Shown here: in pieces, positions 1 through 64,000 of the stretch
Numbering within the stretch: the stretch's first letter is position 1
How the letters are laid out: each line of letters begins with the position of its first letter
Assembly (NCBI GenBank): GCA_030650425.1
Contig: JAUSED010000003.1
Location: 263,903 to 327,902, forward strand
Origin: Candidatus Omnitrophota bacterium
GTDB lineage: Bacteria; Omnitrophota; Gorgyraeia; Gygaellales; Profunditerraquicolaceae
Direction: 5' to 3'
Length of the DNA: 64,000 bases
Position numbers and translations under genes: made by a program
Notes under the pieces: generated by a model
What the model was told of the DNA's origin: nothing
Database searches by the model: none
The model's input: only the letters and a program-made list of their open reading frames with translations

Positions 1-34
1 AAATGGAAGAGGTTAGCTCATTGGAGGAGGTCAA

Positions 35-1423
35 ATGAAAATAGTTATGTGCGCATCAGAGGTAGTTCCTTTTGCTAAGACCGGCGGGCTCGCGGATGTT
101 GCCGGGGCATTACCGTTGGCCTTGGAAAAAGAGGGGCAGGAAGTAATTATCATTATGCCGCGCTATAAGGCCATCGATGCGGCTAAATTCAACCTTAAAA
201 AATTAAAAGACGGGGTTTTGACCGGAGTAACGGGGAAAAATATTAAGGTTTATTTTATTGAGAAGGAAGGATATTTTGGCCGCGATGGTTTATATGGAGA
301 TAAAAACGGCGACCACCAAGATAATCTAGACAGGTTTGCTTATTATTGCCGGAAGTCTTTGGATTTATTGAAAGAGATTAATTTTAAACCGGAGATTATC
401 CATTGCCATGATTGGCAATCATCCTTAGTCCCGGTTTTCTTAAAGACTATTTACGCCAAAGATCCATTTTACCAAAAGATCCGGACTATCCTCACCATCC
501 ACAATATCGGCTATCAGGGGCTTTTCGCTAAGGAGGAATTTCCGAAGCTAGGCCTGGATTGGAGCTTTTTCAATATGGAGGGGTTGGAATTTTACGGCAA
601 GGTAAATATTTTAAAAGGCGGAATGCTTTTTTCCGATATTATCAATACGGTCAGCCCTACCTATGCAGAGGAAATCCAGACCAAGGAATTTGGTTTTGGG
701 TTAGAGGGAGTATTAGATAAGCGCCGGGATGCGGTTTTCGGTATCTTAAACGGCTTGGATTATGATATCTGGAACCCGGAGACGGATAAATTTATCGCCA
801 AAAATTTCTCTAGGTTAGAGCCAGCAGGAAAAGCGAAAGACAAAGAAGACCTCCAGTCGCTTTGCAAGTTTCCGCTTAAAAAAGATGTACCTCTATTCGG
901 TATAGTTTCAAGGCTGGCAGAACAAAAAGGGTTTGATATCCTTGCTGAAGGTATTGATGAGATTTGCAAAATGAATATTCAAATGGTAATTTTGGGAACA
1001 GGTGATCTAAAATACCATGAAGTTATGCAAAACATGGTCGCTAAATACCCCAAGGTCATCTCTTTAGCCTTGAAATTCGACGATGTTTTGGCGCACAAGA
1101 TTTATGCCGGGAGCGACATTTTCCTTATGCCTTCAAAGTATGAGCCCTGCGGTTTGGGACAGTTAATCAGTTTGAGATATGGGACGATTCCTTTGGTTTT
1201 TAAGACCGGAGGGCTCGCCGATACGGTAAATTCAGAAAACGGGTTTGTCTTTGATCATTATTCCAAAATCCGGCTGGTAAAAACGATCAGGAAAGCGGCT
1301 GACACATTTAAAGATAAAGCTGATTGGGCTCAATTGGTGGAGCGGGCGATGAAACTGGATTTTTCATGGAAGGCTTCTGCCAAGAAGTATTTAGAGTTGT
1401 ATGCCAAAACAAAGAGAAAATAA
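35..1423 (+). CDS. glgA: glycogen (starch) synthase, ADP-glucose type
   Basis: 462 aa. N-terminal KTGGLADV motif and GT5/GT1 architecture typical of GlgA. Confidence 0.9.
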   Translation: MKIVMCASEVVPFAKTGGLADVAGALPLALEKEGQEVIIIMPRYKAIDAAKFNLKKLKDGVLTGVTGKNIKVYFIEKEGYFGRDGLYGDKNGDHQDNLDRFAYYCRKSLDLLKEINFKPEIIHCHDWQSSLVPVFLKTIYAKDPFYQKIRTILTIHNIGYQGLFAKEEFPKLGLDWSFFNMEGLEFYGKVNILKGGMLFSDIINTVSPTYAEEIQTKEFGFGLEGVLDKRRDAVFGILNGLDYDIWNPETDKFIAKNFSRLEPAGKAKDKEDLQSLCKFPLKKDVPLFGIVSRLAEQKGFDILAEGIDEICKMNIQMVILGTGDLKYHEVMQNMVAKYPKVISLALKFDDVLAHKIYAGSDIFLMPSKYEPCGLGQLISLRYGTIPLVFKTGGLADTVNSENGFVFDHYSKIRLVKTIRKAADTFKDKADWAQLVERAMKLDFSWKASAKKYLELYAKTKRK

Positions 1424-2012
1424 GAAGATTATAATTGGCGTTACCGGAAGTTTCGGGAGCGGTAAAAGCACGGTTAGCGGAATACTTGCCGCTTACGGAG
1501 CGCGGATTATCGATGCCGATAAAATAGCGGCAAACTGCCTTAAGGCCGGAAGCAGGATTTACCAAAAGGTAATTTCAGCCTTTGGCGATAAGGTTATCGC
1601 TAAAGATGGCGAGATTGACCGGGCCGGCTTAGCTAAGATTGTTTTTAACGATAAGAAATTATTGAAAAAGTTAAATCATATTGTCCATCCTGAGGTAATC
1701 AGGATGATTAAAGCAAAAATTGACAGTATAAAGAAAGGAGTGATTATTTTGGATGCGCCTTTATTGCTGGAGGCGGGTTTGGTGAAGGCGGTAGATAAAT
1801 TAATTGTGGTAACCATAGATCCAGATACGCAAATTAAGCGTCTGCTTAAGAAAACGCGCTTAAAGAGGGCAGATATCCTGAAAAGAATAAGGTCTCAGAT
1901 TTCGCAAAACGCGAAGTCACGTTTTGCGAATTTTATTATAGATAACAGTAGTTCGTTGCGGAGTACAAAAAAACAAGTATTACAAATAAGGAGGAAGTTG
2001 TGGAAAAGTTAG
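1401..2012 (+). CDS. coaE: dephospho-CoA kinase
   Basis: 203 aa. P-loop [12 protein letters not shown] at the N-terminus and CoaE-like length. Overlaps the glgA 3' end. Confidence 0.85.
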
Positions 2013-3256
2013 ATATAAAGAACCTGAAAGAGATGAAAATTACCGAACTAAATAAACTGGCTAAAGAACTTAACGCCAACGGGACCAGCGGCCTGAAGAA
2101 ACAGGACCTGATTTTTAAAATTCTGCAGGCGCAGGCGGAAAAAGAAGGGCTGATGTTCGGCGAAGGAGTTTTAGAGATTTTACCCGAGGGGTTCGGTTTT
2201 TTAAGGAGCCCGAATTATAATTATCTTCCCTGTCCGGACGATATCTATATCTCGCCTTCGCAGATCAGGAAGTTTGATTTAAGGACAGGGGATACGGTTT
2301 CGGGCCAAATCCGTCCTCCTAAAGAGGGCGAAAAATATTTTGCCCTGCTTAAGGTCGAGGCGGTAAATTTCGAAAATCCCGAAGAAGTAAAAGAGAAGGT
2401 TCTCTTTGATAATCTTACTCCAGTTTACCCTAAGGAGGCGTTTAATTTAGAGACCAAGCCGGATGAAATATCGATGCGTATCATGAATCTGCTCGCTCCG
2501 ATAGGTAAGGGCCAGCGCGGCCTGATTGTTGCCCAGCCGTATAGCGGTAAAACCGTGCTCTTGCAAAAATTGGCTAATGCCATTACTACTAATAATCCGG
2601 ATGTGATTTTAATTGTCCTCTTGATTGATGAGCGTCCGGAGGAAGTTACGGATATGCAGCGGCATGTGCGGGGAGAGGTTATTTCTTCGACTTTTGATGA
2701 ACCCCCGGAGAGGCATATTCAGGTAGCGGAAATTGTTTTGGAAAAGGCCAAGCGGTTGGTTGAGCATAAGCGCGATGTGGTGGTGTTACTGGATAGCATT
2801 ACGCGTCTGGCCCGCGCTTATAACGCGGTTGTTCCGCATAGCGGCAAGGTTCTTTCAGGCGGTATTGATTCTAATGCCCTGCAAAAGCCCAAGAGGTTCT
2901 TTGGCGCGGCGCGCGCGGTTGAAGAAGGCGGGAGTTTAACGATTATCGCGACCGCGCTGGTGGATACCGGCAGCCGGATGGATGAAGTTATCTTTGAAGA
3001 GTTTAAAGGCACCGGTAACATGGAGACCCAGCTTGATAGAAACCTCTTCCAGCGCAGGATCTATCCGGCAATTGATATTAAGCGTTCCAATACCCGCCAT
3101 GAAGAATTATTGGTTAAGTCGGATGTGTTGGGGAAGACTTGGATTTTAAGGAAAGTGCTTAATGAATTAAATAACGTTGAGGCGATGGAGTTGTTGATTG
3201 AGAAGTTGGGCAAGACCAAGAATAATGAAGAGTTTCTAAGCAGCATGAATCAATAA
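2000..3256 (+). CDS. rho: transcription termination factor Rho
   Basis: 418 aa. N-terminal Rho_N/CSD followed by a RecA-like ATPase. GTG start preceded by an AAGGAGG RBS. Confidence 0.95.
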
Positions 3257-3283
3257 CCAAGCCAGAAAAGGAGAGTAAAAAAA

Positions 3284-3484
3284 ATGAAAGACAAGATTCA
3301 TCCCAACTACAAAGAAAGCACGATTATCTGCGCTTGCGGAGAGACAGTGCATACCCGTTCGACCAAACCTTCGGTAAGAGTAGAAATCTGTTCGAAGTGC
3401 CATCCGTTTTTTACCGGAAAACAGAAATTTGTTGATTCTGCCGGTAGGGTGGATAAGTTTCTTAAGAAATACGGTAAAAAATAA
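3284..3484 (+). CDS. rpmE: 50S ribosomal protein L31
   Basis: 66 aa. MKDKIHPNY start and CxxC...CxxC zinc-binding pattern typical of L31. Confidence 0.95.
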
Positions 3485-4554
3485 TGTTTGAACAGCTGCA
3501 AAAATTAGAAGCGCGCTACAACGAGCTGGAAGGGCTTTTGAGTTCTCCGGAGGTGCTTAGCGACCGTGAGCGATCGAATAAGTTGGCTAAGGAGCTCTCC
3601 GATATAAAGGAGCCGGTTGCTTTATATCGTGAGCATAAACGCATCTTAAAAGAACTTCAGGAATTAGAAGTTGTTTCCAAAGAAAAACACGACCAGGAAT
3701 TCCTGGATTTAGCCAGTAAAGAGCTGGTAGAGCTTAAGGGTAAGCTGCAAGAGATAGAGACAAAAATAAAAGAGGCCTTTACCGGGAAAGATAAAGACGC
3801 CGGACACGATATCATTGTGGAGATACGTCAGGGGACGGGCGGAGATGAAGCCGGTTTATTTGCCTCGGATCTTTACCGGATGTACACAAAATACGCGGGA
3901 AACAAAGGCTGGTCAGTGGAATTAATGTCAGCGGCGACTAATGAATCCGGCGGTTTTAAAGAAGTATCTTTTAGCGTAAAAGGTAAAGACGCCTATAGCA
4001 GGTTAAAGTTTGAGAGCGGAGTGCACAGGGTACAGCGCGTTCCGACAACTGAATCGCAAGGAAGGATTCATACTTCGACGGCGACAGTGGCGATTTTAGT
4101 CGAGCCGGAAGAGGTGGATTTAGTGATTGAGCCTGCCGATTTAAGGATCGATACTTACCGCTCAAGCGGCCCGGGCGGCCAGCATATGCAAAAAACCGAT
4201 TCCGCGGTGCGCATTACGCATCTTCCTACGGGGGTCGTGGTTGCCTGTCAAGACGAGCGTTCGCAGTTAAAAAATAAGAACAAGGCGATGAGAGTTTTAC
4301 GCGCCAAGCTCCTTGATGCTAAACGAGAGGCCGAGTCCAAGAGATTATCTAAAGAAAGAAAATCCCAAATCGGTTCAGGGGACCGGAGCGAGAAAGTCCG
4401 CACTTATAACTTCCCGGATCGCAGAGTTACGGACCATCGTATAAATTTTACTACCCATCAGTTAGAAGCTGTACTGGAAGGTGATTTTGATGAAATATCT
4501 GAAGCCCTGATTAAAGCGGAAAAAGAGCAGAAACAGAAGGCGTCTTATGAATGA
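3484..4554 (+). CDS. prfA: peptide chain release factor 1
   Basis: 356 aa. GGQ motif (SGPGGQHMQKTDSAVRITHLPTG) and RF1-type PxT region (RVPTTESQGR). Sits in the conserved rho-rpmE-prfA-prmC-murA synteny. Confidence 0.9.
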   Translation: MFEQLQKLEARYNELEGLLSSPEVLSDRERSNKLAKELSDIKEPVALYREHKRILKELQELEVVSKEKHDQEFLDLASKELVELKGKLQEIETKIKEAFTGKDKDAGHDIIVEIRQGTGGDEAGLFASDLYRMYTKYAGNKGWSVELMSAATNESGGFKEVSFSVKGKDAYSRLKFESGVHRVQRVPTTESQGRIHTSTATVAILVEPEEVDLVIEPADLRIDTYRSSGPGGQHMQKTDSAVRITHLPTGVVVACQDERSQLKNKNKAMRVLRAKLLDAKREAESKRLSKERKSQIGSGDRSEKVRTYNFPDRRVTDHRINFTTHQLEAVLEGDFDEISEALIKAEKEQKQKASYE

Positions 4555-5332
4555 AGCGGAATTATTATTTAGCCAGGTTTTAGGCTGCGATCGGCTGGCC
4601 TTATCTTTAAACAAGGATCGGTATTTAGGCAGGGAAGAGCTCGATTTTATTACTTGTAGCCTGAAGAGAAGAATAAAAGGCGAACCCATTCAATATATTT
4701 TGGGTAAGATGGAGTTTATGGGGCTAGAGCTAAAGATAAAACAAGATGTGCTGATTCCCCGGCCGGAGACAGAGATACTCGTTCAAACAGCGTTAAAATA
4801 TATTAAGCAGGAAAAATCGCGAAAGATCCTGGATTTAGGGACAGGTTCAGGCTGTATCGCCATATCCTTAGGCAAAAATTCAGCGAATCTAGAAATAGAT
4901 GCCAGCGATATCTCGAGTTCGGCTTTAGCCGTTGCTAAAGAGAACGCGGGCTTAAACGGAGTAAAGATAGATTTTGTGTTGAGCGATTTATTTAGGGGGC
5001 TAAGAAATAAAAAATATGATCTGATTACCAGTAATCCGCCTTATGTTAGAGAGGGAGAAATTACAAAATTGCAGCCAGAGTTGCAATTTGAGCCTAAGCT
5101 TGCTTTAAATGGCGGGCCAGACGGATTAGATTTTTACCGCCGTATAATTTCAGGCTCAGCAAATTATTTACAAAAAAACGGCCTCTTAATTATGGAGATG
5201 GGTTTTGAACAAAAGCCCGATATAGAAACAATATTTTTAGATTTAGGAAAATTTAAGTTAATAGAAGTTATTAAAGATTACAATAATATTGATAGAGTGA
5301 TTGTGGCAAGAAAGGCAGACATAAATGGATAA
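4547..5332 (+). CDS. prmC: release factor glutamine N5-methyltransferase PrmC (HemK)
   Basis: 261 aa. SAM-binding DLGTGSG and NPPY catalytic motif. Directly follows prfA. Confidence 0.85.
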   Translation: MNEAELLFSQVLGCDRLALSLNKDRYLGREELDFITCSLKRRIKGEPIQYILGKMEFMGLELKIKQDVLIPRPETEILVQTALKYIKQEKSRKILDLGTGSGCIAISLGKNSANLEIDASDISSSALAVAKENAGLNGVKIDFVLSDLFRGLRNKKYDLITSNPPYVREGEITKLQPELQFEPKLALNGGPDGLDFYRRIISGSANYLQKNGLLIMEMGFEQKPDIETIFLDLGKFKLIEVIKDYNNIDRVIVARKADING

Positions 5333-6587
5333 ATTAGTGATTGAAGGCGGAATAAAACTTAAGGGTGAAGTCACGATATCAGGGGCCAAGAACGCGGTCC
5401 TTCCCATACTGGCGGCGACCCTGCTTACTGATGACGCCTGCATTATTAAAGGCGTGCCGGATCTGCGCGATACGAATACCATGATAAAAATATTGCGTTC
5501 TTTGGGGAAGGACGCGGATTTAGAAAATGGTATTGTTTCGGTCAGTAGTCTGAAGAAGACAAATTGTGTCGCGGATTATAAACTGGTTTCTACGATGCGC
5601 GCGTCTTTTTGTGTTCTAGGCCCTCTATTAGGTAAATTCAAGAAAGCCAAAGTTTCTCTTCCCGGCGGCTGCGTTATCGGTGTGCGGCCGGTGGATTTGC
5701 ATTTAAAGGGGATAAGGGCGCTGGGTACGGAGGTTAATGTCGAATCCGGTTATGTGATTGCCAAGGCTAAAGAATTAAAAGGCAGCCATATTTATTTAGG
5801 CGGGGTCTACGGTTCATCTGTTTTGGCTACGGATAACGTAATGATGGCCGCGGTATTGGCCAGCGGAAAAACTGTGATTGAGTCCGCTGCCTGTGAGCCG
5901 GAAGTAGAGGATTTAGCGGAATTTCTGATTAAGATGGGCGCCAAGATTAAAGGCCATGGCACGCCTATCATTGAGATAGAAGGGGTGCGTCATTTACACG
6001 GCGCCAGCCACACAATCATCCCTGACAGGATTGAAGCAGGGACCATGATGTTGGCGGCTTTAATTACGCGCGGAAATATCCTGATTAAAAATGTTTTTTA
6101 TAAACATTTAGGCGCGCTCATTGACAGGCTGGAAGAAGCAGGCGCGTTAATGACTAAGACAGAAAATACTATACACATGCGTTATAGAGGACAGCTTAAG
6201 GCTATAAATATCAATACTCTTCCCTATCCGGGTTTTCCTACGGATATGCAGGCTCAGATGATGAGCTTAATGAGTGTGACCCCCGGTATAAGCGTGATTA
6301 CCGAAAAAATATATCCGGACAGGTTTATGCATGTAGCTGAACTTAACCGGATGGACGCGCGTATTCAGAGGGAAGGCCCGCACGCTATTGTTGAGGGGAG
6401 AGAAGAGCTTTCCGGAGCTCCGGTGATGGCTTCGGATCTAAGGGCTTCGGCGTGTTTAGTGCTTGCCGGTTTAGCCGCGAAAGGTAAAACCTCCATCTCC
6501 AGAATTTACCACTTGGAGCGCGGGTATGAAAATATGGAGGAAAAATTAGAGAAACTGGGGGCTAAAATTTGGAGAGAAAAAGAATGA
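5325..6587 (+). CDS. murA: UDP-N-acetylglucosamine 1-carboxyvinyltransferase
   Basis: 420 aa. EPSP-synthase fold; N-terminus LVIEGG..L.G.V.ISGAKNA is characteristic of MurA. Confidence 0.95.
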
Positions 6588-7147
6588 TTTTAATGATTGA
6601 TAATTACGATTCGTTTACCTATAACTTGGTGCAATATTTGGGTTCGTTGCATCAGGAGGTAAAAGTATTTCGTAATGATAAAATTAGCGTGGAACAGATC
6701 AAGAAACTCTCACCTAAGAAAATCGTTATTTCTCCCGGGCCGGGCCGGCCGGAAGACGCGGGTATTTCTTGCGCGGCGGTAAAAGAATTAGCCGGAAAAA
6801 TTCCTCTTTTAGGAGTTTGTCTTGGGCATCAGGCTATAGGCTATGCTTACGGAGGAAAGATCGTCAATGCGAAGAACCTAATGCATGGGAAGACTTCAAT
6901 GATCTATCATAACAATAAGGAGATATTTAAAGGCCTGCCTGATCCTTTTGAAGCGACGCGCTATCATTCCTTGCTTGTAGAAAGAAACAGTCTTCCTGAA
7001 TGTCTTGAAATAACCGCTTGGACTAAGGAAAAAGAGATTATGGGATTAAGACATAAACAATATCCTCTTTGGGGAGTGCAGTTTCATCCCGAATCTATTC
7101 TTACTAAGCGCGGAATAGATATTTTAGCTAACTTTGTCAATCTATGA
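6584..7147 (+). CDS. trpG: anthranilate synthase component II / glutamine amidotransferase (TrpG/PabA)
   Basis: Class-I GATase ([15 protein letters not shown]..., catalytic Cys in GVCLGHQ). ATG at 6584 overlaps the murA TGA as ATGA, with a GGAGAG RBS upstream. The ORF track begins 15 nt earlier at 6569. Confidence 0.85.
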
Positions 7148-8154
7148 TGATCAAGGAAGCGATCAATAAACTTATCGCGAAGAAAGATCTTACTGCCGAA
7201 GAGATGCAAGGCGTAATGTATGATATTTTAAACGGAGTCACTGAAACCGCGGATATTATCGCTTTTCTGACTTCTCTAAACGAAAAGGGAGAGACAGTAG
7301 AAGAGCTTACCGCGGCGGTCGAGATGATGCTTAAATATGTTGACCCGATCATCGTGGATAAACCGAATATACTGGATACCTGCGGCACGGGAGGGGACAA
7401 AAAGGGGACCTTTAATATCTCGACGATCAGCGCCTTGGTGGCGAGCGGCGCCGGAGTGATTGTGGCTAAGCATGGGAACCGTTCAGTTTCCAGTTCGTGC
7501 GGAAGCGCGGATATTTTAGAAGCCTTGGGCGTAAATATAAATATGGATAAGGCAAAAATAAAAAAGTGCCTCGAAGAAATAGGTATTGCCTTTTTATTCG
7601 CGCCAAAACTGCATCCAGCGATGAAAATTGTTTACCCGGCGCGTAAGCAGATCGCGGGTAAAACAATGTTCAATATCTTAGGCCCGTTAATTAATCCTGC
7701 CCGGGCGACCAACCAATTGATCGGGGTTTATAGCCCCCAATGGCCGCCGATCTTAGCCCGTGTTTTGCATAATTTGGGCTCAAAGCATGTTTTAGTCGTG
7801 CATGGAGCTGACGGTTTGGATGAGGTGACCACCGCGGATAAGACCTTTATTGCCGAGGTAAACCATGGTGAATTTAAAGATTACGAAATAAAACCGGAAG
7901 ATTTTGGTTTTCAGCGCGCTCGTCCGGAAGATTTATCAGGAGGCAGTTTATTTGATAATGTGCAGATTGTTTTAGATCTTTTAGAAGGAAAAGACGGATT
8001 TAAACGCGATATAGTTTTGTTAAATTCCGGCTGCGCTATTTACGCCGCGGATAAAGTCAAATCAATTAAGCAAGGGATAGAGTTGGCAAGGCAATCGATA
8101 GATAGTAAGGCAGCCTTAAGAAAGCTGGAGCTATTGAAGGAGTATTCGCGTTAA
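7144..8154 (+). CDS. trpD: anthranilate phosphoribosyltransferase
   Basis: 336 aa. GTGGD and KHGNR motifs of TrpD. Confidence 0.9.
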
Positions 8155-8945
8155 TGTCAAAAATAGACAGGTTGAAAGAAATTATCTTAAAGAAAAAAGA
8201 GCGCCTAGCCTTGGCCAAGCAGCAAATTCCTGAGGAGGAATTGAAGGTAAGGGTTCAGGCGGTTACGCCTGCCAGGGCCTTTATTGAGGCGATCAAGAAA
8301 CCCCACCAGATTTCCCTGATTGCTGAGATAAAGAAGGCTTCTCCTTCGCAAGGAATTATCCGTCAGGATTTTAACCATCTGGAGATTGCCCGCGCTTATC
8401 AGGAAGCGGGGGTACAGGCGATATCGGTTTTAACCGAAGAAGACTACTTTCTAGGAAATATTTCTTATCTTAATGAAATTAAAAACCTGGTCAGCGTTCC
8501 GGTATTGCGTAAAGATTTTATCCTCGAGCCATATCAGGTTTACGAATCACGTTTTTACGGCGCTGATGCAATACTTCTTATAGCGGACCTACTCACGCAG
8601 GATGAAATCCTGCAATTTACGGCAATCGCCGCGGAATTGGGTATGGATTCTTTAGTGGAAGTGCACAACGAGAAAGAGTTGAAGAAGGTATTAAAATTAA
8701 AAGGCGTAGCGCTGATCGGGATAAATAACCGCGACCTGCGCACTTTCGAAGTTGACCCTAAGACTACCGAAAAATTGTTTACCCTTATTCCTAAAGATAA
8801 GCTGGTGGTGGTAGAGAGCGGGCTGAAAACTTATCAGGATATTCTCTTCTTAAAAATATTGGGCGTGCATGCTGTTTTGATTGGCACAGCTTTTATGCAG
8901 GCGGAAAATATCGCGGATAAAGTTAAAGAACTAATGGCATGGTAA
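8154..8945 (+). CDS. trpC: indole-3-glycerol phosphate synthase
   Basis: 263 aa TIM barrel with the IAEIKKASPS and LRKDFI motifs. Confidence 0.9.
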   Translation: MSKIDRLKEIILKKKERLALAKQQIPEEELKVRVQAVTPARAFIEAIKKPHQISLIAEIKKASPSQGIIRQDFNHLEIARAYQEAGVQAISVLTEEDYFLGNISYLNEIKNLVSVPVLRKDFILEPYQVYESRFYGADAILLIADLLTQDEILQFTAIAAELGMDSLVEVHNEKELKKVLKLKGVALIGINNRDLRTFEVDPKTTEKLFTLIPKDKLVVVESGLKTYQDILFLKILGVHAVLIGTAFMQAENIADKVKELMAW

Positions 8946-9550
8946 AAGTAAAAATTTGCGGGATTACTAATTTGGAAGACGCGCTAGCCAGCCTGTTTAG
9001 CGGCGCCAGCGCTATCGGCTTTGTATTTTATAAACAAAGCCCCCGTTTTATCGAGCCGATAAAGGCAAGCAATATTTCGCGAATCCTTCCTAAAAATATT
9101 TTAAGGGTCGGCGTATTTGTCGATGAGCAGGAGGCAAAAGTCAAAAAGATTGCTAAGTTATGTCACCTGGATATGCTCCAATTTCACGGGAATGAGGCCC
9201 CGGAATATTGTAAGAAGTTTAAGGTGTATAAAGTGATCAAGGCTTTTAGGCTGGATAAAAAATTAGATTTATCCGAGATATCAAAATATAGAACCTTTGC
9301 CTATCTTTTTGATACTTTCTCTAAAAACAAAGCCGGAGGCACAGGAAAAAAGTTTAACTGGAATTTATTGAGGAATATAGATAAAATAAGTGGTCAGGTT
9401 TTTCTATCCGGCGGCCTGACTAGCGCAAATGTAAAAAGCGCGATAAAAAAGCTCCATCCGGATTGGGTAGATGTTTCCAGCTCGGTGGAATCCAGGCCGG
9501 GTAAGAAGGATCATGCAAAAGTTAAGAAATTTATCGAGGCGGTAAAATGA
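8939..9550 (+). CDS. trpF: phosphoribosylanthranilate isomerase
   Basis: 203 aa. [10 protein letters not shown] start; PRAI TIM barrel. Position between trpC and trpB. Confidence 0.85.
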
Positions 9551-10731
9551 AGAAGCTACCTGACAAATTTGGGCATTTTGCGGAATTCGGCGGCAGGTTT
9601 GTGCCGGAAACGCTTATTTTTGCCTTGGATGAACTGGAAAATGAGTACAAGAAGTCTAAGTATGACCGAAAATTTAATGCCGAATTGAAGTATTATTTAA
9701 ATGAATACGCTGGCAGGCCAACGCCCCTATATCTTGCCAAGAAATTAAGCGATTATTTTGGGATAAATAAAATATATCTTAAGCGGGAAGATCTTTTGCA
9801 TACCGGAGCGCATAAAATCAATAATACCTTAGGGCAGGCGCTGCTTTGCCTGCGGATGGGAAAGAAGCGGGTAATCGCTGAGACTGGCGCAGGCCAGCAT
9901 GGCGTTGCCGCTGCTACCGTTGCCGCTCTTTTTGGTTTAAAATGCGATATTTATATGGGTGAAGAAGATATACAGAGGCAGAAGCAGAATGTTTTTCGTA
10001 TGCACTTATTGGGCGCGCGGGTCATTCCGGTAAAAAGCGGATCCAAAACCCTCAAAGACGCGATGACTGAAGCTTTGCGTGATTGGGTGACCAATGTGCG
10101 CGATACGCATTATATTATCGGGACAGTCGCCGGGCCGCATCCTTATCCAATGTTAGTCAGGGATTTCCAGTCTATCATCGGCAAAGAAGCAAAAATTCAA
10201 CTTAAGAAAAAGGGGATTGCCTTACCTGATTATTTAGTCGCTTGCGTTGGCGGAGGAAGTAATGCTATGGGATTATTCTATCCCTTTGTCGACACCAAAA
10301 AAGTAAAATTTATCGGCGTGGAAGCCGGCGGTAAAGGCCTCTCTACGGGAAAACACGCGGCCACTCTGGTTAACGGAGATATCGGAGTGCTGCACGGTTC
10401 AAAATCAGGGCTTTTAGAGGATAAATTTGGGCTTGTTATGCCTACGCATTCGATTTCCGCGGGTTTGGATTATCCGGGAGTAGGGCCTGAGCACGCTTAT
10501 TATAAGAAGATCGGCCGGGCTGAATATGTTTCGGTTAATGATAACGAAGCGCTAGAAGGATTTAATTTACTCTCGAAGTTAGAAGGTATCATCCCGGCTT
10601 TAGAATCCGCTCATGCCATTGCTTACTTAAAAAAATTAGCCAATAAAATCAATAAAAAATCCACGGTTATAGTTTGTCTCTCTGGCAGGGGCGATAAGGA
10701 TTTGGGGATAGTTACCAAAGGCAGGATATGA
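9547..10731 (+). CDS. trpB: tryptophan synthase beta chain
   Basis: 394 aa. PLP-lysine motif HTGAHKINN. Confidence 0.95.
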
Positions 10732-11513
10732 ATCGCATCGATAAAAAATTTAAAGAATTAAAAAAAACCAGAAGAAAAGTATTCATTGCCTTTATTACCG
10801 CGGGTTTCCCAAGTTTGGCTGTAACTGAGCAGCTAATTTATGAATTTGATAAAATTGGCGTGGATATTTTAGAGTTAGGAGTGCCTTTTTCCGATCCGAT
10901 GGCTGACGGCCCGGTAATTCAGGAAGCTTCTCAGCAAGCCCTAAAGAAAAACACGCATCTAGTCGATATATTGAGACTGGTGAAAAAGGCGCGTAAAAGC
11001 GTAAATATCCCGATTTGCCTAATGACTTATTATAATCCGATATTTTGTTTTCCGGATAAGAAGTTTATTGGCGAGGCAAAAAAATCCGGAGTAGATGGAA
11101 TAATCATTCCGGATCTACCTCCTGAAGAGGGGAGAGATTTTATCAAGGCCGCGCATTATGCCGGGTTGGATACGATATGTTTCCTTTCGCCTACCAGTTC
11201 CTTAAAAAGGATAAAATTTATCTCCAAGGTTTCAAAAGGATTCATCTACTACGTTTCTTTGACAGGAGTAACCGGCGCCCGTAAGAAGCTTGGGGAGGAT
11301 ATCCGCAAAAATATTAATTTGATTAAAAGATATACTAAAAAGCCGGTTTGTGTCGGTTTTGGGGTTTCCACCGCGTCTCAGGCAAGAGAGGTCAAGAAGT
11401 TTAGCGACGGAGTAATCATTGGAAGCGCGATCGTAAAAAAGATAAAAGAGAATATTGGTTCGCCTCTATTAATCAAGAAGGTAAGCAACTTTGTAACCCA
11501 ACTTAAGTCATGA
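10728..11513 (+). CDS. trpA: tryptophan synthase alpha chain
   Basis: 261 aa. [17 protein letters not shown] motif. Confidence 0.9.
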
Positions 11514-12787
11514 AAAATATCTATCATAAAGCGCGGCTAAATAACGGATTGAGGATTATTAGCCATGTTATTTCCGAGCGTCACTCTGCCGCCTTAGGTA
11601 TCTGGATATATGTCGGAGGAAGGTATGAAACTAGCGCGAATAAAGGGATCTCACATTTTTTAGAACATATTTTATTTAAAGGAACGAAAAAATACTCTTG
11701 CCGCCAGCTTAAGGAATCAATCGAGGGGATCGGTGGTTCCCTCAATGGTTTTACCTCTGAAGAATCCACCTGTTATCTGGTTAAGGTTCCCGCCAGCCGC
11801 ATCAATATCGGTTTAAGCGTCTTATCGGAGATGGTCATCAATCCGACTTTACCCGCTCAAGAGATTGAAAAAGAAAAAACCGTAATTCTGGAAGAGCTAA
11901 AAATGTATAAAGATCTTCCTCAAAGTTATGTATATGAGCTTTTGGATGAGTTACTTTGGCCAAATCAGCCATTGGGCGCGCCGATCATAGGAACGGTTGA
12001 TTCTGTAAGGGCTATTGACCGTAAGAAGCTGGCAGATTTTAAAGAAGAACATTATACAACCTCCAATATTGTGGTGAGCGCCTGCGGAAATATAGATTAT
12101 CGTCAATTAGAGCGAGGCGTAGAGAAAATATTCTCTAGCCTTAAAAGCGAAAGGCTGAATACTTTTACTGAGGCAAAAGAAAAACAAGGTAGGCCGGGTC
12201 TGAAAGTTTTTCCTAAGGATACGGAGCAAACGCATATGGCTTTGGGTTTTAGAAGTTTTAGAAGAGAGCATCCCTTAAAGCATGCCTTGGGTTTACTGCA
12301 TATTATATTAGGCGGAAATATGTCGAGCCGCCTCTTCAATGAATTAAGGGAGAAGCGCGGGCTGGCTTATGAAATAGGGACATTAGCCAAGCGTTTTCAG
12401 GATACAGGCGCGTTTGTGGTGCACGCCGGCATCGACAATAAAAAAGTATCCGAGGCGATTCAATTGATCCTGAAAGAATTAAAAAAGACGAAGGATCATT
12501 TGGTTACTGCCGATGAATTCAGGCGGGCTAAAGAATTCTATATTGGACAGTTAAAACTTGCGCTGGAAGATACCTTGGAATATATGCTTTGGATCGGCGA
12601 AAATACCCTGATGTTAGGCAAGACTTTTTCTTTGGATGAAATTATCGCTGAGGTAAACCGCGTGGATAGAGCGGATATCCGCGAGGTAGCGCGGAAGGTA
12701 TTTATCGACGATAATATTAACTTGAGCCTGATCGGCCCGTTGGCCGGAAAAGAAAATAAAATACGTCAAGGATTATACATAGGATAG
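11510..12787 (+). CDS. M16 family zinc peptidase (insulinase-like)
   Basis: 425 aa. Inverted zinc motif HFLEHILFKG (HxxEH) near the N-terminus plus a C-terminal inactive M16 half. Confidence 0.8.
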   Translation: MKNIYHKARLNNGLRIISHVISERHSAALGIWIYVGGRYETSANKGISHFLEHILFKGTKKYSCRQLKESIEGIGGSLNGFTSEESTCYLVKVPASRINIGLSVLSEMVINPTLPAQEIEKEKTVILEELKMYKDLPQSYVYELLDELLWPNQPLGAPIIGTVDSVRAIDRKKLADFKEEHYTTSNIVVSACGNIDYRQLERGVEKIFSSLKSERLNTFTEAKEKQGRPGLKVFPKDTEQTHMALGFRSFRREHPLKHALGLLHIILGGNMSSRLFNELREKRGLAYEIGTLAKRFQDTGAFVVHAGIDNKKVSEAIQLILKELKKTKDHLVTADEFRRAKEFYIGQLKLALEDTLEYMLWIGENTLMLGKTFSLDEIIAEVNRVDRADIREVARKVFIDDNINLSLIGPLAGKENKIRQGLYIG

Positions 12788-12790
12788 GCC

Positions 12791-13801
12791 ATGGCAATAT
12801 TTATTTTAATGTTTTTATTTAGTATCTTGGCGGTTATGTCTTTTTTCTTTGCGGTTGCCGAAACTTCAGTGATTGCCTTGAGTAAGATCCGGCTGCGCCA
12901 TATGGTTTCTCAAGGCATAAAACGCGCCCAGAGCATACAAAACCTGGTTACCAAGCTGGATAAATTTATCGCCGCTATCCTGGTCGGGAATGATTTCGTA
13001 AATATTGCCATGGCGGCTATTATGACTATATTGTTCGTGCCCTTATTTGGCGCCGGACTAGGCGCTACCATAGCTACTTTTATTACCACTTTATTTGTGC
13101 TCATCGTTTGCGATATAACCCCTAAAATGCTGGCCGCGAAACATACAGAAAAGTCAGCTCTCATTATCGCGCCCATGATGGAGGCGTTTATCAGGGCATT
13201 GAATCCTATCATTAATTTTTTTGTTAGTATAAGTAATTTTATCCTTCGAGTTTTTAATGTAGGCCCGAGTAACAGGTCCCCTCTTATTACCGAAGAAGAG
13301 CTGAGGGTGATGATCGAAGTCGGAAAGGAAGAAGGCGTATTAAGCGACGAGGAAAGAAAGATGCTGCATCGTATCTTTGAGTTCGGCGATACGAAAGTAA
13401 ATGATGTTATGGTGCCTAAGCAGAAAATGACCGCCGTCAATATCAATACCACTTCGGAAGAGCTGTTGAATATATTTGTAGAAGAAGGGCATGCCCGGCT
13501 GCCGGTTTTTAATGGGACGATTGATAATATCGTGGGAATTATTTATGCCCGCGACCTGCTTTATATATTAAGAGATAAAGGGCTTTTTCTTTTACAGGAT
13601 TTGGTGCACGAGGCTTATTATGTCCCGGAAAGTATGAGAGTAAATGAGCTTTTGAGAAAGTTTCAGCTGGATAAACTCCAGATAGCCATAGTGGTAGATA
13701 GCGCCAAGAAGACGCTGGGGCTGATTACTTTGGAAGACCTGATTGAGGAGATTGTCGGAGAGATAGAAGAGGAGCATGGGGCCCGGGAACCCCATAAATA
13801 A
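12791..13801 (+). CDS. DUF21/CNNM transmembrane domain plus CBS-pair protein (TlyC/CorC hemolysin family)
   Basis: 336 aa. Four N-terminal TM helices followed by tandem CBS domains. Confidence 0.8.
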   Translation: MAIFILMFLFSILAVMSFFFAVAETSVIALSKIRLRHMVSQGIKRAQSIQNLVTKLDKFIAAILVGNDFVNIAMAAIMTILFVPLFGAGLGATIATFITTLFVLIVCDITPKMLAAKHTEKSALIIAPMMEAFIRALNPIINFFVSISNFILRVFNVGPSNRSPLITEEELRVMIEVGKEEGVLSDEERKMLHRIFEFGDTKVNDVMVPKQKMTAVNINTTSEELLNIFVEEGHARLPVFNGTIDNIVGIIYARDLLYILRDKGLFLLQDLVHEAYYVPESMRVNELLRKFQLDKLQIAIVVDSAKKTLGLITLEDLIEEIVGEIEEEHGAREPHK

Positions 13802-13804
13802 AAA

Positions 13805-13832
13805 TTGACCTTTAAATTAAAAGTTGTATAAT
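13805..13832 (+). promoter_or_regulatory. sigma70-like promoter (TTGACC-16-TATAAT) for the small zinc-ribbon gene
   Basis: TTGACC at 13805-13810 and TATAAT at 13827-13832, about 35 nt upstream of a strong AAGGAGG RBS. Confidence 0.4.
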
Positions 13833-13868
13833 AAAAAACAATAAGTTCCACAAACAAGGAGGAATGAA

Positions 13869-14018
13869 ATGGCAGAGAAAGGTTATTGCGTCAAATGCAA
13901 ATCCAAAAAAGAGATGAAAGATGAGCAGAAAGTAACGATGAAGAACGGCCGTAACGCAATGAAAGGAAAATGTACTTCTTGCGGCACTGGTATGTATAAA
14001 ATCTTAGGCGGCAAATAA
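13869..14018 (+). CDS. small (50 aa) zinc-ribbon protein, DUF5679-like
   Basis: Not in the ORF track because it is under 60 aa. MAEKGYCVKCKSKKEM...KCTSCGTGMYKILGGK has two CxxC pairs. AAGGAGG RBS 7 nt upstream. Confidence 0.6.
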   Translation: MAEKGYCVKCKSKKEMKDEQKVTMKNGRNAMKGKCTSCGTGMYKILGGK

Positions 14019-14044
14019 CTTTATTAATATAAGAGGTCGGATCA

Positions 14045-14401
14045 ATAGATACAAAAAAGTTAGCTCAACGTATCGCGGTAGCTGCTAAGTCGAAAAAAGC
14101 GCAGAAGGTAGTAATCTTGGATATGCGTAAGGTTGCCGCCTTCTGCGATTATTTTATTATTGCAAGCGCCACATCCTTAAGGCACGCGAATGCCGTTGCC
14201 CGGGGGATAGAGGAAGATTTAGCCAAGGATCATATAAAATCACTCTCCAAATTTCCTGTTAACGATGAATCAGGGTGGGTGGTTTTGGATTTTGGTTCAG
14301 CCATTGCGCACGTATTCTATAAGCCGGTGCGCGAGTTTTACGCTTTAGAGCGCCTCTGGTCTGACGCAAAGAAGGTAGCCCTCCCACGTAAGCCGCACTA
14401 A
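14045..14401 (+). CDS. rsfS: ribosomal silencing factor RsfS (Iojap)
   Basis: Conserved RsfS core (LDMRKVAAFCDYFIIASATS...WVVLDFGSAIAHVF). The conserved N-terminal helix (TKKLAQRIAVAAKSKK) is in frame upstream of the track's TTG at 14117. The only in-frame candidate start is ATA at 14045, after an AAGAGG RBS, so the start coordinate is uncertain. Confidence 0.7.
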   Translation: MDTKKLAQRIAVAAKSKKAQKVVILDMRKVAAFCDYFIIASATSLRHANAVARGIEEDLAKDHIKSLSKFPVNDESGWVVLDFGSAIAHVFYKPVREFYALERLWSDAKKVALPRKPH

Positions 14402-14407
14402 TTTTAA

Positions 14408-16045
14408 ATGAAAGAGAACATCCAGGAGCAAGTAACTAATCTAATCAAGTCTGCCTTAAAGGAAGCGGGTTTAGATCCTTCCTTAAGCGAAGAGTTGTAT
14501 TTAGATATCCCCGCGGAGAGCCGTTTCGGAGACCTGAGCGCGAATGTCGCCATGCGCCTGGCTAAGCCTTTAGGGAAATCTCCTCGCGAGATAGCTAATA
14601 ATTTAATCGCGGAAATCAATAAGCAGATAGTTAAGAGTTCCTTAAAAGATGATATTAAGGAAATTAAAGTCGAAGGCGCCGGATTCATTAATTTTTATTT
14701 TAGCGATAAATATTTCTATGAGCAGCTGCAGGATATTGTAAAGCGGGAAAAAGAAAGCCTCAAGGTTAATCTCGGTGAAGAAAAGCCCGTATTAATCGAA
14801 TTTGTCAGCGCCAATCCTACCGGTTCGCTCTCGGTGGCCCACGCCCGTCAAGCAGCAGTAGGGGATGCCTTGGCGAATATCCTAAACTTTTTAGGTTTTC
14901 AGGTTAAAAGAGAATATTACCTTAATGATCAGGGAAATCAGATCAATATTCTCGGTAATTCCGTTGAATTAAGAATGAAGGAACTCGCAGGAGAGAAGAT
15001 AGAATTTCCGGAAAACTATTATCAAGGCGAGTATATTTATGAAATCGCCAAGCAAGCTCAGGAAAAAAAGATAGCAACGCGAGATTTGGGAGATTTTTCC
15101 GCAAATTTTATTCTAAACATAATTAAAAAAGAACTGGATGATTTCGGTGTAAAATTTGACTATTGGTATTCTCAGAAAGCACTGGAAAAGAGCGACAAGA
15201 TTCAAAAGGCCTTCGAGTATTTAAAGAAGAAAGGTTTCCTTTATGAGCAGGAGGGCGCCCTCTGGTTCAAATCTACTGCTTTTGACGATGATAAAGACAG
15301 GGTGGTGATTAAAAGCGACGGATCCTACACTTATCTAGCCCCTGATATTGCCTATCATGACGATAAATATAAGCGCGGGTTTAGATGGTTAATCAATCTT
15401 TGGGGCCCTGATCATCACGGATACATCAGCAGGCTTAAGGCTTCAGTGGCAGCCTTCGGACGCGATCCGGATTCGCTGGCAATAGTTATTGTGCAGTTAG
15501 CGACGATCTTTAGGGATGGCAGGCCTGTGCAGATGTCCACCCGCCGCGGAGAGTATATAACCTTAAGAGAGGTATTGGATGAAGTGGGCAGGGATGCCGC
15601 CAGGTTCTTTTTTCTTATGCGGCGTACCTCCAGCCACTTGGATTTTGATTTGGATGTCGCCAAAAAACAGAGTTCCGAGAATCCGGTATATTATGTGCAA
15701 TACGCCCATGCGCGTATCTCGAGTATTGTGCGCAACTCTACGCTTAAATTAAATAAAGATACGGATTTATCAGTTTTAAAAGAAAAAGAAGAATTAGCTT
15801 TAATCAGGAAGATACTGCAATTTTCCTATATTTTAAATATTTGCCTGAAGACCCGGGATCCCTATATGCTCACGGTTTATCTGCAGGAGCTCTCCGAGAC
15901 CTTCCATAAATTCTATGATTTGCATCGTGTTTTAAGCGATGATGCCGAGCTTACCCAGGGAAGGCTTTGTCTTATCGAAGGAACAAGGATCGTGATTGCC
16001 TGCGGCTTGGATCTATTGGGTGTCTCTAAGCCTGAAAAGATGTAA
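14408..16045 (+). CDS. argS: arginine--tRNA ligase
   Basis: 545 aa class-I aaRS with ArgS N-terminal add-1 domain and C-terminal DALR domain (ENPVYYVQYAHARI). Confidence 0.95.
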   Translation: MKENIQEQVTNLIKSALKEAGLDPSLSEELYLDIPAESRFGDLSANVAMRLAKPLGKSPREIANNLIAEINKQIVKSSLKDDIKEIKVEGAGFINFYFSDKYFYEQLQDIVKREKESLKVNLGEEKPVLIEFVSANPTGSLSVAHARQAAVGDALANILNFLGFQVKREYYLNDQGNQINILGNSVELRMKELAGEKIEFPENYYQGEYIYEIAKQAQEKKIATRDLGDFSANFILNIIKKELDDFGVKFDYWYSQKALEKSDKIQKAFEYLKKKGFLYEQEGALWFKSTAFDDDKDRVVIKSDGSYTYLAPDIAYHDDKYKRGFRWLINLWGPDHHGYISRLKASVAAFGRDPDSLAIVIVQLATIFRDGRPVQMSTRRGEYITLREVLDEVGRDAARFFFLMRRTSSHLDFDLDVAKKQSSENPVYYVQYAHARISSIVRNSTLKLNKDTDLSVLKEKEELALIRKILQFSYILNICLKTRDPYMLTVYLQELSETFHKFYDLHRVLSDDAELTQGRLCLIEGTRIVIACGLDLLGVSKPEKM

Positions 16046-16048
16046 CTT

Positions 16049-17737
16049 ATGCACTCCCACAAGATATTAAGAATCGCCTCCTCTCATACGCGCCTTCAAA
16101 ATGAATTAATCCAAGAACTCAAAATTTCTAAAATCCTTGCCCAGATTTTGATCAATCGCGGGTTCACTAGCGTTACGGAAGCACAAAACTTTATTGACGT
16201 AAAGCCAGGCCATTTACTCGACCCGTTTTCTTTTCATTCCATGCAGAGGGCGATTAACCGCATTAAAGAAGCTCAAAGTAGAAAAGAAAAAGTGATGATT
16301 TTTGGAGATTATGATGTTGACGGAGTAACCAGCGTTGCCCTGCTAAAGGGGGTTCTGGAAAGATCCGGTTTGAATGTCTCTCACTATATTCCACATAGGA
16401 TAAGAGATGGATACGGCCTGACTAGGGATATCGGGCATATCGCTAAAGAGAAGAAGATAAAACTTTTAATTACAGTTGATTGCGGTATCGCTAATCACCG
16501 CGAGGTAGAGGAATTAAGTAAGCATAATGTCGATACGATTATTACCGATCATCATGAGCCGCAAAGGGATGCTTTGCCTTCCGCCGTAAGCATAATTAAT
16601 CCGAAAGCCAAAGACTCTGGTTATAAATTCCGGGAACTGGCAGGAGTCGGCGTTGTCTATAAACTTTGTCAGGCATTAAGTAACTCCAGACTAACTGACG
16701 AGCTGGATCTAGTGGCCTTAGGGACAGTGGCTGACGTCGTTCCCTTGACCGGAGAGAATCGCGTAATCGTTAAAGAAGGATTACTTAGGCTGGCTAAGAC
16801 TAAGAAACCGGGGTTGGCTGCGCTGATTGCAGGCGCGGGGATAAAAAATAAGAAATTCAACGCTACTTCTATAAGTTTTATGCTCGCTCCGCGCTTAAAT
16901 GCTGCAGGCCGGATGGATTCGGCGGAAACTTCTTTAAAATTATTAATGAGCGCGGATTCCCAAGAAGCAGGGGAGATTGTCCGTCAACTTGAACAGCATA
17001 ACCGCTCTCGCCAGAAAATTGAAGGTAAGATTATGGAGGAGGCAGAGGATATTATCAACAAGGAAATCAATTTTAAGGAGCATAAAGTTATTGTGGTAGC
17101 TAAAGAAGATTGGCATCAGGGTGTTTTGGGGATTGTGGCGGCGAAGCTGGCGGACAGGTTTTACCGCCCGACAATCGTCATCTCGCTAAACGATAAGATG
17201 TGCAAGGGCTCAGGACGTTCAATCAAAAATTTTCATTTATTTTCGGCGCTTAAAGAATGCCGGGAATTTTTACACACCTTTGGAGGACATGCTCATGCCG
17301 CCGGCCTGATGATTACGCGCGATAGGATTAATGATTTTAAGCAGAGTATAAACCGGTTCGCGCACGAAAAATTGTCCATTGAAGATCTTTTACCGGGTTT
17401 AGATGTTGATATGGAATTGAATCTAGCGGATTTAAACGAGAGCGCGGTAGAGGAGCTGGAGAAATTAGAGCCCTTTGGCGCGGGAAACCCCGAGCCGCTT
17501 TTTTATACCCGTAACCTTAAGTTAAAAGGCCAGCCGCAAAGCTTAGCGCGTCAAACTTTGAAATTCTGGGTTACTGACGGTAAGGCCAGTTTACAGGTAA
17601 TTGGCTTTGGGATGGAGGGGCTGCGTATGAGCCTGATTGAGGCGAATGCGCTGGATATAGTCTATACCCCGCGCATGGATAACTGGCTGGATAATTCCTC
17701 GATCATTTTAGAGGTTAAAGATATTTTCTTTAAGTAG
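16049..17737 (+). CDS. recJ: single-stranded-DNA-specific exonuclease RecJ
   Basis: 562 aa. DHH (ITDHHEP) and DHHA1 domains plus a C-terminal OB-fold-like region. Confidence 0.9.
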   Translation: MHSHKILRIASSHTRLQNELIQELKISKILAQILINRGFTSVTEAQNFIDVKPGHLLDPFSFHSMQRAINRIKEAQSRKEKVMIFGDYDVDGVTSVALLKGVLERSGLNVSHYIPHRIRDGYGLTRDIGHIAKEKKIKLLITVDCGIANHREVEELSKHNVDTIITDHHEPQRDALPSAVSIINPKAKDSGYKFRELAGVGVVYKLCQALSNSRLTDELDLVALGTVADVVPLTGENRVIVKEGLLRLAKTKKPGLAALIAGAGIKNKKFNATSISFMLAPRLNAAGRMDSAETSLKLLMSADSQEAGEIVRQLEQHNRSRQKIEGKIMEEAEDIINKEINFKEHKVIVVAKEDWHQGVLGIVAAKLADRFYRPTIVISLNDKMCKGSGRSIKNFHLFSALKECREFLHTFGGHAHAAGLMITRDRINDFKQSINRFAHEKLSIEDLLPGLDVDMELNLADLNESAVEELEKLEPFGAGNPEPLFYTRNLKLKGQPQSLARQTLKFWVTDGKASLQVIGFGMEGLRMSLIEANALDIVYTPRMDNWLDNSSIILEVKDIFFK

Positions 17738-17749
17738 GATAGGGGAAGT

Positions 17750-17977
17750 TTAGGCTCTCTTAAGCTCGCCTTTTTTAATACACTTTGCGCAGACGTAGAC
17801 TCTTTTGGCATGACCCTTAATAAGGATCCGCATCTTTTGTAAATTAGGAAGGAATTTACGCATCGTCCAGCGGCTGATCTTGGAACCTGTGCCGCCTTTG
17901 GCTTTGTATTGGCCTTTGCGCGTAACAGTTTTACCTTTAAGCGCGCCTTTTCCGCATAAAGCACATTTTTTAAGCAT
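17750..17977 (-). CDS. rpmB: 50S ribosomal protein L28
   Basis: 75 aa. MLKKCALCGKGALKGKTVTRKG... is typical of L28. Confidence 0.95.
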   Translation of the reverse strand: MLKKCALCGKGALKGKTVTRKGQYKAKGGTGSKISRWTMRKFLPNLQKMRILIKGHAKRVYVCAKCIKKGELKRA

Positions 17978-18043
17978 TTTTATTACTCCTTAATTAGGTA
18001 ATTAAGTATACTTGAATTTTGTATCTTGTCAAGATAGAATATA

Positions 18044-20959
18044 ATGCAGATGAATAATATTTTAGAAGGGCTAAATCACGAGCAGAGAGAGGCGGTTACC
18101 TATGAAGAAGGACCGCTTTTGATTATTGCCGGAGCAGGTACAGGCAAAACCACGGTGATTACGCGCAGGATTGCCTGGCTTTTATCCGAAGGATTATGTA
18201 AAACCAACGAAATTTTGGCGCTCACCTTTACGGATAAGGCAGCCCGTCAGATGCAGGATCGCGTAGATGAGTTAGTTCCTTACGGTTATACGGATATCTG
18301 GATTTCTACCTTTCACGCTTTTGGCGACAAACTTCTACGCGAAAACGCCCTGATTGCCGGGCTAAATCCGGATTTTAAGGTCTTAACACGGAGCGAGGCC
18401 GCGGTTTTCTTCCGCGAGCATATTTTCCAGTTCAGTCTAAATTATTTTCGTCCGCTTGCCGATCCTACGCGTTTTATCGAAGCCTTAATTCAGCTTTTTA
18501 GCCGGGCCAAAGACGAAGATATCTCACCTGAAGCGTATATAAAATTCGCTCAAGACTTAAGTCTAAAAGCTAAAGAGAGCCCCGAAGACCTTGCTCTTCA
18601 GGAAGAATCAATTCAACATCTGGAAGTCGCTTGCGCCTATGCCAAATATCAGGAGTTATTAGCCAAAGAAGGCTTGCTTGATTTTGGCAACCAATTTTAT
18701 CTGGCCTTAAATCTATTGCGCGCTCATCCGAGTATTCTCAAGAAATACCAGCAGCAGTTTAAATATATTTTAGTTGATGAATTTCAAGATACAAACTTCG
18801 CGCAATACCAATTGGTGAAATTAATCAACAAGGAGAATGGAAATATCAACGTTTGCGGAGATGATGACCAGTGTATCTATAGGTTTCGCGGAGCGGCATA
18901 CTCTAATTTATTAAGTTTTATCCGAGATTTTCCTAATGGGAAAAGTATAAGTATCGTACAGAATTATCGTTCTACCCAAGCTATTTTAGACAGCGCTTAC
19001 CGCCTGATTCAGCAGAATAACCCTGAACGTTTTGAGATTAAGGCTAAGATTAATAAGCGGCTGATCGGGTTAAGTAAAGAAGGTCAAGCGCCGCAACATC
19101 TGCATTTCGACTCAATCTCCACCGAAGCGGATAATGTAACAAAGATAATCAAAGATAAGGTAAAGTCAGGAAGTTTTAAATATAATGATTTTGCGCTTTT
19201 AGTCCGTTCTAATTCTGACGCCGAATCTTTTATTCAGGCCTTGAATTTAGAAGATATACCTTGGCAGTTTAGCGGGAATCAGGGTCTTTATACGAGGGAG
19301 GAAGTAAAGCTATGTATTAATTTCTTAAGGGTAGCCGCGAATTTATCCGATTCTTTAAGCTTATATTATTTAGTCAGCTCGGAAATATACGAATTAAACC
19401 TAATTGACCTTAATGCCTGTAGTCATTATGCCCGGCGCAGAAATAGATCGCTCTATTCGGTTTTTACGGAGTTAGCCGCAATCGAAGAATTAAAAGGGAT
19501 AGCAGAGGAGAGCCGCGGAAAAATAGAAAAAATTTTGGCGGATTTGGAGAAATTCTTAAAAATTTCCCGTGAAAAGACTACCGGTAGGTTGCTTTATACT
19601 TTCCTTACGGATACGGGTTATTTAAAAAAGCTCACTAAACATCAAAATTTGGAAAATGAAACTAAAATCCAGAATATCGCTAAGTTTTTTAATAATGTCC
19701 GTGACTTCGAACTGGTGGCTAAAGAAGACCGGGTGATTAGCTTTGTGAACTACCTTAATCTTTTGATTGAAGCCGGAGATGACCCGCCGACAGCTGAAGC
19801 TGACTTGGATACTGACGCGGTGAATATCTTGACTATTCATAAAGCCAAAGGCCTTGAATTTAGAGTTGTGTTTTTGGTTAGCCTTGTACAGGGCCGTTTT
19901 CCCTGGCCACGCCGCTCTCAGGCCATCGAACTCCCGGATTCTTTAATCAAGGAAGTTTTGCCGACAGGGGATTTTCATATTCAGGAAGAGAGGCGCCTAT
20001 TTTATGTCGGTTTGACCCGCGCCAAGGAAGAGTTATATTTAACTAGCGCCGAAGATTACGGCGGTAAGCGGCTGCGCCGGGTGAGCCAGTTTGTTTTTGA
20101 GGCATTAGGGACTGAGAATAAGGAAAAAGAGAAGAAAAAAGCCAGCAGTTTAGAGGCAATTCAGCGTTTCGCGCCGAGAAAAGATTCAATTAAGCCGGTA
20201 ATGAAGAAAATTAACGCGGAATCGCCGGTGCATTTAACTTATTACCAAATAGATGATTACCTGACTTGCCCGCTTAAATATAAATACGTAAATATCCTGC
20301 GCGTGCCGATTATGGAACATCATACGGTTATTTACGGCCGGGCAATGCACGAAGCTGTAACCAAATATTATCAGTATCGCCTCGCCGGTAAGGAGATGAA
20401 ACTAGGCGAACTTTTGGATGCCTTTAAGAACAGCTTTGACCCGCAGGGATTTTTGGATAAGGCCCATCAGGAGGAGCGTTTTAGGGTTGGCCTAGAGGCG
20501 CTGAATCGTTTCTTCCACGCGGAAGAAGAGCGGATGAAAGAACCGAAATTTATCGAAAAAGATTTTTCCTTTATGTTCGCGGGGAATAAAATTACCGGCA
20601 GATTTGACCGCGTAGACGAAGATGGTGAAGAAGCGGTAATTGTGGATTTTAAGACCTCCGAGGTTAAAGCGCAAAAAATCGCGGATAAAAAGGCCTCAGA
20701 GAGCCTGCAGCTCGCGCTTTATTCACTGGCCTATCAAAATATTTTTGGAAAGTTACCCAGCCGGGTTGAGCTTTATTTCTTAGAGTCAGGAATTATCGGA
20801 AGCTATGCTATCGAAGAAGAAGATTTGGATGCAATAAAGGATAAGCTAAAAGAAGTTGCTGAGGGGATCCGTAAGCAGAATTTTGAGGCTACACCAACAT
20901 ACATGGCCTGCAGTTATTGCGCTTATAACCAGATTTGTCCCTTTGCCAAGATTCGTTAG
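18044..20959 (+). CDS. UvrD/REP-family ATP-dependent DNA helicase fused to a C-terminal PD-(D/E)xK (Cas4/AddB-like) nuclease domain with a 4Cys Fe-S cluster
   Basis: 971 aa. Walker A AGAGTGKT, UvrD motifs (TFHAFGDKL, VDEFQDTN, IHKAKGLEF). The C-terminus has C...CxxCxxxxxC (TCPLKY...CSYCAYNQICPF) as in Cas4/AddB nucleases. The start could instead be the second ATG at 18050. Confidence 0.85.
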   Translation: MQMNNILEGLNHEQREAVTYEEGPLLIIAGAGTGKTTVITRRIAWLLSEGLCKTNEILALTFTDKAARQMQDRVDELVPYGYTDIWISTFHAFGDKLLRENALIAGLNPDFKVLTRSEAAVFFREHIFQFSLNYFRPLADPTRFIEALIQLFSRAKDEDISPEAYIKFAQDLSLKAKESPEDLALQEESIQHLEVACAYAKYQELLAKEGLLDFGNQFYLALNLLRAHPSILKKYQQQFKYILVDEFQDTNFAQYQLVKLINKENGNINVCGDDDQCIYRFRGAAYSNLLSFIRDFPNGKSISIVQNYRSTQAILDSAYRLIQQNNPERFEIKAKINKRLIGLSKEGQAPQHLHFDSISTEADNVTKIIKDKVKSGSFKYNDFALLVRSNSDAESFIQALNLEDIPWQFSGNQGLYTREEVKLCINFLRVAANLSDSLSLYYLVSSEIYELNLIDLNACSHYARRRNRSLYSVFTELAAIEELKGIAEESRGKIEKILADLEKFLKISREKTTGRLLYTFLTDTGYLKKLTKHQNLENETKIQNIAKFFNNVRDFELVAKEDRVISFVNYLNLLIEAGDDPPTAEADLDTDAVNILTIHKAKGLEFRVVFLVSLVQGRFPWPRRSQAIELPDSLIKEVLPTGDFHIQEERRLFYVGLTRAKEELYLTSAEDYGGKRLRRVSQFVFEALGTENKEKEKKKASSLEAIQRFAPRKDSIKPVMKKINAESPVHLTYYQIDDYLTCPLKYKYVNILRVPIMEHHTVIYGRAMHEAVTKYYQYRLAGKEMKLGELLDAFKNSFDPQGFLDKAHQEERFRVGLEALNRFFHAEEERMKEPKFIEKDFSFMFAGNKITGRFDRVDEDGEEAVIVDFKTSEVKAQKIADKKASESLQLALYSLAYQNIFGKLPSRVELYFLESGIIGSYAIEEEDLDAIKDKLKEVAEGIRKQNFEATPTYMACSYCAYNQICPFAKIR

Positions 20960-21014
20960 CCTTTAAATAATTATCATTGAATTAATCGGTATTTAACGTT
21001 AAAATAAACGTCCT

Positions 21015-21371
21015 ATGAAAAGATTTGTCTTGTACCTTATTCGTTGGCAGTTAAGCACGCCCATATTGTGGTTGGCAGTCAGGCAGCTGGGGACGAGCAT
21101 CTATGCTACGGTAATTGCCAATCTCATCGGCGGCGCGATCTTCTTTTGGGTGGATAGGTTTATTTTTACTTCCAAGGCGATCGAGGTATGGCACCTTAAG
21201 GAAGGTAGGTGCGATAAGTGTGGAACAAGCTCACATTTATGGCGCTTGGTTAAAACTGTAAATTACGATAAAAGCGATGCCCGGCCGGTATTTCTATGCA
21301 TGAAATGTTCAAAAGAGAAAACCGATGAGTTAAGGGCTAAAGGTATTGCTGTGCGCGGTAGGAGCAAATAA
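21015..21371 (+). CDS. hypothetical small membrane protein (2 TM, GtrA-like half) with C-terminal CxxC...CxxC zinc ribbon
   Basis: 118 aa. Hydrophobic N-terminal half, then CDKCGTSS...CMKCSKE. No confidently recognisable family and a weak RBS. Confidence 0.45.
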   Translation: MKRFVLYLIRWQLSTPILWLAVRQLGTSIYATVIANLIGGAIFFWVDRFIFTSKAIEVWHLKEGRCDKCGTSSHLWRLVKTVNYDKSDARPVFLCMKCSKEKTDELRAKGIAVRGRSK

Positions 21372-21387
21372 CGAAAGGAGTAATGAA

Positions 21388-21546
21388 ATGGTAGAGAGAA
21401 GTGAATTTAAAGGTAAACCGGTTTTAATTATTAAAAGGGATGAAAATGACCAGTATCCGTTTTCATTCGGCCTGAATAAGGCCCGTCTCATTTTGGAGAA
21501 CCTTGAAGAGATCAAAAAATTCGTTCAGGAGCAAGAGTCTAAGTAG
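21388..21546 (+). CDS. hypothetical small protein (52 aa)
   Basis: ATG at 21388 preceded by an AAGGAG RBS (MVERSEFKGKPVLIIKRDEN...). The ORF track's longer 21346 version begins inside the upstream gene. Function unknown. Confidence 0.4.
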   Translation: MVERSEFKGKPVLIIKRDENDQYPFSFGLNKARLILENLEEIKKFVQEQESK

Positions 21547-21606
21547 CAGGGTAAGCGAATAAAGTTGTTGTTTATTTTGGCGCAGTATGTTAATATAGTA
21601 ATAAGG

Positions 21607-21635
21607 TTGACTTAGCGCAGAAAATAGCGTATAAT
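21607..21635 (+). promoter_or_regulatory. consensus sigma70 promoter TTGACT-17-TATAAT upstream of rpsO-pnp
   Basis: TTGACT at 21607-21612, 17-nt spacer, TATAAT at 21630-21635, with an AAGGGGG RBS before the TTG start of rpsO. Confidence 0.6.
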
Positions 21636-21666
21636 ATTTAACTGAGTATAAAGGGGGTGAATAGGT

Positions 21667-21936
21667 TTGGTTTTGGTTAAAGAGAAAAAAGCGAAAATTA
21701 TCGAAGAATTTAAGGTTAATGCCAGAGATACCGGCTCAGCTGAGGTTCAGATCGCGATTTTAACTGAGAGGATTAATCTATTAGGAGGCCATTTTAAGCT
21801 CCATAAAAAAGATTTCCATTCTCGCCGCGGGCTGCTTTCACTTGTAGGCACACGCCGCAAGCTCCTCAACTATCTCAAGAAGAAAGATACCAAGAAGTAT
21901 GAAGAGGTCTTGGGAAAGCTTTCCTTGAGAAAATAA
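21667..21936 (+). CDS. rpsO: 30S ribosomal protein S15
   Basis: 89 aa. ...[38 protein letters not shown]... is typical of S15. TTG start. Confidence 0.9.
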
Positions 21937-21963
21937 ATCGAGGTTTCATCCTAAAATATCATT

Positions 21964-24051
21964 ATGCAAGAAAATACCTTAAAATTTAAATTTGGCAGGA
22001 ATGACTTAGTCTTGGAAACAGGCAAGGTCGCTAAGCAGGCCAATGGCTCAGTAACGATTAGTTACGGTGGGACCGTGGTTTTGGTTACAGCCTGTATGTC
22101 CCGCGAGGTTAGGGAAGGTAGGGATTTTTTCCCCCTAACCGTAGAATATCAGGAGAAGACTTACGCTGCCGGCCGCATACCCGGAGGGTTTTTCAAGCGA
22201 GAAGGCCGGCCTTCAGAGAGCGAGATTCTTACTGCCCGGCTGATTGATCGTCCGATCAGGCCGCTTTTCCCCAAAGGTTTCTTTAACGATGTGCAGGTGA
22301 TGGCGATTGTTTTATCCAGTGATGGAGAAAACGATCCCGATATCTTAGCCGTAAACGGCGCGTCCGCGGCGTTATGCATTTCGGATATTCCCTTTAACGG
22401 CCCGTTGGTCTGCGCTCGTGTGGCTCGTGTAAATAATGAATTAATCATTAATCCTACCTATACGGAGTGGGAAAATTCGGATTTAGAAGTAGTCATCGCC
22501 GCCAATACTAAAGGCGTGGTTATGCTTGAGTCAAAAGCCAAAGAGGTTTCTGAAGCAGAATATCTTGAGGCGGTAAAATTTGGCTACGAACATCTTAAAG
22601 AGCTTATCCATATGCAGCTTGAATTCGCCAAAAAATACGGTAAGCCTAAAGCAAATATTGAATTCAAGAAGATAGATTCGGCATTAGAGAAGAAAATAGA
22701 AGAATTAGCCGGTTCAAGATTGAACGAAGTTTATAAATTAGGCACAAAAGAAGGGCGCGAAGAGGCCGTGCATTTATTAGCCAAGGAATTAGAAGAAAAA
22801 TTGACTGAGGAGGGATTCTTAGCCGAGGATGTCAAGATGGCGCTTGGCGAAGTAGAAAAAGAGCAGGTAAGGGGTAAAATCGTCTCTGAAAATATGCGCA
22901 TTGACGGCCGCGGTTTTAAAGAGATCCGGCCGATTTCCTGCGAGGTTTCCGTTCTTCCGCGCACCCACGGTTCAGCTTTATTTACCCGCGGCCAAACGCA
23001 GAGTTTAGCGGTTACTACTTTGGGCACTGGCGAAGATGAGCAGATGATCGAGGCATTGGAAGGCGAGAAATCCAAGTCTTTTATGCTGCATTATAGTTTT
23101 CCTCCTTTTAGCGTGGGTGAGACCGGCCCTGTGCGCGGACCGGGCAGGCGCGAAATCGGCCATGGCGCGCTAGCGGAAAAATCTCTGCTTGCGGTCATGC
23201 CTTCCAAAGAAAAATTTCCTTACACAGTCAGGGTAGTCTCCGAAATCCTAGAATCAAATGGTTCATCGAGCATGGCGACAGTCTGCGCCGCAGCCTTATC
23301 GTTGATGGACGCGGGAGTCCCGATTAAGGATACAGTAGCCGGAATCGCCCTTGGTCTGATTAAGGAAGGGGAGAAGGCCTTAATTTTAACGGATATCGCC
23401 GGTTTAGAAGACCACTTTGGAGATATGGATTTTAAAGTAGCCGGCACCAGAAAAGGGGTTACTGCCGTGCAATTAGATTTAAAGATTGACGGTATTGATT
23501 TACCTTTGCTTGAGAAATGCTTAGCTCAAAGCCATGAAGGAAGATTATTTATTTTAGATAAAATGAGTGAGGCGCTCACTGCCCCGCGTCAGGAATTGTC
23601 GGTTTACGCGCCGCGTATTGACGTAGTGAAGATTAATACCGAGAAGATAGGCGAGTTGATCGGGCCGGGTGGTAAGAACATCAAAGCGATTATTGCCGCT
23701 ACCGGAGCCAGTGTTGATATTCAAGACGACGGCACTGTTTTAGTCGGCTCTACCGATGCCGCTAAATCGCAGGCAGCAATCAAAATGATTAAAGCGATTA
23801 CCGATGATGTCGAAGTCGGCCGTATATATATAGCTAAGGTAAAACGAATTATGCCCTTTGGCGCATTCTGTGAAATTGCTCCGCGCAAGGAAGGCCTGGT
23901 GCATGTCTCGGAACTGGCGGATAAATTCGTTAAGTCCGTCGAAGAGGTGGTTAAAATCGGCGATGAAATCAAGGTTAAGGTCATCGGCATAGATGAATTA
24001 GGCAGGATCAATCTGAGCAGGAAACAGGCAGAAGCTTTAGATACTAAGTAA
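21964..24051 (+). CDS. pnp: polyribonucleotide nucleotidyltransferase (PNPase)
   Basis: 695 aa. Two RNase PH domains, a KH domain and a C-terminal S1 domain. Conserved rpsO-pnp pairing. Confidence 0.95.
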   Translation: MQENTLKFKFGRNDLVLETGKVAKQANGSVTISYGGTVVLVTACMSREVREGRDFFPLTVEYQEKTYAAGRIPGGFFKREGRPSESEILTARLIDRPIRPLFPKGFFNDVQVMAIVLSSDGENDPDILAVNGASAALCISDIPFNGPLVCARVARVNNELIINPTYTEWENSDLEVVIAANTKGVVMLESKAKEVSEAEYLEAVKFGYEHLKELIHMQLEFAKKYGKPKANIEFKKIDSALEKKIEELAGSRLNEVYKLGTKEGREEAVHLLAKELEEKLTEEGFLAEDVKMALGEVEKEQVRGKIVSENMRIDGRGFKEIRPISCEVSVLPRTHGSALFTRGQTQSLAVTTLGTGEDEQMIEALEGEKSKSFMLHYSFPPFSVGETGPVRGPGRREIGHGALAEKSLLAVMPSKEKFPYTVRVVSEILESNGSSSMATVCAAALSLMDAGVPIKDTVAGIALGLIKEGEKALILTDIAGLEDHFGDMDFKVAGTRKGVTAVQLDLKIDGIDLPLLEKCLAQSHEGRLFILDKMSEALTAPRQELSVYAPRIDVVKINTEKIGELIGPGGKNIKAIIAATGASVDIQDDGTVLVGSTDAAKSQAAIKMIKAITDDVEVGRIYIAKVKRIMPFGAFCEIAPRKEGLVHVSELADKFVKSVEEVVKIGDEIKVKVIGIDELGRINLSRKQAEALDTK

Positions 24052-24052
24052 T

Positions 24053-26209
24053 GTGAGAGAAAGAAGACTCAATGAAATAAAAGGCGTTATCTTGGTTGCC
24101 TTGGGGCTGATGGTTTTAGCCAGCCTCATAAGATTCGAACGTCTTGATTTACCGTTTTACACTTCGTATCCCAATTACCCCCCCAAAAATCTCTTAGGTA
24201 TATTCGGCGCGTATCTTGGCGAGATTATCATCTTCTTATTCGGAAAGCCGACGAGTTTTGTCCTGCCGCTCCTGATCATTTCTTTAGGGGTAAAGTTTTT
24301 CCGCCACCAAAAGCCTTACTTAAGCGCTCCCAGAATACTGGGGATGTTTGTCCTGCTTGTCTCAATCGCCTCTTTTATCGGAATGTTTAATCTGAATAAT
24401 GAATCAGTCAGGTTTTATTATTCGGGATTATTCGGAAGCTTACTCGCTAAATTTATTACTGCCTATTTTAGCCGCCTGGGCAGTTTTATTATTTTTATTA
24501 CCTTCATCTTATTATCTTTGGCGCTTGTTACTGAGATCCTTTTATCTTCTTTATTTAGCGGAGCATTAAATAAGATTAAGGAATTATGCGCCGGTTTTTT
24601 TAAACGCGAGAAGAGAGAAAAGGCAGCTTCGGTTAAGATTAAATCCATCCTTCCTGAAAAGATAGTTCAATCTTTCTCTAAGCCTAAAATAGTTGACGGG
24701 CAGGAATCACTTGTTTCCAAGCCCAAGATCCAGATTAAGGCTAAGCCCGCTGCTTTGGAATTAAAAGTAAAGCCGCAGGAACTTAAAATCGGCGATTATC
24801 ATTTGCCTTCTTTGGACTTGCTTGATTCTCCGCCGCCTTTGGAGGCGCGCCAGATTAAGGGAGATTTGGAAGCCAGCGCCCGCATATTGGAAGAAACGCT
24901 GGAAGATTTCGGCATTTCAGTCAAAGTTACCGATATCGAGCGCGGCCCGGTGATTACCCGCTATGAGCTTGAGCCGGCTCCGGGCGTTAAGGTGAGCCGC
25001 ATAGAAGCCTTGGGTGATGATATTGCCCTGAGTATGAAAGCGCAGTCAGTGAGGATTATCGCGCCTATCCCCGGTAAAGACAGGGTAGGCATTGAAGTTC
25101 CCAATACGCAAAGCACCTTGGTTTTTTTAAAAGAAATACTTGCTTCAGGCGCGTTTCAAGAGGCAGAATCAAAATTGACTCTTCTCTTGGGTAAGGATAT
25201 TGCCGGGAAAACAATCGTTGCCGATCTCGACGATATGCCGCATCTTTTGATTGCCGGAACCACCGGCTCGGGAAAAACAGTATGTATCAATTCTTTAATT
25301 CTTTCGCTTCTTTACAAATGCTCTCCCGCTGATTTAAAATTCGTAATGATTGATCCAAAAATGGTCGAATTGATGCCTTTTGGCGGCCTGCCGCACCTTT
25401 TATGCCCGGTAGTTACCGAAGCAAAGAAAGCAGCCGCGGCGCTTAACTGGGTAGTTAATGAAATGGAGGAGCGTTACCGCCTCTTGGCTAAAGCCGGGAC
25501 AAGAAATATCGGAAGCTACAATGAAAAAGCAGAAAAACTTCCTTATATTGTGGTGGTGGTGGATGAATTTGCCGATCTGATGATTGTTATGCCGGATCAG
25601 ATTGAAACCGCGGTGCAGCGCCTGGCGCAGTTAGCCCGGGCAGTGGGGATCCATCTTATACTGGCTACGCAACGGCCGTCAGTCAATGTGATTACCGGCG
25701 TGATTAAAGCCAATCTTCCGGCGCGTATTTCCTTCAAGGTCGCCTCCAAAGTAGATTCGCGCACGGTCTTGGATATGAACGGCGCGGATAAACTACTCGG
25801 TAAGGGTGATATGCTTTTTCTTAATCCGGGCGCTGAAAAACCTACCCGTATTCAAGGGGCATTAGTGAGCGATAAAGAAATTGACCGAGTGGTAAGTTTT
25901 ATTAAAGAACAGGCCAAACCGGTCTATAATGAAGAGATCGTCAAAGAGCAGCAAAAAAGCGCCTTAAATACCGGAGAGAAAGACGAGTTCTATGATGAAG
26001 CGGTAAAGGTGATTATGGAGAGTAATCAGGCTTCGGTATCGATATTGCAAAGAAGGATGCGCTTAGGTTATACCAGAGCCGCCCGAATTATTGATATGAT
26101 GGAGCTTGACGGGTTAGTCGGCCCTTATGAGGGAAGTAAACCGCGCAGGATTTTAGTTGACCGCGAGGCTTGGCTTAAAGATACTATCGCAGGCTTAGAG
26201 GGTAAATAG
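24053..26209 (+). CDS. ftsK: DNA translocase FtsK
   Basis: 718 aa. N-terminal TM helices, a linker, an FtsK/SpoIIIE ATPase (GTTGSGKT, VVVDEFADLM) and a C-terminal gamma winged-helix. Confidence 0.9.
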   Translation: MRERRLNEIKGVILVALGLMVLASLIRFERLDLPFYTSYPNYPPKNLLGIFGAYLGEIIIFLFGKPTSFVLPLLIISLGVKFFRHQKPYLSAPRILGMFVLLVSIASFIGMFNLNNESVRFYYSGLFGSLLAKFITAYFSRLGSFIIFITFILLSLALVTEILLSSLFSGALNKIKELCAGFFKREKREKAASVKIKSILPEKIVQSFSKPKIVDGQESLVSKPKIQIKAKPAALELKVKPQELKIGDYHLPSLDLLDSPPPLEARQIKGDLEASARILEETLEDFGISVKVTDIERGPVITRYELEPAPGVKVSRIEALGDDIALSMKAQSVRIIAPIPGKDRVGIEVPNTQSTLVFLKEILASGAFQEAESKLTLLLGKDIAGKTIVADLDDMPHLLIAGTTGSGKTVCINSLILSLLYKCSPADLKFVMIDPKMVELMPFGGLPHLLCPVVTEAKKAAAALNWVVNEMEERYRLLAKAGTRNIGSYNEKAEKLPYIVVVVDEFADLMIVMPDQIETAVQRLAQLARAVGIHLILATQRPSVNVITGVIKANLPARISFKVASKVDSRTVLDMNGADKLLGKGDMLFLNPGAEKPTRIQGALVSDKEIDRVVSFIKEQAKPVYNEEIVKEQQKSALNTGEKDEFYDEAVKVIMESNQASVSILQRRMRLGYTRAARIIDMMELDGLVGPYEGSKPRRILVDREAWLKDTIAGLEGK

Positions 26210-26211
26210 GA

Positions 26212-27036
26212 ATGAACGCAGAATCTATCGGAGAAAAGCTAAAAAAGATACGCCAGTCAAAAGGCCTGAGCCTGGAAGATGTGCATAAGAAGACTAAGAT
26301 CCACTTAAACATCCTTAAGGCTATAGAAGGGGAGAGCCTCACTAATTTAAGCCCGATTTATTTAAAAGGTTTCCTAAAGATTTACTGTAGATCTTTAGGG
26401 GTTGACTCCAAGGAGTGCGTTCCTGATTACAAAGAGCCTCAGGCGGCATTTTCAGGTTCTAATTCTTTAGAGCCTAAAGATCAACCTTTAAAATCCCCAT
26501 CTTTCTTGGAAAATGTAAGCCTAAAGCTTAGCTTTTGGCAGCCGGGTAAGAAAATTAAGAAGATAATTATACCTATATTCATTATAGCCGTAGTTGGAAT
26601 AATTTTACTGAAACTAGGGCAATTCATCGCTTCCCGGCCGAGAATTTCTCCGGCAGTCGCGCATAACCAACAGGTGAGGCTGCAAGCCAGGCCAAAAGTA
26701 AAGGCACCAAATATCACCCCATCAACGCCCAAGCTCCAAGTTTTCGCAGCCAAACTTCCTAAAGAAACTACCGGCGGGATAAGTTTAGTGATCAGCGCGA
26801 AAGAGAATTGCCTTGTTTTTGTGAAAGTGGATGGCCGGGTTGTCCTGCACAGGGTTTTAGAGAGAGGCAGGTCAGACAGCTGGAAGGCCAAAGAAAGAAT
26901 AGAGCTTTCTTTAGGCAACGCGGCAGCCGTGGAATTAATCGTTAATGGAGAGCGTTTCGCTAACTTAGGCAGAAGGGGCCAACAGCTAAAGAATATTATT
27001 ATCACCGAGAAAGACGGCTTAAGAATTCCCAGATGA
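26212..27036 (+). CDS. rodZ: RodZ-like cytoskeleton protein (XRE HTH, single TM, C-terminal DUF4115)
   Basis: 274 aa. N-terminal HTH (IGEKLKKIRQSKGLSLEDV), a TM segment and a C-terminal beta-rich domain. Confidence 0.75.
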   Translation: MNAESIGEKLKKIRQSKGLSLEDVHKKTKIHLNILKAIEGESLTNLSPIYLKGFLKIYCRSLGVDSKECVPDYKEPQAAFSGSNSLEPKDQPLKSPSFLENVSLKLSFWQPGKKIKKIIIPIFIIAVVGIILLKLGQFIASRPRISPAVAHNQQVRLQARPKVKAPNITPSTPKLQVFAAKLPKETTGGISLVISAKENCLVFVKVDGRVVLHRVLERGRSDSWKAKERIELSLGNAAAVELIVNGERFANLGRRGQQLKNIIITEKDGLRIPR

Positions 27037-28277
27037 AAGCTAAAATTGGGATATTAAGTTTAGGCTGTCCGAGGAATTTGGTAGATTCGGAAAAGCTCTT
27101 AGGCCGGCTGGATTTAAAAGGGTATTCGGTTGTAGATATAGAAAAGGCCGATGTTGCTTTAATCAACACCTGCGCTTTTATCGAGGAAGCCAAGAAAGAA
27201 TCCATTGCAGCCATCCTGGATTTAGTCGAGCTAAAAAAAGCAGGCAGGTTAAAGAAGATTATTGTTTACGGCTGCCTCGCCCAACGCTACAAAGATGTTT
27301 TAAGAAAAGAGCTTCCTGAAGTCGATGCCTTTATCGGCAAAGTTTCCCTTAATTATAGCTTAAAAAGATTTCCTATTACCCCTAAACACTTCGCTTACTT
27401 AAAAATCTGCGAAGGATGCCTGAATGCTTGTAGTTTTTGCGTAATCCCCAGGATTAAGGGTGAGTTTATAAGCCTTCCCATAAGTTCAATTATTAGCGAG
27501 GTAGAAAAATTTAACCGTGAAAAAATATCCGAGCTGAATATTATCGGGCAGGATATTACCGGCTACGGCCTGGATTTAGGGGGAAAAACAGATTTAGCCT
27601 CTTTGATTTCTCGGATCGTAAAAATAGCCAAAGATATCCATTGGATCCGGTTGCTTTATTTACATCCCGGTAGGATTACCGACGGATTATTAACGGTAAT
27701 TAAGAATGAACCGAAAATCTGTAAGTATATTGATTTACCTGTTCAGCATATCAATGACCGGATGCTTAAGCTGATGAATAGAAAGACTGTTAAAAAAGAG
27801 ATTATGAAAGTTATTGAAAGGATAAGAAAAGCTATTCCGGGAGTAGCCTTACGCACTTCGATTATCGTGGGTTTTCCCGGTGAGACAGATAAAGAGTTTC
27901 AAGAACTGCTTGATTTTGTTAAAGGAACGAGGTTTGAAAGGTTGGGCGCGTTTACTTTTTCGGCGGAAGAGGGAACTCCGGCTTATAGTTTTAATCGGCA
28001 GGTGCCTAAAAAGGTAAAGTCCCAGAGGCTGGATTTGATTATGTCAGCCCAGCAGGAGATAGCTACTGAGTTTAACCGTAAATTTTTAGGAAAATCTCTT
28101 GAAGTTTTGATTGATGAAGAGGATAATGGCACTTACTTAGGCCGCACGCAGTTTGATGCTCCGGAAGTAGACGGTTTGGTTTATATTAAATCTAAGAGGA
28201 AGTTAGAGCCGGGTGATTTTGTCAAAGTAAAAATCAGCGATACTTTAGAATATGATCTTGTCGGGGAGGTAAAATAA
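27033..28277 (+). CDS. rimO: ribosomal protein S12 methylthiotransferase RimO (MiaB-family radical SAM)
   Basis: 414 aa. MTTase N-domain (LGCPRNLVDSE), radical SAM motif CEGCLNACSFC and a C-terminal TRAM domain. Confidence 0.85.
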   Translation: MKAKIGILSLGCPRNLVDSEKLLGRLDLKGYSVVDIEKADVALINTCAFIEEAKKESIAAILDLVELKKAGRLKKIIVYGCLAQRYKDVLRKELPEVDAFIGKVSLNYSLKRFPITPKHFAYLKICEGCLNACSFCVIPRIKGEFISLPISSIISEVEKFNREKISELNIIGQDITGYGLDLGGKTDLASLISRIVKIAKDIHWIRLLYLHPGRITDGLLTVIKNEPKICKYIDLPVQHINDRMLKLMNRKTVKKEIMKVIERIRKAIPGVALRTSIIVGFPGETDKEFQELLDFVKGTRFERLGAFTFSAEEGTPAYSFNRQVPKKVKSQRLDLIMSAQQEIATEFNRKFLGKSLEVLIDEEDNGTYLGRTQFDAPEVDGLVYIKSKRKLEPGDFVKVKISDTLEYDLVGEVK

Positions 28278-28855
28278 TGAATCTTGCGAACAGGCTTACG
28301 ATGCTTAGGATTTTTCTTACCTTTATCTTTATGATTGTTTTATCATGGCAGGGATTATGGGCGAAAGTCGCGGCGTTAATTATTTTTACTCTTGCCGCTC
28401 TGTCGGACCTTTTTGACGGAATGATCGCGCATAAAAGAAACATGGTCACGGATTTCGGACGGCTGATGGATCCTATCGCCGATAAAATACTGGTTCTAGC
28501 GGCATTTGCCGCTTTTTTGCAATTACAGCTGATTGACGCCTGGATGTTCGTGATTATTGTCTCGCGCGAAATACTGATTACCTCTTTACGTTTATTCGCC
28601 TTAAATAAAGGGAAGGTTCTTTCCGCTGCCCGGGCAGGCAAGCATAAGACGGTTTCCCAGATGGCGGTAATATTTTATATTCTAGGTTTTATTGTGGTGA
28701 AAGAATCAGTTAAGACATTCTCCAGCTGGAACCCTGTCTGGGAAGAGTTCTTCCACAACAGTATAAATATTATGATGCTGCTTACAGTCGGGCTTACGCT
28801 TTATTCCGGCCTCTCTTACCTGTGGGAAAATCGCAAAGTAATTACCAAATTATAA
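28277..28855 (+). CDS. pgsA: CDP-diacylglycerol--glycerol-3-phosphate 3-phosphatidyltransferase
   Basis: 192 aa. CDP-alcohol phosphatidyltransferase motif D..DG......G...D...D (SDLFDGMIAH...GRLMDPIADK). Confidence 0.9.
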   Translation: MNLANRLTMLRIFLTFIFMIVLSWQGLWAKVAALIIFTLAALSDLFDGMIAHKRNMVTDFGRLMDPIADKILVLAAFAAFLQLQLIDAWMFVIIVSREILITSLRLFALNKGKVLSAARAGKHKTVSQMAVIFYILGFIVVKESVKTFSSWNPVWEEFFHNSINIMMLLTVGLTLYSGLSYLWENRKVITKL

Positions 28856-29320
28856 ATGTTTAAATCCTTAGTCAGGATGGTCAGCACATTTTTTTATACG
28901 GGATATTTTCCGCTTATCCCGGGCACAGCCGGAAGTCTGGCTGGCATACTCGGATATTTTCTGATAAAAAATAATCTCTTAGTCTATCTTTTTACCCTTA
29001 GTACGTTATTAGTTTTAGGTTTTTTAGTCAGCGGAAGGACGGAAAAGCTGATCGGGAAGAAGGACCCGCCTTGCGTGGTTATCGACGAGGTATGTGGGAT
29101 GCTTTTGGGCCTGCTCTTTGTGCCTTACAATATCAAATTAGTGATTATCGCTTTTTTTATCTTTCGGATATTAGATACGCTTAAGCCGTTTCCCGTGGGT
29201 AGATTAGAAAGATTAAAGGGAAGTTTAGGAATCATGACTGATGATCTTGTCGCGGGTCTTTATACCAATATCATTCTTCAGGCAGTGGTAATGCTTACTT
29301 CACTTTTCCCGCCAAAATAA
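28856..29320 (+). CDS. pgpA: phosphatidylglycerophosphatase A
   Basis: 154 aa. FFYTGYFPLIPGTAGSLAG is typical of PgpA. Follows pgsA. Confidence 0.85.
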   Translation: MFKSLVRMVSTFFYTGYFPLIPGTAGSLAGILGYFLIKNNLLVYLFTLSTLLVLGFLVSGRTEKLIGKKDPPCVVIDEVCGMLLGLLFVPYNIKLVIIAFFIFRILDTLKPFPVGRLERLKGSLGIMTDDLVAGLYTNIILQAVVMLTSLFPPK

Positions 29321-29335
29321 TTTTTCACCTCTTGT

Positions 29336-29803
29336 TTATAAAAATGTTTTTAATAATTGCAGAGCTTTTAAGCTCGCCTGCTTTCTGACAGCGTTACGGT
29401 TACCTTTGAAGATGAATTTTTTACAGGCGTTTTTATTTTTGGAGGAAAGGGCGATGAAGACTGTGCCTACGGGTTTCTGGGGAGTGCCGCCGGTTGGCCC
29501 GGCAATGCCGGTTATGCTGATGCCAAAATCAGCATTAGCCAGCTTTCTCACATTTTGCGCCATGAGCAGGGCGATTTCTCGGGAAACCGCGCCTTTTTTA
29601 CGGATAGTTGAGGCAGGAATGCCTAAAATATCCTCTTTGGCTTGATTGCTATAAGTGGCTAACCCCAGGATAAAATATTTGGAGCTGCCTGAGAATTGCG
29701 TAAGGAGCGAGGAAAGAATCCCGGCAGTGCAGGATTCGGCAGTTCCCAGAGTTTTACCGCTTTTTAACAGGCGCTTATGTAGCTGCATTATAAGGTTTTG
29801 CAT
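29336..29803 (-). CDS. pncC: CinA C-terminal domain protein / nicotinamide-nucleotide amidohydrolase PncC-like
   Basis: 155 aa. LGTAESCTAGILSSLLT...GLATYSNQAK is typical of CinA_C. Convergent with pgpA. Confidence 0.85.
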   Translation of the reverse strand: MQNLIMQLHKRLLKSGKTLGTAESCTAGILSSLLTQFSGSSKYFILGLATYSNQAKEDILGIPASTIRKKGAVSREIALLMAQNVRKLANADFGISITGIAGPTGGTPQKPVGTVFIALSSKNKNACKKFIFKGNRNAVRKQASLKALQLLKTFL

Positions 29804-29836
29804 AATTGTATAATAATTATACTCTTTTTGAGGCTA

Positions 29837-29864
29837 TTGACAAGTTAAGATTTTATGTTATACT
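29837..29864 (+). promoter_or_regulatory. sigma70 promoter with extended -10 (TTGACA-16-TGtTATACT) driving the FMN riboswitch/rib operon
   Basis: TTGACA at 29837-29842 and TGtTATACT ending at 29864, immediately 5' of the riboswitch aptamer. Confidence 0.5.
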
Positions 29865-29878
29865 CCTTTATTAGATTA

Positions 29879-30075
29879 ATCTTCAGGGCAGGGTGGAATT
29901 CCCGACCGGCGGTTACGCGCAAGCGCACACCAATTCATCCGATTGAATTGGGTGTTGCGCAGAAGCGCATACCAATCCTTCTTATAGGATTGGGTGTTGA
30001 GCCCGCGAGCTTCGTATATAACGGAGCAGATCTGGTGAAACTCCAGAGCCGATAGTACAGTCTAGATGGAAGGAG
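29879..30075 (+). ncRNA. FMN riboswitch (RFN element) aptamer
   Basis: Conserved RFN blocks are present: CAGGGCAGGGTGGAATTCCCGACCGGCGGT ... AGCCCGCGAGC ... GGTGAAACTCCAGAGCCGATAGTACAGTCTAGATGGAAGGA. It lies upstream of ribBA. The ORF-track ORF 29855..30055 overlaps it. Confidence 0.9.
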
Positions 30076-30090
30076 ATTAATAATGCTTAT

Positions 30091-30120
30091 GCCCGAAGAT
30101 TTTTTTCGGGCGATTTTTTT
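30091..30120 (+). terminator. intrinsic terminator forming the FMN riboswitch expression platform
   Basis: GCCCGAAGA-TTTTTTTCGGGC hairpin followed by GATTTTTTT, just before the ribBA RBS and ATG at 30130. Confidence 0.7.
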
Positions 30121-30129
30121 AGGGAGACT

Positions 30130-31341
30130 ATGTTTAATACTATTTCAGAAATATTAGAAGACTTAAAAAACGGCAAGATGGTGATCGTGGTTGATGATGA
30201 GGACCGCGAGAACGAAGGCGATTTGGTTATGCCCGCTGTTTTTGTTAAGCCGGAGCATATAAATTTTATGGCGAAATTCGGCCGGGGCCTTATTTGCGTG
30301 CCGATGGAAGAAGAAAGGCTTGCGGCCTTAAATTTAGGGCCGATGTTAAGGGATAGGGCTGTTTATAATCAGGAAGACCCATTTGCTACTGCTTGGATGA
30401 TGTCGGTGGATGCGGCGAAAGGCATAACTACCGGTATATCCGCGGCTGACAGGGCTCGAGCAATCGAAATTTTAATCGACCCTCAATCTAAATCCGAAGA
30501 CCTTATTCGTCCCGGGCATATCTTTCCTTTAAGGGCAAGATCTGGGGGGGTATTGGTGCGCGCAGGCCATACCGAAGCAAGCATTGACCTGATGCGTTTA
30601 AGCGGGCTATATCCTGCAGGGGTAATTTGCGAGATAATGAATGACGACGGTTCAATGGCCCGCCTTCCGCAGCTATTGGAATTTTCTAAAAAGCACAAGT
30701 TGAAGATTTGCTCTATTGCTAACCTTATTGAATACCGCCGTCGGCTCGAGAAATTAATCGAAAAGGTAACAGAGACCAATCTTCCTACGGAATTTGGCGA
30801 GTATGGGCTTATTTTATACCGCGACCTGACCAATAACAAGGTGCATATTGCGTTAACCATCGGTAATTGGAAAGATGAACCGGTTCTGGCGCGTGTGCAC
30901 TCAGAGTGTTTGACTGGAGATGTTTTTGGGTCATTACGTTGCGATTGCGGAAGGCAATTGGAAAAAAGCCTGCGCATCATCGCTCAGGAGGGCAAGGGCG
31001 TTATTCTTTACATGAATCAGGAAGGCCGCGGAATAGGTTTAGTCGAGAAAATCAAGGCCTACAGTTTACAAGACCAGGGTTTGGACACGGTTGAGGCGAA
31101 TGAGGCCTTGGGGCATAAGGCAGACTTACGTGATTATGGTATAGGCGCCCAGATATTAGTGGACTTAGGGATAAAGAATATTCGTTTGCTGACCAATAAT
31201 CCGCGTAAGATTGTGGGATTGGAAGGTTATGGTTTACACGTGGTTGAGCGCGTTGCTTTGGAAATCGAGCCGAATCCGGCTAATTACCGTTATCTAAAGA
31301 CAAAGAAGGAAAAACTGGGGCATGATTTAAATTTAGATTAA
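30130..31341 (+). CDS. ribBA: bifunctional 3,4-dihydroxy-2-butanone-4-phosphate synthase / GTP cyclohydrolase II
   Basis: 403 aa. DHBP synthase N-half ([13 protein letters not shown]) and GCH-II C-half (CDCG...zinc site). Confidence 0.95.
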
Positions 31342-31358
31342 ACTAAAAGGGAGGTAAA

Positions 31359-31826
31359 ATGGTAAAAACAGTTGAAGGAAATTTAATTGCAAAAGGAAAA
31401 AAGTTTAGCATTGTGGCTTCTCGTTTCAATAATTTTATGACTAAGGAATTAGTTTCCGGTTGCGTGGATACTTTAGTCAGGCATGGCGCAAGCGAGGCGG
31501 ATTTAACCTTGATGTGGGTTCCTGGCGCTTTTGAAATCCCTACTGTCGCGCAGAAATTAGCTAAGAGCAAAAGTTCTGACGCCGTAATTTGTTTGGGAAC
31601 GGTTATCCGCGGGGCAACCCCGCACTTTGATTATATTGCCTCTGAGGTAGCCAAAGGTATAGCCAAGGTTTCTCAAGATAGTGGTATTCCGGTTATCTTC
31701 GGCGTGATTACCGCTGATACGATTGAGCAGGCAGTTGAGCGAGCCGGAACCAAGGATGGAAATAAGGGCCGGGACGCCGCTTTATCCGCGATTGAGATGG
31801 TTAATCTTTTAGAAAAAATTAAATAA
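31359..31826 (+). CDS. ribH: 6,7-dimethyl-8-ribityllumazine synthase
   Basis: 155 aa. ...[13 protein letters not shown]...GAFEIP... lumazine synthase fold. Confidence 0.95.
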
Positions 31827-31827
31827 G

Positions 31828-32244
31828 ATGCGTAAACGCACAGTTGCCCGGGAATTCGCTTTACAGGTTCTTTATCAGTTGGATATCACTAATGATACTC
31901 CTGAAAATGCGTTAGAAAATTTTTGGTCTAACCATAAGGATGAAGAGATTGAGGCTAGCCTAAAAGAGTTTTCTTCCGAGCTGGTTAAGGGTGTAGCGCT
32001 CAATCTGGAAGAGATCGATAAGAGTATAATGCGCTATGCGGCCAACTGGCAGCTTAAGCGGATGGCTGTTGTAGATAGAAATATTATGCGTTTGGGAGCT
32101 TTCGAGCTTTTATACCGCGAGGATATCCCTCCTAAAGTCTCGATCAACGAGGCGGTTGAGCTGGCTAAAAAATTTTCCGGGCTGGAATCCGGAAAATTCG
32201 TTAATGCGATATTAGATAAAGTCAAGCTTGAGAAAAATAAATGA
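31828..32244 (+). CDS. nusB: transcription antitermination factor NusB
   Basis: 138 aa. AREFALQVLYQ start. Conserved ribH-nusB adjacency. Confidence 0.9.
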   Translation: MRKRTVAREFALQVLYQLDITNDTPENALENFWSNHKDEEIEASLKEFSSELVKGVALNLEEIDKSIMRYAANWQLKRMAVVDRNIMRLGAFELLYREDIPPKVSINEAVELAKKFSGLESGKFVNAILDKVKLEKNK

Positions 32245-33083
32245 GCCTTTTATCTTCCAAGCGTTCAGCGGACCTGCATCTGCACACCTTATTTTCCGAT
32301 GGCACTTATACCCCTGAAGAATTAGTTTCACAGAGCCTTAAGGCCGGTTTATCGGCCATTGCCGTGGTTGACCACGATACAGTAGAAGGCGTGAGCCCGA
32401 CAATCGCGGAGGCTAAAGATCAAGCATTAGAGGTTTTGGCAGGTATAGAGTTAAGCGCGGCCTATGAGGATAAGGAAATCCATATCCTCGGTTATTTAAT
32501 CGACCATCAGAATAAAATTCTGCTTAAGAAGCTGGAATCCTTAAAAGAGAATCGTATTGAACGCGTACATAAGATGGTTGAAAAATTAAATAACCTCGGG
32601 ATAGATTTAAAACCTGAAAGCGTATTTGCTCTATCTGGAAATGGCACTGTAGGCAGGCTGCATATCGCGCGAGCCTTGGTTAAGGAAGGTTTGGTTCGTT
32701 CGCTATCCGAGGTATTTCAGAAATATATCGGCGATAATGGCCCGGCTTATGTTTTAGGATTCCGTTTTAGTCCTAAGGAGGCGATAAAGTTTATTAAGGA
32801 TTCAGGAGGGGTGCCTGTTTTGGCTCACCCTTATACCCTGCATAATGACGAGCTGATTTTAGAGTTCGTAAAATTAGGGCTGATGGGTTTGGAAGTTTAT
32901 TATCCGGAACATTCGCAAGGTATGGTTAATTTTTATCTAGAGCTGGCTAAGCAAAATAATTTATTGGTCACAGGAGGTTCGGATTGCCACGGTAAGGCTA
33001 AGCCGGAGGTACGTTTAGGCTCGATTAAAGTGCCTTATGAATTGGTTGAGAAATTAAAAGCAGCCAAAGAGGGTTTAAAATGA
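32241..33083 (+). CDS. PHP-domain phosphoesterase (TrpH/YciV/RNase AM-like)
   Basis: 280 aa. N-terminal DLHLHTLFSDG metal-binding motif of the PHP family. Sits inside the rib operon. Confidence 0.8.
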   Translation: MSLLSSKRSADLHLHTLFSDGTYTPEELVSQSLKAGLSAIAVVDHDTVEGVSPTIAEAKDQALEVLAGIELSAAYEDKEIHILGYLIDHQNKILLKKLESLKENRIERVHKMVEKLNNLGIDLKPESVFALSGNGTVGRLHIARALVKEGLVRSLSEVFQKYIGDNGPAYVLGFRFSPKEAIKFIKDSGGVPVLAHPYTLHNDELILEFVKLGLMGLEVYYPEHSQGMVNFYLELAKQNNLLVTGGSDCHGKAKPEVRLGSIKVPYELVEKLKAAKEGLK

Positions 33084-34174
33084 AAACTCACGAATATTAC
33101 ATGGATCTGGCGATGAAATTAGCCTTAAAGGGTAAAGGATTGACTTCCCCTAATCCTTTGGTAGGCAGCGTAGTAGTAAAAAACGGCAATATTATAGGTA
33201 GGGGTTTTCATGCTAAGGCAGGGCTTGCTCACGCGGAAGTTATCGCTCTGGATGAAGCAGGTGATCAGGCAGAAGGAGGCACGCTTTATGTCACTTTAGA
33301 GCCTTGCGTTCACTTTGGCCGCACCCCTCCTTGCGTGGCTCGGATTATTAAAAGTGGGGTTAAAGAAGTGATTATCGGGATGATTGACCCTAATCCTTTA
33401 AATAATGGTAAAGGAAGCGAAATTCTTAAACAAAATAAGATAAAGGTGCAAGTCGGTTTCTTGGAAGATAAATTAAAAATGATGAATGAGGCGTTCATCA
33501 AATATATTACCAAAAAGATTCCTTTCATTACGGTTAAAGTCGCTGAATCTTTGGATGGCCGGATTGCTACGCGTACAGGCGATTCTAAATGGATAACTTC
33601 GGATAAATCCCGGGGCTTTGCGCACCGTTTGCGCGGAGATTTTGACGCGATTATGGTTGGAGTAAATACTGTTCTAAGGGATAACCCTAAGTTAGACGCC
33701 TGGTTTTCTAAAAAACAACCAATAAAGATCGTTGTGGATAGCCAGTTAAGTACGCCTGAAAAAGCGAATATATTTTCCGGGGCAAAGCCGGTGATTATCG
33801 CCACGCTGGCTAGTAATTTAGGCCAAGAGACTGAAAATAGGCAGATACTTGCCAGTAAAGCGCAGATCCTGGAGATTAAAGAGAAGGCAGGCCAAATTAA
33901 TTTAAAGGATATGCTCAAAAAATTAGCGGGCATGGGGATTGCCAATATACTGGTTGAAGGCGGAGGAATGCTTATCGGTTCATTATTCGACGAGGGTTTG
34001 GTGGATAAAATAATGTTTTTTATCAGCCCTAAGATTATCGGCGGAAAAGACGCGATTAGTTCGGTTATGGGGCAGGGGGTTTCGCGCGTAGAACGGGCGC
34101 TAAAGTTAAAAGATATTACCCTAAAGCGTTTTGGCGAAGATTTTTTGATTGAAGGGTATATTAAATCTATGTAG
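33080..34174 (+). CDS. ribD: bifunctional diaminohydroxyphosphoribosylaminopyrimidine deaminase / 5-amino-6-(5-phosphoribosylamino)uracil reductase
   Basis: 364 aa. CMP/dCMP deaminase zinc motif (HAEVIAL...PCVHFGRTPPC) and a C-terminal RibD reductase domain. Confidence 0.9.
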   Translation: MKTHEYYMDLAMKLALKGKGLTSPNPLVGSVVVKNGNIIGRGFHAKAGLAHAEVIALDEAGDQAEGGTLYVTLEPCVHFGRTPPCVARIIKSGVKEVIIGMIDPNPLNNGKGSEILKQNKIKVQVGFLEDKLKMMNEAFIKYITKKIPFITVKVAESLDGRIATRTGDSKWITSDKSRGFAHRLRGDFDAIMVGVNTVLRDNPKLDAWFSKKQPIKIVVDSQLSTPEKANIFSGAKPVIIATLASNLGQETENRQILASKAQILEIKEKAGQINLKDMLKKLAGMGIANILVEGGGMLIGSLFDEGLVDKIMFFISPKIIGGKDAISSVMGQGVSRVERALKLKDITLKRFGEDFLIEGYIKSM

Positions 34175-34190
34175 GGATTGATTTATTGAT

Positions 34191-34228
34191 AAATTCGTAG
34201 CGGACATTTAAATGTCCGCTACGAATTT
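34191..34228. repeat. perfect 38-bp palindrome (19-nt arms, no spacer) in the ribD-ribE intergenic region
   Basis: AAATTCGTAGCGGACATTT|AAATGTCCGCTACGAATTT. It shares the GGACAyTT-AArTGTCC core with other palindromes in the window and swallows the upstream ATG at 34212. Confidence 0.8.
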
Positions 34229-34238
34229 TAGAAAGCTT

Positions 34239-34811
34239 ATGTTCTCAGGCATAATTGAAGAATTAGGGATAGTAAAAAGTATTTCTCGCAAGGGCAATAT
34301 CACGCTTCTTGCAATCAATGCTGAAAAAACTTTGGTCGATACCAAAATAGGCGACAGCATAGCTGTAAACGGCGCCTGCCTTACCGCCGTAGAGATAAAA
34401 AAAGATTCTTTTACCTTTGAGGTAATGCCTCAGACTTTAAAAATTACTAATCTCGGGGCCTTAAGAATCGGGGAGAAGGTTAATCTTGAACGCAGCCTTA
34501 AGGTCGGCGACAGGATATCCGGGCATTTTGTCTTAGGCCATATTGATTGCTTGGGGATTATCCGTAAAAAAGGCTACTCTGGTGGTAATCTGGCTTTTGA
34601 AATAGCCATCCCGCCTGAATTTATTAAATATTGTCTGGCTAAAGGTTCGATTGCTGTAGATGGGATCAGCCTGACCATCGCGGATAGGAAATCCAGCGCG
34701 TTTAGCGTCTATATCATCCCACATACCCTCAAAAATACAACTTTAGGTTTCAAAGGCCCGTCAGATAAAGTGAATATCGAATTTGACCTCTTGGCCAAAA
34801 GAGAAAACTAA
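34239..34811 (+). CDS. ribE: riboflavin synthase alpha subunit
   Basis: The conserved N-terminus MFSGIIEELG begins at the ATG at 34239. The ORF-track start at 34212 lies inside the palindrome. Two lumazine-binding repeats are present. Confidence 0.85.
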   Translation: MFSGIIEELGIVKSISRKGNITLLAINAEKTLVDTKIGDSIAVNGACLTAVEIKKDSFTFEVMPQTLKITNLGALRIGEKVNLERSLKVGDRISGHFVLGHIDCLGIIRKKGYSGGNLAFEIAIPPEFIKYCLAKGSIAVDGISLTIADRKSSAFSVYIIPHTLKNTTLGFKGPSDKVNIEFDLLAKREN

Positions 34812-34925
34812 AAAAAATCCCAAAAAAACTTGAAATTAGCTAAATTTGTGTTAAACTTAAAACAATTGTAGATATTAAGCTTAGCGCTTTTGCTGGAGGG
34901 CGAAAGCGCCTGGAAAAGCAGTTAG

Positions 34926-34975
34926 AACCAGAAGGCTGTTAGATAAAAGGGTCAGCTTTCTGGTTTTTTTATTTT
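34926..34975 (+). terminator. rho-independent terminator of the rib operon
   Basis: AACCAGAAGGCTG...CAGCTTTCTGGTT stem followed by TTTTTTTATTTTATT. Confidence 0.7.
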
Positions 34976-35003
34976 ATTCCCGTCATTACGGGAGTTATCC
35001 ACA

Positions 35004-35033
35004 GGGTAGGGGACACTTAAGTGTCCCCTACCC
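35004..35033. repeat. perfect 30-bp palindrome GGGTAGGGGACACTT|AAGTGTCCCCTACCC immediately 5' of the giant-ORF RBS
   Basis: 15-nt arms with no spacer. It ends 1 nt before the AGGAGG RBS at 35034-35039 and belongs to the GGGGACA-core palindrome family. Confidence 0.8.
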
Positions 35034-35045
35034 AGGAGGCCATCA

Positions 35046-38000
35046 ATGCGTTCATTAAGAAAGGTTTTATCCTTAGCTTTAATTCTAAGCCTACTCTTCC
35101 AGCAAATCGGCTTTGCCCAGATTGCTAGCGAGTTAAATATCGCCGGTTATCTCTCCCGGATGAGTAGCAATCTCTCAGTAGAAAAATTCCGTCCCGCGCA
35201 CCTGCGTTACTTCTCCTATAATAGTCTAAATGACAACTTCAAGGTACTCTTAGATAAAGGAGACTCTCCTACCAGCAGGGGACATTTTCCGTCAGGGCTA
35301 TCAGGGAACTCTTTAAAGGAAAGTGTCCCCTGGGACAAGGCTAAGCTTCAATCCGAAACCCAAACCCTGCTTAGTTATTTCCTCATAGGCGTAACCCTTC
35401 CAGATTCTATGTTCTGGGTCAACCTACGCCCTGACTCCGAAGACCAGATCATTGACCAATACTTAGAGAAAACAGACGTAGGCAGGATTATGCTGGAAGC
35501 TGACCTCCAGCTCAAGAAAGACACCGCTCAAATGACCTCTCCAGCTACCCCTGAAGGAAGAGAATACTGGGATAGGCTCTATAAGAAAGCCGCCGACCTT
35601 TACGGCTATGACAATGTGACTATTCCCACCTTAACCCGTCCTTGGATTGTTCCGGGTGAGATTATAGTCAGAGAGTCTAAAGATAGCGCCTATATCTATA
35701 AAGCTACGCTAAAAGTTATGCTAGAGCAGGATTACCTAAAGAGCTCCAAACTCCAAGCCCTAAGTTCTCAGTCAGACTATTCTTTTAAAGATATTCGCTC
35801 TAAAGCTCTTAATGAATACTCTACCCAACTAATCAAAGAACTAATTATTCCTAAACTTACTAAAGAAGTCAACTCATCCAAAAGATACGCTCCCCTAAGA
35901 CAGGTCTATTACTCTTTAATCCTCTCCCGCTGGTTTAAGCAGAAATTCAGAGGACTCTCCAAACCAGCAGGGGACATTTTCCGTCAAGGCTCTCACGAAG
36001 CAACTCAAAGGAAAGTGTCCCTTGCCTTTGTTAATCTTATCGATACCAAAAACCTCACCAACCTCATCTCCAAAGACTCCTGGAGCAAAACCGACTACTT
36101 CAAGCAATACCAGAAGTCCTTCTCCTCAGGCGAATACAATATCCAAGAGTCGGTGTATACTCCCACAGGCCAAGTTATCCGCAGCTACTTTAGCGGGGGG
36201 ATACAGATGGATGGAGCAGGAAGCCCGATAAATAATCCAGTTGGTTTTACTAACCTTGCTGATAAAGGAGATAGATTCTACAAAATTTCCAGAGGTGCAA
36301 ATCTAATAGGGATGGAGGGAAATTTTCGCACTGGGATTAAACTTTCCGCCGGTTCGCTGGTTGAGCTAACTGTGGAAGAGAAGAATAAGGTTTTGGAGAT
36401 TAGCAGCATACTTACCGGGATAAATGAAGCTACGCTAACTAATTCCGCGAAAATTGGCGAGATTAGAGAAAAATTAGGGGAAGTTCCGCTTATGGGACGT
36501 GTTGATTACATTTTCTCTTATGTACCAGGAAGCCAGATGACTCAAATGAAAAAAGTTATTATCCAAACACGGATCAAAGTTTTACGAAATAGTATTGTGG
36601 CTGATGTAGACAAGCGTCTTTCCGAACTCCTAAAAGGATTCAGAGAGATTAAAGGGATATCTGGCTCACCGGTAGAATTGACACCGGAAGACAGGAGGCA
36701 GATAGAAGAGATCCTTGGGCCAATAGACGAAGTCAGAGGTATAACCGATTACAATAGAATATCACCTATTGAAGGTAGATTAAAAACAGAAATACCGATG
36801 CAAAAGATTATATTGTATGCTCAAGAGTTTTTAAGCCCAGACCATGATCCTTCGCCGCTTCCAGTTAATAGAAGAGTTATCTTAGCAATAAAGTCTATTG
36901 TACTGCTTAGAACCATTATCGGCGAGAGCATTAAAGAAAGCACGCTGGCAGTTACGAATGCCCGTTTTATCGAAGAGCTCGCTCAAGTACGAGCCAATAT
37001 GTCTAATGGTGTTGCTTTATTAGCGGGCTACAATACATTTATAAGTAGATTGCAATTGCCTGATGAGTTTGTACATTTGAGGCTTTTCTCCGATAGCATA
37101 ATAGAAACATTTAATCAGATTAAACAAATATTCGATGCAAAGTCCTCCAATTCTCCGGTTAACCCGAAAGAATTAAAGAGGCTTGAGACAGCGATTGCCA
37201 ACGTAGCTGGTTCTATTTCTCCTGAGAAAAGAATGGAAGCTCTAGAGCGGGACTTAAAGGGTTTTCCGCTAACAGTGCTCAGAGTAAAGAAAGAGGAAAT
37301 GGAATCAAACACTGGTAATCATAACAATGATGACGCATTATATTCTGCGCTGTGTAATATTATCGCTGATAAAGAAAACCCATCAAGTCCCAATAACGAT
37401 AACCTATTAGGAGACGGTTCGATTAGGCAAAAACTCGAAAGTGTAACGCCGGCAACCGCACTAGATCGTGATGCAATGATTGCAAAAATCGAAGAATTAT
37501 CGAAAATCTCTTCTTTCTCTCTTGAAGAATATAAGAGAAGTGTGGCGAGGAATCCGGCAATAGATAAACGCAGGCGTCTTATACAAATAGAATTGTTAGG
37601 TGCGGCTATCGAAAAGAAAAAATCCAAAAATAATAAACCTGAAGCTTCCTCCGGTTCGCCGGTAGATAGGATTACAAAAGAGGAAGCCGAGGCTTGGCTT
37701 AGTCATAATATTAAGATACCAGAAAAAGTTGACTTGAACACTGGAATAGGCAATCATCCTAAGGAGTTTTCTCTTAATAAAAAAAGAATTAAAGAAGCCA
37801 TATATCCATTCTTGATGAGTTTACCAAGATCTGTTGAGCCGGAGAAGTTTGAATTTACATTTGAATTATCGAGTGTTTGGGTTTTAACGATTAGGGTACG
37901 CTATGGCGGTGAGACCAAAACAAATCCGCTAGTATTTCGTTTCTATTATCCCTATATTGAAGCTAATAAGTTTGACTCGGAAAAGTTAGCTGATGTAGAA

Positions 38001-41000
38001 AACACAATCATAGAAGAGATAAAAAGGGATTTTGTTTATAGGATTTTTGGACATTTCTACGGTGAACCATGGAAGCCTATTGAGGAATTTATCCAGATTT
38101 CTTGGAACAAGACAAATGATAACAGCAATTTGTATTTAGGAAAACAGTATCAAGGAGGCTTGAAGCCCGACTCATTTTTAGCTAAAGGCTCTCATGTTAA
38201 AAAGTATGGAAACGATACGCCAGTCGTTGATTTTATGGAGCTCTTGGATGCTTGGTTACAAGAAGGAGAGGCGGTATTTAGTGTTCCTGAAGCTACGCCT
38301 GAAGAGACAAGAAAGCAGGCAGAGCAAAATTTAGCATTTTTTAAGCTATACTTTAATAGAGATCTATCTGGTTCGCCGGATCAAAAATTCAACAGCTCGC
38401 CGATAGAAAAAAGCGATTCAAAACCAATAATATTGATTGTTGATGATGACGAAAATATTAGATGGATGATTAAAAATGAATTAAGGAAACAAGGTTTTGA
38501 GCCGGATCAATTATTGGAGGCTGAAAGCGGAGAAGAAGCCTTGAAAATATTAAATAAACAAAGAATAGACCTTGTTTTAAGTGACTATAACATGCCGTCC
38601 GGGATAAATGGGGGAGAGCTTTATGTGAAGATGTCAAAAAGCGCTGCCCTAAACAAAATCCCTTTTGTGATGTTAACCGGTGATCCAGATTCTGTAAGGA
38701 AAGAGCTTAAGCTTCCTGAGGGTGTACAGATACTTAACAAGTTCGCATCATTCGCGGAAGTTATTTACCCTGTTATGTTATCATTAATAAATGACAAGGA
38801 AAGAAAACCAGCCGTCGGCTCGCTGACTGAAACTTCTAAAGAAAATAATCCAGTCAACTCGCCTATTTTTAAAACGAAATTTTCAGCTAATGAGTTTACT
38901 AGTAAGGAAGGATTAATACAAGACCTGAAAAAGCTCGACGGGTTTCTTAAGGGAAAGGAAGGAAATGGCGAGCTTGTTTTTACGCTCAAATGGCTTGAAT
39001 GGATTAGTTTGGATAGAAGTTGGCGTGAAGGATTAATTGATTTACCAGATACTTCGGATTTCATCCTTAACTTCGCTAAATTTATTCATTTGTATTTATC
39101 AGAAACAGGGATAGGGAATGTTTCTCTTAAAGATAAACTAAATATAGCTAACAAACTTTGGGTGCGCCATTTAGAATTTATTGATAAATCCGGACAAATT
39201 GTACCGCCTCACCAAGCATTTTATTCTTATCGGTTTGCCAGCGAGATTAAAACACAAGGCGAAGTTGCTCTGCGTTTTTCCGTAGCTAAATCTGCGGTAG
39301 AGAAGGTGCGTTGGGCAGTTGAAAGTATCCCTGCAATGAGGGTGCGGTTGGATACTCTGGCGTTAGATACGGGATTATCTGTTGATGAGGTTATCGAAGC
39401 GCTAAAGACTATTAACGAAAAACGGAATGATTATGAGCTTCAAGGCGATATTCTTATTATCCCGAAAGTAACAAATGATTACTTGGATTTTAGGCCTTTT
39501 AGTGAAGAAGCGCGCCGATTAGGAGAGGCCTTACAGAATTTCGGTCTTCCAGAAGATGTAACGGTGATTATGCAATCATCAGGGTTGACTCTTGAAGGAT
39601 TGAAGTTTGCAGTGCAAGAGGCTAATGCTGTCAAAATATATAGGCCAACACTTGAGGTGCGCGATAGTAAGCTTACCTTTTTTACATACGATAGTAAAGG
39701 CAATCCGGTATATCCTAGTGCAGAGATGCCGTTAATAGTTCAGAGGAATACCAGCGATTCTGCTCTAGCCAGCTCGGCGATGCAGGTGAAGGATGCAGGG
39801 TTACCGGGTTTGCTTGGAGAAGATTTTAGCAAAGCGGATGTTAAAGTAATGCCGTTTGTGCTTAGTCGAGATGAAATTCCTGGTAAAGTTTTTAGTATTA
39901 TAGAAGCAACGTTAAAAAACCTTGAGAAGGATTTTCGTGGAATTTTGATTGAAAGACGAAACGGCCTGCTTTACGCTATAGACAAAGAATCCCAAGGAAC
40001 TTTACCAATTGATAAATCTAAGTCCATTACAACTCTGAAAGAAATTCTAGAAGCGGATTATTCTGAAAATCAACAGTTTACTTTTGTATGGATAAGTACT
40101 TCTGCTTATTCTGCGTTGGAGATAAGGCCTAAATATCCGTTGGCCGCCGGTTCGCCGACAACACTTGAGGAAGCGGTAAAATTTTTGCATTTTTTACAAG
40201 TGAATTGGATGCGTTTTCAGATTAGAGATGAGGAATCTTTTAAATATTTTGAGGAGCATGATAATAAGTTAGATAATGTAGATAATAGAATAGTCTATTC
40301 TGTGCCTCCAAATAAAAATGTAGCTGGGGGTTTTAATTTCGTAGTTAAAGATAGCGTAGAGCCGGAACAATTATTGGAGCGAGTTTTAAATTTCATAAAC
40401 GGAAGAAAAATCGTATGGAGCAATGAAAAAGAGCAGAAGGAAATCGCAGAAGGAATTACCACTAAGCTTAGTTCCTTAAGGCAAGCCAGCTCGGCGATGC
40501 AACAGGTTGAACCGGTTAACGTGAGAATGGTTGAAGCTGAAGAAGGGATAATAATACGAGGGGAGGTTGTAGTTCCGGCTGAAGTGAAAAACGGTCAATC
40601 AATAATGAGAATAAGGGTAGCAGGTGAAAATAGCGTGATTGTACTATTTAGTCTTCAGTTTTATAAGGGTACTGCCTTTGTGAGCGAAATCCTAGGAAAA
40701 CGAACATTTCTTTCGGGAACACCAAAGATAGAGTCACATGCCATAAAGTTTGATACAATTAAAGACATCTTGACAGTAGAGACACGAGATCCATATTGGA
40801 ATGGATATGAATATAAAGCAGATGTTATTTCATCCAGCTCGGCGGTGGAATTAAAAGAGGGGAATAAGTACTCTTTTTATGGGAAATACGGTTTATTGCG
40901 AGGTTGGGAGATAAAAATAAATAAACTTTTTGAAGACGGTAGTATTGAAGTAACGTTGGTTGAGCCCGAAAGCAAAGCAGGGAAGGCGTCCATAAAGAAC

Positions 41001-41525
41001 GTAGTTTTCAGGAATAAAAATGATCTGCAGGGATTTGTGCGAGAGTTGAGTGCGTGTGAACTTGGCACTTATCAGGTTGAGCCGTTACCAGTAACAGTAT
41101 TTACAGATTTTTTTAGGAATGCTGAAGATTTTGCGCGACGTTCCTCTGTTAGTTCTGCGATAGATGAGACTCAGAAGACTCCCGGCGGTATCGACTTCCG
41201 CGTTCTGCCTATGACTATCCAGCCAATGGGAAGCTTTACCGGTTTAAACTTTAAGCTGCCACAGCTAACGCAAAGAGAGTTGGCCAAGATGAATATTGAT
41301 TTAGAGATACAGCAGATTCAGAATATGGCTTCCTCCGGTATCCTTCCTTCTGGCCGGCGAATCAAAGAATTAATCGCCGCTTGTGTGCAAAAGAAGGAGA
41401 TTACTGCCCGCGCGGATAATCTCTTGCTCTGCCTTATAGATATCTGTAAGCTGGAAGAAGAGAACGCCTATGATACCGAGCCGGAGATGAAAGAGGCATT
41501 GGTAATAGTAGATTCAGTTAGCTAA
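35046..41525 (+). CDS. giant secreted/envelope protein of unknown function (2159 aa) with N-terminal signal peptide and an embedded CheY-like receiver (REC) domain
   Basis: Uninterrupted 6480-nt ORF, far beyond chance in AT-rich DNA. Strong AGGAGG RBS. N-terminus MRSLRKVLSLALILSLLFQQIGFA-QIA looks like a cleavable signal peptide. Residues ~1126-1245 (KPIILIVDDDENIRWMI...DLVLSDYNMP...VMLTGDPD) match a response-regulator receiver domain. No other domain recognised. Followed by a strong terminator. Confidence 0.8.
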   Translation: MRSLRKVLSLALILSLLFQQIGFAQIASELNIAGYLSRMSSNLSVEKFRPAHLRYFSYNSLNDNFKVLLDKGDSPTSRGHFPSGLSGNSLKESVPWDKAKLQSETQTLLSYFLIGVTLPDSMFWVNLRPDSEDQIIDQYLEKTDVGRIMLEADLQLKKDTAQMTSPATPEGREYWDRLYKKAADLYGYDNVTIPTLTRPWIVPGEIIVRESKDSAYIYKATLKVMLEQDYLKSSKLQALSSQSDYSFKDIRSKALNEYSTQLIKELIIPKLTKEVNSSKRYAPLRQVYYSLILSRWFKQKFRGLSKPAGDIFRQGSHEATQRKVSLAFVNLIDTKNLTNLISKDSWSKTDYFKQYQKSFSSGEYNIQESVYTPTGQVIRSYFSGGIQMDGAGSPINNPVGFTNLADKGDRFYKISRGANLIGMEGNFRTGIKLSAGSLVELTVEEKNKVLEISSILTGINEATLTNSAKIGEIREKLGEVPLMGRVDYIFSYVPGSQMTQMKKVIIQTRIKVLRNSIVADVDKRLSELLKGFREIKGISGSPVELTPEDRRQIEEILGPIDEVRGITDYNRISPIEGRLKTEIPMQKIILYAQEFLSPDHDPSPLPVNRRVILAIKSIVLLRTIIGESIKESTLAVTNARFIEELAQVRANMSNGVALLAGYNTFISRLQLPDEFVHLRLFSDSIIETFNQIKQIFDAKSSNSPVNPKELKRLETAIANVAGSISPEKRMEALERDLKGFPLTVLRVKKEEMESNTGNHNNDDALYSALCNIIADKENPSSPNNDNLLGDGSIRQKLESVTPATALDRDAMIAKIEELSKISSFSLEEYKRSVARNPAIDKRRRLIQIELLGAAIEKKKSKNNKPEASSGSPVDRITKEEAEAWLSHNIKIPEKVDLNTGIGNHPKEFSLNKKRIKEAIYPFLMSLPRSVEPEKFEFTFELSSVWVLTIRVRYGGETKTNPLVFRFYYPYIEANKFDSEKLADVENTIIEEIKRDFVYRIFGHFYGEPWKPIEEFIQISWNKTNDNSNLYLGKQYQGGLKPDSFLAKGSHVKKYGNDTPVVDFMELLDAWLQEGEAVFSVPEATPEETRKQAEQNLAFFKLYFNRDLSGSPDQKFNSSPIEKSDSKPIILIVDDDENIRWMIKNELRKQGFEPDQLLEAESGEEALKILNKQRIDLVLSDYNMPSGINGGELYVKMSKSAALNKIPFVMLTGDPDSVRKELKLPEGVQILNKFASFAEVIYPVMLSLINDKERKPAVGSLTETSKENNPVNSPIFKTKFSANEFTSKEGLIQDLKKLDGFLKGKEGNGELVFTLKWLEWISLDRSWREGLIDLPDTSDFILNFAKFIHLYLSETGIGNVSLKDKLNIANKLWVRHLEFIDKSGQIVPPHQAFYSYRFASEIKTQGEVALRFSVAKSAVEKVRWAVESIPAMRVRLDTLALDTGLSVDEVIEALKTINEKRNDYELQGDILIIPKVTNDYLDFRPFSEEARRLGEALQNFGLPEDVTVIMQSSGLTLEGLKFAVQEANAVKIYRPTLEVRDSKLTFFTYDSKGNPVYPSAEMPLIVQRNTSDSALASSAMQVKDAGLPGLLGEDFSKADVKVMPFVLSRDEIPGKVFSIIEATLKNLEKDFRGILIERRNGLLYAIDKESQGTLPIDKSKSITTLKEILEADYSENQQFTFVWISTSAYSALEIRPKYPLAAGSPTTLEEAVKFLHFLQVNWMRFQIRDEESFKYFEEHDNKLDNVDNRIVYSVPPNKNVAGGFNFVVKDSVEPEQLLERVLNFINGRKIVWSNEKEQKEIAEGITTKLSSLRQASSAMQQVEPVNVRMVEAEEGIIIRGEVVVPAEVKNGQSIMRIRVAGENSVIVLFSLQFYKGTAFVSEILGKRTFLSGTPKIESHAIKFDTIKDILTVETRDPYWNGYEYKADVISSSSAVELKEGNKYSFYGKYGLLRGWEIKINKLFEDGSIEVTLVEPESKAGKASIKNVVFRNKNDLQGFVRELSACELGTYQVEPLPVTVFTDFFRNAEDFARRSSVSSAIDETQKTPGGIDFRVLPMTIQPMGSFTGLNFKLPQLTQRELAKMNIDLEIQQIQNMASSGILPSGRRIKELIAACVQKKEITARADNLLLCLIDICKLEEENAYDTEPEMKEALVIVDSVS
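35271..35330. repeat. ~60-nt hairpin element copy A inside the giant ORF (GGGGACATTTTCC - 27-nt loop - GGAAAGTGTCCCC)
   Basis: ACCAGCAGGGGACATTTTCCGTCAGGGC...AAAGGAAAGTGTCCCC. A near-identical copy lies 692 nt downstream in a different reading frame. Confidence 0.7.
35963..36021. repeat. ~60-nt hairpin element copy B inside the giant ORF
   Basis: ACCAGCAGGGGACATTTTCCGTCAAGGC...AAAGGAAAGTGTCCC. The first 24 nt match copy A except for one substitution, but it is read in a shifted frame (PAGDIFRQG vs SRGHFPSG). Confidence 0.7.
38421..38790 (+). other. receiver (REC/CheY-like) domain segment within the giant ORF
   Basis: KPIILIVDDDENIRWMIKNELRKQGFEP...EEALKIL...RIDLVLSDYNMPSGINGGELYVKM...IPFVMLTGDPDSVRKEL. 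Acidic pocket DDD, phospho-acceptor Asp (LVLSD) and conserved T/K positions are present. Confidence 0.7.
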
Positions 41526-41528
41526 AGG

Positions 41529-41567
41529 AAAAGGTGACAGTCACGCACTTCGTGACTGTCACCTTTT
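41529..41567 (+). terminator. strong hairpin terminator downstream of the giant ORF
   Basis: AAAAGGTGACAGTCACG-cactt-CGTGACTGTCACCTTTT: a 17-bp perfect stem flanked by A4/T4, so possibly bidirectional. Confidence 0.75.
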
Positions 41568-41583
41568 CTAGTGAGTTAAAAGA

Positions 41584-41604
41584 CGGGGACAGTCCCCATT
41601 TTTT
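41584..41604 (+). terminator. short GC hairpin GGGGAC-A-GTCCCC followed by T6 (secondary terminator / GGGGACA-family palindrome)
   Basis: ACGGGGACAGTCCCCATTTTTTC. The arms match the GGGGACA repeat family. Confidence 0.4.
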
Positions 41605-41611
41605 CTAATTA

Positions 41612-41640
41612 TTGCTAACCCAAATAATTTCTGGTATACT
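41612..41640 (+). promoter_or_regulatory. sigma70 promoter TTGCTA-17-TATACT for tRNA-Pro
   Basis: TTGCTA at 41612-41617 and TATACT at 41635-41640, 12 nt upstream of the tRNA 5' end. Confidence 0.55.
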
Positions 41641-41652
41641 AATTTATTAATT

Positions 41653-41729
41653 CGGGGCGTGGCTCAGTTTGGTAGAGCGCTTGGTTCGGGACCAAGAGGT
41701 CGACAGTTCAAGTCTGTCCGCCCCGACCA
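41653..41729 (+). tRNA. tRNA-Pro (anticodon CGG)
   Basis: Cloverleaf with acceptor CGGGGCG/CGCCCCG, D-arm GCTCAGTTTGGTAGAGC, anticodon stem CTTGG/CCAAG with loop TTCGGGA (CGG), T-arm GGTTCAAGTCT and an encoded CCA. Confidence 0.9.
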
Positions 41730-41731
41730 AT

Positions 41732-42007
41732 ATGATGAAGAAACAAGCGCACGTATATTATTCCGGACAGGTGCAGGGGATTGGGTTTCGTTTTACTGTT
41801 GAGCGGCTTGCCGAAGAGTTGGGTGTAACCGGCTGGGTGAGTAACCTTGGCGACGGCAGAGTGGAGTTACGCGCCGAAGCCAATGAAGATAAGCTTAAAG
41901 ATTTCCTTGCGCAAATCAGCAGTATTTTTAGCCGCTATATTCAGGATGTGGATGTCAGCTGGGAGCCGGCAACAGGAGAGTTTAAGGATTTTGGGGTAAG
42001 ACTTTAG
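41732..42007 (+). CDS. acyP: acylphosphatase
   Basis: 91 aa from the ATG at 41732 (MMKKQAHVYYSGQVQGIGFRFTVERLAEELGVTGWVSNLGDGRVEL). The ORF-track N-terminal extension from 41669 overlaps the tRNA and is rejected. Confidence 0.85.
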   Translation: MMKKQAHVYYSGQVQGIGFRFTVERLAEELGVTGWVSNLGDGRVELRAEANEDKLKDFLAQISSIFSRYIQDVDVSWEPATGEFKDFGVRL

Positions 42008-44525
<2,518 letters not shown>

Positions 44526-44529
<4 letters not shown>

Positions 44530-45146
44530 TATTAGAAACTATTTCCGTAGGCTCGTTGGAAGTTAATTGCTATATTCTGGCGCAAAAAGAAAATTCCCGG
44601 GCGATCGTCATTGATCCGGGAGCCCAAGCCCGGAAGATCAACAAGGTTTTGGATAAATTTAAACTAAAGCCCGCCTTGATTATTCATACACATGGGCATT
44701 ATGACCATATCGGCGCGGATAATGAATTGGGTGTCCAGGTTTACGCGCATAAACTCGACGCGCCGTTATTAAAGGACGCGATGTTGAATATGTCGGGTTT
44801 GTTTAGCTTGCCTTATACGGTTAAATCTGAGATTAAATTACTTGAGGATAATCAGCTTATCGAGTTGGATGGAGTAGAGCTCAAAGTTTTGCATACTCCC
44901 GGGCATACTGCCGGAGGAATTGCTTTAGTGATGCAAAAGCCGGAAAAAGGCATAGCCTTTACCGGAGATACTTTGTTTTGCCATGGTATCGGAAGATCAG
45001 ATTTAGCTAGCGGTAACCAAGCCTTGTTGATTAAGTCTATAAAAGAGAGGCTATTTACTCTACCCGATGATACTAAAATTTATCCCGGGCATGGGAAGTC
45101 TTCTTCAATAGGAGAAGAGAAGAAGAACAATCCCTTCTTGTCTTGA
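44526..45146 (+). CDS. MBL-fold metallo-hydrolase (glyoxalase II-like)
   Basis: 206 aa. HTHGHYDHIG motif plus downstream His/Asp ligands. Confidence 0.8.
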
Positions 45147-45866
45147 GTGATTGCGAGTTCCCGCCGAATGTTTATAGAAAAAAATAACTTATCCGAGGTT
45201 TTCTCCGGCATTGCCCCATACTACGATCTATTAAATCATATCTTAAGCTTTAATCGTGATAAGTTATGGAGGATGGAGTTTATAGCTACGGCTGGAATCA
45301 AAGAAAATGCGAGGATCTTGGACCTTTGCACCGGAACCGCGGATATCGCTATTGAATGCGCTAAAAGAAAGAACGCTTGTCAGGTATTCGGAGTTGATTT
45401 TTCAGAGGAGATGTTAAAACAAGCTAGAGATAAAATAAATAGATTAGGCTTAGAGAAACAAATCTATTTGATTAAGGCCGATGTTTTTAAGCTTCCGTTC
45501 CATTCCGATTTCTTCGATCTGGTTTCTATAAGTTTTGGTTTAAGGAATCTTATAGATTATTCTAAAGGCATGGAGAAGATGGCAAATATGTTAAAAAAAG
45601 GCGGGAAGGTGATTATTCTTGAATTTTCTCCGCCTCTGGATAATGCAGCAGGTAGGGTTTATGATTTTTATCTTAAAAAAATGGTCCCTTTAGTTGCGCT
45701 TATCTGTGGAGGTTCAACCGCTGCCTACAAATATCTTTCTTCATCAATCAGCGCATTTCTTTATCCCAAGCAAATTTTGAATTGCATGGAATTAGCAGGT
45801 TTAAAAAATTTATCTATGAAAAAAATGTGCCTTGGGGTAGTTAATGCCTATTATGGAGAAAAGTAA
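45147..45866 (+). CDS. ubiE: demethylmenaquinone/ubiquinone C-methyltransferase UbiE/MenG family
   Basis: 239 aa. N-terminal FSGIAPYYDLLNHILSFNRDKLWR is typical of UbiE, plus a class-I SAM MTase motif (LDLCTGTAD). Confidence 0.85.
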   Translation: MIASSRRMFIEKNNLSEVFSGIAPYYDLLNHILSFNRDKLWRMEFIATAGIKENARILDLCTGTADIAIECAKRKNACQVFGVDFSEEMLKQARDKINRLGLEKQIYLIKADVFKLPFHSDFFDLVSISFGLRNLIDYSKGMEKMANMLKKGGKVIILEFSPPLDNAAGRVYDFYLKKMVPLVALICGGSTAAYKYLSSSISAFLYPKQILNCMELAGLKNLSMKKMCLGVVNAYYGEK

Positions 45867-46824
45867 TGGAAAAGAAGATAACCTTATCTTAGGAAGGGAG
45901 TTATTGATGAGATTCTTTAAAGAAGTAAAAGCATGGATTCTACTTTCCCGGTTACCATTTCATCTTGTGGGCATATTGCCTTTTATAACCGGATCCATCC
46001 TTTATCTAAAAATAACGAAGACATTTAATTTTCCCGTGTTTCTTTTGGGCGCTATTGGAGTAGTATTGATTATGCTCTCTACTTATTATAACGGAGAGAT
46101 TCATGATATCGAAGAAGATCGCCTCTCGGTAAAGCTGGAGAAAAATTTTTTTTCCGCAGGAAGTCAAGTGCTTGTGGATGGTTTAATTTCTTCAAAGAGA
46201 GTTAAATTAGTCAGTTATGTTGCGATAGGAAGCGCATTTTTTATAGGATTATTGCTTCAGTTTTATTATAAAACCGGCCCTTGGACTATCCCCTTGGGTA
46301 TTACCGGCATAATCACGGGGTTTTACTATTCCAAACCACCCTTTCGCTGGGTAAAAAGAGGGGTGGGTGAATTATTGATAGGTTATAGTTATGGCTGGCT
46401 TCCGGTGGCGGTTGGTTTTTATCTGCAGGCAGGGTTCATTCATCCTCTTGCGCATTGGATTTCTTTACCGATTGCCTGCTCAATCTTTAACGTCATACTG
46501 ATCAATGAATTTCCCGACTATCCGGCGGATATGCAGGTTAACAAAAATAACTTAGTCGTCAAATACGGAAAAGTAAAAGCCACAGCTATTTATATAGCAG
46601 CTACGATAATAGGAATAACTTCATTTATTATTTCTTTGACTAAAGGATTACCGCTAATTACCGGATTATTTTATACACCAATTGGTATTCTTTCTTTCGT
46701 AGCTATATGGATGGTGCTGGAAGGAAGGTTTAATGATCATTGCTTATTGGAACGGACGTGTTTAATTACGCTCTTGATTAATCTGGGCACTTGTCTTGTA
46801 TATATAATAGGGCTGCTTGTATAA
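45844..46824 (+). CDS. UbiA-family polyprenyltransferase (MenA-like?)
   Basis: 326 aa with 8-9 TM helices and Asp/Glu-rich motifs YYNGEIHDIEED and NEFPDYPADM. Exact substrate is unclear. Confidence 0.75.
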   Translation: MPIMEKSNGKEDNLILGRELLMRFFKEVKAWILLSRLPFHLVGILPFITGSILYLKITKTFNFPVFLLGAIGVVLIMLSTYYNGEIHDIEEDRLSVKLEKNFFSAGSQVLVDGLISSKRVKLVSYVAIGSAFFIGLLLQFYYKTGPWTIPLGITGIITGFYYSKPPFRWVKRGVGELLIGYSYGWLPVAVGFYLQAGFIHPLAHWISLPIACSIFNVILINEFPDYPADMQVNKNNLVVKYGKVKATAIYIAATIIGITSFIISLTKGLPLITGLFYTPIGILSFVAIWMVLEGRFNDHCLLERTCLITLLINLGTCLVYIIGLLV

Positions 46825-46827
46825 TCA

Positions 46828-48048
46828 ATGAAAAATAAGTTATGGAAATTCCCCCTTTCCCGTATTAGCTGGCCCCCGAGTTTATTGATCCGGCAATTAG
46901 GAAGCATATTTTTGTACGCTCATTTATCCAATTGGCGATTTTTTGGAAAATGGATGTGGAATAATAGTTTTCGCTCTATACCCATTGCAGCAGGGGCAAA
47001 AGGCATGGGTTGTATTGGTTATCCGGATCATCCTGCCTGGGAAGTTACCGCGCGTTGTAATTTAAAGTGCCTGCATTGCCATGTAGGCGCGCCAGAGGAG
47101 GAGCAGAAAGAGCTGACAACCGCGGAGGGTAAGAAGCTCATCGAAGAGTTAAGAAAGATAAATGAATTCAGAATGTTGGTTTATACCGGAGGAGAGCCTT
47201 TAGTCCGGCAAGACCTCTTTGAACTTTTAGATTATTCAGCAAACTCGGGTTTTATTAATGTAATCGCTACTAATGCCACGCTGATTACAAAGAAAGTCGC
47301 GCAGGAATTGAAGAAAAGAGGGGCCAGAGGAGCGGCTGTAAGCATTGATTCCCCGGATTCACTAATTCATAACAAAATTCGTAATCATGAAAATGCTTTT
47401 GACCTTGCATTACAAGGGATTAAAGCGCTGGCTGAGGAGAGCATACCTTTACAAATAAATGTTACAGTGATGGAATACAACTTTGAATCTTTAGAGGGAT
47501 TATTGGAGCTGGCCGAAAGTTATAAAGCGATAGTTGTGTTAATCTATCAACTAATTCCAGTGGGCAGGGGTGATGCAATTAGGAGTGCCTCTTTAGATAT
47601 GCAGCAAAACGAGACTTTACTCAAATTTATTCAAAGCAAGCAAAGAGATATCTCTGCTATTCTAGAGCCGGTTGCCGGCCCGCAATATTGGCCGTATTTG
47701 TTCACCATGAAGAAGAATGGAGGGTTTTTGAAGAAATTAGGAGCATCTTTTTTTCATGGATGCTCAGCAGGCGAGGGTTTTGTATATATCAAAGCTAATG
47801 GCGATGTTTGGCCGTGTCCTTTTATTAATATTAACGCGGGAAATGTTCGCGAACAATCTTTTCCAGATATATGGAATAAGAGCGAAGTTTTTCTGCGATT
47901 AAGGGATCGGGAAAACTTACTTCAGGGGAAATGCGGAAGATGTGAATATAAGCGCATGTGTGGCGGCTGTAGGGGAAGGTCTCTGGCGCATAACGGTGAT
48001 CTTTTCTCAGAGGACCCGTCATGTTTTATCAAAGTTCCCAAAATGTAA
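46828..48048 (+). CDS. radical SAM enzyme with C-terminal SPASM/twitch domain
   Basis: 406 aa. CxxxCxxC at ARCNLKCLHCH and a C-terminal cysteine cluster (C...CPF...CGRCEYKRMCGGCRG). Adjacent to the UbiE/UbiA-like genes. The N-terminal ~60 aa may be over-extended. Confidence 0.8.
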   Translation: MKNKLWKFPLSRISWPPSLLIRQLGSIFLYAHLSNWRFFGKWMWNNSFRSIPIAAGAKGMGCIGYPDHPAWEVTARCNLKCLHCHVGAPEEEQKELTTAEGKKLIEELRKINEFRMLVYTGGEPLVRQDLFELLDYSANSGFINVIATNATLITKKVAQELKKRGARGAAVSIDSPDSLIHNKIRNHENAFDLALQGIKALAEESIPLQINVTVMEYNFESLEGLLELAESYKAIVVLIYQLIPVGRGDAIRSASLDMQQNETLLKFIQSKQRDISAILEPVAGPQYWPYLFTMKKNGGFLKKLGASFFHGCSAGEGFVYIKANGDVWPCPFININAGNVREQSFPDIWNKSEVFLRLRDRENLLQGKCGRCEYKRMCGGCRGRSLAHNGDLFSEDPSCFIKVPKM

Positions 48049-48098
48049 CGCTTCAAATGAATTGCGTAGCCATTAATTCTTGGGTATAATAGTTTTAT

Positions 48099-48986
48099 AT
48101 GAAAGAGCTAATCGATACTTTCCTAAACTATCTTTCGGTCGAGCGCGGACTGGCTAATAATACGATTATTTCCTACCGCGAGGATTTAAATATGTACCTT
48201 GATTTTATCGAGAAGAGCAATGTCAGCATATTATCCAAAATATCCAAGAACAATATTACTAATTTTATGTTTGACCAGAAAGGCAAAGGAATTGCGGTAA
48301 ATTCCATTGCCCGTCGCCTCGCGGCAATCAGGATGTTTCACCGTTTTCTTACGCGCGAAAGGATCTTAAAAGATGATCCAAGTACTTTGATCGATTCGCC
48401 GAAGCTTTGGAAGAAAATTCCCGATACGCTTACCTTAAACGAAGTAGAGCTTTTGATTGCCCAGCCTAATGCGCGCAGCGCTCAGGGGGCCAGGGACAGG
48501 GCGATTCTGGAGACGCTTTATGCCACAGGAATGCGCGTATCCGAGGCGGTAAATCTGGAAAAGGATAATGTAAATTTAGATATCGGATTTTTACGCTGCA
48601 TCGGTAAAGGAAATAAGGAGCGGGTTATTCCTTTGGGGAAAAAGGCGATAGCCAGTATAAATAGATATTTAGAAACAGCCCGGGGAAAATTCCTGAAAAA
48701 TAAAGAGTCGGAGTTCTTGTTTATCAGCCGTTCCGGCAAAAAAATATCCCGCCAATCGTTTTGGAAAATTATTAAGAAATACGCTAAAGAAGCGCGTATA
48801 AAGAAGCCGATCAAGCCGCATACTTTGCGGCATTCATTTGCCACCCACTTGTTGGAGCGCGGGGCGGATTTACGTTCGGTGCAGGAGATGCTCGGGCATT
48901 CGAATATTTCAACCACTCAGATTTATACGCATATAGATAAAGACAGGCTGAAGAATATACATAGACAGTTTCACCCAAGGCCATAA
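48099..48986 (+). CDS. tyrosine recombinase XerC/XerD family
   Basis: 295 aa. N-terminal SAM-like domain and catalytic R...HxxR...Y (HTLRHSFATHLL...TQIYTH). Housekeeping context with no flanking repeats. Confidence 0.85.
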   Translation: MKELIDTFLNYLSVERGLANNTIISYREDLNMYLDFIEKSNVSILSKISKNNITNFMFDQKGKGIAVNSIARRLAAIRMFHRFLTRERILKDDPSTLIDSPKLWKKIPDTLTLNEVELLIAQPNARSAQGARDRAILETLYATGMRVSEAVNLEKDNVNLDIGFLRCIGKGNKERVIPLGKKAIASINRYLETARGKFLKNKESEFLFISRSGKKISRQSFWKIIKKYAKEARIKKPIKPHTLRHSFATHLLERGADLRSVQEMLGHSNISTTQIYTHIDKDRLKNIHRQFHPRP

Positions 48987-49004
48987 AAATAATGGATAGG
49001 TAGG

Positions 49005-50324
49005 ATGAAAGAATATTTAGAAAAAATTCCAAAAGAGCTTCAAGAGTTGATTAATAAGGCGCGAGATCTTGCCGCTAAGGAGAGTTTTAAGGTCTATCTG
49101 GTGGGCGGCTTTGTACGCGATTTGATCTTAGGGGTTAAGAATTTGGATTTGGATATAGTTATCGAAAATAACGGAATAAAGTTTGCCGAAGCTTTTGCGA
49201 ATTCCCTGGGAGCCAAGATTACCGTTCATAAACAATTCGGTACAGCTACGGTTTTTGTAAATCCGGATCTAAAAATTGATGGTTCGACTACGCTCACCAT
49301 CAATCCTGAGCGAGTGAAACGAGTCGAACGGATTGATTTTTCTAGCGCAAGATGCGAATTTTACCCAAAGCCTGCTCATTTGCCTGTAGTTAGCCCCGGT
49401 TCCTTAAGGGATGATTTATTCCGCCGGGATTTTACGATTAATGCCATGGCCATAGATTTAAATGACGGGAGGCTCCTAGATTATTTTGGCGGCCAAGTTG
49501 ACCTAAAAAATAAAATTATCCGTATCTTGCATCCTTTAAGTTTTATCGATGATCCAACGAGGATTTTACGGGCAATCCGTTTCGAACAAAGATACAGCTT
49601 TAAAATGGAGCCTAAGACACTAAGCCTGTTAAAAGAAGCAGTAAAAATGAATCTTTTAGGCCGGGTGCATCCTCACAGGTTACGCGATGACTTAATCCTG
49701 ATTCTGAAAGAAAGAAAGCCAATTAAAGAGCTAAAGCGCTTGGAGGAATTAACAGGATTCAGTTTTATCCTACCGACTATGGCCGTCTCCAGAAAAACCT
49801 ATTTATTTCTTATGGTACTTGAGAAGGAAATCAAATGGTTTAATATAAGTGACTCCCGGCGGAGGCCATTGGATATTTGGTTGATTTATCTCATGGGTTT
49901 ACTTGATTCTTTGGATGAAAAAACAGTGAAGAAGATATGCGGGAAATTCGGCTTACGTAGAGGGGAGGAGAAGAGGCTATTAAGTTATAAGCAGTTTAAA
50001 CTTAAAGAGATTAAAGATTTGAGTAAAACTAAAATGAAGCCGTCAAAGATCTACGCATTATTGGAGCCATTAAGTTATGAAGCAATAATTGCCTTAAGGG
50101 CTAAGTATAAGAATCAAATATTTAGACGTAATCTAGCGGATTTTCTGGAAATTTATAACGGTATTCGGATTTTAGTTTGCGGTGATGACTTACGGTGCTT
50201 AGGCCTTCTGCCCGGGCCCAGATACCAGAAGATTTTCAGTCTGGTTTTAAATGCCAAGCTTAACGGTGAAGTCAAAACTAAAGATGAAGAGTTATCTCTG
50301 ATTAGGGGGTTGTTAAGAAAATAG
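49005..50324 (+). CDS. cca: tRNA nucleotidyltransferase (CCA-adding enzyme) / poly(A) polymerase family
   Basis: 439 aa. Head-domain GGFVRDLILG...DLDIV and an RxxRFxxR tail motif. Confidence 0.8.
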   Translation: MKEYLEKIPKELQELINKARDLAAKESFKVYLVGGFVRDLILGVKNLDLDIVIENNGIKFAEAFANSLGAKITVHKQFGTATVFVNPDLKIDGSTTLTINPERVKRVERIDFSSARCEFYPKPAHLPVVSPGSLRDDLFRRDFTINAMAIDLNDGRLLDYFGGQVDLKNKIIRILHPLSFIDDPTRILRAIRFEQRYSFKMEPKTLSLLKEAVKMNLLGRVHPHRLRDDLILILKERKPIKELKRLEELTGFSFILPTMAVSRKTYLFLMVLEKEIKWFNISDSRRRPLDIWLIYLMGLLDSLDEKTVKKICGKFGLRRGEEKRLLSYKQFKLKEIKDLSKTKMKPSKIYALLEPLSYEAIIALRAKYKNQIFRRNLADFLEIYNGIRILVCGDDLRCLGLLPGPRYQKIFSLVLNAKLNGEVKTKDEELSLIRGLLRK

Positions 50325-50333
50325 GAGTTTTCT

Positions 50334-50720
50334 ATGTCCAGACAAGAAAGAATAGCTGAGGCGATTAGGCAAGAGGCGAGCCTGATTATTCACGATAAAC
50401 TCAAAGACCCGCGTTTAGGGTTTACCACTATAACTAGGGTTGAGGTTACGCCGGACTTAAGATACGCTAAGATTTTCTTCAGCGTATTGGGGAATGAGGA
50501 ATCCTACAAAAAGACCAAGGATGCCCTGGATTCCGCTTTAGGGTTTGTGCGTAAGTTGGTTGCCCGGCGGCTGAATTTAAGATTCGCTCCCGAAATCGCT
50601 TTTTATGATGATAGGTCCACGGAGTATAGCGTGCGTATAGAAGAGGTTCTCAATGAAATAAAGGAGCTTGATGGAGAGAAAAAGCCTAAAAAAGGTCGTC
50701 GCGGAAATAAAAAAGCATAA
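50334..50720 (+). CDS. rbfA: ribosome-binding factor A
   Basis: 128 aa. RQERIAEAIRQEASLII...TITRVEVTPDLRYAKIF, with a basic C-terminal tail. Confidence 0.9.
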   Translation: MSRQERIAEAIRQEASLIIHDKLKDPRLGFTTITRVEVTPDLRYAKIFFSVLGNEESYKKTKDALDSALGFVRKLVARRLNLRFAPEIAFYDDRSTEYSVRIEEVLNEIKELDGEKKPKKGRRGNKKA

Positions 50721-51651
50721 GCGTTTTTTGATCAGCGTTCATACCAGTCCCGAGGGAGATGCTTTAGGGTCGGAGTTGGCCATTTATTATTTACTGAGAA
50801 AGTTAGGGAAGCAGGCAGTCATTATCAATGAAGATCCTTTGCCGCAAGAATATAGTTTTTTCCCGGGTAAGGAGAATTTAAGAATTTATAAACCGGGTTT
50901 AAAAGAGATTGATTTTGATTGTATGGTTATTCTTGATTGCACGGATTTAAGCCGGATCGGAGAGGTGCAATCATTAAATAAGGGGAATAAGCCGGTTATT
51001 AACATCGATCACCATATAAGCAATAAGCAATTCGGGACGGTCAATTTGGTCGAACCCTATGCATCTTCGGCTTCTGAGCTGGTTTTTAATCTTTATAAAG
51101 AAATACGCGTGCCTTTTGATGAGGATTCGGCTATACTCTTGTATACCGGTATGCTTACGGATACCGGCTCATTCCGTTATTCCAATACTTCAAGCTCGAC
51201 CCATAAAGCCGCGGCAGAATTATTACGTTTTAATATTAATGCCAATCAGGTTTATAAAAATATTTACGAAAATATTCCTTTTAGTGATATTCAGATATTA
51301 ACTAAAACGCTAGCGCATATTCATAGAGAGAGCGCCGGAAGCATCGCGTGGGTGGAGGCGCGGGCAAAATTATTAAGGCATAAGAAATTATCTTTCGATC
51401 TGACCGATCATATCTTGGGTTTTCTACGGGCGATAAAAGGTACTCAGGTAGCGGTGTTATTCAAAGAAAATCTTGGCGTAAGAAACGAGATCCGGGTAAA
51501 CTTGAGGTCAACGGGTTTAGCCGATGTGAATAAAGTCGCCTTAGCCTTCGGCGGGGGAGGTCATAAAACCGCTTCCGGGTGCACTGTTAGCGGTAAGCTC
51601 GCGGATGTACGCAGAAAAGTCATCGCTAAAATCCGGGAGGAATTAGGATAG
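50671..51651 (+). CDS. nrnA: bifunctional oligoribonuclease / pAp phosphatase NrnA (DHH-DHHA1)
   Basis: DHH motif INIDHHISN and DHHA1 GGGGHKTASG. ATG at 50671 after an AAGGAG RBS; overlaps the rbfA tail by ~50 nt in another frame. The track's 50668 is an in-frame TTG. Confidence 0.85.
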   Translation: MERKSLKKVVAEIKKHKRFLISVHTSPEGDALGSELAIYYLLRKLGKQAVIINEDPLPQEYSFFPGKENLRIYKPGLKEIDFDCMVILDCTDLSRIGEVQSLNKGNKPVINIDHHISNKQFGTVNLVEPYASSASELVFNLYKEIRVPFDEDSAILLYTGMLTDTGSFRYSNTSSSTHKAAAELLRFNINANQVYKNIYENIPFSDIQILTKTLAHIHRESAGSIAWVEARAKLLRHKKLSFDLTDHILGFLRAIKGTQVAVLFKENLGVRNEIRVNLRSTGLADVNKVALAFGGGGHKTASGCTVSGKLADVRRKVIAKIREELG

Positions 51652-51709
51652 CTTAAGGGGACACTTTCCTACACGTGTTTACTACTTGTTGGAAAGTGTC
51701 CCCTTAAGC
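51651..51709. repeat. GGGGACA-family palindromic element (19-nt perfect arms, 21-nt loop) between nrnA and ribF
   Basis: GCTTAAGGGGACACTTTCC-tacacgtgtttactacttgtt-GGAAAGTGTCCCCTTAAGC. It starts at the nrnA stop codon and has no U-tract. Confidence 0.8.
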
Positions 51710-51726
51710 ACGATGAATGCAGAAAA

Positions 51727-52647
51727 ATGAAAATTATTTACGGTATAAATAATATTAAGAAACTTAGAAAGCCGGTGATAGCGATAGGGGTCTTTGACGG
51801 CGTGCACCGCGGGCACCGCGAGGTTCTGGAGGCCGCGGTAAACAAAGCTCATGAAATCGGAGGCGAAAGCGTTGTGCTAACCTTCTGGCCGCATCCGCAG
51901 AAAGAAGAGAGCCTGTATTCGCTCGAACATAGAGAGCGGCTTATCGCTGAACTGGGTATCGATGTTTGCGTGGTGATTAATTTTAGCCGGCATTTTGCTG
52001 AAATTAAAGCCGAAGATTTTATAAAAGATATTTTGGCGGATAAGATAGGCGCGGCGTATGCCTATGTAGGAAGAAATTTTCGATTTGGGGAGAAGGCGAA
52101 AGGTGATTTAGCTCTTTTACAGAAATTAGGTAAAGTCTATGGTTTTAGGGCGAGAGGTTTTAATATTATTAAAGTAAGAGGAGTAGCGATAAGCAGCACT
52201 CTGATCCGTAAGCTAATCAAACAGGGGAAGATTAAAGAAGCAGAGAGGTTATTGGCTCGTCCGGTAAGTATTTTGGGGACAGTGATCAAGGGGACAAAAA
52301 TCGGCAGGATCTTAGGATTTCCGACGGCTAACATTAATCCGCATCATGAAGTAATTCCTGCTGGAGGCATATATGCCGTAAGGATATTTTTAGATAATCA
52401 TAAATTTAAAGGCGCCTGTTATATTGGGACAAGGCCTACGATTGGTATGGGAAGCAGAGAAGAGAGTATAGAAAAAAAGACAAGCGTAGAGGTTTACATA
52501 TTCGATTTCCATAAAAAAATTTACGGAAAATATCTGGAGATTCGCTTCGTTAAAAGAATCCGGCCGGATAAAAAATTTCCTTCTTTAGCCATCCTGGCAA
52601 AGCAAATCAAAAAAGACGTAACTAGGGTTGAGAAAATACTCTCCTAA
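51727..52647 (+). CDS. ribF: bifunctional riboflavin kinase / FMN adenylyltransferase
   Basis: 306 aa. N-terminal FAD synthetase (GVFDGVHRGH) and C-terminal riboflavin kinase domain. Confidence 0.9.
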   Translation: MKIIYGINNIKKLRKPVIAIGVFDGVHRGHREVLEAAVNKAHEIGGESVVLTFWPHPQKEESLYSLEHRERLIAELGIDVCVVINFSRHFAEIKAEDFIKDILADKIGAAYAYVGRNFRFGEKAKGDLALLQKLGKVYGFRARGFNIIKVRGVAISSTLIRKLIKQGKIKEAERLLARPVSILGTVIKGTKIGRILGFPTANINPHHEVIPAGGIYAVRIFLDNHKFKGACYIGTRPTIGMGSREESIEKKTSVEVYIFDFHKKIYGKYLEIRFVKRIRPDKKFPSLAILAKQIKKDVTRVEKILS

Positions 52648-52732
52648 TTAGCGAAAATACCACAATATCTGGCTATCCTGCCGCCAATATCCACTACTTA
52701 TTGTTTTATAACCAGTTAGGTAAAATTTCCCC

Positions 52733-52761
52733 TTGACAAAGTGGAGTATTTTCTTTATACT
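52733..52761 (+). promoter_or_regulatory. consensus-like sigma70 promoter TTGACA-17-TATACT of the mraZ/dcw operon
   Basis: TTGACA at 52733-52738 and TATACT at 52756-52761. Confidence 0.55.
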
Positions 52762-52771
52762 TTACATACTA

Positions 52772-52797
52772 GTGGAGTAAAGTGGTGTAAGGTGGAA
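52772..52797 (+). promoter_or_regulatory. MraZ operator: three direct GTGG repeats spaced exactly 10 bp apart
   Basis: GTGGAGTAAA-GTGGTGTAAG-GTGGAAGG between the -10 and the mraZ RBS. This matches the known MraZ-box arrangement (direct GTGGG/TGGGN repeats with 10-bp periodicity). Confidence 0.6.
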
Positions 52798-52808
52798 GGA
52801 GCTAAGCC

Positions 52809-53246
52809 ATGTTTTATGGCGAATATCTGCATTCAATAGACCGCAAGGGACGCTTAATCTTGCCTGCCAAATTTCGGGAAGCTGCCAAGGCGCATTTCGT
52901 CGAAAAATTCTTTGTTACACGCGGGTTAGACAACTGCCTTTTTATGTTTGCTGAAGAAGAATGGCGGACGCAGGAATCTAAATTTAAAGCTATACCTTTC
53001 ACTAAAGCCGAAGCCCGTAAATTTAACCGCCTTTATTTCTCTGGCGCGGTTGAAATAACTTTTGATACGCAAGGAAGGATTCTCTTGCCGCAGTACTTAA
53101 AAGATTTTGCCGAGATCAAGAAAGACGTAGTCGTCGTCGGGGTTTCAAACCGCATTGAAATTTGGGCTAAAGATAAGTGGTCGGAATTTTATGGAAATTC
53201 CCGGCAGTCTTTTGAAGAGATCGCTGAGAAGTTGATGGATGCCTGA
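52809..53246 (+). CDS. mraZ: transcriptional regulator MraZ
   Basis: 145 aa. MFYGEYLHSIDRKGRLILPAKFRE and a second DxxxR repeat. Confidence 0.9.
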   Translation: MFYGEYLHSIDRKGRLILPAKFREAAKAHFVEKFFVTRGLDNCLFMFAEEEWRTQESKFKAIPFTKAEARKFNRLYFSGAVEITFDTQGRILLPQYLKDFAEIKKDVVVVGVSNRIEIWAKDKWSEFYGNSRQSFEEIAEKLMDA

Positions 53247-54141
53247 TATAACAATTCACACCCCCGCGATGCGCGCTGAGGTGTTAACTTATTTAGATTT
53301 AAAACCCGGTAAAACTATAGTGGACGCGACAGTCGGAACTGCCGGGCATAGTTTCGCGATATTAGAGCGGATTCTCCCTGGAGGAAGGCTCATCGGCATA
53401 GACCGCGACGAAGCGTCTTTAGCGCTCGCGCGGGAACGCCTGAGCCAATTTGGGTCTGCTTATGAATTAATTCACGGAAACTTCGTGGATCTAGATACGC
53501 TCTTAGAAAATCTGGGAGTTAAATCAGTAGACGGTATTCTTTTTGACTTGGGCATTTCTTCTTTTCAGCTGTTGGATGCCTCGCGTGGTTTTAGCTTTCA
53601 GGCTGATGGCCCGCTGGATATGCGCATGGATAAAGATAGCTACATATCGGCATACGATCTGATAAATAACCTGAACGAAGAAGAGCTCTCAACTTTATTA
53701 TGGAATTTCGGTGAGGAGAGGTGGCATAACCGTATTGCCCGCTTGATCGCGCGGGAGAGGGAGAAAAAACCTATTACTACTACCGCGGAATTAGCTAATA
53801 TCGTAGTAAGATCTATACCCTCGAGATACCGTCACCGGTATTACCGGATACATCCGGCAACCCGCACATTTCAGGCAGTGCGTATTGCCGTCAACAGAGA
53901 GTTAGAGATATTAGAAGCCGCGGTAAATAAAGCAATAGCAATTTTGAATAAAAAATCCAGGATATGCGTTATTTCGTTTCACTCTCTGGAAGACCGGATC
54001 ATAAAATTCGCGTTCCGTAAGGCGGAGTCCGACGGATTGATTAATATTTTAACATCTAAACCATTAACGCCGCTTACTTTGGAGGTAGAGGCGAACCGGG
54101 CGAGCCGTTCGTCCAAGCTCAGGGCGGCAGAAAGAATTTAA
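53239..54141 (+). CDS. rsmH: 16S rRNA (cytosine1402-N4)-methyltransferase
   Basis: 300 aa. ...VDATVGTAGHS...GILFDLGISSFQLD... is typical of RsmH/MraW. Confidence 0.9.
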   Translation: MPDITIHTPAMRAEVLTYLDLKPGKTIVDATVGTAGHSFAILERILPGGRLIGIDRDEASLALARERLSQFGSAYELIHGNFVDLDTLLENLGVKSVDGILFDLGISSFQLLDASRGFSFQADGPLDMRMDKDSYISAYDLINNLNEEELSTLLWNFGEERWHNRIARLIAREREKKPITTTAELANIVVRSIPSRYRHRYYRIHPATRTFQAVRIAVNRELEILEAAVNKAIAILNKKSRICVISFHSLEDRIIKFAFRKAESDGLINILTSKPLTPLTLEVEANRASRSSKLRAAERI

Positions 54142-54146
54142 AAGGT

Positions 54147-54515
54147 ATGAGACTGAATAAATTTTTATCCATGATTATCTGCGTTACGCTTTTCTCGTTA
54201 TTTTACGTTTATCAGCAGACCGAAATCTTAAGGTTCGCTTACAGTGAACAGAAGCAGAAGGTTATTTTTCAGGAACTGTTGGATAAGAACAGTATTTTAA
54301 GATATAATATCGAAAAGAACTGTTCTTTGGTGAATATCGGTTCAAGCGTAGCTAATCGTTCGGATTTTCAGATGCCCGATAAATACCAGCTGGTAAGGTT
54401 AGTTCCTTCTAAGCAAGGATTGATTTTTGCCGCAGGTTCATCTAGTAAGGAAACTTTATTGTCGCGCGTCTTCGGCATCAAAAGACAGGCCGAAGCCCGG
54501 ACAATCAATCAATAA
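54147..54515 (+). CDS. ftsL: cell division protein FtsL-like (single-TM coiled-coil)
   Basis: 122 aa. N-terminal TM segment, and its position between rsmH and ftsI in the dcw cluster. Sequence is not strongly diagnostic. Confidence 0.6.
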   Translation: MRLNKFLSMIICVTLFSLFYVYQQTEILRFAYSEQKQKVIFQELLDKNSILRYNIEKNCSLVNIGSSVANRSDFQMPDKYQLVRLVPSKQGLIFAAGSSSKETLLSRVFGIKRQAEARTINQ

Positions 54516-54533
54516 TCTTAATCAAGAGTTAAT

Positions 54534-56264
54534 GTGTATATAAGCAATTATCGCCGCAAGGCCGAGGCGGTATTTTTATTTGTTCTCTTCTTTTTAATTC
54601 TCTGTATTGGCAGGCTCCTCTACATACAATTCTTTAATTCCGCGTATCTGGCCGATATCGCCAGAAAACAACATAACTTTTTCGTGGAATTAGAGCCTTT
54701 GCGCGGTGTTATCTACGACACTAATTTTAAACCACAGACACTGAATTTACCCGCTGATTCTCTTTACGCTTCACCCAACAATATTAAGGATAATGATAAA
54801 GAGCGGATTATTCGTTCACTCTCTAGCATATTGAACTTTAACCCGGATTATTTGAGGGATAGGTTGAATCGTAAGAAGTCTTTTGTCTGGATAGCGCGCA
54901 AGATAACACCCGAACAGGCTCAAGCAGTAAAAAAATTAAATATCAAAGGATTGGGTTTTTTGCGCGAAAGTAAACGCAGCTATCCGAATACGTATTTAGC
55001 CAGCCAGATCATTGGTTTTGCCGGTTTGGATAATACAGGGTTAGAAGGAATTGAGCTTTATCTGGATAAGTATTTAAGGGGGGAACCGGGTTGGGCCATA
55101 TACTTAAGAGATGCGCGGCAAAAGAGACTGGATATTTGGGAGAAAATGGTTCTGCCTAAAGATGGCGATGATATAGTTTTAACTATTGATCAGGTAATCC
55201 AGTATATAGCCGAGCGCGAGCTCGATAAAGCGTTTAAGGAGTTCCACGCCAAAGGCGCAAGTATCATCGTTTTGGATCCGCATACAGGGAGAATTTTGGC
55301 TTTAGCCAACAGGCCTTCTTATGATTTAAATGAGCATAGTAATGTGAGTAAAGATGAAAAGCGGAATCGCGCGATCTGTGATTTATTCGAACCGGGTTCA
55401 GTATTCAAGATTGTTACTGCCTCAGCCGCTTTGGAGGAAAAGAGGGTCACCGAAGAAGACAGGTTCTTTTGCGAAAATGGTTCTTACCGGGTTGCTAACC
55501 ACATTTTACATGATCACACTCCGCATGGTTGGCTCACTTTCAGGGAAGTTATCGAAGAATCGAGTAATATCGGAACGACAAAAATCGCCCAGGTGCTCGG
55601 GTCGGAGATCGTATATAAATATGTCAGGTTATTCGGATTTGGTTCGAAGCTGGGGATAGATTTGCCGGGAGAGATATCTGGAATGATCAAAGAGCCGCGG
55701 TATTGGTCTAAGACTTCTATAGGCGCTGTTCCTATCGGACAGGAGGTAGGCGTAACTGCTTTGCAGTTAGCTAGCGCATTTTCCGTAATCGCCAACGGCG
55801 GCCAGCTGATGAAGCCTTATATTATCGAAGAGGTTCGCGACAAGCAGGGAGAAGTGATCAGAAAAGCGCAACCTAAATTAATCCGTAAGGTTCTATCCCT
55901 GGATACCGCTGCTCGTATGACTAAGATGCTTACCGGGGTAGTAGAAGAAGGGACAGGGAAAATGGCTCAGATTCCCGGGGTTACTTCTGCCGGTAAGACC
56001 GGCACAGCCCAGAAATTAGACTCTAATGGCGCGTATTCGCATAATAAATTTGTAGCCTCATTCGTCGGCTTCGCTCCGGTGGAGGATCCGCTGGTTACTA
56101 TTGTCGTTTCCTTAGATGAACCACATCCATCTTATTACGGAGGGGTGGTCGCTGCCCCGGTTTTTAGTGCCGTTGCCGGCGATGTGGTCAGGTATTTAAA
56201 AACCAAGCAGGCTTTATTCAGTAACGAAGAATATAATTTAAATGCGCGTAGAAGAATTAACTAA
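54534..56264 (+). CDS. ftsI: peptidoglycan D,D-transpeptidase FtsI (PBP3, class B)
   Basis: 576 aa. TM anchor, dimerisation domain and transpeptidase motifs SVFK, SSN, KTGT. Confidence 0.9.
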   Translation: MYISNYRRKAEAVFLFVLFFLILCIGRLLYIQFFNSAYLADIARKQHNFFVELEPLRGVIYDTNFKPQTLNLPADSLYASPNNIKDNDKERIIRSLSSILNFNPDYLRDRLNRKKSFVWIARKITPEQAQAVKKLNIKGLGFLRESKRSYPNTYLASQIIGFAGLDNTGLEGIELYLDKYLRGEPGWAIYLRDARQKRLDIWEKMVLPKDGDDIVLTIDQVIQYIAERELDKAFKEFHAKGASIIVLDPHTGRILALANRPSYDLNEHSNVSKDEKRNRAICDLFEPGSVFKIVTASAALEEKRVTEEDRFFCENGSYRVANHILHDHTPHGWLTFREVIEESSNIGTTKIAQVLGSEIVYKYVRLFGFGSKLGIDLPGEISGMIKEPRYWSKTSIGAVPIGQEVGVTALQLASAFSVIANGGQLMKPYIIEEVRDKQGEVIRKAQPKLIRKVLSLDTAARMTKMLTGVVEEGTGKMAQIPGVTSAGKTGTAQKLDSNGAYSHNKFVASFVGFAPVEDPLVTIVVSLDEPHPSYYGGVVAAPVFSAVAGDVVRYLKTKQALFSNEEYNLNARRRIN

Positions 56265-57678
56265 ATTAATAAAAAACCGTAAGGTCAGCGGCATAAGCTC
56301 TAATTCCAAGACCATCAGGAAAAATTTTATTTTTGTAGCGGTAAAAGGTTCGCAGATTGACGGAAGCAAATTTATTGGGGAGGCACTCGCCAAGGGTGCC
56401 AAGTTTATCGTCTGCGATTCAAACGTTAAGATAAAATATTCTGGCCCTGTGAAGTTTATAAGAGTTAAAGATACGCGTTTTGCCTTAGCCAGGCTCGCCG
56501 CTTGTTTTTACAATGATCCGTCTGAGAAGATTAAGGTCATCGGGATTACCGGGACTAACGGTAAGACTACGATCAGCTATTTGCTTGAGGCGATCCTGAA
56601 AGAATCAGAAGCTTATCCGGGGGTAATCGGAACAGTTAACTATCGTTATAAAAATAAAGTCATCCCGGCGAAGAATACCACTCCCGGCCCCGTAGAAATT
56701 CAATCGCTCTTGGCAGATATGGCCAAGGGAGGTATCGACTATGCCGCCATGGAAGTCTCTTCGCACGCCCTGGATCAGGATAGGGTGGAGGGTGTAAATT
56801 TTCATTCGGCAATATTTACAAATTTAACTCAGGACCACTTGGATTATCATAAAACCATCAAGGATTATTTTAATGCTAAGGCAAAATTATTTAAGCAGAT
56901 CAGCCCGCAATCATTTGTTGTAATTAATAACGACGATAAATACAGTCTAAGGTTAAAGAAAATTACGCCCGCTAAAATAATCACTTATGGTATAAAAAAC
57001 AGGGCGGATCTGAGAGCGCAAGATATTAAATTTGATATCAATTACACAGAATTTAATTTGTTCCTGCGCGCCAGAAGGATAAAATTTAGGATAAAATTAA
57101 TCGGCAGGCATAATATTTATAATATGCTAGCTGCCTGCGCTTGGGGAATAAAGGAAGGCATAGCCTTAAAAATTATAAAGCGCGCGTTGGAAAAATTTTC
57201 TTCCGTTCCGGGAAGGCTTGAGCGCATAAATTCTAAAAAAGGATTTTGTGTCTTTATCGATTACGCGCATACTGATGACGCGTTAAAAAATTGCCTTAAG
57301 GCATTAAGGCAATTTTCACCCAAAAGGATTATTACGCTTTTTGGCTGTGGGGGCGAACGCGATAAGCTTAAGCGTCCAAAGATGGGAAAAGTCGTAACCA
57401 GTTTATCGGATTTGGCGGTGATTACCAGTGATAATCCCCGCTCAGAGGACCCCGGGGATATAATCAAGGATATTGAAAAAGGCATCAAGAGGAGTAACTA
57501 TCGAGTGATCCTTGAGAGAGGAAAAGCAATTCAAAAAACTTTATTACTGGCGAGAGCCGGCGATATCGTTTTATTGGCAGGTAAGGGCCATGAGCATTAT
57601 CAGGTGCTTAAAGATAAAACTATACATTTTGATGATAAAGAGGAAGCTAGGCTATGTTTACAATCGCTGAATTATTAA
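56242..57678 (+). CDS. murE: UDP-N-acetylmuramoyl-L-alanyl-D-glutamate--2,6-diaminopimelate ligase
   Basis: 478 aa. Mur ligase P-loop GITGTNGKTT and DNPR motif (meso-DAP specificity). Confidence 0.9.
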   Translation: MRVEELTKLIKNRKVSGISSNSKTIRKNFIFVAVKGSQIDGSKFIGEALAKGAKFIVCDSNVKIKYSGPVKFIRVKDTRFALARLAACFYNDPSEKIKVIGITGTNGKTTISYLLEAILKESEAYPGVIGTVNYRYKNKVIPAKNTTPGPVEIQSLLADMAKGGIDYAAMEVSSHALDQDRVEGVNFHSAIFTNLTQDHLDYHKTIKDYFNAKAKLFKQISPQSFVVINNDDKYSLRLKKITPAKIITYGIKNRADLRAQDIKFDINYTEFNLFLRARRIKFRIKLIGRHNIYNMLAACAWGIKEGIALKIIKRALEKFSSVPGRLERINSKKGFCVFIDYAHTDDALKNCLKALRQFSPKRIITLFGCGGERDKLKRPKMGKVVTSLSDLAVITSDNPRSEDPGDIIKDIEKGIKRSNYRVILERGKAIQKTLLLARAGDIVLLAGKGHEHYQVLKDKTIHFDDKEEARLCLQSLNY

Positions 57679-59000
57679 AAGCCGCGGGAGGTTTGCTCGT
57701 TTCGGGTGACGCTGGTATTATCGTCGAAGGGATTTCTATTGATTCGCGCAGTGTTAAAAAAAATGAGGCCTTTCTCGCGATTAAGGGGGAAAGGTTCGAT
57801 GGCCATGATTTTATCGATGAGGTAGTTAGCAAAGGGGTTAAGTGCGTCATAGCCGAGGAAGAAAGGAAGAGATACGGCGCATCCTTTATTCAGGTTAAAG
57901 ATACAACGAAGGCCTTGGGGGATATCGCCCGGTTTAACCGGAATAGATTTAAACATATTCCGCTTATCGCGGTCACCGGCTCTAATGGGAAAACTACGGT
58001 TAAGGAGATGATTGCCTGGATCCTCTCCAGCAAATTCAAAGTGCTTAAAAACGAGGGGACCAAGAATAATCAGATCGGGCTTCCGCTTACCTTGCTTAAA
58101 CTGGATAACTCCTATGATTTAGCGGTGTTAGAGATAGGGACAAACCACTTCGGAGAAGTAAGTTATCTTAGTAAGATAGCCCGGGCAAATATCGGCGTGA
58201 TCACTAATATCGGCCCATCGCATCTGGAATACCTTAAGAATTTAAAGGGAGTTTTTAAGGAAAAATACGCGTTGCTTAGGAATCTTAAGCAACCCGCCAT
58301 CGCCATACTAAATACTGACGATAAGTTCTTAAGGAAAGAGGCGCTTAAAAAAAGAAAAACACCTTTTGTCCTGGGGGCAGGGATTGAGAAGGCAAGCGAT
58401 TTCTCCGCTGGCGGAGTTAAATATATTTCAGGCAAACCCAGCTTTGTGCTTAACAAAAGATTTAGCTTTGCATTACCGTCATTAGGGTATTATAATATCT
58501 ACAATAGCTTACTGGCTATAGCCACGGCCAGGATTTTTGGTTTAGGATACAGGGATATCTCTTTTCGTTTATCCCGCTTCGATCTTCCTAAAAGCCGGCT
58601 AAATTTCATAGAAATAAAAGGGATAAGTTTTATTGACGACACGTACAATTCTAACCCCCTTTCGATGAAACAGGCTTTAGGAGTTTTAGGGAATTTTTCC
58701 AGCCGCGGCAGAAAAATTATGGTTATGGGAGATATGCTTGAATTGGGCGCTCAAAGCATATCCTTACACGCAGATGTAATAAAAGAAGCGCTTAAGCTTG
58801 CCGATACATTGATTACCGTCGGCCCGCTTACTAAATCTTGCTTAGTTAAAGTAAACGCCGCCAAAAATAATATATTTGCCTGTCAAACTTCATCCGAAGC
58901 CAGGGAGATCTTATTTAAAAGAGTATGCGTGGGGCCTGAGGATATTGTTTTAGTCAAGGGTTCCCGGGGGATGAAGATGGAAGAGGTTTTTAAGATATAG
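57654..59000 (+). CDS. murF: UDP-N-acetylmuramoyl-tripeptide--D-alanyl-D-alanine ligase
   Basis: 448 aa. Mur ligase P-loop VTGSNGKTT. Position after murE. Confidence 0.9.
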   Translation: MFTIAELLKAAGGLLVSGDAGIIVEGISIDSRSVKKNEAFLAIKGERFDGHDFIDEVVSKGVKCVIAEEERKRYGASFIQVKDTTKALGDIARFNRNRFKHIPLIAVTGSNGKTTVKEMIAWILSSKFKVLKNEGTKNNQIGLPLTLLKLDNSYDLAVLEIGTNHFGEVSYLSKIARANIGVITNIGPSHLEYLKNLKGVFKEKYALLRNLKQPAIAILNTDDKFLRKEALKKRKTPFVLGAGIEKASDFSAGGVKYISGKPSFVLNKRFSFALPSLGYYNIYNSLLAIATARIFGLGYRDISFRLSRFDLPKSRLNFIEIKGISFIDDTYNSNPLSMKQALGVLGNFSSRGRKIMVMGDMLELGAQSISLHADVIKEALKLADTLITVGPLTKSCLVKVNAAKNNIFACQTSSEAREILFKRVCVGPEDIVLVKGSRGMKMEEVFKI

Positions 59001-60089
59001 ATGTTCTATAATCTACTTTATCCGCTTCACGATTTAATCTCCGCCTTTAATATCTTCCGCTATATTACTTTCCGGGCAGGGATGGCTGTGCTCACCAGTT
59101 TTATGATCAGCCTTATACTCGGGCCATTAATCATCAGAAGACTGAGAGCGCTAAAAGTCGGAGAAAAGATTAATAAAGGCGATAGCGCGAGATTAGACGA
59201 TTTGCACCGTTTGAAAAGCGATACCCCGACTATGGGCGGAATCATGATCCTGGCGGCGATAGTCTTGGCTACTCTTTTATGGGCGGATCTTTCAAACCAA
59301 TATATCTGGGTTGTTCTTTTTAGCACCCTTTGGCTTGGCCTAACCGGCTTTGCCGATGATTATTTGAAACAAACAAAAAAGAAGGCGAAGGGTTTAAGCG
59401 CAAAGGCTAAGATTACCAGTCAAATTATCCTAGGCTTGATACTGGGGGTAATTTTTTTGACCTACTTCCAAGATAGCTTGAAACTCGATGTTCCTTTTAT
59501 TAAAGGCTTGGCTTTAGATTTGGATGGGCTTTATATAATCTTCGTGATTTTGGTTGTTGCCGGGACTTCCAACGCGGTTAATCTTACTGATGGCTTAGAC
59601 GGGCTGGCTATCGGGATAGTGGTTATGGTTGCTTTAACTTTTAGTATTTTGAGCTATGTTTCGGGAAACGTGAAACTAAGCGAATACCTTTTAGTCCCCT
59701 ACCTTAAAGGAAGCGGAGAGCTTACGGTTTTCTGCGCCAGTATATTCGGCGCGGGATTAGGATTTCTTTGGTTTAACTGTTATCCCGCGTCTATTTTTAT
59801 GGGGGATGTAGGCTCCTTAGCTTTAGGTGGCGCCTTGGGGACAGTTGCTTTATTAATCCGTAAAGAATTGCTTTTAGTGATTGTAGGCGGAATATTTGTG
59901 ATTGAGGCGCTCTCCGTTATCCTACAGGTGGGCTCTTTCCGCCTGACCAAGAAACGTATTTTTAAGATCGCGCCGCTCCACCATCACTTTCAATTTCTCA
60001 ACTGGCCGGAGAATAAAGTCATTGTCAGATTCTGGATTATTGCCGTGCTTTTAGCGCTTTTAACCATAGTCACTCTAAAGATCCGTTAA
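59001..60089 (+). CDS. mraY: phospho-N-acetylmuramoyl-pentapeptide-transferase
   Basis: 362 aa polytopic membrane protein with NAVNLTDGLDGLA and HHHF motifs. Confidence 0.95.
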   Translation: MFYNLLYPLHDLISAFNIFRYITFRAGMAVLTSFMISLILGPLIIRRLRALKVGEKINKGDSARLDDLHRLKSDTPTMGGIMILAAIVLATLLWADLSNQYIWVVLFSTLWLGLTGFADDYLKQTKKKAKGLSAKAKITSQIILGLILGVIFLTYFQDSLKLDVPFIKGLALDLDGLYIIFVILVVAGTSNAVNLTDGLDGLAIGIVVMVALTFSILSYVSGNVKLSEYLLVPYLKGSGELTVFCASIFGAGLGFLWFNCYPASIFMGDVGSLALGGALGTVALLIRKELLLVIVGGIFVIEALSVILQVGSFRLTKKRIFKIAPLHHHFQFLNWPENKVIVRFWIIAVLLALLTIVTLKIR

Positions 60090-60097
60090 CTTATTCA

Positions 60098-61360
60098 ATG
60101 AGGAACGAGAATTATTTTAAGGGCAAAATAGTTTTGATCGTTGGTTTTGGCCGCAGCGGCTTGGCTTCAGCAAACCTTCTTGATGCATTAGGCGCGCAGG
60201 TCTACCTAACCGATAATCAGGATAATCACTCTACGCGTCTAGCCCTCTCCAAATTAAAATCAAAAGAGATAAAAGTCGAATTAGGGAAGCATTCGCGGGA
60301 TTTTGTTAAGGGGAAAGATCTGGTGATTATCTCTCCGGGAGTTTCCAATCAGGCCTTGCCTATTGTTTGGGCTAAGGAAGAGAATATCCCCGTAATCAGC
60401 GAGATTGAATTAGCCTGGATTTTGTGCCCAGCGGAGGTTATCGCGATAACCGGCACTAACGGCAAGACTACCGTTACGACCTTAATCGGTAAGGCGCTTC
60501 AGAAAGCAGGGAAGAGGGCATTTGTCTGCGGAAATATCGGGAATCCTTTTTGCTCAGAGGTGGAGAGAATGAATTCCGGTGATTTTGTCTCACTTGAAAT
60601 AAGTTCTTTTCAGCTGGAGAATATCAATGCATTTAAGCCGAAGATCTCGGTTATCCTTAATCTAAGCCGCAATCACCTTGATCGCTATAAAGATATACGT
60701 GAGTATCTTACGGCTAAAAAGCATATATTTAAAAATCAAGATCTTTCAGATTATTTGGTCCTAAATTATGATGACCCGGTTATCCGCTCTTTGGCTAAAG
60801 AGGCAAAGGCAAAAGTTGTTTACTTCCGTAAAGAGGCTGGTTTAAATCCCAACGAGCAAGCGGTGTTGGCAGTAACCTCCATATTGGGTATAGATAGAGA
60901 TTTGGCCTTGCAGGTTTTTAAGGAATTCAAGGGTGTTGAGCATCGCTTGGAAGAGGTGCGCAAAGTTAACGGGGTGAGGTTTATTAATGATTCCAAATCT
61001 ACGACACCTGAGGCTACTCTCTGGGCCCTGAATAATTTAAGCGAACCTTTAGTTTTAATTGCCGGAGGAAGAGAAAAAGGGAATGATTATAGTTTAGTGT
61101 TGGAATTAGGGCGTAAAAAAATCAAAGCCGCGATTGTTATCGGAGAGGCGAAAGAAAAAATAAAGCAAGCCCTTAGCGCCGCGATTGAGGTGGAGGAGGC
61201 TCTAACCTTAGACGAAGCGGTAAGCAAGGCGATTAGGCTAGCGCGCTCAGGAGATTGCGTTTTATTCTCGCCTATGTGCAAAAGTTTTGATATGTTTTCT
61301 AACTTTGAAGAAAGAGGAATGGCCTTTAAGGCCCTAGTCTCTAATTTACCCGGAGCCTAA
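60098..61360 (+). CDS. murD: UDP-N-acetylmuramoylalanine--D-glutamate ligase
   Basis: 420 aa. Rossmann N-domain (GFGRSG) and P-loop ITGTNGKTT. Confidence 0.9.
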   Translation: MRNENYFKGKIVLIVGFGRSGLASANLLDALGAQVYLTDNQDNHSTRLALSKLKSKEIKVELGKHSRDFVKGKDLVIISPGVSNQALPIVWAKEENIPVISEIELAWILCPAEVIAITGTNGKTTVTTLIGKALQKAGKRAFVCGNIGNPFCSEVERMNSGDFVSLEISSFQLENINAFKPKISVILNLSRNHLDRYKDIREYLTAKKHIFKNQDLSDYLVLNYDDPVIRSLAKEAKAKVVYFRKEAGLNPNEQAVLAVTSILGIDRDLALQVFKEFKGVEHRLEEVRKVNGVRFINDSKSTTPEATLWALNNLSEPLVLIAGGREKGNDYSLVLELGRKKIKAAIVIGEAKEKIKQALSAAIEVEEALTLDEAVSKAIRLARSGDCVLFSPMCKSFDMFSNFEERGMAFKALVSNLPGA

Positions 61361-61363
61361 CCT

Positions 61364-62458
61364 ATGGTTCGTAATATCAGGATCAGTTTATTTACCGTCG
61401 CGGTCATCCTTATTAGTATAGGAGTGGTAATGATTTACAGTTCTTCCAGTATTTACGCCTGGGAGAGATATAAGGATGGATTCTTTTTTTTAAAGCGGCA
61501 CCTTAGCTTTATGCTTATAGGGACAATCTTGACTTTTTTCTTCATGAGCATTGATTACCATAAGCTTAGACAGATTGCCAGGCCCTTATTAATCATTTCA
61601 ATTATTTTATTGGTTCTAGTTTTGATTCCCGGCTTAGGCAGGGAAGTAAGCGGGGCGCGCAGATGGTTTAGATTTAAATTTTTGAGTTTTCAGCCCTCAG
61701 AGCTGGCAGGCTTAGCTATAATTATCTATCTTGCTGATTTTATCTCCCGTAAGGGCAACTCGATCAAGACTTTTTTAAAGGGATTTCTTCCGCCGATTGG
61801 TATTTTGGGGTTTTGTTCCGGGTTGATCCTTATCCAGCCGGATTTAGGAAGTACAGTAGCTATAGGCGCGGTGGTTTTGGTTATGCTTTTTGTGGCGGGA
61901 GTGCGGCCTATTTATATAGTATCTTTAATCTTAAGCAGCCTGCCGGCGCTGTATATATTGATATTTCATGTAGCTTATCGCAGGGCGCGCATTTTAGCTT
62001 TTTTAAATCCTTGGGCAGATCCTAAAGGCAGCGGTTTTCAGATCATTCAGTCGCAGTTAGCTTTGGGTTCCGGCGGGCTGTTCGGGGTGGGGCTTGGGCA
62101 TTCCAAGCAAAAATTATTTTATCTTCCCGCCGCGCATACGGATTTTATTTTTTCAATAATCGGAGAAGAGCTGGGATTATTAGGGACGGTGGGAGTGATT
62201 ATCTTATTTATTATTTTTATTCAGCAGGGGATCAAGGTGGTTAAGAATACGCCGGATAAATTCGGCTATTTCCTTGCCTTGGGGCTGGTGACGATGATCG
62301 CATTTAGGGCAGTGATCAATATAGGAGTATCCTGTGGTGTATTGCCTACCAAAGGTCTCCCCTTACCGTTTATTAGCTATGGGGGGTCTTCATTTATCTT
62401 TGATATGATCAGCGTGGGGATATTGGTCAATATCGCGCGCACCGGAGAATACCCATAA
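61364..62458 (+). CDS. ftsW: SEDS-family peptidoglycan glycosyltransferase FtsW
   Basis: 364 aa. ~10 TM helices and a conserved PEL/GLG region. dcw position between murD and murG. Confidence 0.9.
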   Translation: MVRNIRISLFTVAVILISIGVVMIYSSSSIYAWERYKDGFFFLKRHLSFMLIGTILTFFFMSIDYHKLRQIARPLLIISIILLVLVLIPGLGREVSGARRWFRFKFLSFQPSELAGLAIIIYLADFISRKGNSIKTFLKGFLPPIGILGFCSGLILIQPDLGSTVAIGAVVLVMLFVAGVRPIYIVSLILSSLPALYILIFHVAYRRARILAFLNPWADPKGSGFQIIQSQLALGSGGLFGVGLGHSKQKLFYLPAAHTDFIFSIIGEELGLLGTVGVIILFIIFIQQGIKVVKNTPDKFGYFLALGLVTMIAFRAVINIGVSCGVLPTKGLPLPFISYGGSSFIFDMISVGILVNIARTGEYP

Positions 62459-63540
62459 TGAAAGTCTTAGTAGCCACAGGCGCAAGCGGCGGGCATATAT
62501 TTCCCGCGGTAAGCTTTATCGACGCCCTAGAAACAAAGCACAAGGGAACAGATACGCTTTTAGTCCTTCCTAAAAGAGGCATTGGCTCAGGAATCCTGCT
62601 TGCGGATTGTAAGATAAAATATATTTCTACTTCCACCATAACTTTTAGTATTAGTACCGCTAATTTTATCGCAATAGTGAGATTCCTCAAAGGAACATGG
62701 GAAAGTTTAATGATAATTCTTGAATTTAAACCGGATATTGTGGTTGGTTTTGGAAGCCTGGATTCTATTCCCTGTTTATTGATTGCCTGGCTTTTCAGAA
62801 TTAAGACATTGATCCACGAGCAGAATGTTTTACCCGGAAGGGCAAACAGGTTATTGGCGCATTTTTGCGATCGGGTTGCCGTTTCTTTTGTCAAGACTAA
62901 AGATTACCTGAATATAAATCAGAAAAAGATAGTGGTTACGGGTAACCCTTTGCTCCGGCAGCTAAAAAAGATTGATCGAAACACGGCGTTAGATAGCTTT
63001 AGTTTAAGCAAAGATAAATTTACGGTTTTAGTTATGGGTGGTAGTCAAGGGAGCCGGCATATTAATAGCGGATTCCTTAACGCGGTAGCAAATTTAAGCG
63101 ATATTTCGATGATACAGGTTATTCATTTGGCCGGTGTTGGCGAGGTTAGAGAGGTGAAAGAAGTGTACAAAAATATAAACCTAAACCATAGGGTATATGA
63201 TTTTTTAGAGAATATGGGAGAGGCTTATAGCGCTAGCGATATAGTTATATCGCGCGCAGGCGCAACTACCATAGCGGAGTTGATATCTTTTAAACTCCCG
63301 GGGATAGTCTCCCCTTATCCTTATGCGTATGCGCATCAGTTCGAGAATGCCAAAGTTTTAGGAGATAGGGGATGTGTGATTATTATAAATGATGATCAAT
63401 TGGAAAAGGAAGTATTTAAGATTACCCTGGAAACACTTATAAATAACCGTGATAAATTAGAGAGTATGCGTTCGGGTTATAGCGGTTTATCCATGGATGG
63501 CGCGGCAAATTTATTAGCGGATGCGGTGTTAGCGTTATGA
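62458..63540 (+). CDS. murG: undecaprenyldiphospho-muramoylpentapeptide beta-N-acetylglucosaminyltransferase
   Basis: 360 aa. GT28 with N-terminal GGHIFPA and C-terminal GGSQGS motifs. Confidence 0.9.
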   Translation: MKVLVATGASGGHIFPAVSFIDALETKHKGTDTLLVLPKRGIGSGILLADCKIKYISTSTITFSISTANFIAIVRFLKGTWESLMIILEFKPDIVVGFGSLDSIPCLLIAWLFRIKTLIHEQNVLPGRANRLLAHFCDRVAVSFVKTKDYLNINQKKIVVTGNPLLRQLKKIDRNTALDSFSLSKDKFTVLVMGGSQGSRHINSGFLNAVANLSDISMIQVIHLAGVGEVREVKEVYKNINLNHRVYDFLENMGEAYSASDIVISRAGATTIAELISFKLPGIVSPYPYAYAHQFENAKVLGDRGCVIIINDDQLEKEVFKITLETLINNRDKLESMRSGYSGLSMDGAANLLADAVLAL

Positions 63541-64000
63541 AAAAACATTACCATTTAATCGGTATAGGCGGAATTGGAATGAGCGGGATTGCCCAGCTGC
63601 TTTTAGCCTGTGGATACAAAGTGAGCGGATCGGACCTGAAAGAGAGCCGGATTACCGCGGGGTTAAAAAAATCCGGAGCAGAGATCTTTATCGGACATAG
63701 TGCCGGGAATATAGCCGGAGCAGAGGCGGTGGTTTATTCATCGGCAATAAGAGAAGACAACCCTGAAGTTGTAGAAGCAAGAAATTTGGGCCTGCCAGTG
63801 GTTAAGCGGGCGCAGGCCTTGGCTTCTCTTATGGAGAATAAAACCGTAATTACAATCGCCGGGAGCCACGGAAAAACTACCACCACATCTTTAGTTTCGT
63901 ATTTATTGCTGGAAGCCGGGCTTTTTCCCACGGTAGCCATTGGCGGAATCCTTAAGAATATAGCCACTAACGCCTGTCTGGGCAACGGTAAATTCTTTGT
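63537..64000 (+). CDS. murC: UDP-N-acetylmuramate--L-alanine ligase (5' partial, runs off the window)
   Basis: HYHLIGIGGIGMSGIAQLL start and P-loop IAGSHGKTTTT. ATG overlaps the murG TGA. Confidence 0.9.
   Translation, partial: MKKHYHLIGIGGIGMSGIAQLLLACGYKVSGSDLKESRITAGLKKSGAEIFIGHSAGNIAGAEAVVYSSAIREDNPEVVEARNLGLPVVKRAQALASLMENKTVITIAGSHGKTTTTSLVSYLLLEAGLFPTVAIGGILKNIATNACLGNGKFF

Follow-up and report, generated by a model that had tools for sequence, protein, structure and literature searches.

REP, BIME and REPIN elements are short hairpin repeats that are mostly extragenic and lie between co-directional genes, just past stop codons. A GTAG-tagged REP superfamily has already been reported in the PVC superphylum, and intragenic REPs have precedents, two Xanthomonas species carrying different REPs at approximately the same recB site (PMC3733652, Di Nocera et al., 2013). 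The repeat of Candidatus Omnitrophota that we describe here shares this placement and resembles REPs further in the GTAG at the hairpin foot of its short class (where TAG can double as a stop codon, as in locus L190), in G·T pairs within the stems, in the lack of a target-site duplication and in occasional intragenic copies, including different members at one gene site; like REPs, BIMEs and REPINs, it also forms clusters of inverted units, seen here in arrays of the MAG STB_56. By contrast with classical REPs, the Omnitrophota unit is larger (51-59 nt, with 13-19-bp arms and a polar loop of 23-28 nt), its GTAG pairs with CTAC or falls within the loop instead of forming an unpaired foot, it occurs as arrays of bare 13-mer half-sites at a 26-nt period, its arm sequence is common to many genomes and some other phyla, and the DNA sampled (the window and about 1 Mb of flanks) yielded no RAYT. 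The published R. baltica REP families are unrelated to it in sequence. Rickettsia palindromic elements (RPE) are likewise in-frame palindromic inserts kept as extra surface-exposed peptide segments, with no dedicated transposase known, but they measure about 100-150 bp, occur in Rickettsia only and are CGTC-tagged, whereas the Omnitrophota in-ORF unit is 57 nt long, has an unrelated sequence and belongs to a mostly intergenic family. Bacterial MITEs (Correia/NEMIS, Nezha) are also non-autonomous, bounded by inverted repeats and co-transcribed as RNA hairpins, some of them in frame; unlike them, the Omnitrophota repeat has no target-site duplication and, in the loci examined, no matching parent IS, and is much shorter than a typical MITE.

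The window, by which we mean the whole stretch of 64,000 nucleotides that was analysed, contains six palindromes that a first-pass annotation had grouped as a dispersed family around a giant gene. All six are present at the coordinates given there, and are listed below together with the giant gene:

34191 to 34228, forward strand: perfect 38-bp palindrome of the short GTAG...CTAC class, in the ribD-ribE spacer
35004 to 35033, forward strand: perfect 30-bp palindrome of the short class, GTAG-GGGACACTT against AAGTGTCCC-CTAC, in the giant-ORF 5' UTR
35046 to 41525, forward strand: giant gene encoding a secreted giant protein of 2159 aa, host of the in-ORF copies
35259 to 35332, forward strand: in-ORF copy 1, half-site plus hairpin, inside the giant ORF
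35950 to 36024, forward strand: in-ORF copy 2, half-site plus hairpin, inside the giant ORF
41585 to 41604, forward strand: mini-palindrome GGGGACAGTCCCC (41585-41597) followed by ATTTTTT, 3' of the giant-gene terminator
51651 to 51709, forward strand: long-loop copy with perfect 19-nt arms GCTTAAGGGGACACTTTCC and a 21-nt loop, at the junction of a DHH gene and ribF

These palindromes are far beyond chance. The motif GGACAYTT occurs 11 times against 3.1 expected, a count that none of 100 shuffles reaches, and GGGGACA occurs 12 times in the window against 3.7 expected. A relaxed paired search (10-mer core, at most two mismatches per arm, gap 0-45) recovers exactly the five arm-sharing hairpins, where shuffles lead one to expect about one weak pair. 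The arm GGGGACAYTT(TCC) is common to five of the six palindromes, with an identical stretch of 10-13 nt, and the three long-loop copies (the in-ORF pair and the DHH-ribF copy) have the longer arm GGGGACAYTTTCC in common; the shared arm is longer than the annotation had claimed. Besides the three long-loop hairpins, the window holds two perfect GTAG...CTAC palindromes and the single mini-palindrome. The description of the family as perfect palindromes holds for 34191-34228, for 35004-35033 and for the arms of 51651-51709, but not for the in-ORF arms, which carry one G·T position in copy 1 and two in copy 2, both of the latter being G·U on the sense strand.

The 34191-34228 palindrome, with the core GTAG-CGGACATTT against AAATGTCCG-CTAC, lies 17 nt 3' of the ribD stop codon and 10 nt 5' of ATG 34239, which comparison with L180 indicates is most likely the ribE start, rather than the ATG within the palindrome; its RNA fold has a free energy of -25.7 kcal/mol (z -8.1). 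The 35004-35033 palindrome directly abuts the Shine-Dalgarno sequence AGGAGG (35034-35039) of the giant ORF, which starts at ATG 35046. Within that ORF, the degenerate half-site GGAGACTCTCC of copy 1 (35259-35269) is located upstream of a 57-nt hairpin (35276-35332) composed of CAGGGGACATTTTCC, the loop and GGAAAGTGTCCCCTG, and the degenerate half-site GAGGACTCTCC of copy 2 (35950-35960) is followed by a 57-nt hairpin at 35968-36024, both hairpins having 15-nt arms and 27-nt loops. The mini-palindrome adjoins the strong terminator hairpin of the giant gene (41528-41568, 18 bp) and lies where the giant-gene segment absent from L180 has its right edge. The 51651-51709 copy begins on the final base of the DHH-gene stop codon, leaves 17 nt to the ribF ATG and folds with -40.3 kcal/mol (z -7.7).

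Intrinsic terminators do not account for the set: only 41585-41597 combines a GC-rich hairpin with a U-run, the other five palindromes lack one and two of them lie inside an ORF. The family therefore does not dissolve into unrelated terminators, the outcome that the annotation had named as fatal to it. A curated RNA family was likewise rejected, no palindrome matching Rfam 15 at the gathering threshold, at which the window yields only an FMN riboswitch and a tRNA-Pro; the E-value mode returned merely generic sub-threshold hairpin matches.

A census of copies, as the annotation had proposed, revealed many more in related genomes. The exact long-loop pattern GGGACAYTTTCC-N5-35-GGAAARTGTCCC was found in 66 genome stretches, 43 of them from Omnitrophota (about 16 assemblies), and in at least 120 metagenome stretches, with sporadic occurrences in Planctomycetota and other phyla; such exact-pattern ascertainment inflates the apparent invariance of the arms. 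For a lineage-specific selfish repeat, it is unusual to find one and the same 12-nt arm in several phyla. STB_56 alone has 18 loci with the exact pattern, and at least 10 of its copies have loops that are 84-100% identical within flanks at background similarity. Arrays of 13-mers at a 26-nt period are also found (for example L029 1432-1610 in STB_56, with three forward and four reverse arms). The short GTAG...CTAC class recurs in L018, L033, L049 and L190, and GGGACWGTCCC brackets composite family copies in L040, L062, L074/L116 and L150; the 41585 mini-palindrome is the outer palindrome of such composite copies in relatives. Overall there are hundreds of copies, most of them not spanned by a long ORF, mainly in short intra-operon spacers 5-110 nt past a stop codon and often with the next Shine-Dalgarno sequence 4-7 nt downstream. 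The annotation had proposed a test for enrichment near particular gene classes; no gene class is common to the neighbours of copies. Among the small neighbouring genes only type IV pilin-like ones recur, and one of these matches ComP_DUS below threshold (E 0.0024).

At orthologous sites, different genomes have a copy, no copy or another family member, so that the presence/absence polymorphism for which the annotation had proposed to look is indeed found. The DHH-ribF junction is filled in the window, empty in L191-L194 and occupied by a different GTAG-class palindrome in L190; with this site empty in four of five relatives, the proximity to riboflavin genes that the annotation had remarked upon is incidental. 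In the ribD-ribE spacer of L180, whose RibD is 85% identical, a long-loop family member replaces the short palindrome. The 35004-35033 palindrome is absent from the otherwise alignable leaders of the homologous genes of L060 and L035, and is therefore an insertion. Comparison of filled with empty sites at the DHH-ribF junction, in the 5' UTR and within the ORF revealed no target-site duplication, that is, no direct repeat beyond the palindrome itself.

The giant protein has an Omnitrophota-specific N-terminal domain, which contains two insertion hot spots, and a central receiver domain. The in-ORF copies form a 62-nt direct repeat that is 84% identical, and since they are 692 nt apart they are translated in different frames, copy 1 as the peptide SRGHFPSGLSGNSLKESVPW and copy 2 as AGDIFRQGSHEATQRKVSL. 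Each hairpin amounts to 57 nt (19 codons) and the ORF stays intact. The site of copy 1 is filled in L187, L060 and L044 and empty in L035 and most of 120 homologues; that of copy 2 is filled in L187 and L035, is occupied by another insert in L060, which lacks the copy, and is a short baseline loop in 71/115 homologues. An AlphaFold model places both inserts in coil (pLDDT about 55), flanked by confident elements. KGLSPKGTVP, the translation of the 41585 mini-palindrome, recurs at the hot spots in homologues of the giant protein. The clustering at the giant gene that the annotation had perceived is real, and consists of the two N-terminal-domain hot spots together with copies in the UTRs. Arm codons are identical in 77/89 cases, as against 888/1857 (48%) for flanking codons of identical residues, and in the unbiased pair formed by the window and L187 the figures are 16/18 and 54%. 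Judged by these codon comparisons, the arms of the in-ORF copies resist synonymous change, indicating constraint at the nucleotide level, for which gene conversion by other copies, rather than selection, could be an alternative source.

The repeat is polar with respect to transcription. At the variable arm position, which is either a C-G pair or a G·U wobble, the wobble falls on the sense strand in 36/36 co-directional contexts and in 62/70 contexts overall, a strand bias that, on fragmentary contigs, is not separable from the direction of replication. This confinement of the wobble to the sense strand in co-directional contexts points to a constraint on RNA or on single strands. The loops are polar too (G first in 56/73, T in 45/73), and one subfamily has inner loop stems with G·U pairs on the sense strand only (-11.6 versus -2.9 kcal/mol). 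The foot of the long-loop class is NNAG (A 49/73, G 52/73), and it is the loop that begins with GTAG or GT.

We conclude, with a probability of roughly 0.6, that the palindromes belong to a single superfamily of dispersed repeats that are short and polar and form hairpins, a superfamily native to Candidatus Omnitrophota with relatives in Planctomycetota and a small number of other phyla. The canonical sense-strand unit is (N)AG-GGGGACAYUUUCC, a loop of 23-28 nt with a GU start and an A-rich end, and GGAAAGUGUCCCC-CU; the shorter derivatives are perfect palindromes, GTAG-SSGACRYTT followed by AARYGTCSS-CTAC. The family is previously undescribed and adds a new example to the known REP/RPE-like kind of selfish or RNA-level repeat, not an operator set; the annotation's preference for a REP/MITE/RPE-like family of structured repeats or mobile elements, or for an RNA hairpin, over a fixed operator is borne out by the variable spacing, the copies elsewhere and the site polymorphism. 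Copies spread by copy-and-insert without target-site duplication and occasionally enter permissive surface loops of proteins as in-frame inserts of 57 nt (19 codons), and both in-ORF copies are of that kind. The orientation retained is the one that places the fully paired hairpin, G·U pairs included, on the transcribed strand, and because this orientation gives a paired transcribed hairpin, retained copies most likely act, or at least are selected, as RNA hairpins in polycistronic mRNAs. By analogy with REP/BIME elements, for which this has been shown, their likely role would be that of an mRNA decay barrier or processing structure. We infer that the mobiliser would be a trans-acting, hairpin-specific enzyme of the RAYT/IS200-like type acting on single-stranded DNA. 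Neither a recurrent transposase of any kind near about 190 copies nor an arm pair enclosing a transposase ORF in any locus examined was found, and ORF clustering, Pfam, an HUH regex and phmmer with E. coli RayT revealed no HUH/Y1 ORF or RAYT in the window or its flanks of about 1 Mb; with the search negative and limited to this flanking DNA, the RAYT idea is unproven.

A sharper version of this explanation would make the repeats strict REPs, acted on by a RAYT (Y1 HUH transposase) of which every genome has one gene at another location; this enzyme would bind the single-stranded DNA hairpin and cleave it at the GTAG foot. All six short-class palindromes (34197 and 35006 in the window, and those of L018, L033, L049 and L190) have the GTAG...CTAC foot, GTAG opens the loop in 16/19 STB_56 copies, there are BIME-like clusters and no target-site duplications, the strand polarity would suit an enzyme specific for the lagging-strand template, and GTAG REPs are known from the PVC superphylum (PMC3733652). 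However, about 1 Mb around copies contains no RAYT-like ORF, the GTAG is base-paired here and unpaired in the definition of the REP family, and the long-loop class has only NNAG at its foot, leaving this version possible but somewhat unlikely. Less likely again is a functional cis-acting RNA motif that is not mobile, in which an Omnitrophota RNA-binding protein or RNase would recognise the conserved hairpin by its sequence and tune the stability or translation of neighbouring cistrons, the copies being rare and kept by selection. The exclusive sense-strand wobble in co-directional contexts, arms that are invariant across divergent genomes while loops drift, the adjoining Shine-Dalgarno sites, the synonymous-site constraint on in-ORF arms and the retention of a hairpin, albeit of different types, in the ribD-ribE spacer of two lineages all speak for it; yet one genome carries many near-identical copies at unrelated loci and in tandem arrays, orthologous sites are empty in close relatives, the in-ORF copies are read in two frames, the neighbours have no common gene class, and the hairpins have no Rfam match.

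The other readings fare worse. Operators of one dimeric regulator shared by the giant gene and the riboflavin genes, which the annotation had entertained, would agree with the two short copies being palindromic through their centre and with one of them abutting the giant-gene ribosome-binding site, but the half-sites are spaced by 0, 21 or 27 nt in the window and by 5-35 nt elsewhere, a variable geometry that refutes an operator set; copies moreover lie in ORFs and past stop codons beside unrelated housekeeping genes, four relatives have nothing at the site next to ribF and an FMN riboswitch is already present in the rib operon, making this reading highly improbable. DNA uptake signals, also raised in the annotation, are often inverted pairs downstream of genes, and the recurrent pilin-like neighbours with their one sub-threshold ComP_DUS match would suit them. 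We give them just as little credence: the exact 13-mer was never single in the window and the loci examined, occurring only in inverted pairs and arrays, it is far less dense than DUS/USS, more than one phylum has the motif and the loop is conserved and polar. A coincidental grouping of unrelated GC-rich terminator hairpins could draw on the resemblance of the 41585 copy to a minimal terminator and on the adjoining 41528-41568 hairpin, which is one; its chance is negligible given arms of 10-13 nt identical in five hairpins, hundreds of external copies with the same arms and a U-run at one copy only, and the external copies and the paired search have refuted it.

The superfamily of dispersed repeats could, at rather long odds, have a different basis, namely that the hairpin is the recognition module of a hairpin-specific enzyme other than RAYT, or of an RNA-binding system, conserved across Omnitrophota and Planctomycetota. 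Such a module would explain the invariance of 12-13 nt of the arm over phylum-scale divergence, the polar loop and the arrays at a 26-nt period. If so, the copies in the giant-gene mRNA (in the 5' UTR, at codons ~78-96 and 308-326, and at the 3' end) would have a function as RNA structures, such as sites of pausing or processing for the secreted giant protein, and the copies might mark the boundaries of a movable giant-gene cassette.

All six palindromes that the first-pass annotation had placed around the giant gene (35046..41525, plus strand) are present in the window.

Palindromes of the window
34191-34228: perfect palindrome, 38 bp, in the ribD-ribE spacer
35004-35033: perfect palindrome, 30 bp, in the giant-gene 5' UTR
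35276-35332: in-ORF copy 1, 15-nt arms, 27-nt loop, one G·T position
35968-36024: in-ORF copy 2, 15-nt arms, 27-nt loop, two G·T positions
41585-41597: mini-palindrome GGGGACAGTCCCC, then ATTTTTT
51651-51709: long-loop copy at the DHH-ribF junction, 19-nt perfect arms, 21-nt loop

Their core motifs are over-represented in the window, with 11 occurrences of GGACAYTT (3.1 expected) and 12 of GGGGACA (3.7 expected), counts that 0 shuffles reach. A relaxed paired search of the 64 kb returned exactly five hairpins, all located between 34.2 and 51.7 kb and four of them inside 1.8 kb, and the RNA folds of the window hairpins are very stable (-26 to -40 kcal/mol, z down to -8). Pfam bore out the gene labels for RibD, RibE (lumazine-binding), the DHH/DHHA1 protein and RibF, a receiver domain is the sole Pfam domain of the 2159-aa giant ORF, and near homologues of both RibF and the giant protein carry the annotation Candidatus Omnitrophota. 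The giant-gene terminator hairpin (41528-41568, 18-bp perfect) consists of two copies of a self-palindromic 13-mer, GGTGACAGTCAC(G/C), which resembles GGGGACAGTCCCC apart from symmetric G>T and C>A substitutions.

The family has additional members beyond the window: the exact pattern GGGACAYTTTCC-N5-35-GGAAARTGTCCC occurs in 66 stretches of one-genome-per-species contigs, against a chance expectation that we estimate at about 0.5 for uniform sequence, and at least 120 metagenome stretches carry the family pattern. About 16 Omnitrophota assemblies account for 43 of the 66 stretches, 18 of them in the Omnitrophota MAG STB_56, and the others come from Planctomycetota (7 loci), Slackia (3), Burkholderiales (3) and single matches elsewhere. 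A search of IMG/VR with both patterns gave 0 matches, and a viral origin was rejected. More than 10 copies in STB_56 have loops that are 84-100% identical, while their surroundings at a distance of 60-160 nt show only background similarity, a sign of copying within the genome.

When copies are oriented by their arm wobble, the pair outside the arm reads A-G...C-U, and the loop (23-28 nt) begins with G (56/73) followed by U (45/73), has an A-rich end and contains a KCUAU core common to the subfamilies. A second form is a perfect palindrome with the halves GTAG-SSGACRYTT and AARYGTCSS-CTAC; it includes the two short window copies and copies in the outside stretches L018, L033, L049 and L190, the last being a compensatory A>G/T>C variant (GTAGGGGGCACGGCATGCCGTGCCCCCTAC). 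The 13-mer is also arrayed with a period of 26 nt, a further sign of copying; in L029, for instance, three forward and four reverse units surround an AT-rich loop. Composite copies in L062, L150, L040 and L074/L116 are bracketed by GGGACWGTCCC, which ties the remaining, sixth window palindrome to the family.

The 12-nt arm also forms multi-copy hairpin families in unrelated phyla, at loci of Gemmataceae (L021, L024, L058), Slackia (L008, L050, L063), Burkholderiales (L010, L028) and soil contigs (L068-L168). Each has its own loop (11-nt TAGGARTTTGC, 5-nt YCTGA, a 13-nt loop, or a ACACCNGRGGGT loop with conserved flanks), and the shared arm may reflect either horizontal spread of a recogniser or convergence. 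At L030 (1-77 and 491-542), a family copy lies about 400 nt past the 3' end of a 23S rRNA gene.

The suggestion that individual copies might be polymorphic for presence or absence held true in relatives, where orthologous sites are filled, empty or differently filled.

Orthologous sites in the window and in outside stretches
DHH-ribF: long-loop copy in the window; GTAG-class palindrome in L190 (RibF 83% identical)
DHH-ribF, empty: L191 (82%) and L192-L194 (74%), with gene gaps of 22, 9, -4 and 10 nt
ribD-ribE spacer: 38-bp palindrome in the window; long-loop copy in L180 (RibD 85%)
Giant-gene 5' UTR: 30-bp palindrome in the window; none in the otherwise alignable leader of L060 and L035
In-ORF site 1: present in the window, L187, L060 and L044; different hairpin in L035
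In-ORF site 2: present in the window, L187 and L035; another insert in L060

No target-site duplication is visible across the filled/empty pairs compared. In L190 (1150-1190) and L191 (2195-2235), the Shine-Dalgarno region of mraZ is split by a 20-bp perfect palindrome of unrelated sequence, CCTGCCTGCCGGCAGGCAGG, which the window (52790-52810), L192 and L193 lack; insertion of short perfect palindromes seems to be frequent in these genomes. The giant-gene homologue of L035 ends in a 52-bp perfect palindrome (6075-6135; AAAATGGGGTCAGAATTATTTTTTATAT followed by ATAAAAAATAATTCTGACCCCATTTT), the outer part of which resembles the 'AAATGGGGACA' subfamily of GC-rich contigs.

Within the giant ORF, the two copies form a 62-nt direct repeat, 84% identical and 692 nt apart. 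As 692 is not divisible by three, the copies fall in different reading frames and yield the peptides SRGHFPSGLSGNSLKESVPW and AGDIFRQGSHEATQRKVSL; the repeat is a nucleotide element and not a protein repeat. Each hairpin spans 57 nt, or 19 codons, and has a degenerate extra half-site on its 5' side (GGAGACTCTCC and GAGGACTCTCC). An AlphaFold model of residues 1-420 (76-sequence alignment, mean pLDDT 82) places the inserts (about residues 79-97 and 302-328) as coil with pLDDT of about 55 between confident helices and strands. Most of the 120 homologues listed have neither insert. At site 2, 71/115 show a 12-residue baseline and about 34 have diverse inserts, many of them translations of other palindromes, and the mini-palindrome translation KGLSPKGTVP recurs in giant-protein homologues. 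When five homologues were aligned by codon, those of the arms were identical in 77 of 89 identical-residue comparisons versus 888 of 1857 (48%) in the flanks, an excess indicating that the arms are constrained at the nucleotide level. The window and L187, the one pair found via protein and not via the DNA pattern, share 16/18 arm codons versus 54%. This constraint could come from selection on the hairpin or from conversion by other copies.

The giant gene has further features of its own. Its N-terminal domain of about 380 aa (window 35046-36305; homologues P0001-P0120) has 408 Omnitrophota homologues, several per genome, whose downstream parts have unrelated precomputed Pfam matches (PGK, GAPDH C-terminal domain, enolase N-terminal domain, PGM, HD, HEAT), a pattern suggestive of a common secretion or anchor module joined to widely differing cargo. 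Giant-gene homologues with different upstream neighbours nevertheless share a conserved leader of about 200 nt on their 5' side (window 34812-34975, L060 2720-2890, L035 1530-1725). It contains a promoter-like CTTGAAATT...TAAACT, a hairpin GCGCTTTTG...CGAAAGCGC and, ahead of T7, a second hairpin that is terminator-like (ACCAGAA...TTCTGG), and may be an attenuator-type control element. In L180 (1-215; RibD 85%, RibE 74% identical), a tRNA-Pro(CGG) lies directly after ribE, and a segment of about 6.8 kb (window 34812-41601), from promoter and leader through ORF and terminator to the GGGGACAGTCCCC palindrome, is missing; homology picks up again at TTCTAATTATT, immediately 3' of GGGGACAGTCCCCATTTT. 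On this sequence comparison, the giant gene would behave like a cassette that can insert beside a tRNA gene. Elsewhere in the window, an FMN riboswitch match (29875-30081) spans 207 nt against a 138-position model and includes two 42-nt units in tandem (29912-29953 and 29954-29995, 76% identical), both of them hairpins; this duplication is an expanded variable stem.

The hairpins have a strand polarity. Arm position 8 is either C-G or a T·G wobble, with T-A pairs confined to non-Omnitrophota, GC-rich contigs, and the wobble strand is the sense strand in 36/36 co-directional gene contexts and in 62 versus 8 of all callable contexts (de-duplicated, by crude ORF calls); in divergent contexts it agrees with the nearer downstream gene. 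On the mRNA strand, the in-ORF copies of the window contain one and two G·U pairs, and they fold more stably in sense than in antisense (-33.9 vs -27.8 and -31.0 vs -28.8 kcal/mol). In one subfamily, an inner stem contains G·U pairs in sense only (-11.6 vs -2.9 kcal/mol); inner-loop RNA structure is strong in this one subfamily and weak in the window copies, with an overall p = 0.017 for sense versus antisense. The preceding stop codon is 5-110 nt away from a hairpin, and the next start codon often follows 12-26 nt after it, with the Shine-Dalgarno immediately 3' of the hairpin, as at the window copy 35004. These hairpins probably have a role at the RNA level. The polarity may also stem from a constraint on single-stranded DNA, since gene orientation and replication direction co-vary.

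Clustering of ORFs, from 66 and then 186 loci, revealed no recurrence of transposition-typical protein families near copies; Pfam was run on 150 neighbours and 20 chosen ORFs. Neither a HUH-motif regex nor phmmer with E. coli RayT gave a credible match among 7504 six-frame ORFs from the flanks, the best RayT match (E 0.017, L029:1751-1999) being devoid of the HUH motif and looking like a BrnT-type toxin. This negative is weak, because RAYTs are usually single-copy and the search covered flanking DNA only. The mechanism of spread is one that we infer. Of the small neighbours, only type IV pilin-like ORFs with an N_methyl motif (L026 150-5030, L079, L088, L178) recur, one with a sub-threshold ComP_DUS match. 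We dropped this lead, and with it the proposal of uptake signals, because the motif never occurs singly.

The palindromes share several traits with REP/BIME elements and the GTAG-tagged REP superfamily (PMC3733652): they follow stop codons, have G·T pairs in their stems, form clusters in which units are inverted, include intragenic units, can fill one site of a gene with different members, and occur in the PVC superphylum. Like RPEs, they insert in-frame. They differ from REPs in unit size, paired or internal GTAG, polar loop, half-site arrays, breadth of arm conservation and the lack of a detected RAYT, and in sequence from the published R. baltica REP families. No Rfam family matches the motif, and in a literature search the motifs appeared solely as unrelated primers. 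We file the palindromes as a new family of REP/RPE-like repeats whose behaviour matches REP/BIME. Copying, filled/empty sites and polarity support the earlier proposal of a structured repeat (REP/MITE/RPE-like or RNA hairpin); operators of a shared regulator and a coincidental grouping of terminators were both rejected.

The family adds a repeat class to a poorly studied, uncultivated phylum. Its copies probably fragment Omnitrophota assemblies, give predicted proteins spurious low-complexity peptides such as GHFP...ESVP and GLSPKGTVP, and provide markers for strain-level insertion polymorphism. The giant gene is a clean natural case of a single gene in which one nucleotide element is translated in two frames, and two N-terminal-domain loops of this Omnitrophota protein family repeatedly absorb palindromic DNA. 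The strict sense-strand wobble gives a handle to separate RNA-level from DNA-level constraints on REP-like elements.

Follow-up and report, generated by a model that had tools for sequence, protein, structure and literature searches.

Omnitrophota have been reported to encode long proteins that combine a signal peptide with REC, PGM and further domains of metabolism (10.64898/2026.06.07.730766; 10.1101/2023.11.21.568195). The giant proteins of this phylum ('Archaeovorins', 'multi-enzyme metabolic clusters') start with a signal peptide and contain strings of unrelated domains, including REC (PF00072), PGM/PMM, PPDK and cytoplasmic-type enzymes, as well as large stretches without any known domain. 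They pose the puzzle of metabolic domains that look exported. The protein described here, our query, comes from the same phylum and resembles them in these respects. However, the giant proteins measure at least 10,000 aa, are rich in TM helices, possess C39/S8 peptidase or SecA-like domains and dockerins, and are linked to a T2SS-like locus that contains PilZ genes. The query, at 2159 aa, has a single hydrophobic segment and lacks all of these domains, and its neighbours are housekeeping genes. The two conserved end modules of the query (N module and C module) and the short junction motif between its domains were not found described in either publication (10.1101/2023.11.21.568195; 10.64898/2026.06.07.730766), and the family that they define is apparently undescribed.

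Two other groups of proteins invite comparison. Cellulosomal enzymes, by analogy only, also combine a Sec leader, unrelated catalytic cargo and one conserved terminal module with Ser/Pro-rich linkers. Unlike these enzymes, the query lacks dockerin (PF00404), cohesin and Ca-binding repeats, bears another conserved module at its N-terminal end, and carries cargo of cytoplasmic type rather than glycoside hydrolases. Cargo proteins of the T9SS, a system of the Bacteroidota, and exoproteins of T1SS/TPS are similar in that conserved terminal targeting modules are joined to very variable and often very large cargo. The C module is a predicted helical bundle, in contrast to the beta-sandwich CTD of T9SS cargo, and domain searches detected neither RTX repeats nor a TPS domain in the query.

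The gene and its product

The gene is the only long ORF at its locus in the window, by which we mean the whole stretch of 64,000 nucleotides that was analysed. It begins with ATG, and its product is identical to a GenBank protein annotated as "response regulator" from Candidatus Omnitrophota (Table 1). At about 41% GC, 2159 open codons cannot have arisen by chance. The gene is real, and the original prediction of a continuous 6.5-kb ORF with RBS, leader, receiver domain and terminators was correct on every one of these points. From the middle of the protein, which is without detectable relatives, one might suspect that the ORF is decaying, chimeric or misassembled. The chance of this is negligible: the frame stays open over 6.5 kb, an RBS and a terminator are present, the conserved modules at the two ends are intact, all modules are globular-like in composition, and the gene is co-oriented within a dense housekeeping region of a 359-kb contig. 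The composition check revealed no internal repeats.

Searches of Pfam, NCBIfam, PHROGs, PADLOC and PDB sequences found no curated domain in the query other than REC. Profile searches leave most of its length unassigned to known families, which sets it apart from ordinary known proteins. Of the roughly 1900 aa in which the earlier reading could assign no motif, some 1,500 aa (aa 396-1120 and 1275-2039) lack detectable relatives, apart from the first half of module F. The two ends (about 510 aa) belong to a family of Omnitrophota proteins.

Table 1. Positions of the gene, its predicted protein modules and the flanking elements within the window
Feature	Position	Strand	Evidence
13-bp perfect hairpin GGGTAGGGGACAC-TTAA-GTGTCCCCTACCC, immediately 5' of RBS	35004..35033	+	fold -31.7 kcal/mol, z = -5.5
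Shine-Dalgarno AGGAGG, 6 nt 5' of ATG	35034..35039	+	read from sequence
Complete CDS, 2159 aa + stop, MDO8662035.1	35046..41525	+	ORF calling, GenBank match
Sec-type leader, aa 1-24, MRSLRKVLSLALILSLLFQQIGFA; predicted signal-peptidase I site after G-F-A	35046..35117	+	hydrophobicity, family alignment
N module, aa 25-390, ends SYFSGG; family-defining	35118..36215	+	family alignment, AF2
Orphan modules A-D, aa 396-543, 544-705, 706-873, 874-1120; motifs at aa 392, 540, 702, 870, 1109/1117	36231..38405	+	motif borders
Cargo module E, CheY-like REC, Pfam core aa 1129-1216; borders NSSPI (aa 1117), NSPI (aa 1271)	38406..38867	+	Pfam, CheY alignment
Orphan modules F-J, aa 1275-1579, 1580-1705, 1706-1818, 1819-1934, 1935-2039; motifs at aa 1576, 1702, 1815, 1931, 2036	38868..41162	+	motif borders
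C module, aa 2040-2159, ...TPGGIDFRVLP... to tail EALVIVDSVS-COOH	41163..41522	+	family alignment, AF2
Tandem intrinsic terminators: 19-bp stem 41527-41569; GGGGACAGTCCCC hairpin 41578-41604, then U6	41527..41604	+	folding
tRNA-Pro(CGG)	41653-41729		downstream of terminators

Conserved modules at both ends define a family

The leader with the N module (aa 1-390) and the C module (aa 2040-2159) are 40-80% identical to other proteins, and at least 915 matches share with the query only aa 1-400 and 2040-2159. Aligned with 119 relatives, the N module shows 55-75% identity and no invariant His or Cys. Identity of the C module to relatives is 40-79%; its length is fixed, with a mode of 113 aa counted from GGIDF up to the stop, and its tail is conserved (EALVIVDSxS). 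AF2 models suggest an alpha/beta fold for the N module and, for the C module, a short strand with a helical bundle (pLDDT ~90 in P0160). P0160 is the minimal member of the family: its 537 aa comprise the N and C modules only (pTM 0.71, core pLDDT 85-96). Structure and profile searches returned no match of the N module to known families, a structure search with the C module gave only generic or designed helical bundles, and for neither was a likeness to a known secretion, anchoring or docking domain found.

The N module alone matches 7,370 cluster representatives (50% identity), 4,908 of them at E<=1e-30, and wherever the source is identifiable it is Omnitrophota. The best 150 of the 7,370 range from 410 to 5745 aa, and the module is N-terminal in all but one. 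GTDB species genomes hold 455 confirmed copies; the 80 retained are mostly labelled Omnitrophota, a few bearing other MAG labels, and among these 80 there are up to 4 copies per genome. Since the closest N-module relative usually resides in another genome, the paralogues are old and the module under strong constraint. At the level of sequence, these comparisons show the query to be one paralogue of a very large, ancient family known only from Omnitrophota. Its members follow a fixed plan: a Sec-type leader, an N module of about 365 aa, cargo separated by junction motifs and a C module of about 115 aa. The unit of novelty is this family with its architecture, rather than the single gene.

Cargo modules and the junction motif

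Between the brackets, 52 of the 119 closest relatives carry central-carbon enzymes (PGK, enolase, TIM, GAPDH, PGM, PPDK, transketolase), 29 carry other domains (HEAT/TPR, kinases, DnaJ, HATPase_c, REC) and 38 carry nothing known. The cargo modules are interchangeable, and elsewhere in the family most identifiable cargo consists of glycolytic or other cytoplasmic-type enzymes. The query holds about 11 modules, the REC and about ten orphans. Sequence and PDB sequence searches detected no homologues of modules A-D. P0039 shares one orphan module with the query, F, over its first half (aa 1564-1717 of P0039, E 3e-8); in each of the two proteins the match begins directly behind a junction motif.

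The junction motif, A-S-S-[P/A]-[V/I/L] with a preference for the codons TCG-SCG, is about 13-30x enriched and 17-25x over-represented in the variable middles. Per 1000 aa it occurs 3.7 times in the query but 0.12 times in the window's 40 remaining proteins; at related loci the corresponding densities are 1.6 and 0.12. TIM, FBA, PGK and enolase domains have it at their edges, and it also stands directly before GGIDF. The motif separates the N module from the first cargo in 119/178 proteins and comes just ahead of the C module in 111/165.

A short conserved motif that recurs at each domain border of a long multi-domain ORF is also known from polyproteins, both viral and of the MARTX-type self-processing toxins. 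In a bacterial polyprotein the motif would be a protease site at which the precursor is cut into about 11 proteins, among them the REC as a free response regulator of a single domain, while the N and C modules would deliver the products or be removed. Placed at essentially every domain border, and at the two bracket borders in the numbers just given, these 4-5 residues show a specificity beyond what a flexible linker would require. A-S-S, made up of small residues, resembles a recognition site of the -3/-1 type, the scheme fits with export, and post-translational cleavage of Omnitrophota giant proteins has been proposed by West-Roberts et al. (10.1101/2023.11.21.568195). However, neither the query nor the brackets contain a detectable protease domain, the N module offers neither an invariant His nor an invariant Cys, linked protease genes were not found, and signal peptidase I would be blocked by Pro at +1. 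Moreover, the motif is missing from 24 of 215 family proteins, and it would equally fit a plain conserved linker or a PglL-type O-glycosylation sequon, that is, Ser in Ala/Pro-rich linkers. Cleavage is putative here and, unlike polyprotein genes, those of the family are chromosomal bacterial genes embedded among housekeeping functions. We regard the polyprotein explanation as unlikely.

The receiver module

The match of module E to PF00072 scores 52.6 bits (cut-off 30.2, E 6e-14). Compared with CheY structures the acidic pocket (VDDDE), the phospho-acceptor Asp (in LSDYNMP) and the Thr (in MLTG) are kept, as is the Lys of CheY-like receivers (in NKF), which precedes Phe whereas Pro is usual. 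The internal REC domain that had been predicted is genuine and looks catalytically competent. It differs in its context from known REC proteins, be they CheY-like single-domain receivers or hybrid proteins. Known output domains, such as DNA-binding, GGDEF or kinase domains, are missing from the query, no histidine kinase is linked to its gene, and its REC stands behind a signal peptide amid orphan modules. The original prediction called this topology odd, and an export signal together with a cytoplasmic-type phospho-acceptor domain is indeed a real topological puzzle.

The further proposal of a unique, lineage-specific surface adhesin or signalling factor with the REC as its functional centre has fared less well. 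It would agree with a middle of 1,615 aa that apart from the REC is without homologue, and with the protein being a singleton in clustering at 90% identity. However, both ends (about 510 aa) belong to a family of thousands with unrelated cargo, in which the REC is one cargo among many: of the 120 proteins listed only two have it, the query and P0115, and P0115 has it elsewhere along the chain, likewise bracketed by junction motifs. Domain searches and the repeat check found no adhesin-type domain or repeat in the query. The evidence at the family level largely refutes a giant factor of this kind, which we consider very improbable. What stands of the earlier interpretation is the real gene, the leader, the REC, the orphan middle and the topology puzzle.

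The leader and a model for export and assembly

The N-terminus of the query reads MRSLRK, VLSLALILSLLF and QQIGFA|Q, where the bar marks the predicted cleavage. It resembles a Sec signal peptide in its positive n-region, its h-region of about 12 residues and the small residues at -3/-1, in line with the signal peptide first proposed. It is the sole strong hydrophobic segment of the query; one marginal peak lies at aa 611. In the family, FQQxGFA occurs near the N-terminus of 117 of the 216 proteins collected, the n-region carries +2 to +4 and the median hydrophobic run is 12. The c-region FQQxGFAQ is kept, with Q20 invariant. Its conservation far exceeds that of an ordinary signal peptide, and it may serve as a recognition element or form part of the fold.

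On balance we favour the explanation that the brackets are common export and assembly handles for variable cargo, which in the query would be the REC and about ten orphan modules. We infer export, leader cleavage, localisation and a binding partner for the N and C modules. Led by the leader, the unfolded chain would cross Sec; the N and C modules would then be recognised by one shared machinery or scaffold, which would bring very different cargo to the same envelope, surface or prey-facing location and hold it there. The logic would be that of signal peptide and dockerin in the cellulosome, or of signal peptide and C-terminal domain in T9SS cargo. The junction motif would mark domain borders as a linker or processing site and could also provide an in-frame joint for module exchange among paralogues. 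Through its phosphorylation, the receiver might switch neighbouring orphan modules or the assembly process, and its phosphodonor could be the HATPase_c kinase-type cargo of another family member; a kinase-type ATPase is the cargo of P0100.

Nearly all identifiable cargo (REC, PGK, GAPDH, PPDK, kinases, DnaJ) is of cytoplasmic type and needs ATP, NAD or a phosphodonor, which speaks against the periplasm or the cell exterior as a conventional destination. The cargo might instead stay inside, on a membrane-tethered scaffold whose uncleaved N-terminal helix anchors or oligomerises the protein, as a metabolon or signalling hub that the N and C modules would organise. In that place the REC could be phosphorylated and the glycolytic enzymes of sister proteins could function. 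Besides these cofactor needs of all recognisable cargo, the retained catalytic residues of the REC and the unusually conserved c-region would suit such a scaffold, as would the AF2 model, in which the leader is one long helix running on into FQQIGFAQ. The 2026 preprint sees cytoplasmic-face placement as fitting what many long Omnitrophota proteins contain in regulatory and metabolic domains (10.64898/2026.06.07.730766). However, the positive charges ahead of the hydrophobic stretch would keep the N-terminus inside and a single span would put the bulk outside, with no further hydrophobic segment by which the chain could return. The h-region is also too short to span or anchor in the membrane, and a canonical small-x-small site follows it. 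A tethered scaffold is an unlikely alternative to the export handles.

Genomic setting and regulatory elements

As first described, the gene lies between the rib operon (ribD and ribE upstream) and tRNA-Pro, acyP and ligA downstream. The family genes are flanked by housekeeping genes and so belong to the stable chromosome rather than to an island. No dedicated transporter or partner gene was found linked to them. The textbook RBS is present, and the strong terminator announced ahead of tRNA-Pro consists of two tandem hairpins with a U6 run. Folded together, both hairpins 3' of the stop codon reach -43.7 kcal/mol (z = -7.6).

The hairpin in front of the RBS may stabilise the 5'-UTR or control translation. 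The upstream regions of 81 family genes fold no more strongly than those of control genes; the hairpin is local to the query gene and not a feature of the family. The palindromic elements that had been called unusual are thus real, as hairpin and terminators, but do not include a repeated element of note: the hairpin sequence occurs exactly once in the window, and there is one look-alike with 2 mismatches at 34200-34219.

The gene and its family

The 2159-aa ORF of the window (hereafter the query) is a real gene, as the original prediction had it. A ribosome binding site, AGGAGG, lies 6 nt 5' of the ATG (sequence inspection), and the translation is 100% identical to the GenBank protein MDO8662035.1, which is encoded on a 359-kb contig of a Candidatus Omnitrophota MAG and carries the name "response regulator". 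At 90% identity the protein is alone in its cluster. A homology search with the query among 5.8 billion proteins returned more than 900 matches, and all named sources were Candidatus Omnitrophota/Omnitrophica or plain "bacterium". The best 119 matches are proteins of 1206-3772 aa, each of which covers just 17-26% of the query. Local alignments show that the parts common to the query and these 119 relatives are aa 1-400 (55-75% identity) and aa 2040-2159 (40-79%), with essentially nothing in common between aa 400 and 2040. We are highly confident that the query belongs to a very large Omnitrophota family whose members share one plan: a leader, an N module, motif-delimited cargo and a C module. 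Literature searches found no published description of this family, whose N and C modules we call bracket modules.

The N module was searched exhaustively with HMMER (query aa 1-420) against 1.84 billion cluster representatives. Of the 7,370 proteins that this yielded, 4,908 had E<=1e-30, and the best E-values went down to 1e-176. Among the 150 best matches, which range from 410 to 5745 aa in length, only P0165 does not carry the N module at the extreme N-terminus (there it starts at residue 66). GTDB species genomes contain 455 N-module stretches, with at most 4 per MAG among the 80 kept. The nearest relative of most N modules is found in another genome and not in a paralogue of the same genome. 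Concerted evolution within genomes was rejected on these grounds; the pattern therefore indicates an old expansion in which at least 55% identity has been kept by selection, not by gene conversion. Some family contigs (L012, L025, L027, L077 and others) bear the labels Planctomycetales, Deltaproteobacteria or Thermodesulfovibrionia. The probable cause is mis-binning or misnaming of Omnitrophota contigs; should the labels hold, the family would reach past this phylum.

The C module is also present in 182 of the 216 collected proteins, and those without it look mostly like contig-truncated fragments. Its length is fixed (mode 113 aa, counted from the invariant GGIDF/L up to the stop), and the extreme C-terminal tail is conserved as L[RK]EALVIVDSxS-COOH. 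The minimal member P0160 (537 aa) consists of both bracket modules and no cargo. A Pfam scan of 36 members gave no match in either bracket module. A role of the N module as a self-processing protease was considered and dropped, as it has no invariant His or Cys. In AF2 models the query N module (26 sequences) reached pLDDT 68 and pTM 0.65, and P0160 (36 sequences) pLDDT 73 and pTM 0.71, with values of 85-96 in the N core and around 90 in the C module, and a disordered linker. The N module is predicted to form a leader helix, two beta-hairpin sheets and several long helices, and the C module a short strand (GGIDF) followed by a helical bundle. Structurally, the models of both bracket modules are either novel or uninformative. 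For a chain of two modules the pTM is relatively high, a hint that N and C may pack against each other.

Features of the query protein and of its surroundings (nt, positions in the window; aa, residues of the query)
Feature	Position	Strand	Remarks
Hairpin look-alike	nt 34200-34219		GCGGACATTTAAATGTCCGC, at the ribD/ribE junction, 2 mismatches
Perfect 13-bp hairpin	nt 35004-35033		GGGTAGGGGACAC-TTAA-GTGTCCCCTACCC, touches the query RBS
Query ORF	nt 35046..41525	+	ATG start, 2159 codons
Leader	aa 1-24		
Hydrophobic stretch	aa 6-26		only strongly hydrophobic stretch of the query
N module	aa 25-390		
Junction motif sites	aa 392, 540, 702, 870, 1109/1117, 1271, 1576, 1702, 1815, 1931, 2036		
Cargo modules A-J	aa 396-2039		
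Module E (receiver, REC)	aa 1121-1274		motif-bounded
PF00072 match	aa 1129-1216		52.6 bits (cut-off 30.2), E 6e-14 (Pfam)
Module F	starts aa 1275		
C module	aa 2040-2159		GGIDF at aa 2047; ends in EALVIVDSVS
Part of second terminator hairpin	nt 41585-41597		GGGGACAGTCCCC, contains GGGGACA
Promoter-like site	nt 41612-41640		ahead of tRNA-Pro(CGG)
tRNA-Pro(CGG)	nt 41653-41729		downstream of the query terminators
acyP start	nt 41732/41735		ATG
177-aa ORF	nt 43996-44529		4-nt overlap with the ligA stop; no match in Pfam or NCBIfam

Cargo domains and the receiver

Cargo was sorted into classes and counted by the Pfam domains precomputed for the 119 best relatives. Central-carbon enzymes are the cargo of 52 proteins (~44%), a class made up of PGK, enolase, TIM, GAPDH, iPGM, PGM/PMM, cupin-type GPI, FBA, FBPase, FBP aldolase/phosphatase, PEP synthase/PPDK, transketolase, transaldolase and sugar kinases. 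Other domains occur in 29 proteins (HEAT, TPR, guanylate and adenylate kinase, methyltransferases, HD, DnaJ, FHA, MutS, HPr kinase, metallophosphoesterase, transglutaminase, HATPase_c and REC), and in the remaining 38 the cargo has no Pfam domain. Direct scans found nearly full-length PGK and TIM in P0059 and P0073, FBA together with partial TIM and PGM in P0062, HATPase_c in P0100 and REC in P0115. In P0073 (3600 aa) some 530 aa separate the NAD-binding domain of GAPDH (aa 391-490) from its C-terminal domain (aa 1021-1156), and the PGK match falls into two stretches. Large insertions may split some enzyme cargo, or the copies may be partial, which leaves the catalytic competence of such cargo uncertain.

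In the query itself the internal CheY-like receiver is genuine, and it is the sole domain that can be recognised, both of which had been anticipated from the sequence. The CheY, DivK and PhoB models of NCBIfam match the same region as PF00072, and the catalytic residues are kept in an alignment with the CheY homologue 3h1g (VDDD/VDDS, LSDYNMP/ITDWNMP, MLTG/MITA), giving an acidic pocket in VDDDE, a phospho-acceptor Asp in LSDYNMP and a Thr in MLTG. The Lys in NKF lies outside the 3h1g-aligned stretch and was assigned by eye. Searches of the whole query against Pfam, NCBIfam, PHROGs and PADLOC gave nothing beyond REC, and PDB sequence and profile searches returned REC only, besides low-complexity noise in the variable region. 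None of the profile libraries searched revealed an output domain for the receiver, and there is no kinase gene among the ORFs examined within the 64-kb window. The label "response regulator" covers 4-7% of the query and is a misleading gene name.

The receiver is one cargo cassette of many. The reading of the query as a novel giant signalling or adhesion factor holds as far as a real gene with a genuine REC is concerned; it fails on uniqueness, since the ends of the protein are common to thousands of others and REC is one cassette. The second REC member, P0115 (L080, GCA_020063045.1, JAGUVC010000038.1, 1-12477), is co-oriented with and directly 3' of a complete F-type ATP synthase operon, atpB-E-F-H-A-G-D-C. 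Neighbours of family members otherwise form housekeeping synteny (rsmI, glmS, gyrA/B, dnaN), and a search of the flanks found no conserved partner gene, transporter, protease or kinase linked to them.

The query comprises about 11 modules of 105-305 aa, which are globular-like in composition and mutually dissimilar; a search for internal repeats or duplicated modules found none. No homologues of the query middle (aa 421-2035) were detected save for REC and the first half of module F, which matches the family protein P0039 (E 3e-8).

A junction motif with a codon signature

Recurring GSPV, SSPI, SSAM and SSAV were spotted while reading the query translation, and SSPV, AASP, SSAV, ASSP, ASSA and AGSP are 17-25x over-represented tetrapeptides in the variable middles of the family. 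The resulting junction motif, A-S-S-[P/A]-[V/I/L], was counted with a density pattern, [AGSN][SAG]S[PA][VILMT], and a membership pattern, [AGS][SAG]S[PA][VILM]. The query has 8-12 sites depending on pattern strictness, or 3.7 per 1000 aa, which is 30 times the density in the remaining 40 window proteins (0.12 per 1000 aa). Across 79 related loci the density is 1.6 per 1000 aa in family ORFs and 0.12 in non-family ORFs.

The motif lies at domain borders in the family: on both sides of TIM, before FBA and PGK, on both sides of enolase, immediately ahead of GGIDF, and on both sides of the REC of P0115 (aa 1917 and 2041). It occurs at most 60 aa past the N module in 119 of 178 proteins and at most 25 aa ahead of the C module in 111 of 165. 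The match between module F and P0039 begins directly after a junction motif in both proteins and, on the P0039 side, ends at the next motif. The shared segment is bounded by motifs, and therefore the motif-bounded modules are the units that are shuffled.

The motif is also marked at the DNA level, with a consensus of about GCC-AGY-TCG-SCG-GTn (window 36219-41160; family genes of L001-L079). At 300 sites, TCG is the codon of the Ser preceding Pro/Ala in 44% (background 9%), CCG that of the Pro in 54% (background 29%) and GCG that of the Ala in 60% (background 22%). Third positions of the two codons before the motif Ser are biased as well, and the signature is confined to about 15 nt. In the query, TCG is used at 9 of 12 motif sites, although it is the rarest Ser codon of the gene (18/187). 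TCG-SCG makes up 33% of S-[P/A] pairs at the motif, as opposed to 4% of the remaining pairs in these genes and 7% of those in genes outside the family; a general codon-pair effect is ruled out by the difference between 33% and 4% within the same genes. One possible source of the signature is that the joints share their descent, by way of in-frame, microhomology-guided cassette exchange; a translational pause caused by a rare codon at domain borders and a signal at the mRNA level are others.

At the protein level the motif could be a conserved linker or a scar or joint left by cassette exchange. It could also be an O-glycosylation-type sequon in linkers, as in PglL-type targets. Finally, it could be a protease site, which would make the proteins polyproteins. 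A recurrent inter-domain site is present; searches revealed no protease domain in the query or the bracket modules and no linked protease. Proteolytic processing has been suggested for giant Omnitrophota proteins (10.1101/2023.11.21.568195).

Possible function of the bracket modules

Omnitrophota are widespread, ultra-small and largely uncultured bacteria, some at least with a predatory or parasitic life, and no unexplained trait of their genomes is more conspicuous than their long proteins. The object of interest is here the architecture of the family. Two invariant terminal modules are found on thousands of proteins with unrelated cargo, and for this reason we read them as shared handles. 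In the simplest explanation, the N and C modules would serve as handles for one common route and destination. The query leader is laid out like a Sec signal peptide, with MRSLRK, a 12-residue h-region and then G-F-A|Q with small residues at -3/-1. Its features fit such a signal, judged by sequence, and family alignments show a c-region conserved to a degree that is atypical for Sec signal peptides. Given a Sec-type leader, the proteins would be exported and then retained or assembled at the envelope, the surface or the prey interface, and the conserved free C-terminal tail would suit recognition by a partner. We lean slightly towards this export and assembly mechanism when it is taken together with the architecture. 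Our confidence is low as to what the orphan modules and the receiver control.

The chief objection is that nearly all recognisable cargo, REC included, needs cytoplasmic cofactors, and because of this two alternatives are still live. The leader may not be cleaved for export, and the protein would then be a tethered cytoplasmic scaffold. Alternatively, the cargo may be delivered into, or work on, the cytoplasm of the prey. The same paradox is reported for Omnitrophota proteins of at least 10,000 aa, in which REC, PGM and PPDK stand behind signal peptides (10.64898/2026.06.07.730766; 10.1101/2023.11.21.568195). We found neither the bracket modules nor the junction motif described in these papers on giant Omnitrophota proteins.

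Export with the bracket modules as handles would share its logic with known systems that combine a signal peptide with a dockerin or with a C-terminal sorting domain. The query nevertheless differs from these and from other large exported proteins. RTX repeats, a TPS domain, a Por C-terminal domain and a dockerin gave no Pfam or NCBIfam match in the query (E<=1 or 0.01). These are the hallmarks of T1SS RTX adhesins, TpsA exoproteins, T9SS cargo and cellulosomal proteins, respectively; the C module of the query is predicted to be helical. Archaeovorins and giant Omnitrophota surface proteins reach 10-20 kAA or more and have many TM helices, whereas the query has 2159 aa and a single N-terminal hydrophobic segment. 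Proteins of this class contain C39/S8 peptidase, SecA-like, glycosyltransferase or dockerin domains and are encoded with a T2SS-like locus upstream and PilZ downstream; the query has REC as its only Pfam domain and is flanked by ribD, ribE, tRNA-Pro, acyP and ligA.

The family architecture adds a new form to the known long modular Omnitrophota proteins, and it could be a sign of an undescribed sorting, assembly or polyprotein system. We consider it rather doubtful that it amounts to an undescribed phylum-wide sorting and assembly system, in which Sec-leader, N/C-bracketed proteins exchange cassettes in frame at a nucleotide-conserved junction. Such a system would hold thousands of proteins, among them a large share of the glycolytic and other central-carbon enzymes, kinases, chaperone-like and signalling modules. 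It would imply a segregated or extracytoplasmic "exo-metabolon", or an enzyme coat acting on prey or host cytoplasm, or otherwise a genuine bacterial polyprotein strategy with a dedicated domain-shuffling mechanism.

What appeared as a dark-matter giant ORF is now a defined and testable family, and some 44% of its nearest relatives have core enzymes of glycolysis or the pentose-phosphate pathway placed after a signal peptide. It can now be asked more pointedly where Omnitrophota run central metabolism and signalling, be it in the cytoplasm, the envelope, at the surface or inside prey. Both bracket modules and the junction peptide are concrete reagents, and the motif with its codon signature offers a possible mechanism for in-frame domain shuffling or polyprotein processing in bacteria. 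Counts of PGK, GAPDH and enolase in metabolic reconstructions of Omnitrophota may include bracketed, possibly exported fusion proteins.

The surroundings of the gene

The position of the gene between rib genes and tRNA-Pro/acyP/ligA was described correctly: PHP phosphoesterase, ribD and ribE lie on its 5' side, acyP and ligA on its 3' side. The remaining window consists of co-oriented housekeeping genes, among them argS, recJ, an AddA-like helicase-nuclease, pnp, ftsK, ribBA and radical-SAM enzymes, and a search of the window found no second family copy. The proposed terminator before tRNA-Pro corresponds to two tandem hairpins 3' of the query stop (-43.7 kcal/mol, z = -7.6 by folding). As to the unusual palindromes pointed out around the gene, these terminators and a strong pre-RBS hairpin do exist, but the latter is local; a family-wide 5' hairpin or leader RNA was rejected by test. 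The GGGGACA arm of this 13-bp hairpin recurs in the second terminator hairpin, and together with the look-alike at the ribD/ribE junction these palindromes may be a small element family or a coincidence. An Rfam search gave the tRNA as its sole match. The acyP frame opens only 3-6 nt past the end of tRNA-Pro(CGG) and ligA follows after a 1-nt gap, so that the tRNA seems to be co-transcribed with acyP-ligA. The + strand carries all ORFs of at least 200 aa in the window bar one shadow ORF, and GC skew is positive throughout 1-64000; the window therefore lies on the leading strand, with an extreme gene-strand bias.

What the first reader, a model, noticed from the sequence alone, without database searches (positions are those of the whole stretch)
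35271..36021. Two copies of a ~60-nt hairpin element inside the giant ORF, conserved at the nucleotide level but translated in different reading frames
Copy A (35271-35330) and copy B (35963-36021) both begin ACCAGCAGGGGACATTTTCCGTCA(G/A)GGC and end AAAGGAAAGTGTCCC(C/T). Each folds into a 13-nt-arm hairpin with a 27-nt loop.

Because of 1-nt offsets and indels they encode different peptides: ...SRGHFPSGLSGNSLKESVPW... versus ...PAGDIFRQGSHEATQRKVSL.... Conservation is therefore at the DNA/RNA level, not the protein level.

This resembles ORF-preserving insertions of small palindromic mobile elements (as with Rickettsia RPEs). Alternatively it could be an RNA structure used for regulation, such as ribosome pausing, mRNA processing or recombination hot spots. 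The same arms (GGGGACAyTTTCC / GGAAAGTGTCCCC) recur in intergenic palindromes elsewhere in the window.
Basis: seen in the sequence. Interest (0 to 1): 0.7.

Follow-up and report, generated by a model that had tools for sequence, protein, structure and literature searches.

The report
REP-like hairpin repeats inside giant gene
Two copies of a small palindromic repeat that is scattered through Omnitrophota genomes, and appears to be serviced by a REP-associated tyrosine transposase, sit in-frame in two floppy loops of a giant protein gene and are read in different frames, so this is "selfish DNA inside a gene" seen in a new phylum, not a new kind of system.

Summary
Copy A (35276-35332) and copy B (35967-36025) lie inside ORF 35046-41525. 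They share 13-nt arms, GGGGACATTTTCC / GGAAAGTGTCCC(C), and a 27-nt loop. They are translated in different frames.

Most homologues of the protein's N-terminal domain lack both segments. In an AlphaFold model both segments fall in low-confidence coil.

The same hairpin is a dispersed, mostly intergenic repeat:
- a third copy in the window (51651-51709);
- about 20 copies in one Omnitrophota MAG;
- 154 distinct copies across the public genome and metagenome collections searched.

No target-site duplications flank the copies, and there is no Rfam match.

Orthologous in-ORF copies keep their arms (76/78 nt; 19/21 four-fold synonymous sites) while the loops drift. The constraint is therefore on nucleotides, not on the peptide.

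An Omnitrophota family of 161-aa Y1/HUH transposases has NCBIfam "REP-associated tyrosine transposase" as its best match. In 5 of 5 loci examined, the gene is bracketed by hairpins that carry the same 10-12-nt arm core.

Best reading: this is a REP/RAYT-type repeat family, and two of its members are tolerated as in-frame passengers in surface loops. It is a new member of a known kind.

The parts
35276..35332 (+). Copy A. A 57-nt REP-like hairpin element: 15-nt arms CAGGGGACATTTTCC / GGAAAGTGTCCCCTG around a 27-nt loop. It lies in-frame in the giant ORF and encodes ..SRGHFPSGLSGNSLKESVPW..
   Evidence: (pair I12) give sequence and fold. It is absent from most homologues: the modal length of site A is 18 aa in 50 homologues, against 37 aa here. 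The net insertion relative to L165 is 57 nt. The peptide falls in coil with pLDDT below 50 at residues 78-88. Its loop is 24/27 identical to that of an intergenic copy in L111.
35967..36025 (+). Copy B. The same element: arms GGGGACATTTTCC / GGAAAGTGTCCC(T) and a 27-nt loop that is 67% identical to the loop of copy A. It is read one frame over and encodes ..PAGDIFRQGSHEATQRKVSL..
   Evidence: Searches give sequence, fold and translation. The modal length of site B is 12 aa in 71 homologues, against 32 aa here. Orthologous copies exist in L028, L167 and P0022 in the same frame. The peptide falls in coil with pLDDT below 50 at residues 317-322.
51651..51709 (.). Copy C. An intergenic member of the family with perfect arms. 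The palindrome is extended to 26-nt arms (GCTTAAGGGGACACTTTCC...). It starts at the last base of the stop codon of a DHH-family gene (50668-51651) and ends 17 nt before the ribF start (51727); the 13-nt core arms lie 6 and 24 nt from them.
   Evidence: -40.3 kcal/mol, z = -9.1; pair I1.
35004..35033 (.). A loop-less relative: the perfect palindrome GGGTAGGGGACACTT/AAGTGTCCCCTACCC. It shares the GGGGACAC/GTGTCCCC outer arm and sits directly upstream of the AGGAGG Shine-Dalgarno sequence and the ATG of the giant ORF.
   Evidence: (pair I8).
35046..41525 (+). The host gene, a 2159-aa ORF. It has a signal peptide, an N-terminal domain of about 390 aa conserved across Omnitrophota, a receiver domain (aa 1129-1216), and a conserved C-terminal GGIDF...ALVIVDS domain.

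Best explanation
The two segments are members of a REP-type family, that is, short dispersed palindromic repeats. The family lives mainly in intergenic spacers of Omnitrophota genomes.

Most likely (inferred) the repeats are propagated as single-stranded DNA hairpins by a REP-associated tyrosine (Y1/HUH) transposase, or RAYT, encoded elsewhere in the genome.

Two copies landed in, or were converted into, two variable surface-exposed loops of the N-terminal domain of the giant protein. They survive there for four reasons:
- the net insertion is a multiple of three (57 and 60 nt);
- the arms contain no stop codon in any of the six frames;
- the loops happen to be open in the frame used;
- the extra ~20 residues sit in disordered coil.

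Because the insertion points differ in codon phase, the same DNA is translated into unrelated peptides.

The arms stay nearly invariant while the loops and the surrounding gene drift. Either the hairpin remains a substrate or recognition site for the family's machinery, or it is homogenised by gene conversion with other copies. This last step is also inferred.

Shown here: the anatomy, the insertion status, the dispersal, the nucleotide-level constraint, and the existence of a RAYT family flanked by hairpins with the same arm core.

Inferred: that this RAYT mobilises these hairpins, and that the window's own genome encodes one.
For: **1. Insertions in variable loops.**
- Alignment of 17 and then 120 homologues shows most lack both segments.
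- P0002, whose contig like the window has a Lum_binding (riboflavin synthase) gene just upstream, lacks the copy A insert and the copy B arm peptides.
- The AF2 model puts both peptides in coil with pLDDT below 50.

**2. A dispersed family.**
- 44 genome loci were found, with about 20 copies in MAG STB_56. That MAG has loop subfamilies of near-identical 25-nt loops, nested copies and clustered copies.
- 118 metagenome stretches were found.
- After de-duplication there are 154 copies, mostly between genes.
- None was found in viral contigs.

**3. Nucleotide-level constraint.**
- Arms are 76/78 identical between orthologous in-ORF copies. The flanking coding sequence is 70-75% identical and the loops 43/81.
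- Four-fold synonymous sites are 19/21 identical in the arms against 140/311 in the background.
- The arms are read in three frames.
- Compensatory arm variants exist: 16 double changes keep Watson-Crick pairing and 5 break it.

**4. Family exchange.** The loop of copy A is 24/27 identical to an intergenic copy in another genome (L111). It is only 11/27 identical to the orthologous copy in L041.

**5. The RAYT link.**
- L141 has a Y1_Tnp ORF next to a family hairpin.
- This transposase has 805 homologues, and every named one is from Omnitrophota.
- The best NCBIfam match is REP-associated tyrosine transposase, at 75-87 bits against a cut-off of 80.
- HUH (HIH) and Y..NP motifs are present.
- The gene keeps the same neighbours across 13 and 18 contigs from different samples, so it behaves as single-copy and not as an active IS.
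- In 5/5 loci the gene is bracketed by CAGACGCTTTCC..GGAAAGTGTCCC upstream and GGGACACTTTCC..GGAAAACGTCTG downstream. These share the arm core.

**6. Strand polarity.** The T:G variant of arm position 8 lies on the gene-sense, positive-GC-skew strand in 35 of 37 assignable copies. This fits a strand-specific single-stranded DNA mechanism.
Against: - No RAYT gene lies in the 64-kb window, and the source genome could not be retrieved. The link to a transposase is therefore by family, not by genome.
- The hairpins flanking the RAYT differ from the dispersed ones in the outer 3-4 nt (CAGAC versus GGGGAC).
- The canonical GTAG tetranucleotide 5' of REPs is absent: 0 of 246 arms.
- Identical 13-nt arms also occur in Gemmataceae, Planctomycetia, Myxococcales and Syntrophales-type contigs. 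A lineage-specific RAYT-REP pair does not predict this.
- The strand polarity could equally reflect selection on the transcript.
- Many copies sit a median of 26 nt upstream of the next start codon. One subset carries a conserved 60-nt upstream module. Both hint at a host-level role.
- No empty/filled polymorphism between near-identical strains was seen, so mobility itself is inferred.
Confidence: 0.68

Rival explanations
1. The hairpin is primarily a host cis-acting RNA element, for example an mRNA stabiliser, a processing site or a ribosome-pausing site. On this view it is kept by selection on the transcript, including inside the giant ORF, and any mobility is secondary.
For: - The G.U-compatible variant lies on the sense strand in 35 of 37 copies.
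- Copies sit in short spacers within operons, typically 10-30 nt before the next start codon. Thirty of 56 are within 30 nt.
- The arms are conserved far above the synonymous background.
- Compensatory changes keep the pairing.
- A subset shares a 60-nt upstream module in front of unrelated housekeeping genes.
Against: - Once arm position 8 is masked, sense and antisense strands fold equally well: 31 versus 35, p = 0.79.
- Perfect-arm copies in STB_56 occur in both orientations relative to genes, 5:3.
- No Rfam family matches.
- There is no U-tract, terminator or sigma-70 promoter signature.
- Loops are not conserved between orthologues.
- Nested and clustered copies and within-genome loop subfamilies look like proliferation.
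- This reading is not exclusive of the main one. E. coli REPs are both mobile-derived and mRNA-stabilising (own knowledge).
Confidence: 0.17
2. It is a classical MITE: a deletion derivative of a DDE-transposase insertion sequence, mobilised by cut-and-paste through its 13-nt terminal inverted repeats.
For: The element has terminal inverted repeats, small size, many copies and subfamilies with conserved internal sequence.
Against: - No target-site duplications: direct repeats of 2-6 nt flanking the element occur at chance level (13/123, 0/123, 1/123, 0, 0).
- No parent IS with these ends turned up among about 2,100 ORFs in 1 Mb of flanking sequence.
- The only transposase found next to family hairpins is a Y1/HUH enzyme, which makes no duplications (own knowledge of IS200/IS605).
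Confidence: 0.05
3. The in-ORF hairpins are recombination signals. They would promote exchange or shuffling between the many paralogous genes that share this N-terminal domain, or between sites A and B.
For: - The N-domain is fused to many different C-terminal parts across hundreds of genes.
- Copy A and copy B in the window share an extended left flank.
- In contig L167 the sequence after the right arm of copy B continues for 113/115 nt as the sequence that follows copy A.
Against: - L167 is a 1.1-kb metagenome contig, so the junction may be an assembly chimera.
- Most paralogues have no hairpin at either site.
- No second example was found.
Confidence: 0.05
4. It is a local tandem or segmental duplication, or a true protein repeat within the gene.
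For: There are two similar 60-nt segments 690 nt apart in one gene.
Against: - The copies are in different reading frames and give unrelated peptides.
- The same element is found intergenically in the window and in more than 100 other contigs.
Confidence: 0.01

Closest known systems
REP / REPIN elements with their RAYT (REP-associated tyrosine transposase), e.g. E. coli and Pseudomonas
   Same: - Short imperfect palindromes, tens to hundreds of copies, mostly in intergenic spacers inside operons.
- No target-site duplications.
- Often clustered or nested.
- A single-copy Y1/HUH transposase of about 160 aa whose gene is flanked by hairpins of the same family.
   Different: - No GTAG 5' of the palindrome.
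- The stem-loop is larger: 13-15-bp arms and a variable 10-33-nt loop.
- The RAYT-flanking hairpins are hybrid variants (CAGACG... on one arm).
- Identical arms occur in several phyla.
- Some copies are in-frame inside genes.
- The host phylum is Omnitrophota, for which my literature searches found no description.
Rickettsia palindromic elements (RPEs)
   Same: Palindromic repeats inserted in-frame in protein-coding genes at positions compatible with the fold. The host proteins remain intact (PMC10969869).
   Different: RPEs are about 100-150 bp and encode a conserved peptide, so they are always read in one frame. Here the element is 57 nt and is read in three different frames, giving unrelated peptides. 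In-ORF copies are a small minority of the family.
IS200/IS605 family (IS608 TnpA)
   Same: A Y1 HUH transposase gene bracketed by subterminal hairpins. The mechanism is strand-specific and acts on single-stranded DNA, which would explain a fixed strand polarity and the lack of duplications (own knowledge).
   Different: - The NCBIfam IS200 model scores far lower than the RAYT model: 30 bits against 87.
- The gene sits at one conserved chromosomal location across samples and is not multi-copy.
- No tnpB is adjacent.
Bacterial MITEs (Correia, ERIC, Chunjie, Nezha)
   Same: Small non-autonomous repeats with inverted ends. They are sometimes intragenic and in-frame, and are co-transcribed with neighbouring genes (PMC10969869).
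   Different: No target-site duplication and no DDE-type parent element. The element is much shorter.

Membership tests
REP/RAYT system | Short imperfect palindrome present in many dispersed, mostly extragenic copies | tested here: met
   There are 3 copies in the window, about 20 in MAG STB_56, and 154 distinct copies overall. Most lie between genes.
REP/RAYT system | A single-copy Y1/HUH transposase (RAYT) whose gene is flanked by the repeats | tested here: met
   This was met in related Omnitrophota contigs, not in the window's own genome.
- PF01797 matches at E = 1.6e-14.
- NF047646 scores 75-87 bits against a cut-off of 80.
- The genomic location is conserved across samples.
- Hairpins with the arm core lie on both sides of the gene in 5/5 loci.
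REP/RAYT system | RAYT present in the same genome as these particular copies | not testable with these tools
   The window has no Y1 ORF. The source genome is not in the collections.
REP/RAYT system | Conserved GTAG tetranucleotide at the 5' foot of the palindrome | tested here: not met
   GTAG is found 5' of an arm in 0 of 246 cases. It opens the loop in 20 of 246, and GTA+G precedes a minority of arms, including the relative at 35004-33.
REP/RAYT system | REPIN doublets (two inverted REPs forming a long hairpin) | tested here: inconclusive
   STB_56 copies are often nested as outer arm, 13 nt, inner hairpin, 12 nt, outer arm. The window copies are single.
REP/RAYT system | The RAYT binds and cleaves the single-stranded repeat | not testable with these tools
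   This needs biochemistry.
MITE | Terminal inverted repeats | tested here: met
   The arms are 13-14 nt, A-GGGGACAYTTTCC / GGAAARTGTCCCC-T.
MITE | Target-site duplication flanking each copy | tested here: not met
   Direct repeats of 2-6 nt occur at chance level in 123 copies.
Rickettsia palindromic elements | In-frame insertion in ORFs with a conserved element-encoded peptide (fixed frame) | tested here: not met
   In-frame insertion is met. However, three frames are used and the peptides differ: RGHFP..ESVP, GDIF..KVS and GTFS..ESVP.
Intrinsic terminator | GC-rich hairpin followed by a U-tract | tested here: not met
   No T-run follows the stems, and the scan finds no terminator at these sites.
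Any Rfam RNA family | Match to a curated covariance model | tested here: not met
   There is nothing at gathering score. At E <= 10 only chance-level miRNA and sRNA hits appear.

The most novel reading that the evidence does not exclude
The 13-nt arm is not just the footprint of one lineage's RAYT. It would instead be a recognition hairpin conserved across phyla (Omnitrophota, Planctomycetota, and Myxococcota/Syntrophales-type contigs). It would be kept under purifying selection even inside coding sequence, because the single-stranded or transcribed hairpin has a host function. Candidate functions are a 5'-proximal mRNA element in front of housekeeping genes, or a recombination or pausing signal within the N-domain gene family. 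On this reading the in-ORF copies are functional nucleic-acid signals embedded in a protein gene, not passengers.
Probability: 0.12. Interest if true: 0.8.

Novelty: new member of a known kind. Interest (0 to 1): 0.5.

Why it matters
- It extends the REP/RAYT type of repeat system to Omnitrophota. This is an uncultivated phylum of ultra-small bacteria for which I found no description of such repeats.
- It gives a clean example of "selfish DNA inside genes" in which the same element is translated in three frames. That shows directly that protein loops can absorb arbitrary repeat-encoded peptides.
- The two variable loops of the Omnitrophota N-domain, and the variable loop of GDP-mannose dehydratase, turn out to be recurrent landing pads for several unrelated repeat families. 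This matters for gene calling, for alignment and phylogeny of these proteins, and for metagenome assembly, since contigs break or go chimeric at these repeats.
- The arm sequence is a simple marker for tracing the family and for testing RAYT specificity.

Tried and rejected
**Searches that found nothing useful**
- Rfam, at gathering score over the whole window and 12 loci, and at E <= 10 over 34950-36100: nothing relevant.
- Viral contigs: no copy.
- Sigma-70 promoter and intrinsic-terminator scans at the hairpins and at the upstream module: nothing.
- Literature search for Omnitrophota palindromic repeats: nothing relevant.
- PDB fold search of the N-domain model: no significant match.

**Ideas tested and dropped**
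- Pseudoknot between the 60-nt upstream module and the loop: considered, but pairing is not maintained across copies, and RNAalifold predicts only the main stem with no covariation.
- General excess of G.U pairs on the sense strand: none once arm position 8 is masked.
- Target-site duplications: none.
- Guilt-by-association clustering of all ORFs near the hairpins: only common domains recur (receiver, GMD, aminotransferase) and no transposase. The RAYT was found only later, by phmmer with remembered IS200 and RayT sequences as bait, and was then confirmed with Pfam and NCBIfam.
- Separating replication polarity from transcription polarity using GC skew: confounded, with 35 versus 12.

**Retrieval failures**
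- Source genome: the giant protein is not on record.
- P0022, a close relative on a 338-kb contig, is not on record.
- P0002 has no DNA file.

**Set aside**
- L036, a GC-rich tandem array in an Odoribacteraceae-labelled contig, is probably an unrelated chance match.
Full report
**1. Observation**

- Copy A is CAGGGGACATTTTCC, a 27-nt loop, then GGAAAGTGTCCCCTG at 35276-35332 (pair I12).
- Copy B is GGGGACATTTTCC, a 27-nt loop, then GGAAAGTGTCCC at 35970-36021. Its stem extends to 35967-36025.

Both lie in the 2159-aa ORF 35046..41525 on the + strand. The left arm starts at codon position 2 in copy A and at codon position 1 in copy B. The same DNA is therefore read as ...SRGHFPSGLSGNSLKESVPW... 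and as ...PAGDIFRQGSHEATQRKVSL....

The hairpins are stable: -28.9 and -29.6 kcal/mol, with z = -3.0 and -5.4. The arm motif occurs 6 times in the window against 0.13 expected by chance.

A third full copy with perfect arms, extended to 26 nt, is intergenic at 51651-51709 (-40.3 kcal/mol, z = -9.1). A loop-less relative, GGGTAGGGGACACTT/AAGTGTCCCCTACCC, sits at 35004-35033 just before the Shine-Dalgarno sequence of the giant ORF.

**2. Host gene and insertion status**

The first ~390 residues of the ORF are a domain found in hundreds of proteins. All the named ones come from Omnitrophota, and the C-terminal parts vary widely. The ORF also has a receiver domain and a conserved C-terminal GGIDF...VIVDS domain.

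In alignments, copies A and B fall at two length-variable sites.
- Site A has a modal length of 18 aa (50 homologues) against 37 aa here.
- Site B has a modal length of 12 aa (71 homologues) against 32 aa here.

Relative to an insert-free homologue (L165), the net gain is 57 nt at site A. That is exactly 15 + 27 + 15 nt of the element. The gain at site B is 60 nt.

P0002, whose contig like the window has a riboflavin-synthase (Lum_binding) gene just upstream, lacks the copy A insert and the copy B arm peptides.

An AlphaFold2 model of the domain (mean pLDDT 73) places both peptides in coil, with pLDDT below 50 at residues 78-88 and 317-322. These lie between confidently predicted helices. The inserts therefore occupy floppy loops.

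**3. A dispersed family**

The pattern GGGGACAYTTTCC-N5-35-GGAAARTGTCCC was searched in three collections.
- Species-representative genomes: 44 loci.
- JGI metagenomes: 118 stretches.
- Viral contigs: none.

Most genome hits are Omnitrophota MAGs. One MAG, STB_56, has about 20 copies. These fall into loop subfamilies with near-identical 25-nt loops, occur in both orientations, and are often nested or clustered.

After de-duplication there are 154 copies. The great majority are in short spacers between genes.

True in-ORF copies are rare. The cases are:
- the window's copies A and B;
- their orthologues in L041/L124, L157, L167, L028 and P0022;
- a 2-oxoacid:ferredoxin oxidoreductase gene (L093);
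- a GDP-mannose 4,6-dehydratase gene (L007/L017, P0121, P0122), where the arms are read in the third frame as GTFS...ESVP.

The palindrome effectively ends one base outside the 13-mer (A...T). No target-site duplications flank the copies.

**4. Constraint is on nucleotides**

Between orthologous in-ORF copies in proteins only 69-72% identical:
- arms are 76/78 identical;
- loops are 43/81 identical;
- the flanking, well-conserved coding sequence is 70-75% identical.

At four-fold degenerate sites the arms are 19/21 identical against 140/311 in the background.

Divergent copies show compensatory double changes that keep pairing: 16 keep Watson-Crick pairing and 5 break it. Examples are L085 6016, L088 2577 and L067 1215.

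The loop of copy A is 24/27 identical to an intergenic copy in another genome (L111, between gmd and a fucose-synthase-like gene). It is only 11/27 identical to the orthologous copy in L041. This points to exchange with the wider family, by re-insertion or gene conversion, and not to simple vertical descent.

**5. Polarity**

The only variation the search pattern allowed was at arm position 8. Nearly all copies are either C:G or T:G there. A T:A pair was seen only in two near-identical high-GC contigs (L050, L161).

The T:G form, which is G.U in RNA and a tolerated T.G in single-stranded DNA, lies on the gene-sense strand in 35 of 37 assignable copies. This corresponds to 24 of 26 loop groups, with p about 1e-8. 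One of the two exceptions is probably an ORF-calling artefact.

T-type loops also share a polarity: they start with G(T), contain CTAT and end in AAA.

When position 8 is masked, sense and antisense strands fold equally well. The signal is therefore an orientation bias of a subfamily, not a general excess of G.U pairs.

All genes in the window are on the + strand, which also has strongly positive GC skew. The polarity cannot be assigned to transcription or to replication with these data.

**6. The likely engine**

Clustering all ORFs near the hairpins found no recurrent transposase. A phmmer bait search then picked out one ORF in L141. That ORF is a Y1_Tnp protein (PF01797, E = 1.6e-14) lying next to a family hairpin.

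Its properties are as follows.
- It has 805 homologues at E <= 1e-10. Nearly all are 159-163 aa, and every named one is from Omnitrophota.
- The best NCBIfam model is "REP-associated tyrosine transposase", at 75-87 bits against a cut-off of 80. The IS200 model scores at most 30 bits.
- The HUH motif (HIH) and the Y..NP motif are present.
- The gene keeps the same neighbours in 13 and 18 contigs from different samples. It behaves as a resident single-copy gene, not as an active insertion sequence.
- In all five loci examined it is bracketed by hairpins. One, CAGACGCTTTCC...GGAAAGTGTCCC, lies about 70-120 nt before the start. The other, GGGACACTTTCC...GGAAAACGTCTG, lies 10-40 nt after the stop. 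They share the 10-12-nt core of the dispersed arms.

This is the defining architecture of REP/RAYT systems (own knowledge of that literature). Y1/HUH enzymes act on single-stranded hairpins in a strand-specific way and make no target duplications. That fits sections 3 and 5.

**7. What it most likely is**

This is a REP-type repeat family of Omnitrophota. Two members sit as in-frame passengers in disordered loops of the giant protein. The different frames simply reflect the codon phase of the two insertion points.

The arms contain no stop codon in any of the six frames. A 27-nt loop is open in a given frame about two times in three. In-frame survivors in tolerant loops are therefore expected occasionally.

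Still inferred, not shown:
- that the RAYT mobilises these particular hairpins;
- that the window's genome has a RAYT;
- why the arms stay so constant inside the ORF (substrate maintenance, gene conversion or a host function).

**8. Rivals**

- *Host RNA function.* This could be mRNA stabilisation, processing or pausing. It is compatible with the sense-strand polarity and with the position a median of 26 nt before the next start codon. A subset also carries a conserved 60-nt upstream module. The reading lacks independent support and is not exclusive of the REP reading.
- *Classical MITE.* Disfavoured because duplications are absent.
- *Recombination-signal role.* Hinted at only by one short contig, L167. 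There the sequence after the right arm of copy B continues as the sequence after copy A, 113/115 nt. This may be a chimera.
- *Local duplication or protein repeat.* Refuted.

**9. Comparison with known systems and novelty**

The element works like REP/RAYT. It meets the features I could test, with two qualifications. It lacks the 5' GTAG. The same-genome RAYT link is untestable here.

It resembles Rickettsia RPEs in being an ORF-compatible palindrome. It differs from them in size and in having no fixed frame or conserved peptide (PMC10969869).

One thing is unexplained. Identical 13-nt arms occur in Gemmataceae (three contigs, 61-64% GC), in Planctomycetia, in a Myxococcales-labelled contig, and in Syntrophales-type GMD genes. 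There is also a high-GC subfamily with extended arms, GAAAAT-GGGGACACTTTCC-ATTTCC.

I rate this a new member of a known kind, of moderate interest.

Noticed in passing
window 34191-34228: A perfect 22-nt-arm palindrome, AAATTCGTAGCGGACATTTAAATGTCCGCTACGAATTT, lies between ribD and ribE. It carries GTAG next to a GGACATTT/AAATGTCC core that resembles the family arm. The ribE start codon (34212) lies inside its right half.
   Followed up: no
window 41528-41568: A perfect 18-bp hairpin, GAAAAGGTGACAGTCACG...CGTGACTGTCACCTTTTC, follows the stop codon of the giant ORF directly and precedes a tRNA gene (41653-41726). It is unrelated in sequence to the family.
   Followed up: no
window 29875-30081; whole window: An FMN riboswitch (107 bits) lies upstream of ORF 30130-31341 and, further downstream, the ribD and ribE genes (33080-34811). 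Every long non-overlapping ORF of the 64-kb window is on the + strand; the only minus-strand ORFs of 150 aa or more are seven shorter ones, six of them inside plus-strand genes. That strand has GC skew of +0.11 to +0.19 throughout.
   Followed up: partly
window 35046-36215 and 41150-41525: The giant protein belongs to a very large Omnitrophota-specific family. Members share a conserved N-terminal domain of about 390 aa with a signal peptide, and a conserved C-terminal domain of about 120 aa (GGIDF...ALVIVDS). These bracket highly variable middles such as HEAT repeats, kinase-like parts and methyltransferases. The N-domain model has no significant PDB fold match.
   Followed up: partly
L167 941-1095 (contig of P0003, 80% identical homologue): After the right arm of copy B, the contig continues for 113/115 nt with the sequence that normally follows copy A. 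This is either a real A/B recombination or duplication, or an assembly chimera at the repeat.
   Followed up: partly
L122 5156-5290, L085, L100, L104, L129, L134, L026, L063, L087, L067, L014, L158, L009, L088 2520-2630: A subset of T-type hairpins is preceded by a conserved ~60-nt module, ..GCnnTTGCAGTTGAACCAAAAGACTATAGACGACGGTAAAGACGAGAG. The composite of about 125 nt sits 10-30 nt before the start codons of unrelated housekeeping genes, apparently enolase-, Clp-ATPase- and phosphomutase-like judging by their first residues (not family-searched). It is not in Rfam, it lacks a sigma-70 signature, and it is absent from the window.
   Followed up: partly
P0121-P0240 (GDP-mannose 4,6-dehydratases related to L007): The loop before the ..VDPRYFRP motif varies from 12 to 72 aa. 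It carries many different peptides that look repeat-derived (SPSPLRGEGWGEGD, SPSGRGAGGEGA, SLRGGEADAAIQ...VIASEARQSS). It appears to be a general landing pad for palindromic repeats across Proteobacteria-type lineages.
   Followed up: partly
L166 2240-2275, L028 site A, L046 site B; P0035, P0039, P0018: Other repeat families occupy the same two loops of the N-domain in other lineages.
- A 30-nt palindrome, AAGGGRTTGTCCYCGAAGGGKACTGTCCCT (peptide KGLSPKGTVP), is found at site A in some genes and at site B in another.
- Tandem SPGHQVT and GLSPQ units occur.
- VIASPEGAKQS-type peptides occur.
- P0019 carries perfect palindromes in its signal peptide and at a third variable site.
   Followed up: partly
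L052, L060, L062, L075, L080, L089-L091, L096, L097, L099, L101, L108, L113, L117, L118, L120, L133, L137, L143, L149; L015, L018, L039: In contigs of 61-72% GC, including a Gemmataceae MAG, the same 13-nt arms are present. In many of these contigs they are embedded in a longer, AT-rich conserved palindrome, GAAAAT-GGGGACACTTTCC-ATTTCC...GGAAAT-GGAAAGTGTCCCC-ATTTTC. The Gemmataceae copies (L015, L018, L039) instead have short 11-nt loops and copy-specific complementary flanks. The cross-phylum identity of the arms is unexplained.
   Followed up: no
L036 4000-4260: A GC-rich tandem array of ~31-nt units, ..GGGAGACTTTCCCCCCGGCGGGAAACCGTCCCCGCGCGCCA.., follows a gene in an Odoribacteraceae-labelled contig. 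It matched the search pattern but looks like a different repeat.
   Followed up: no
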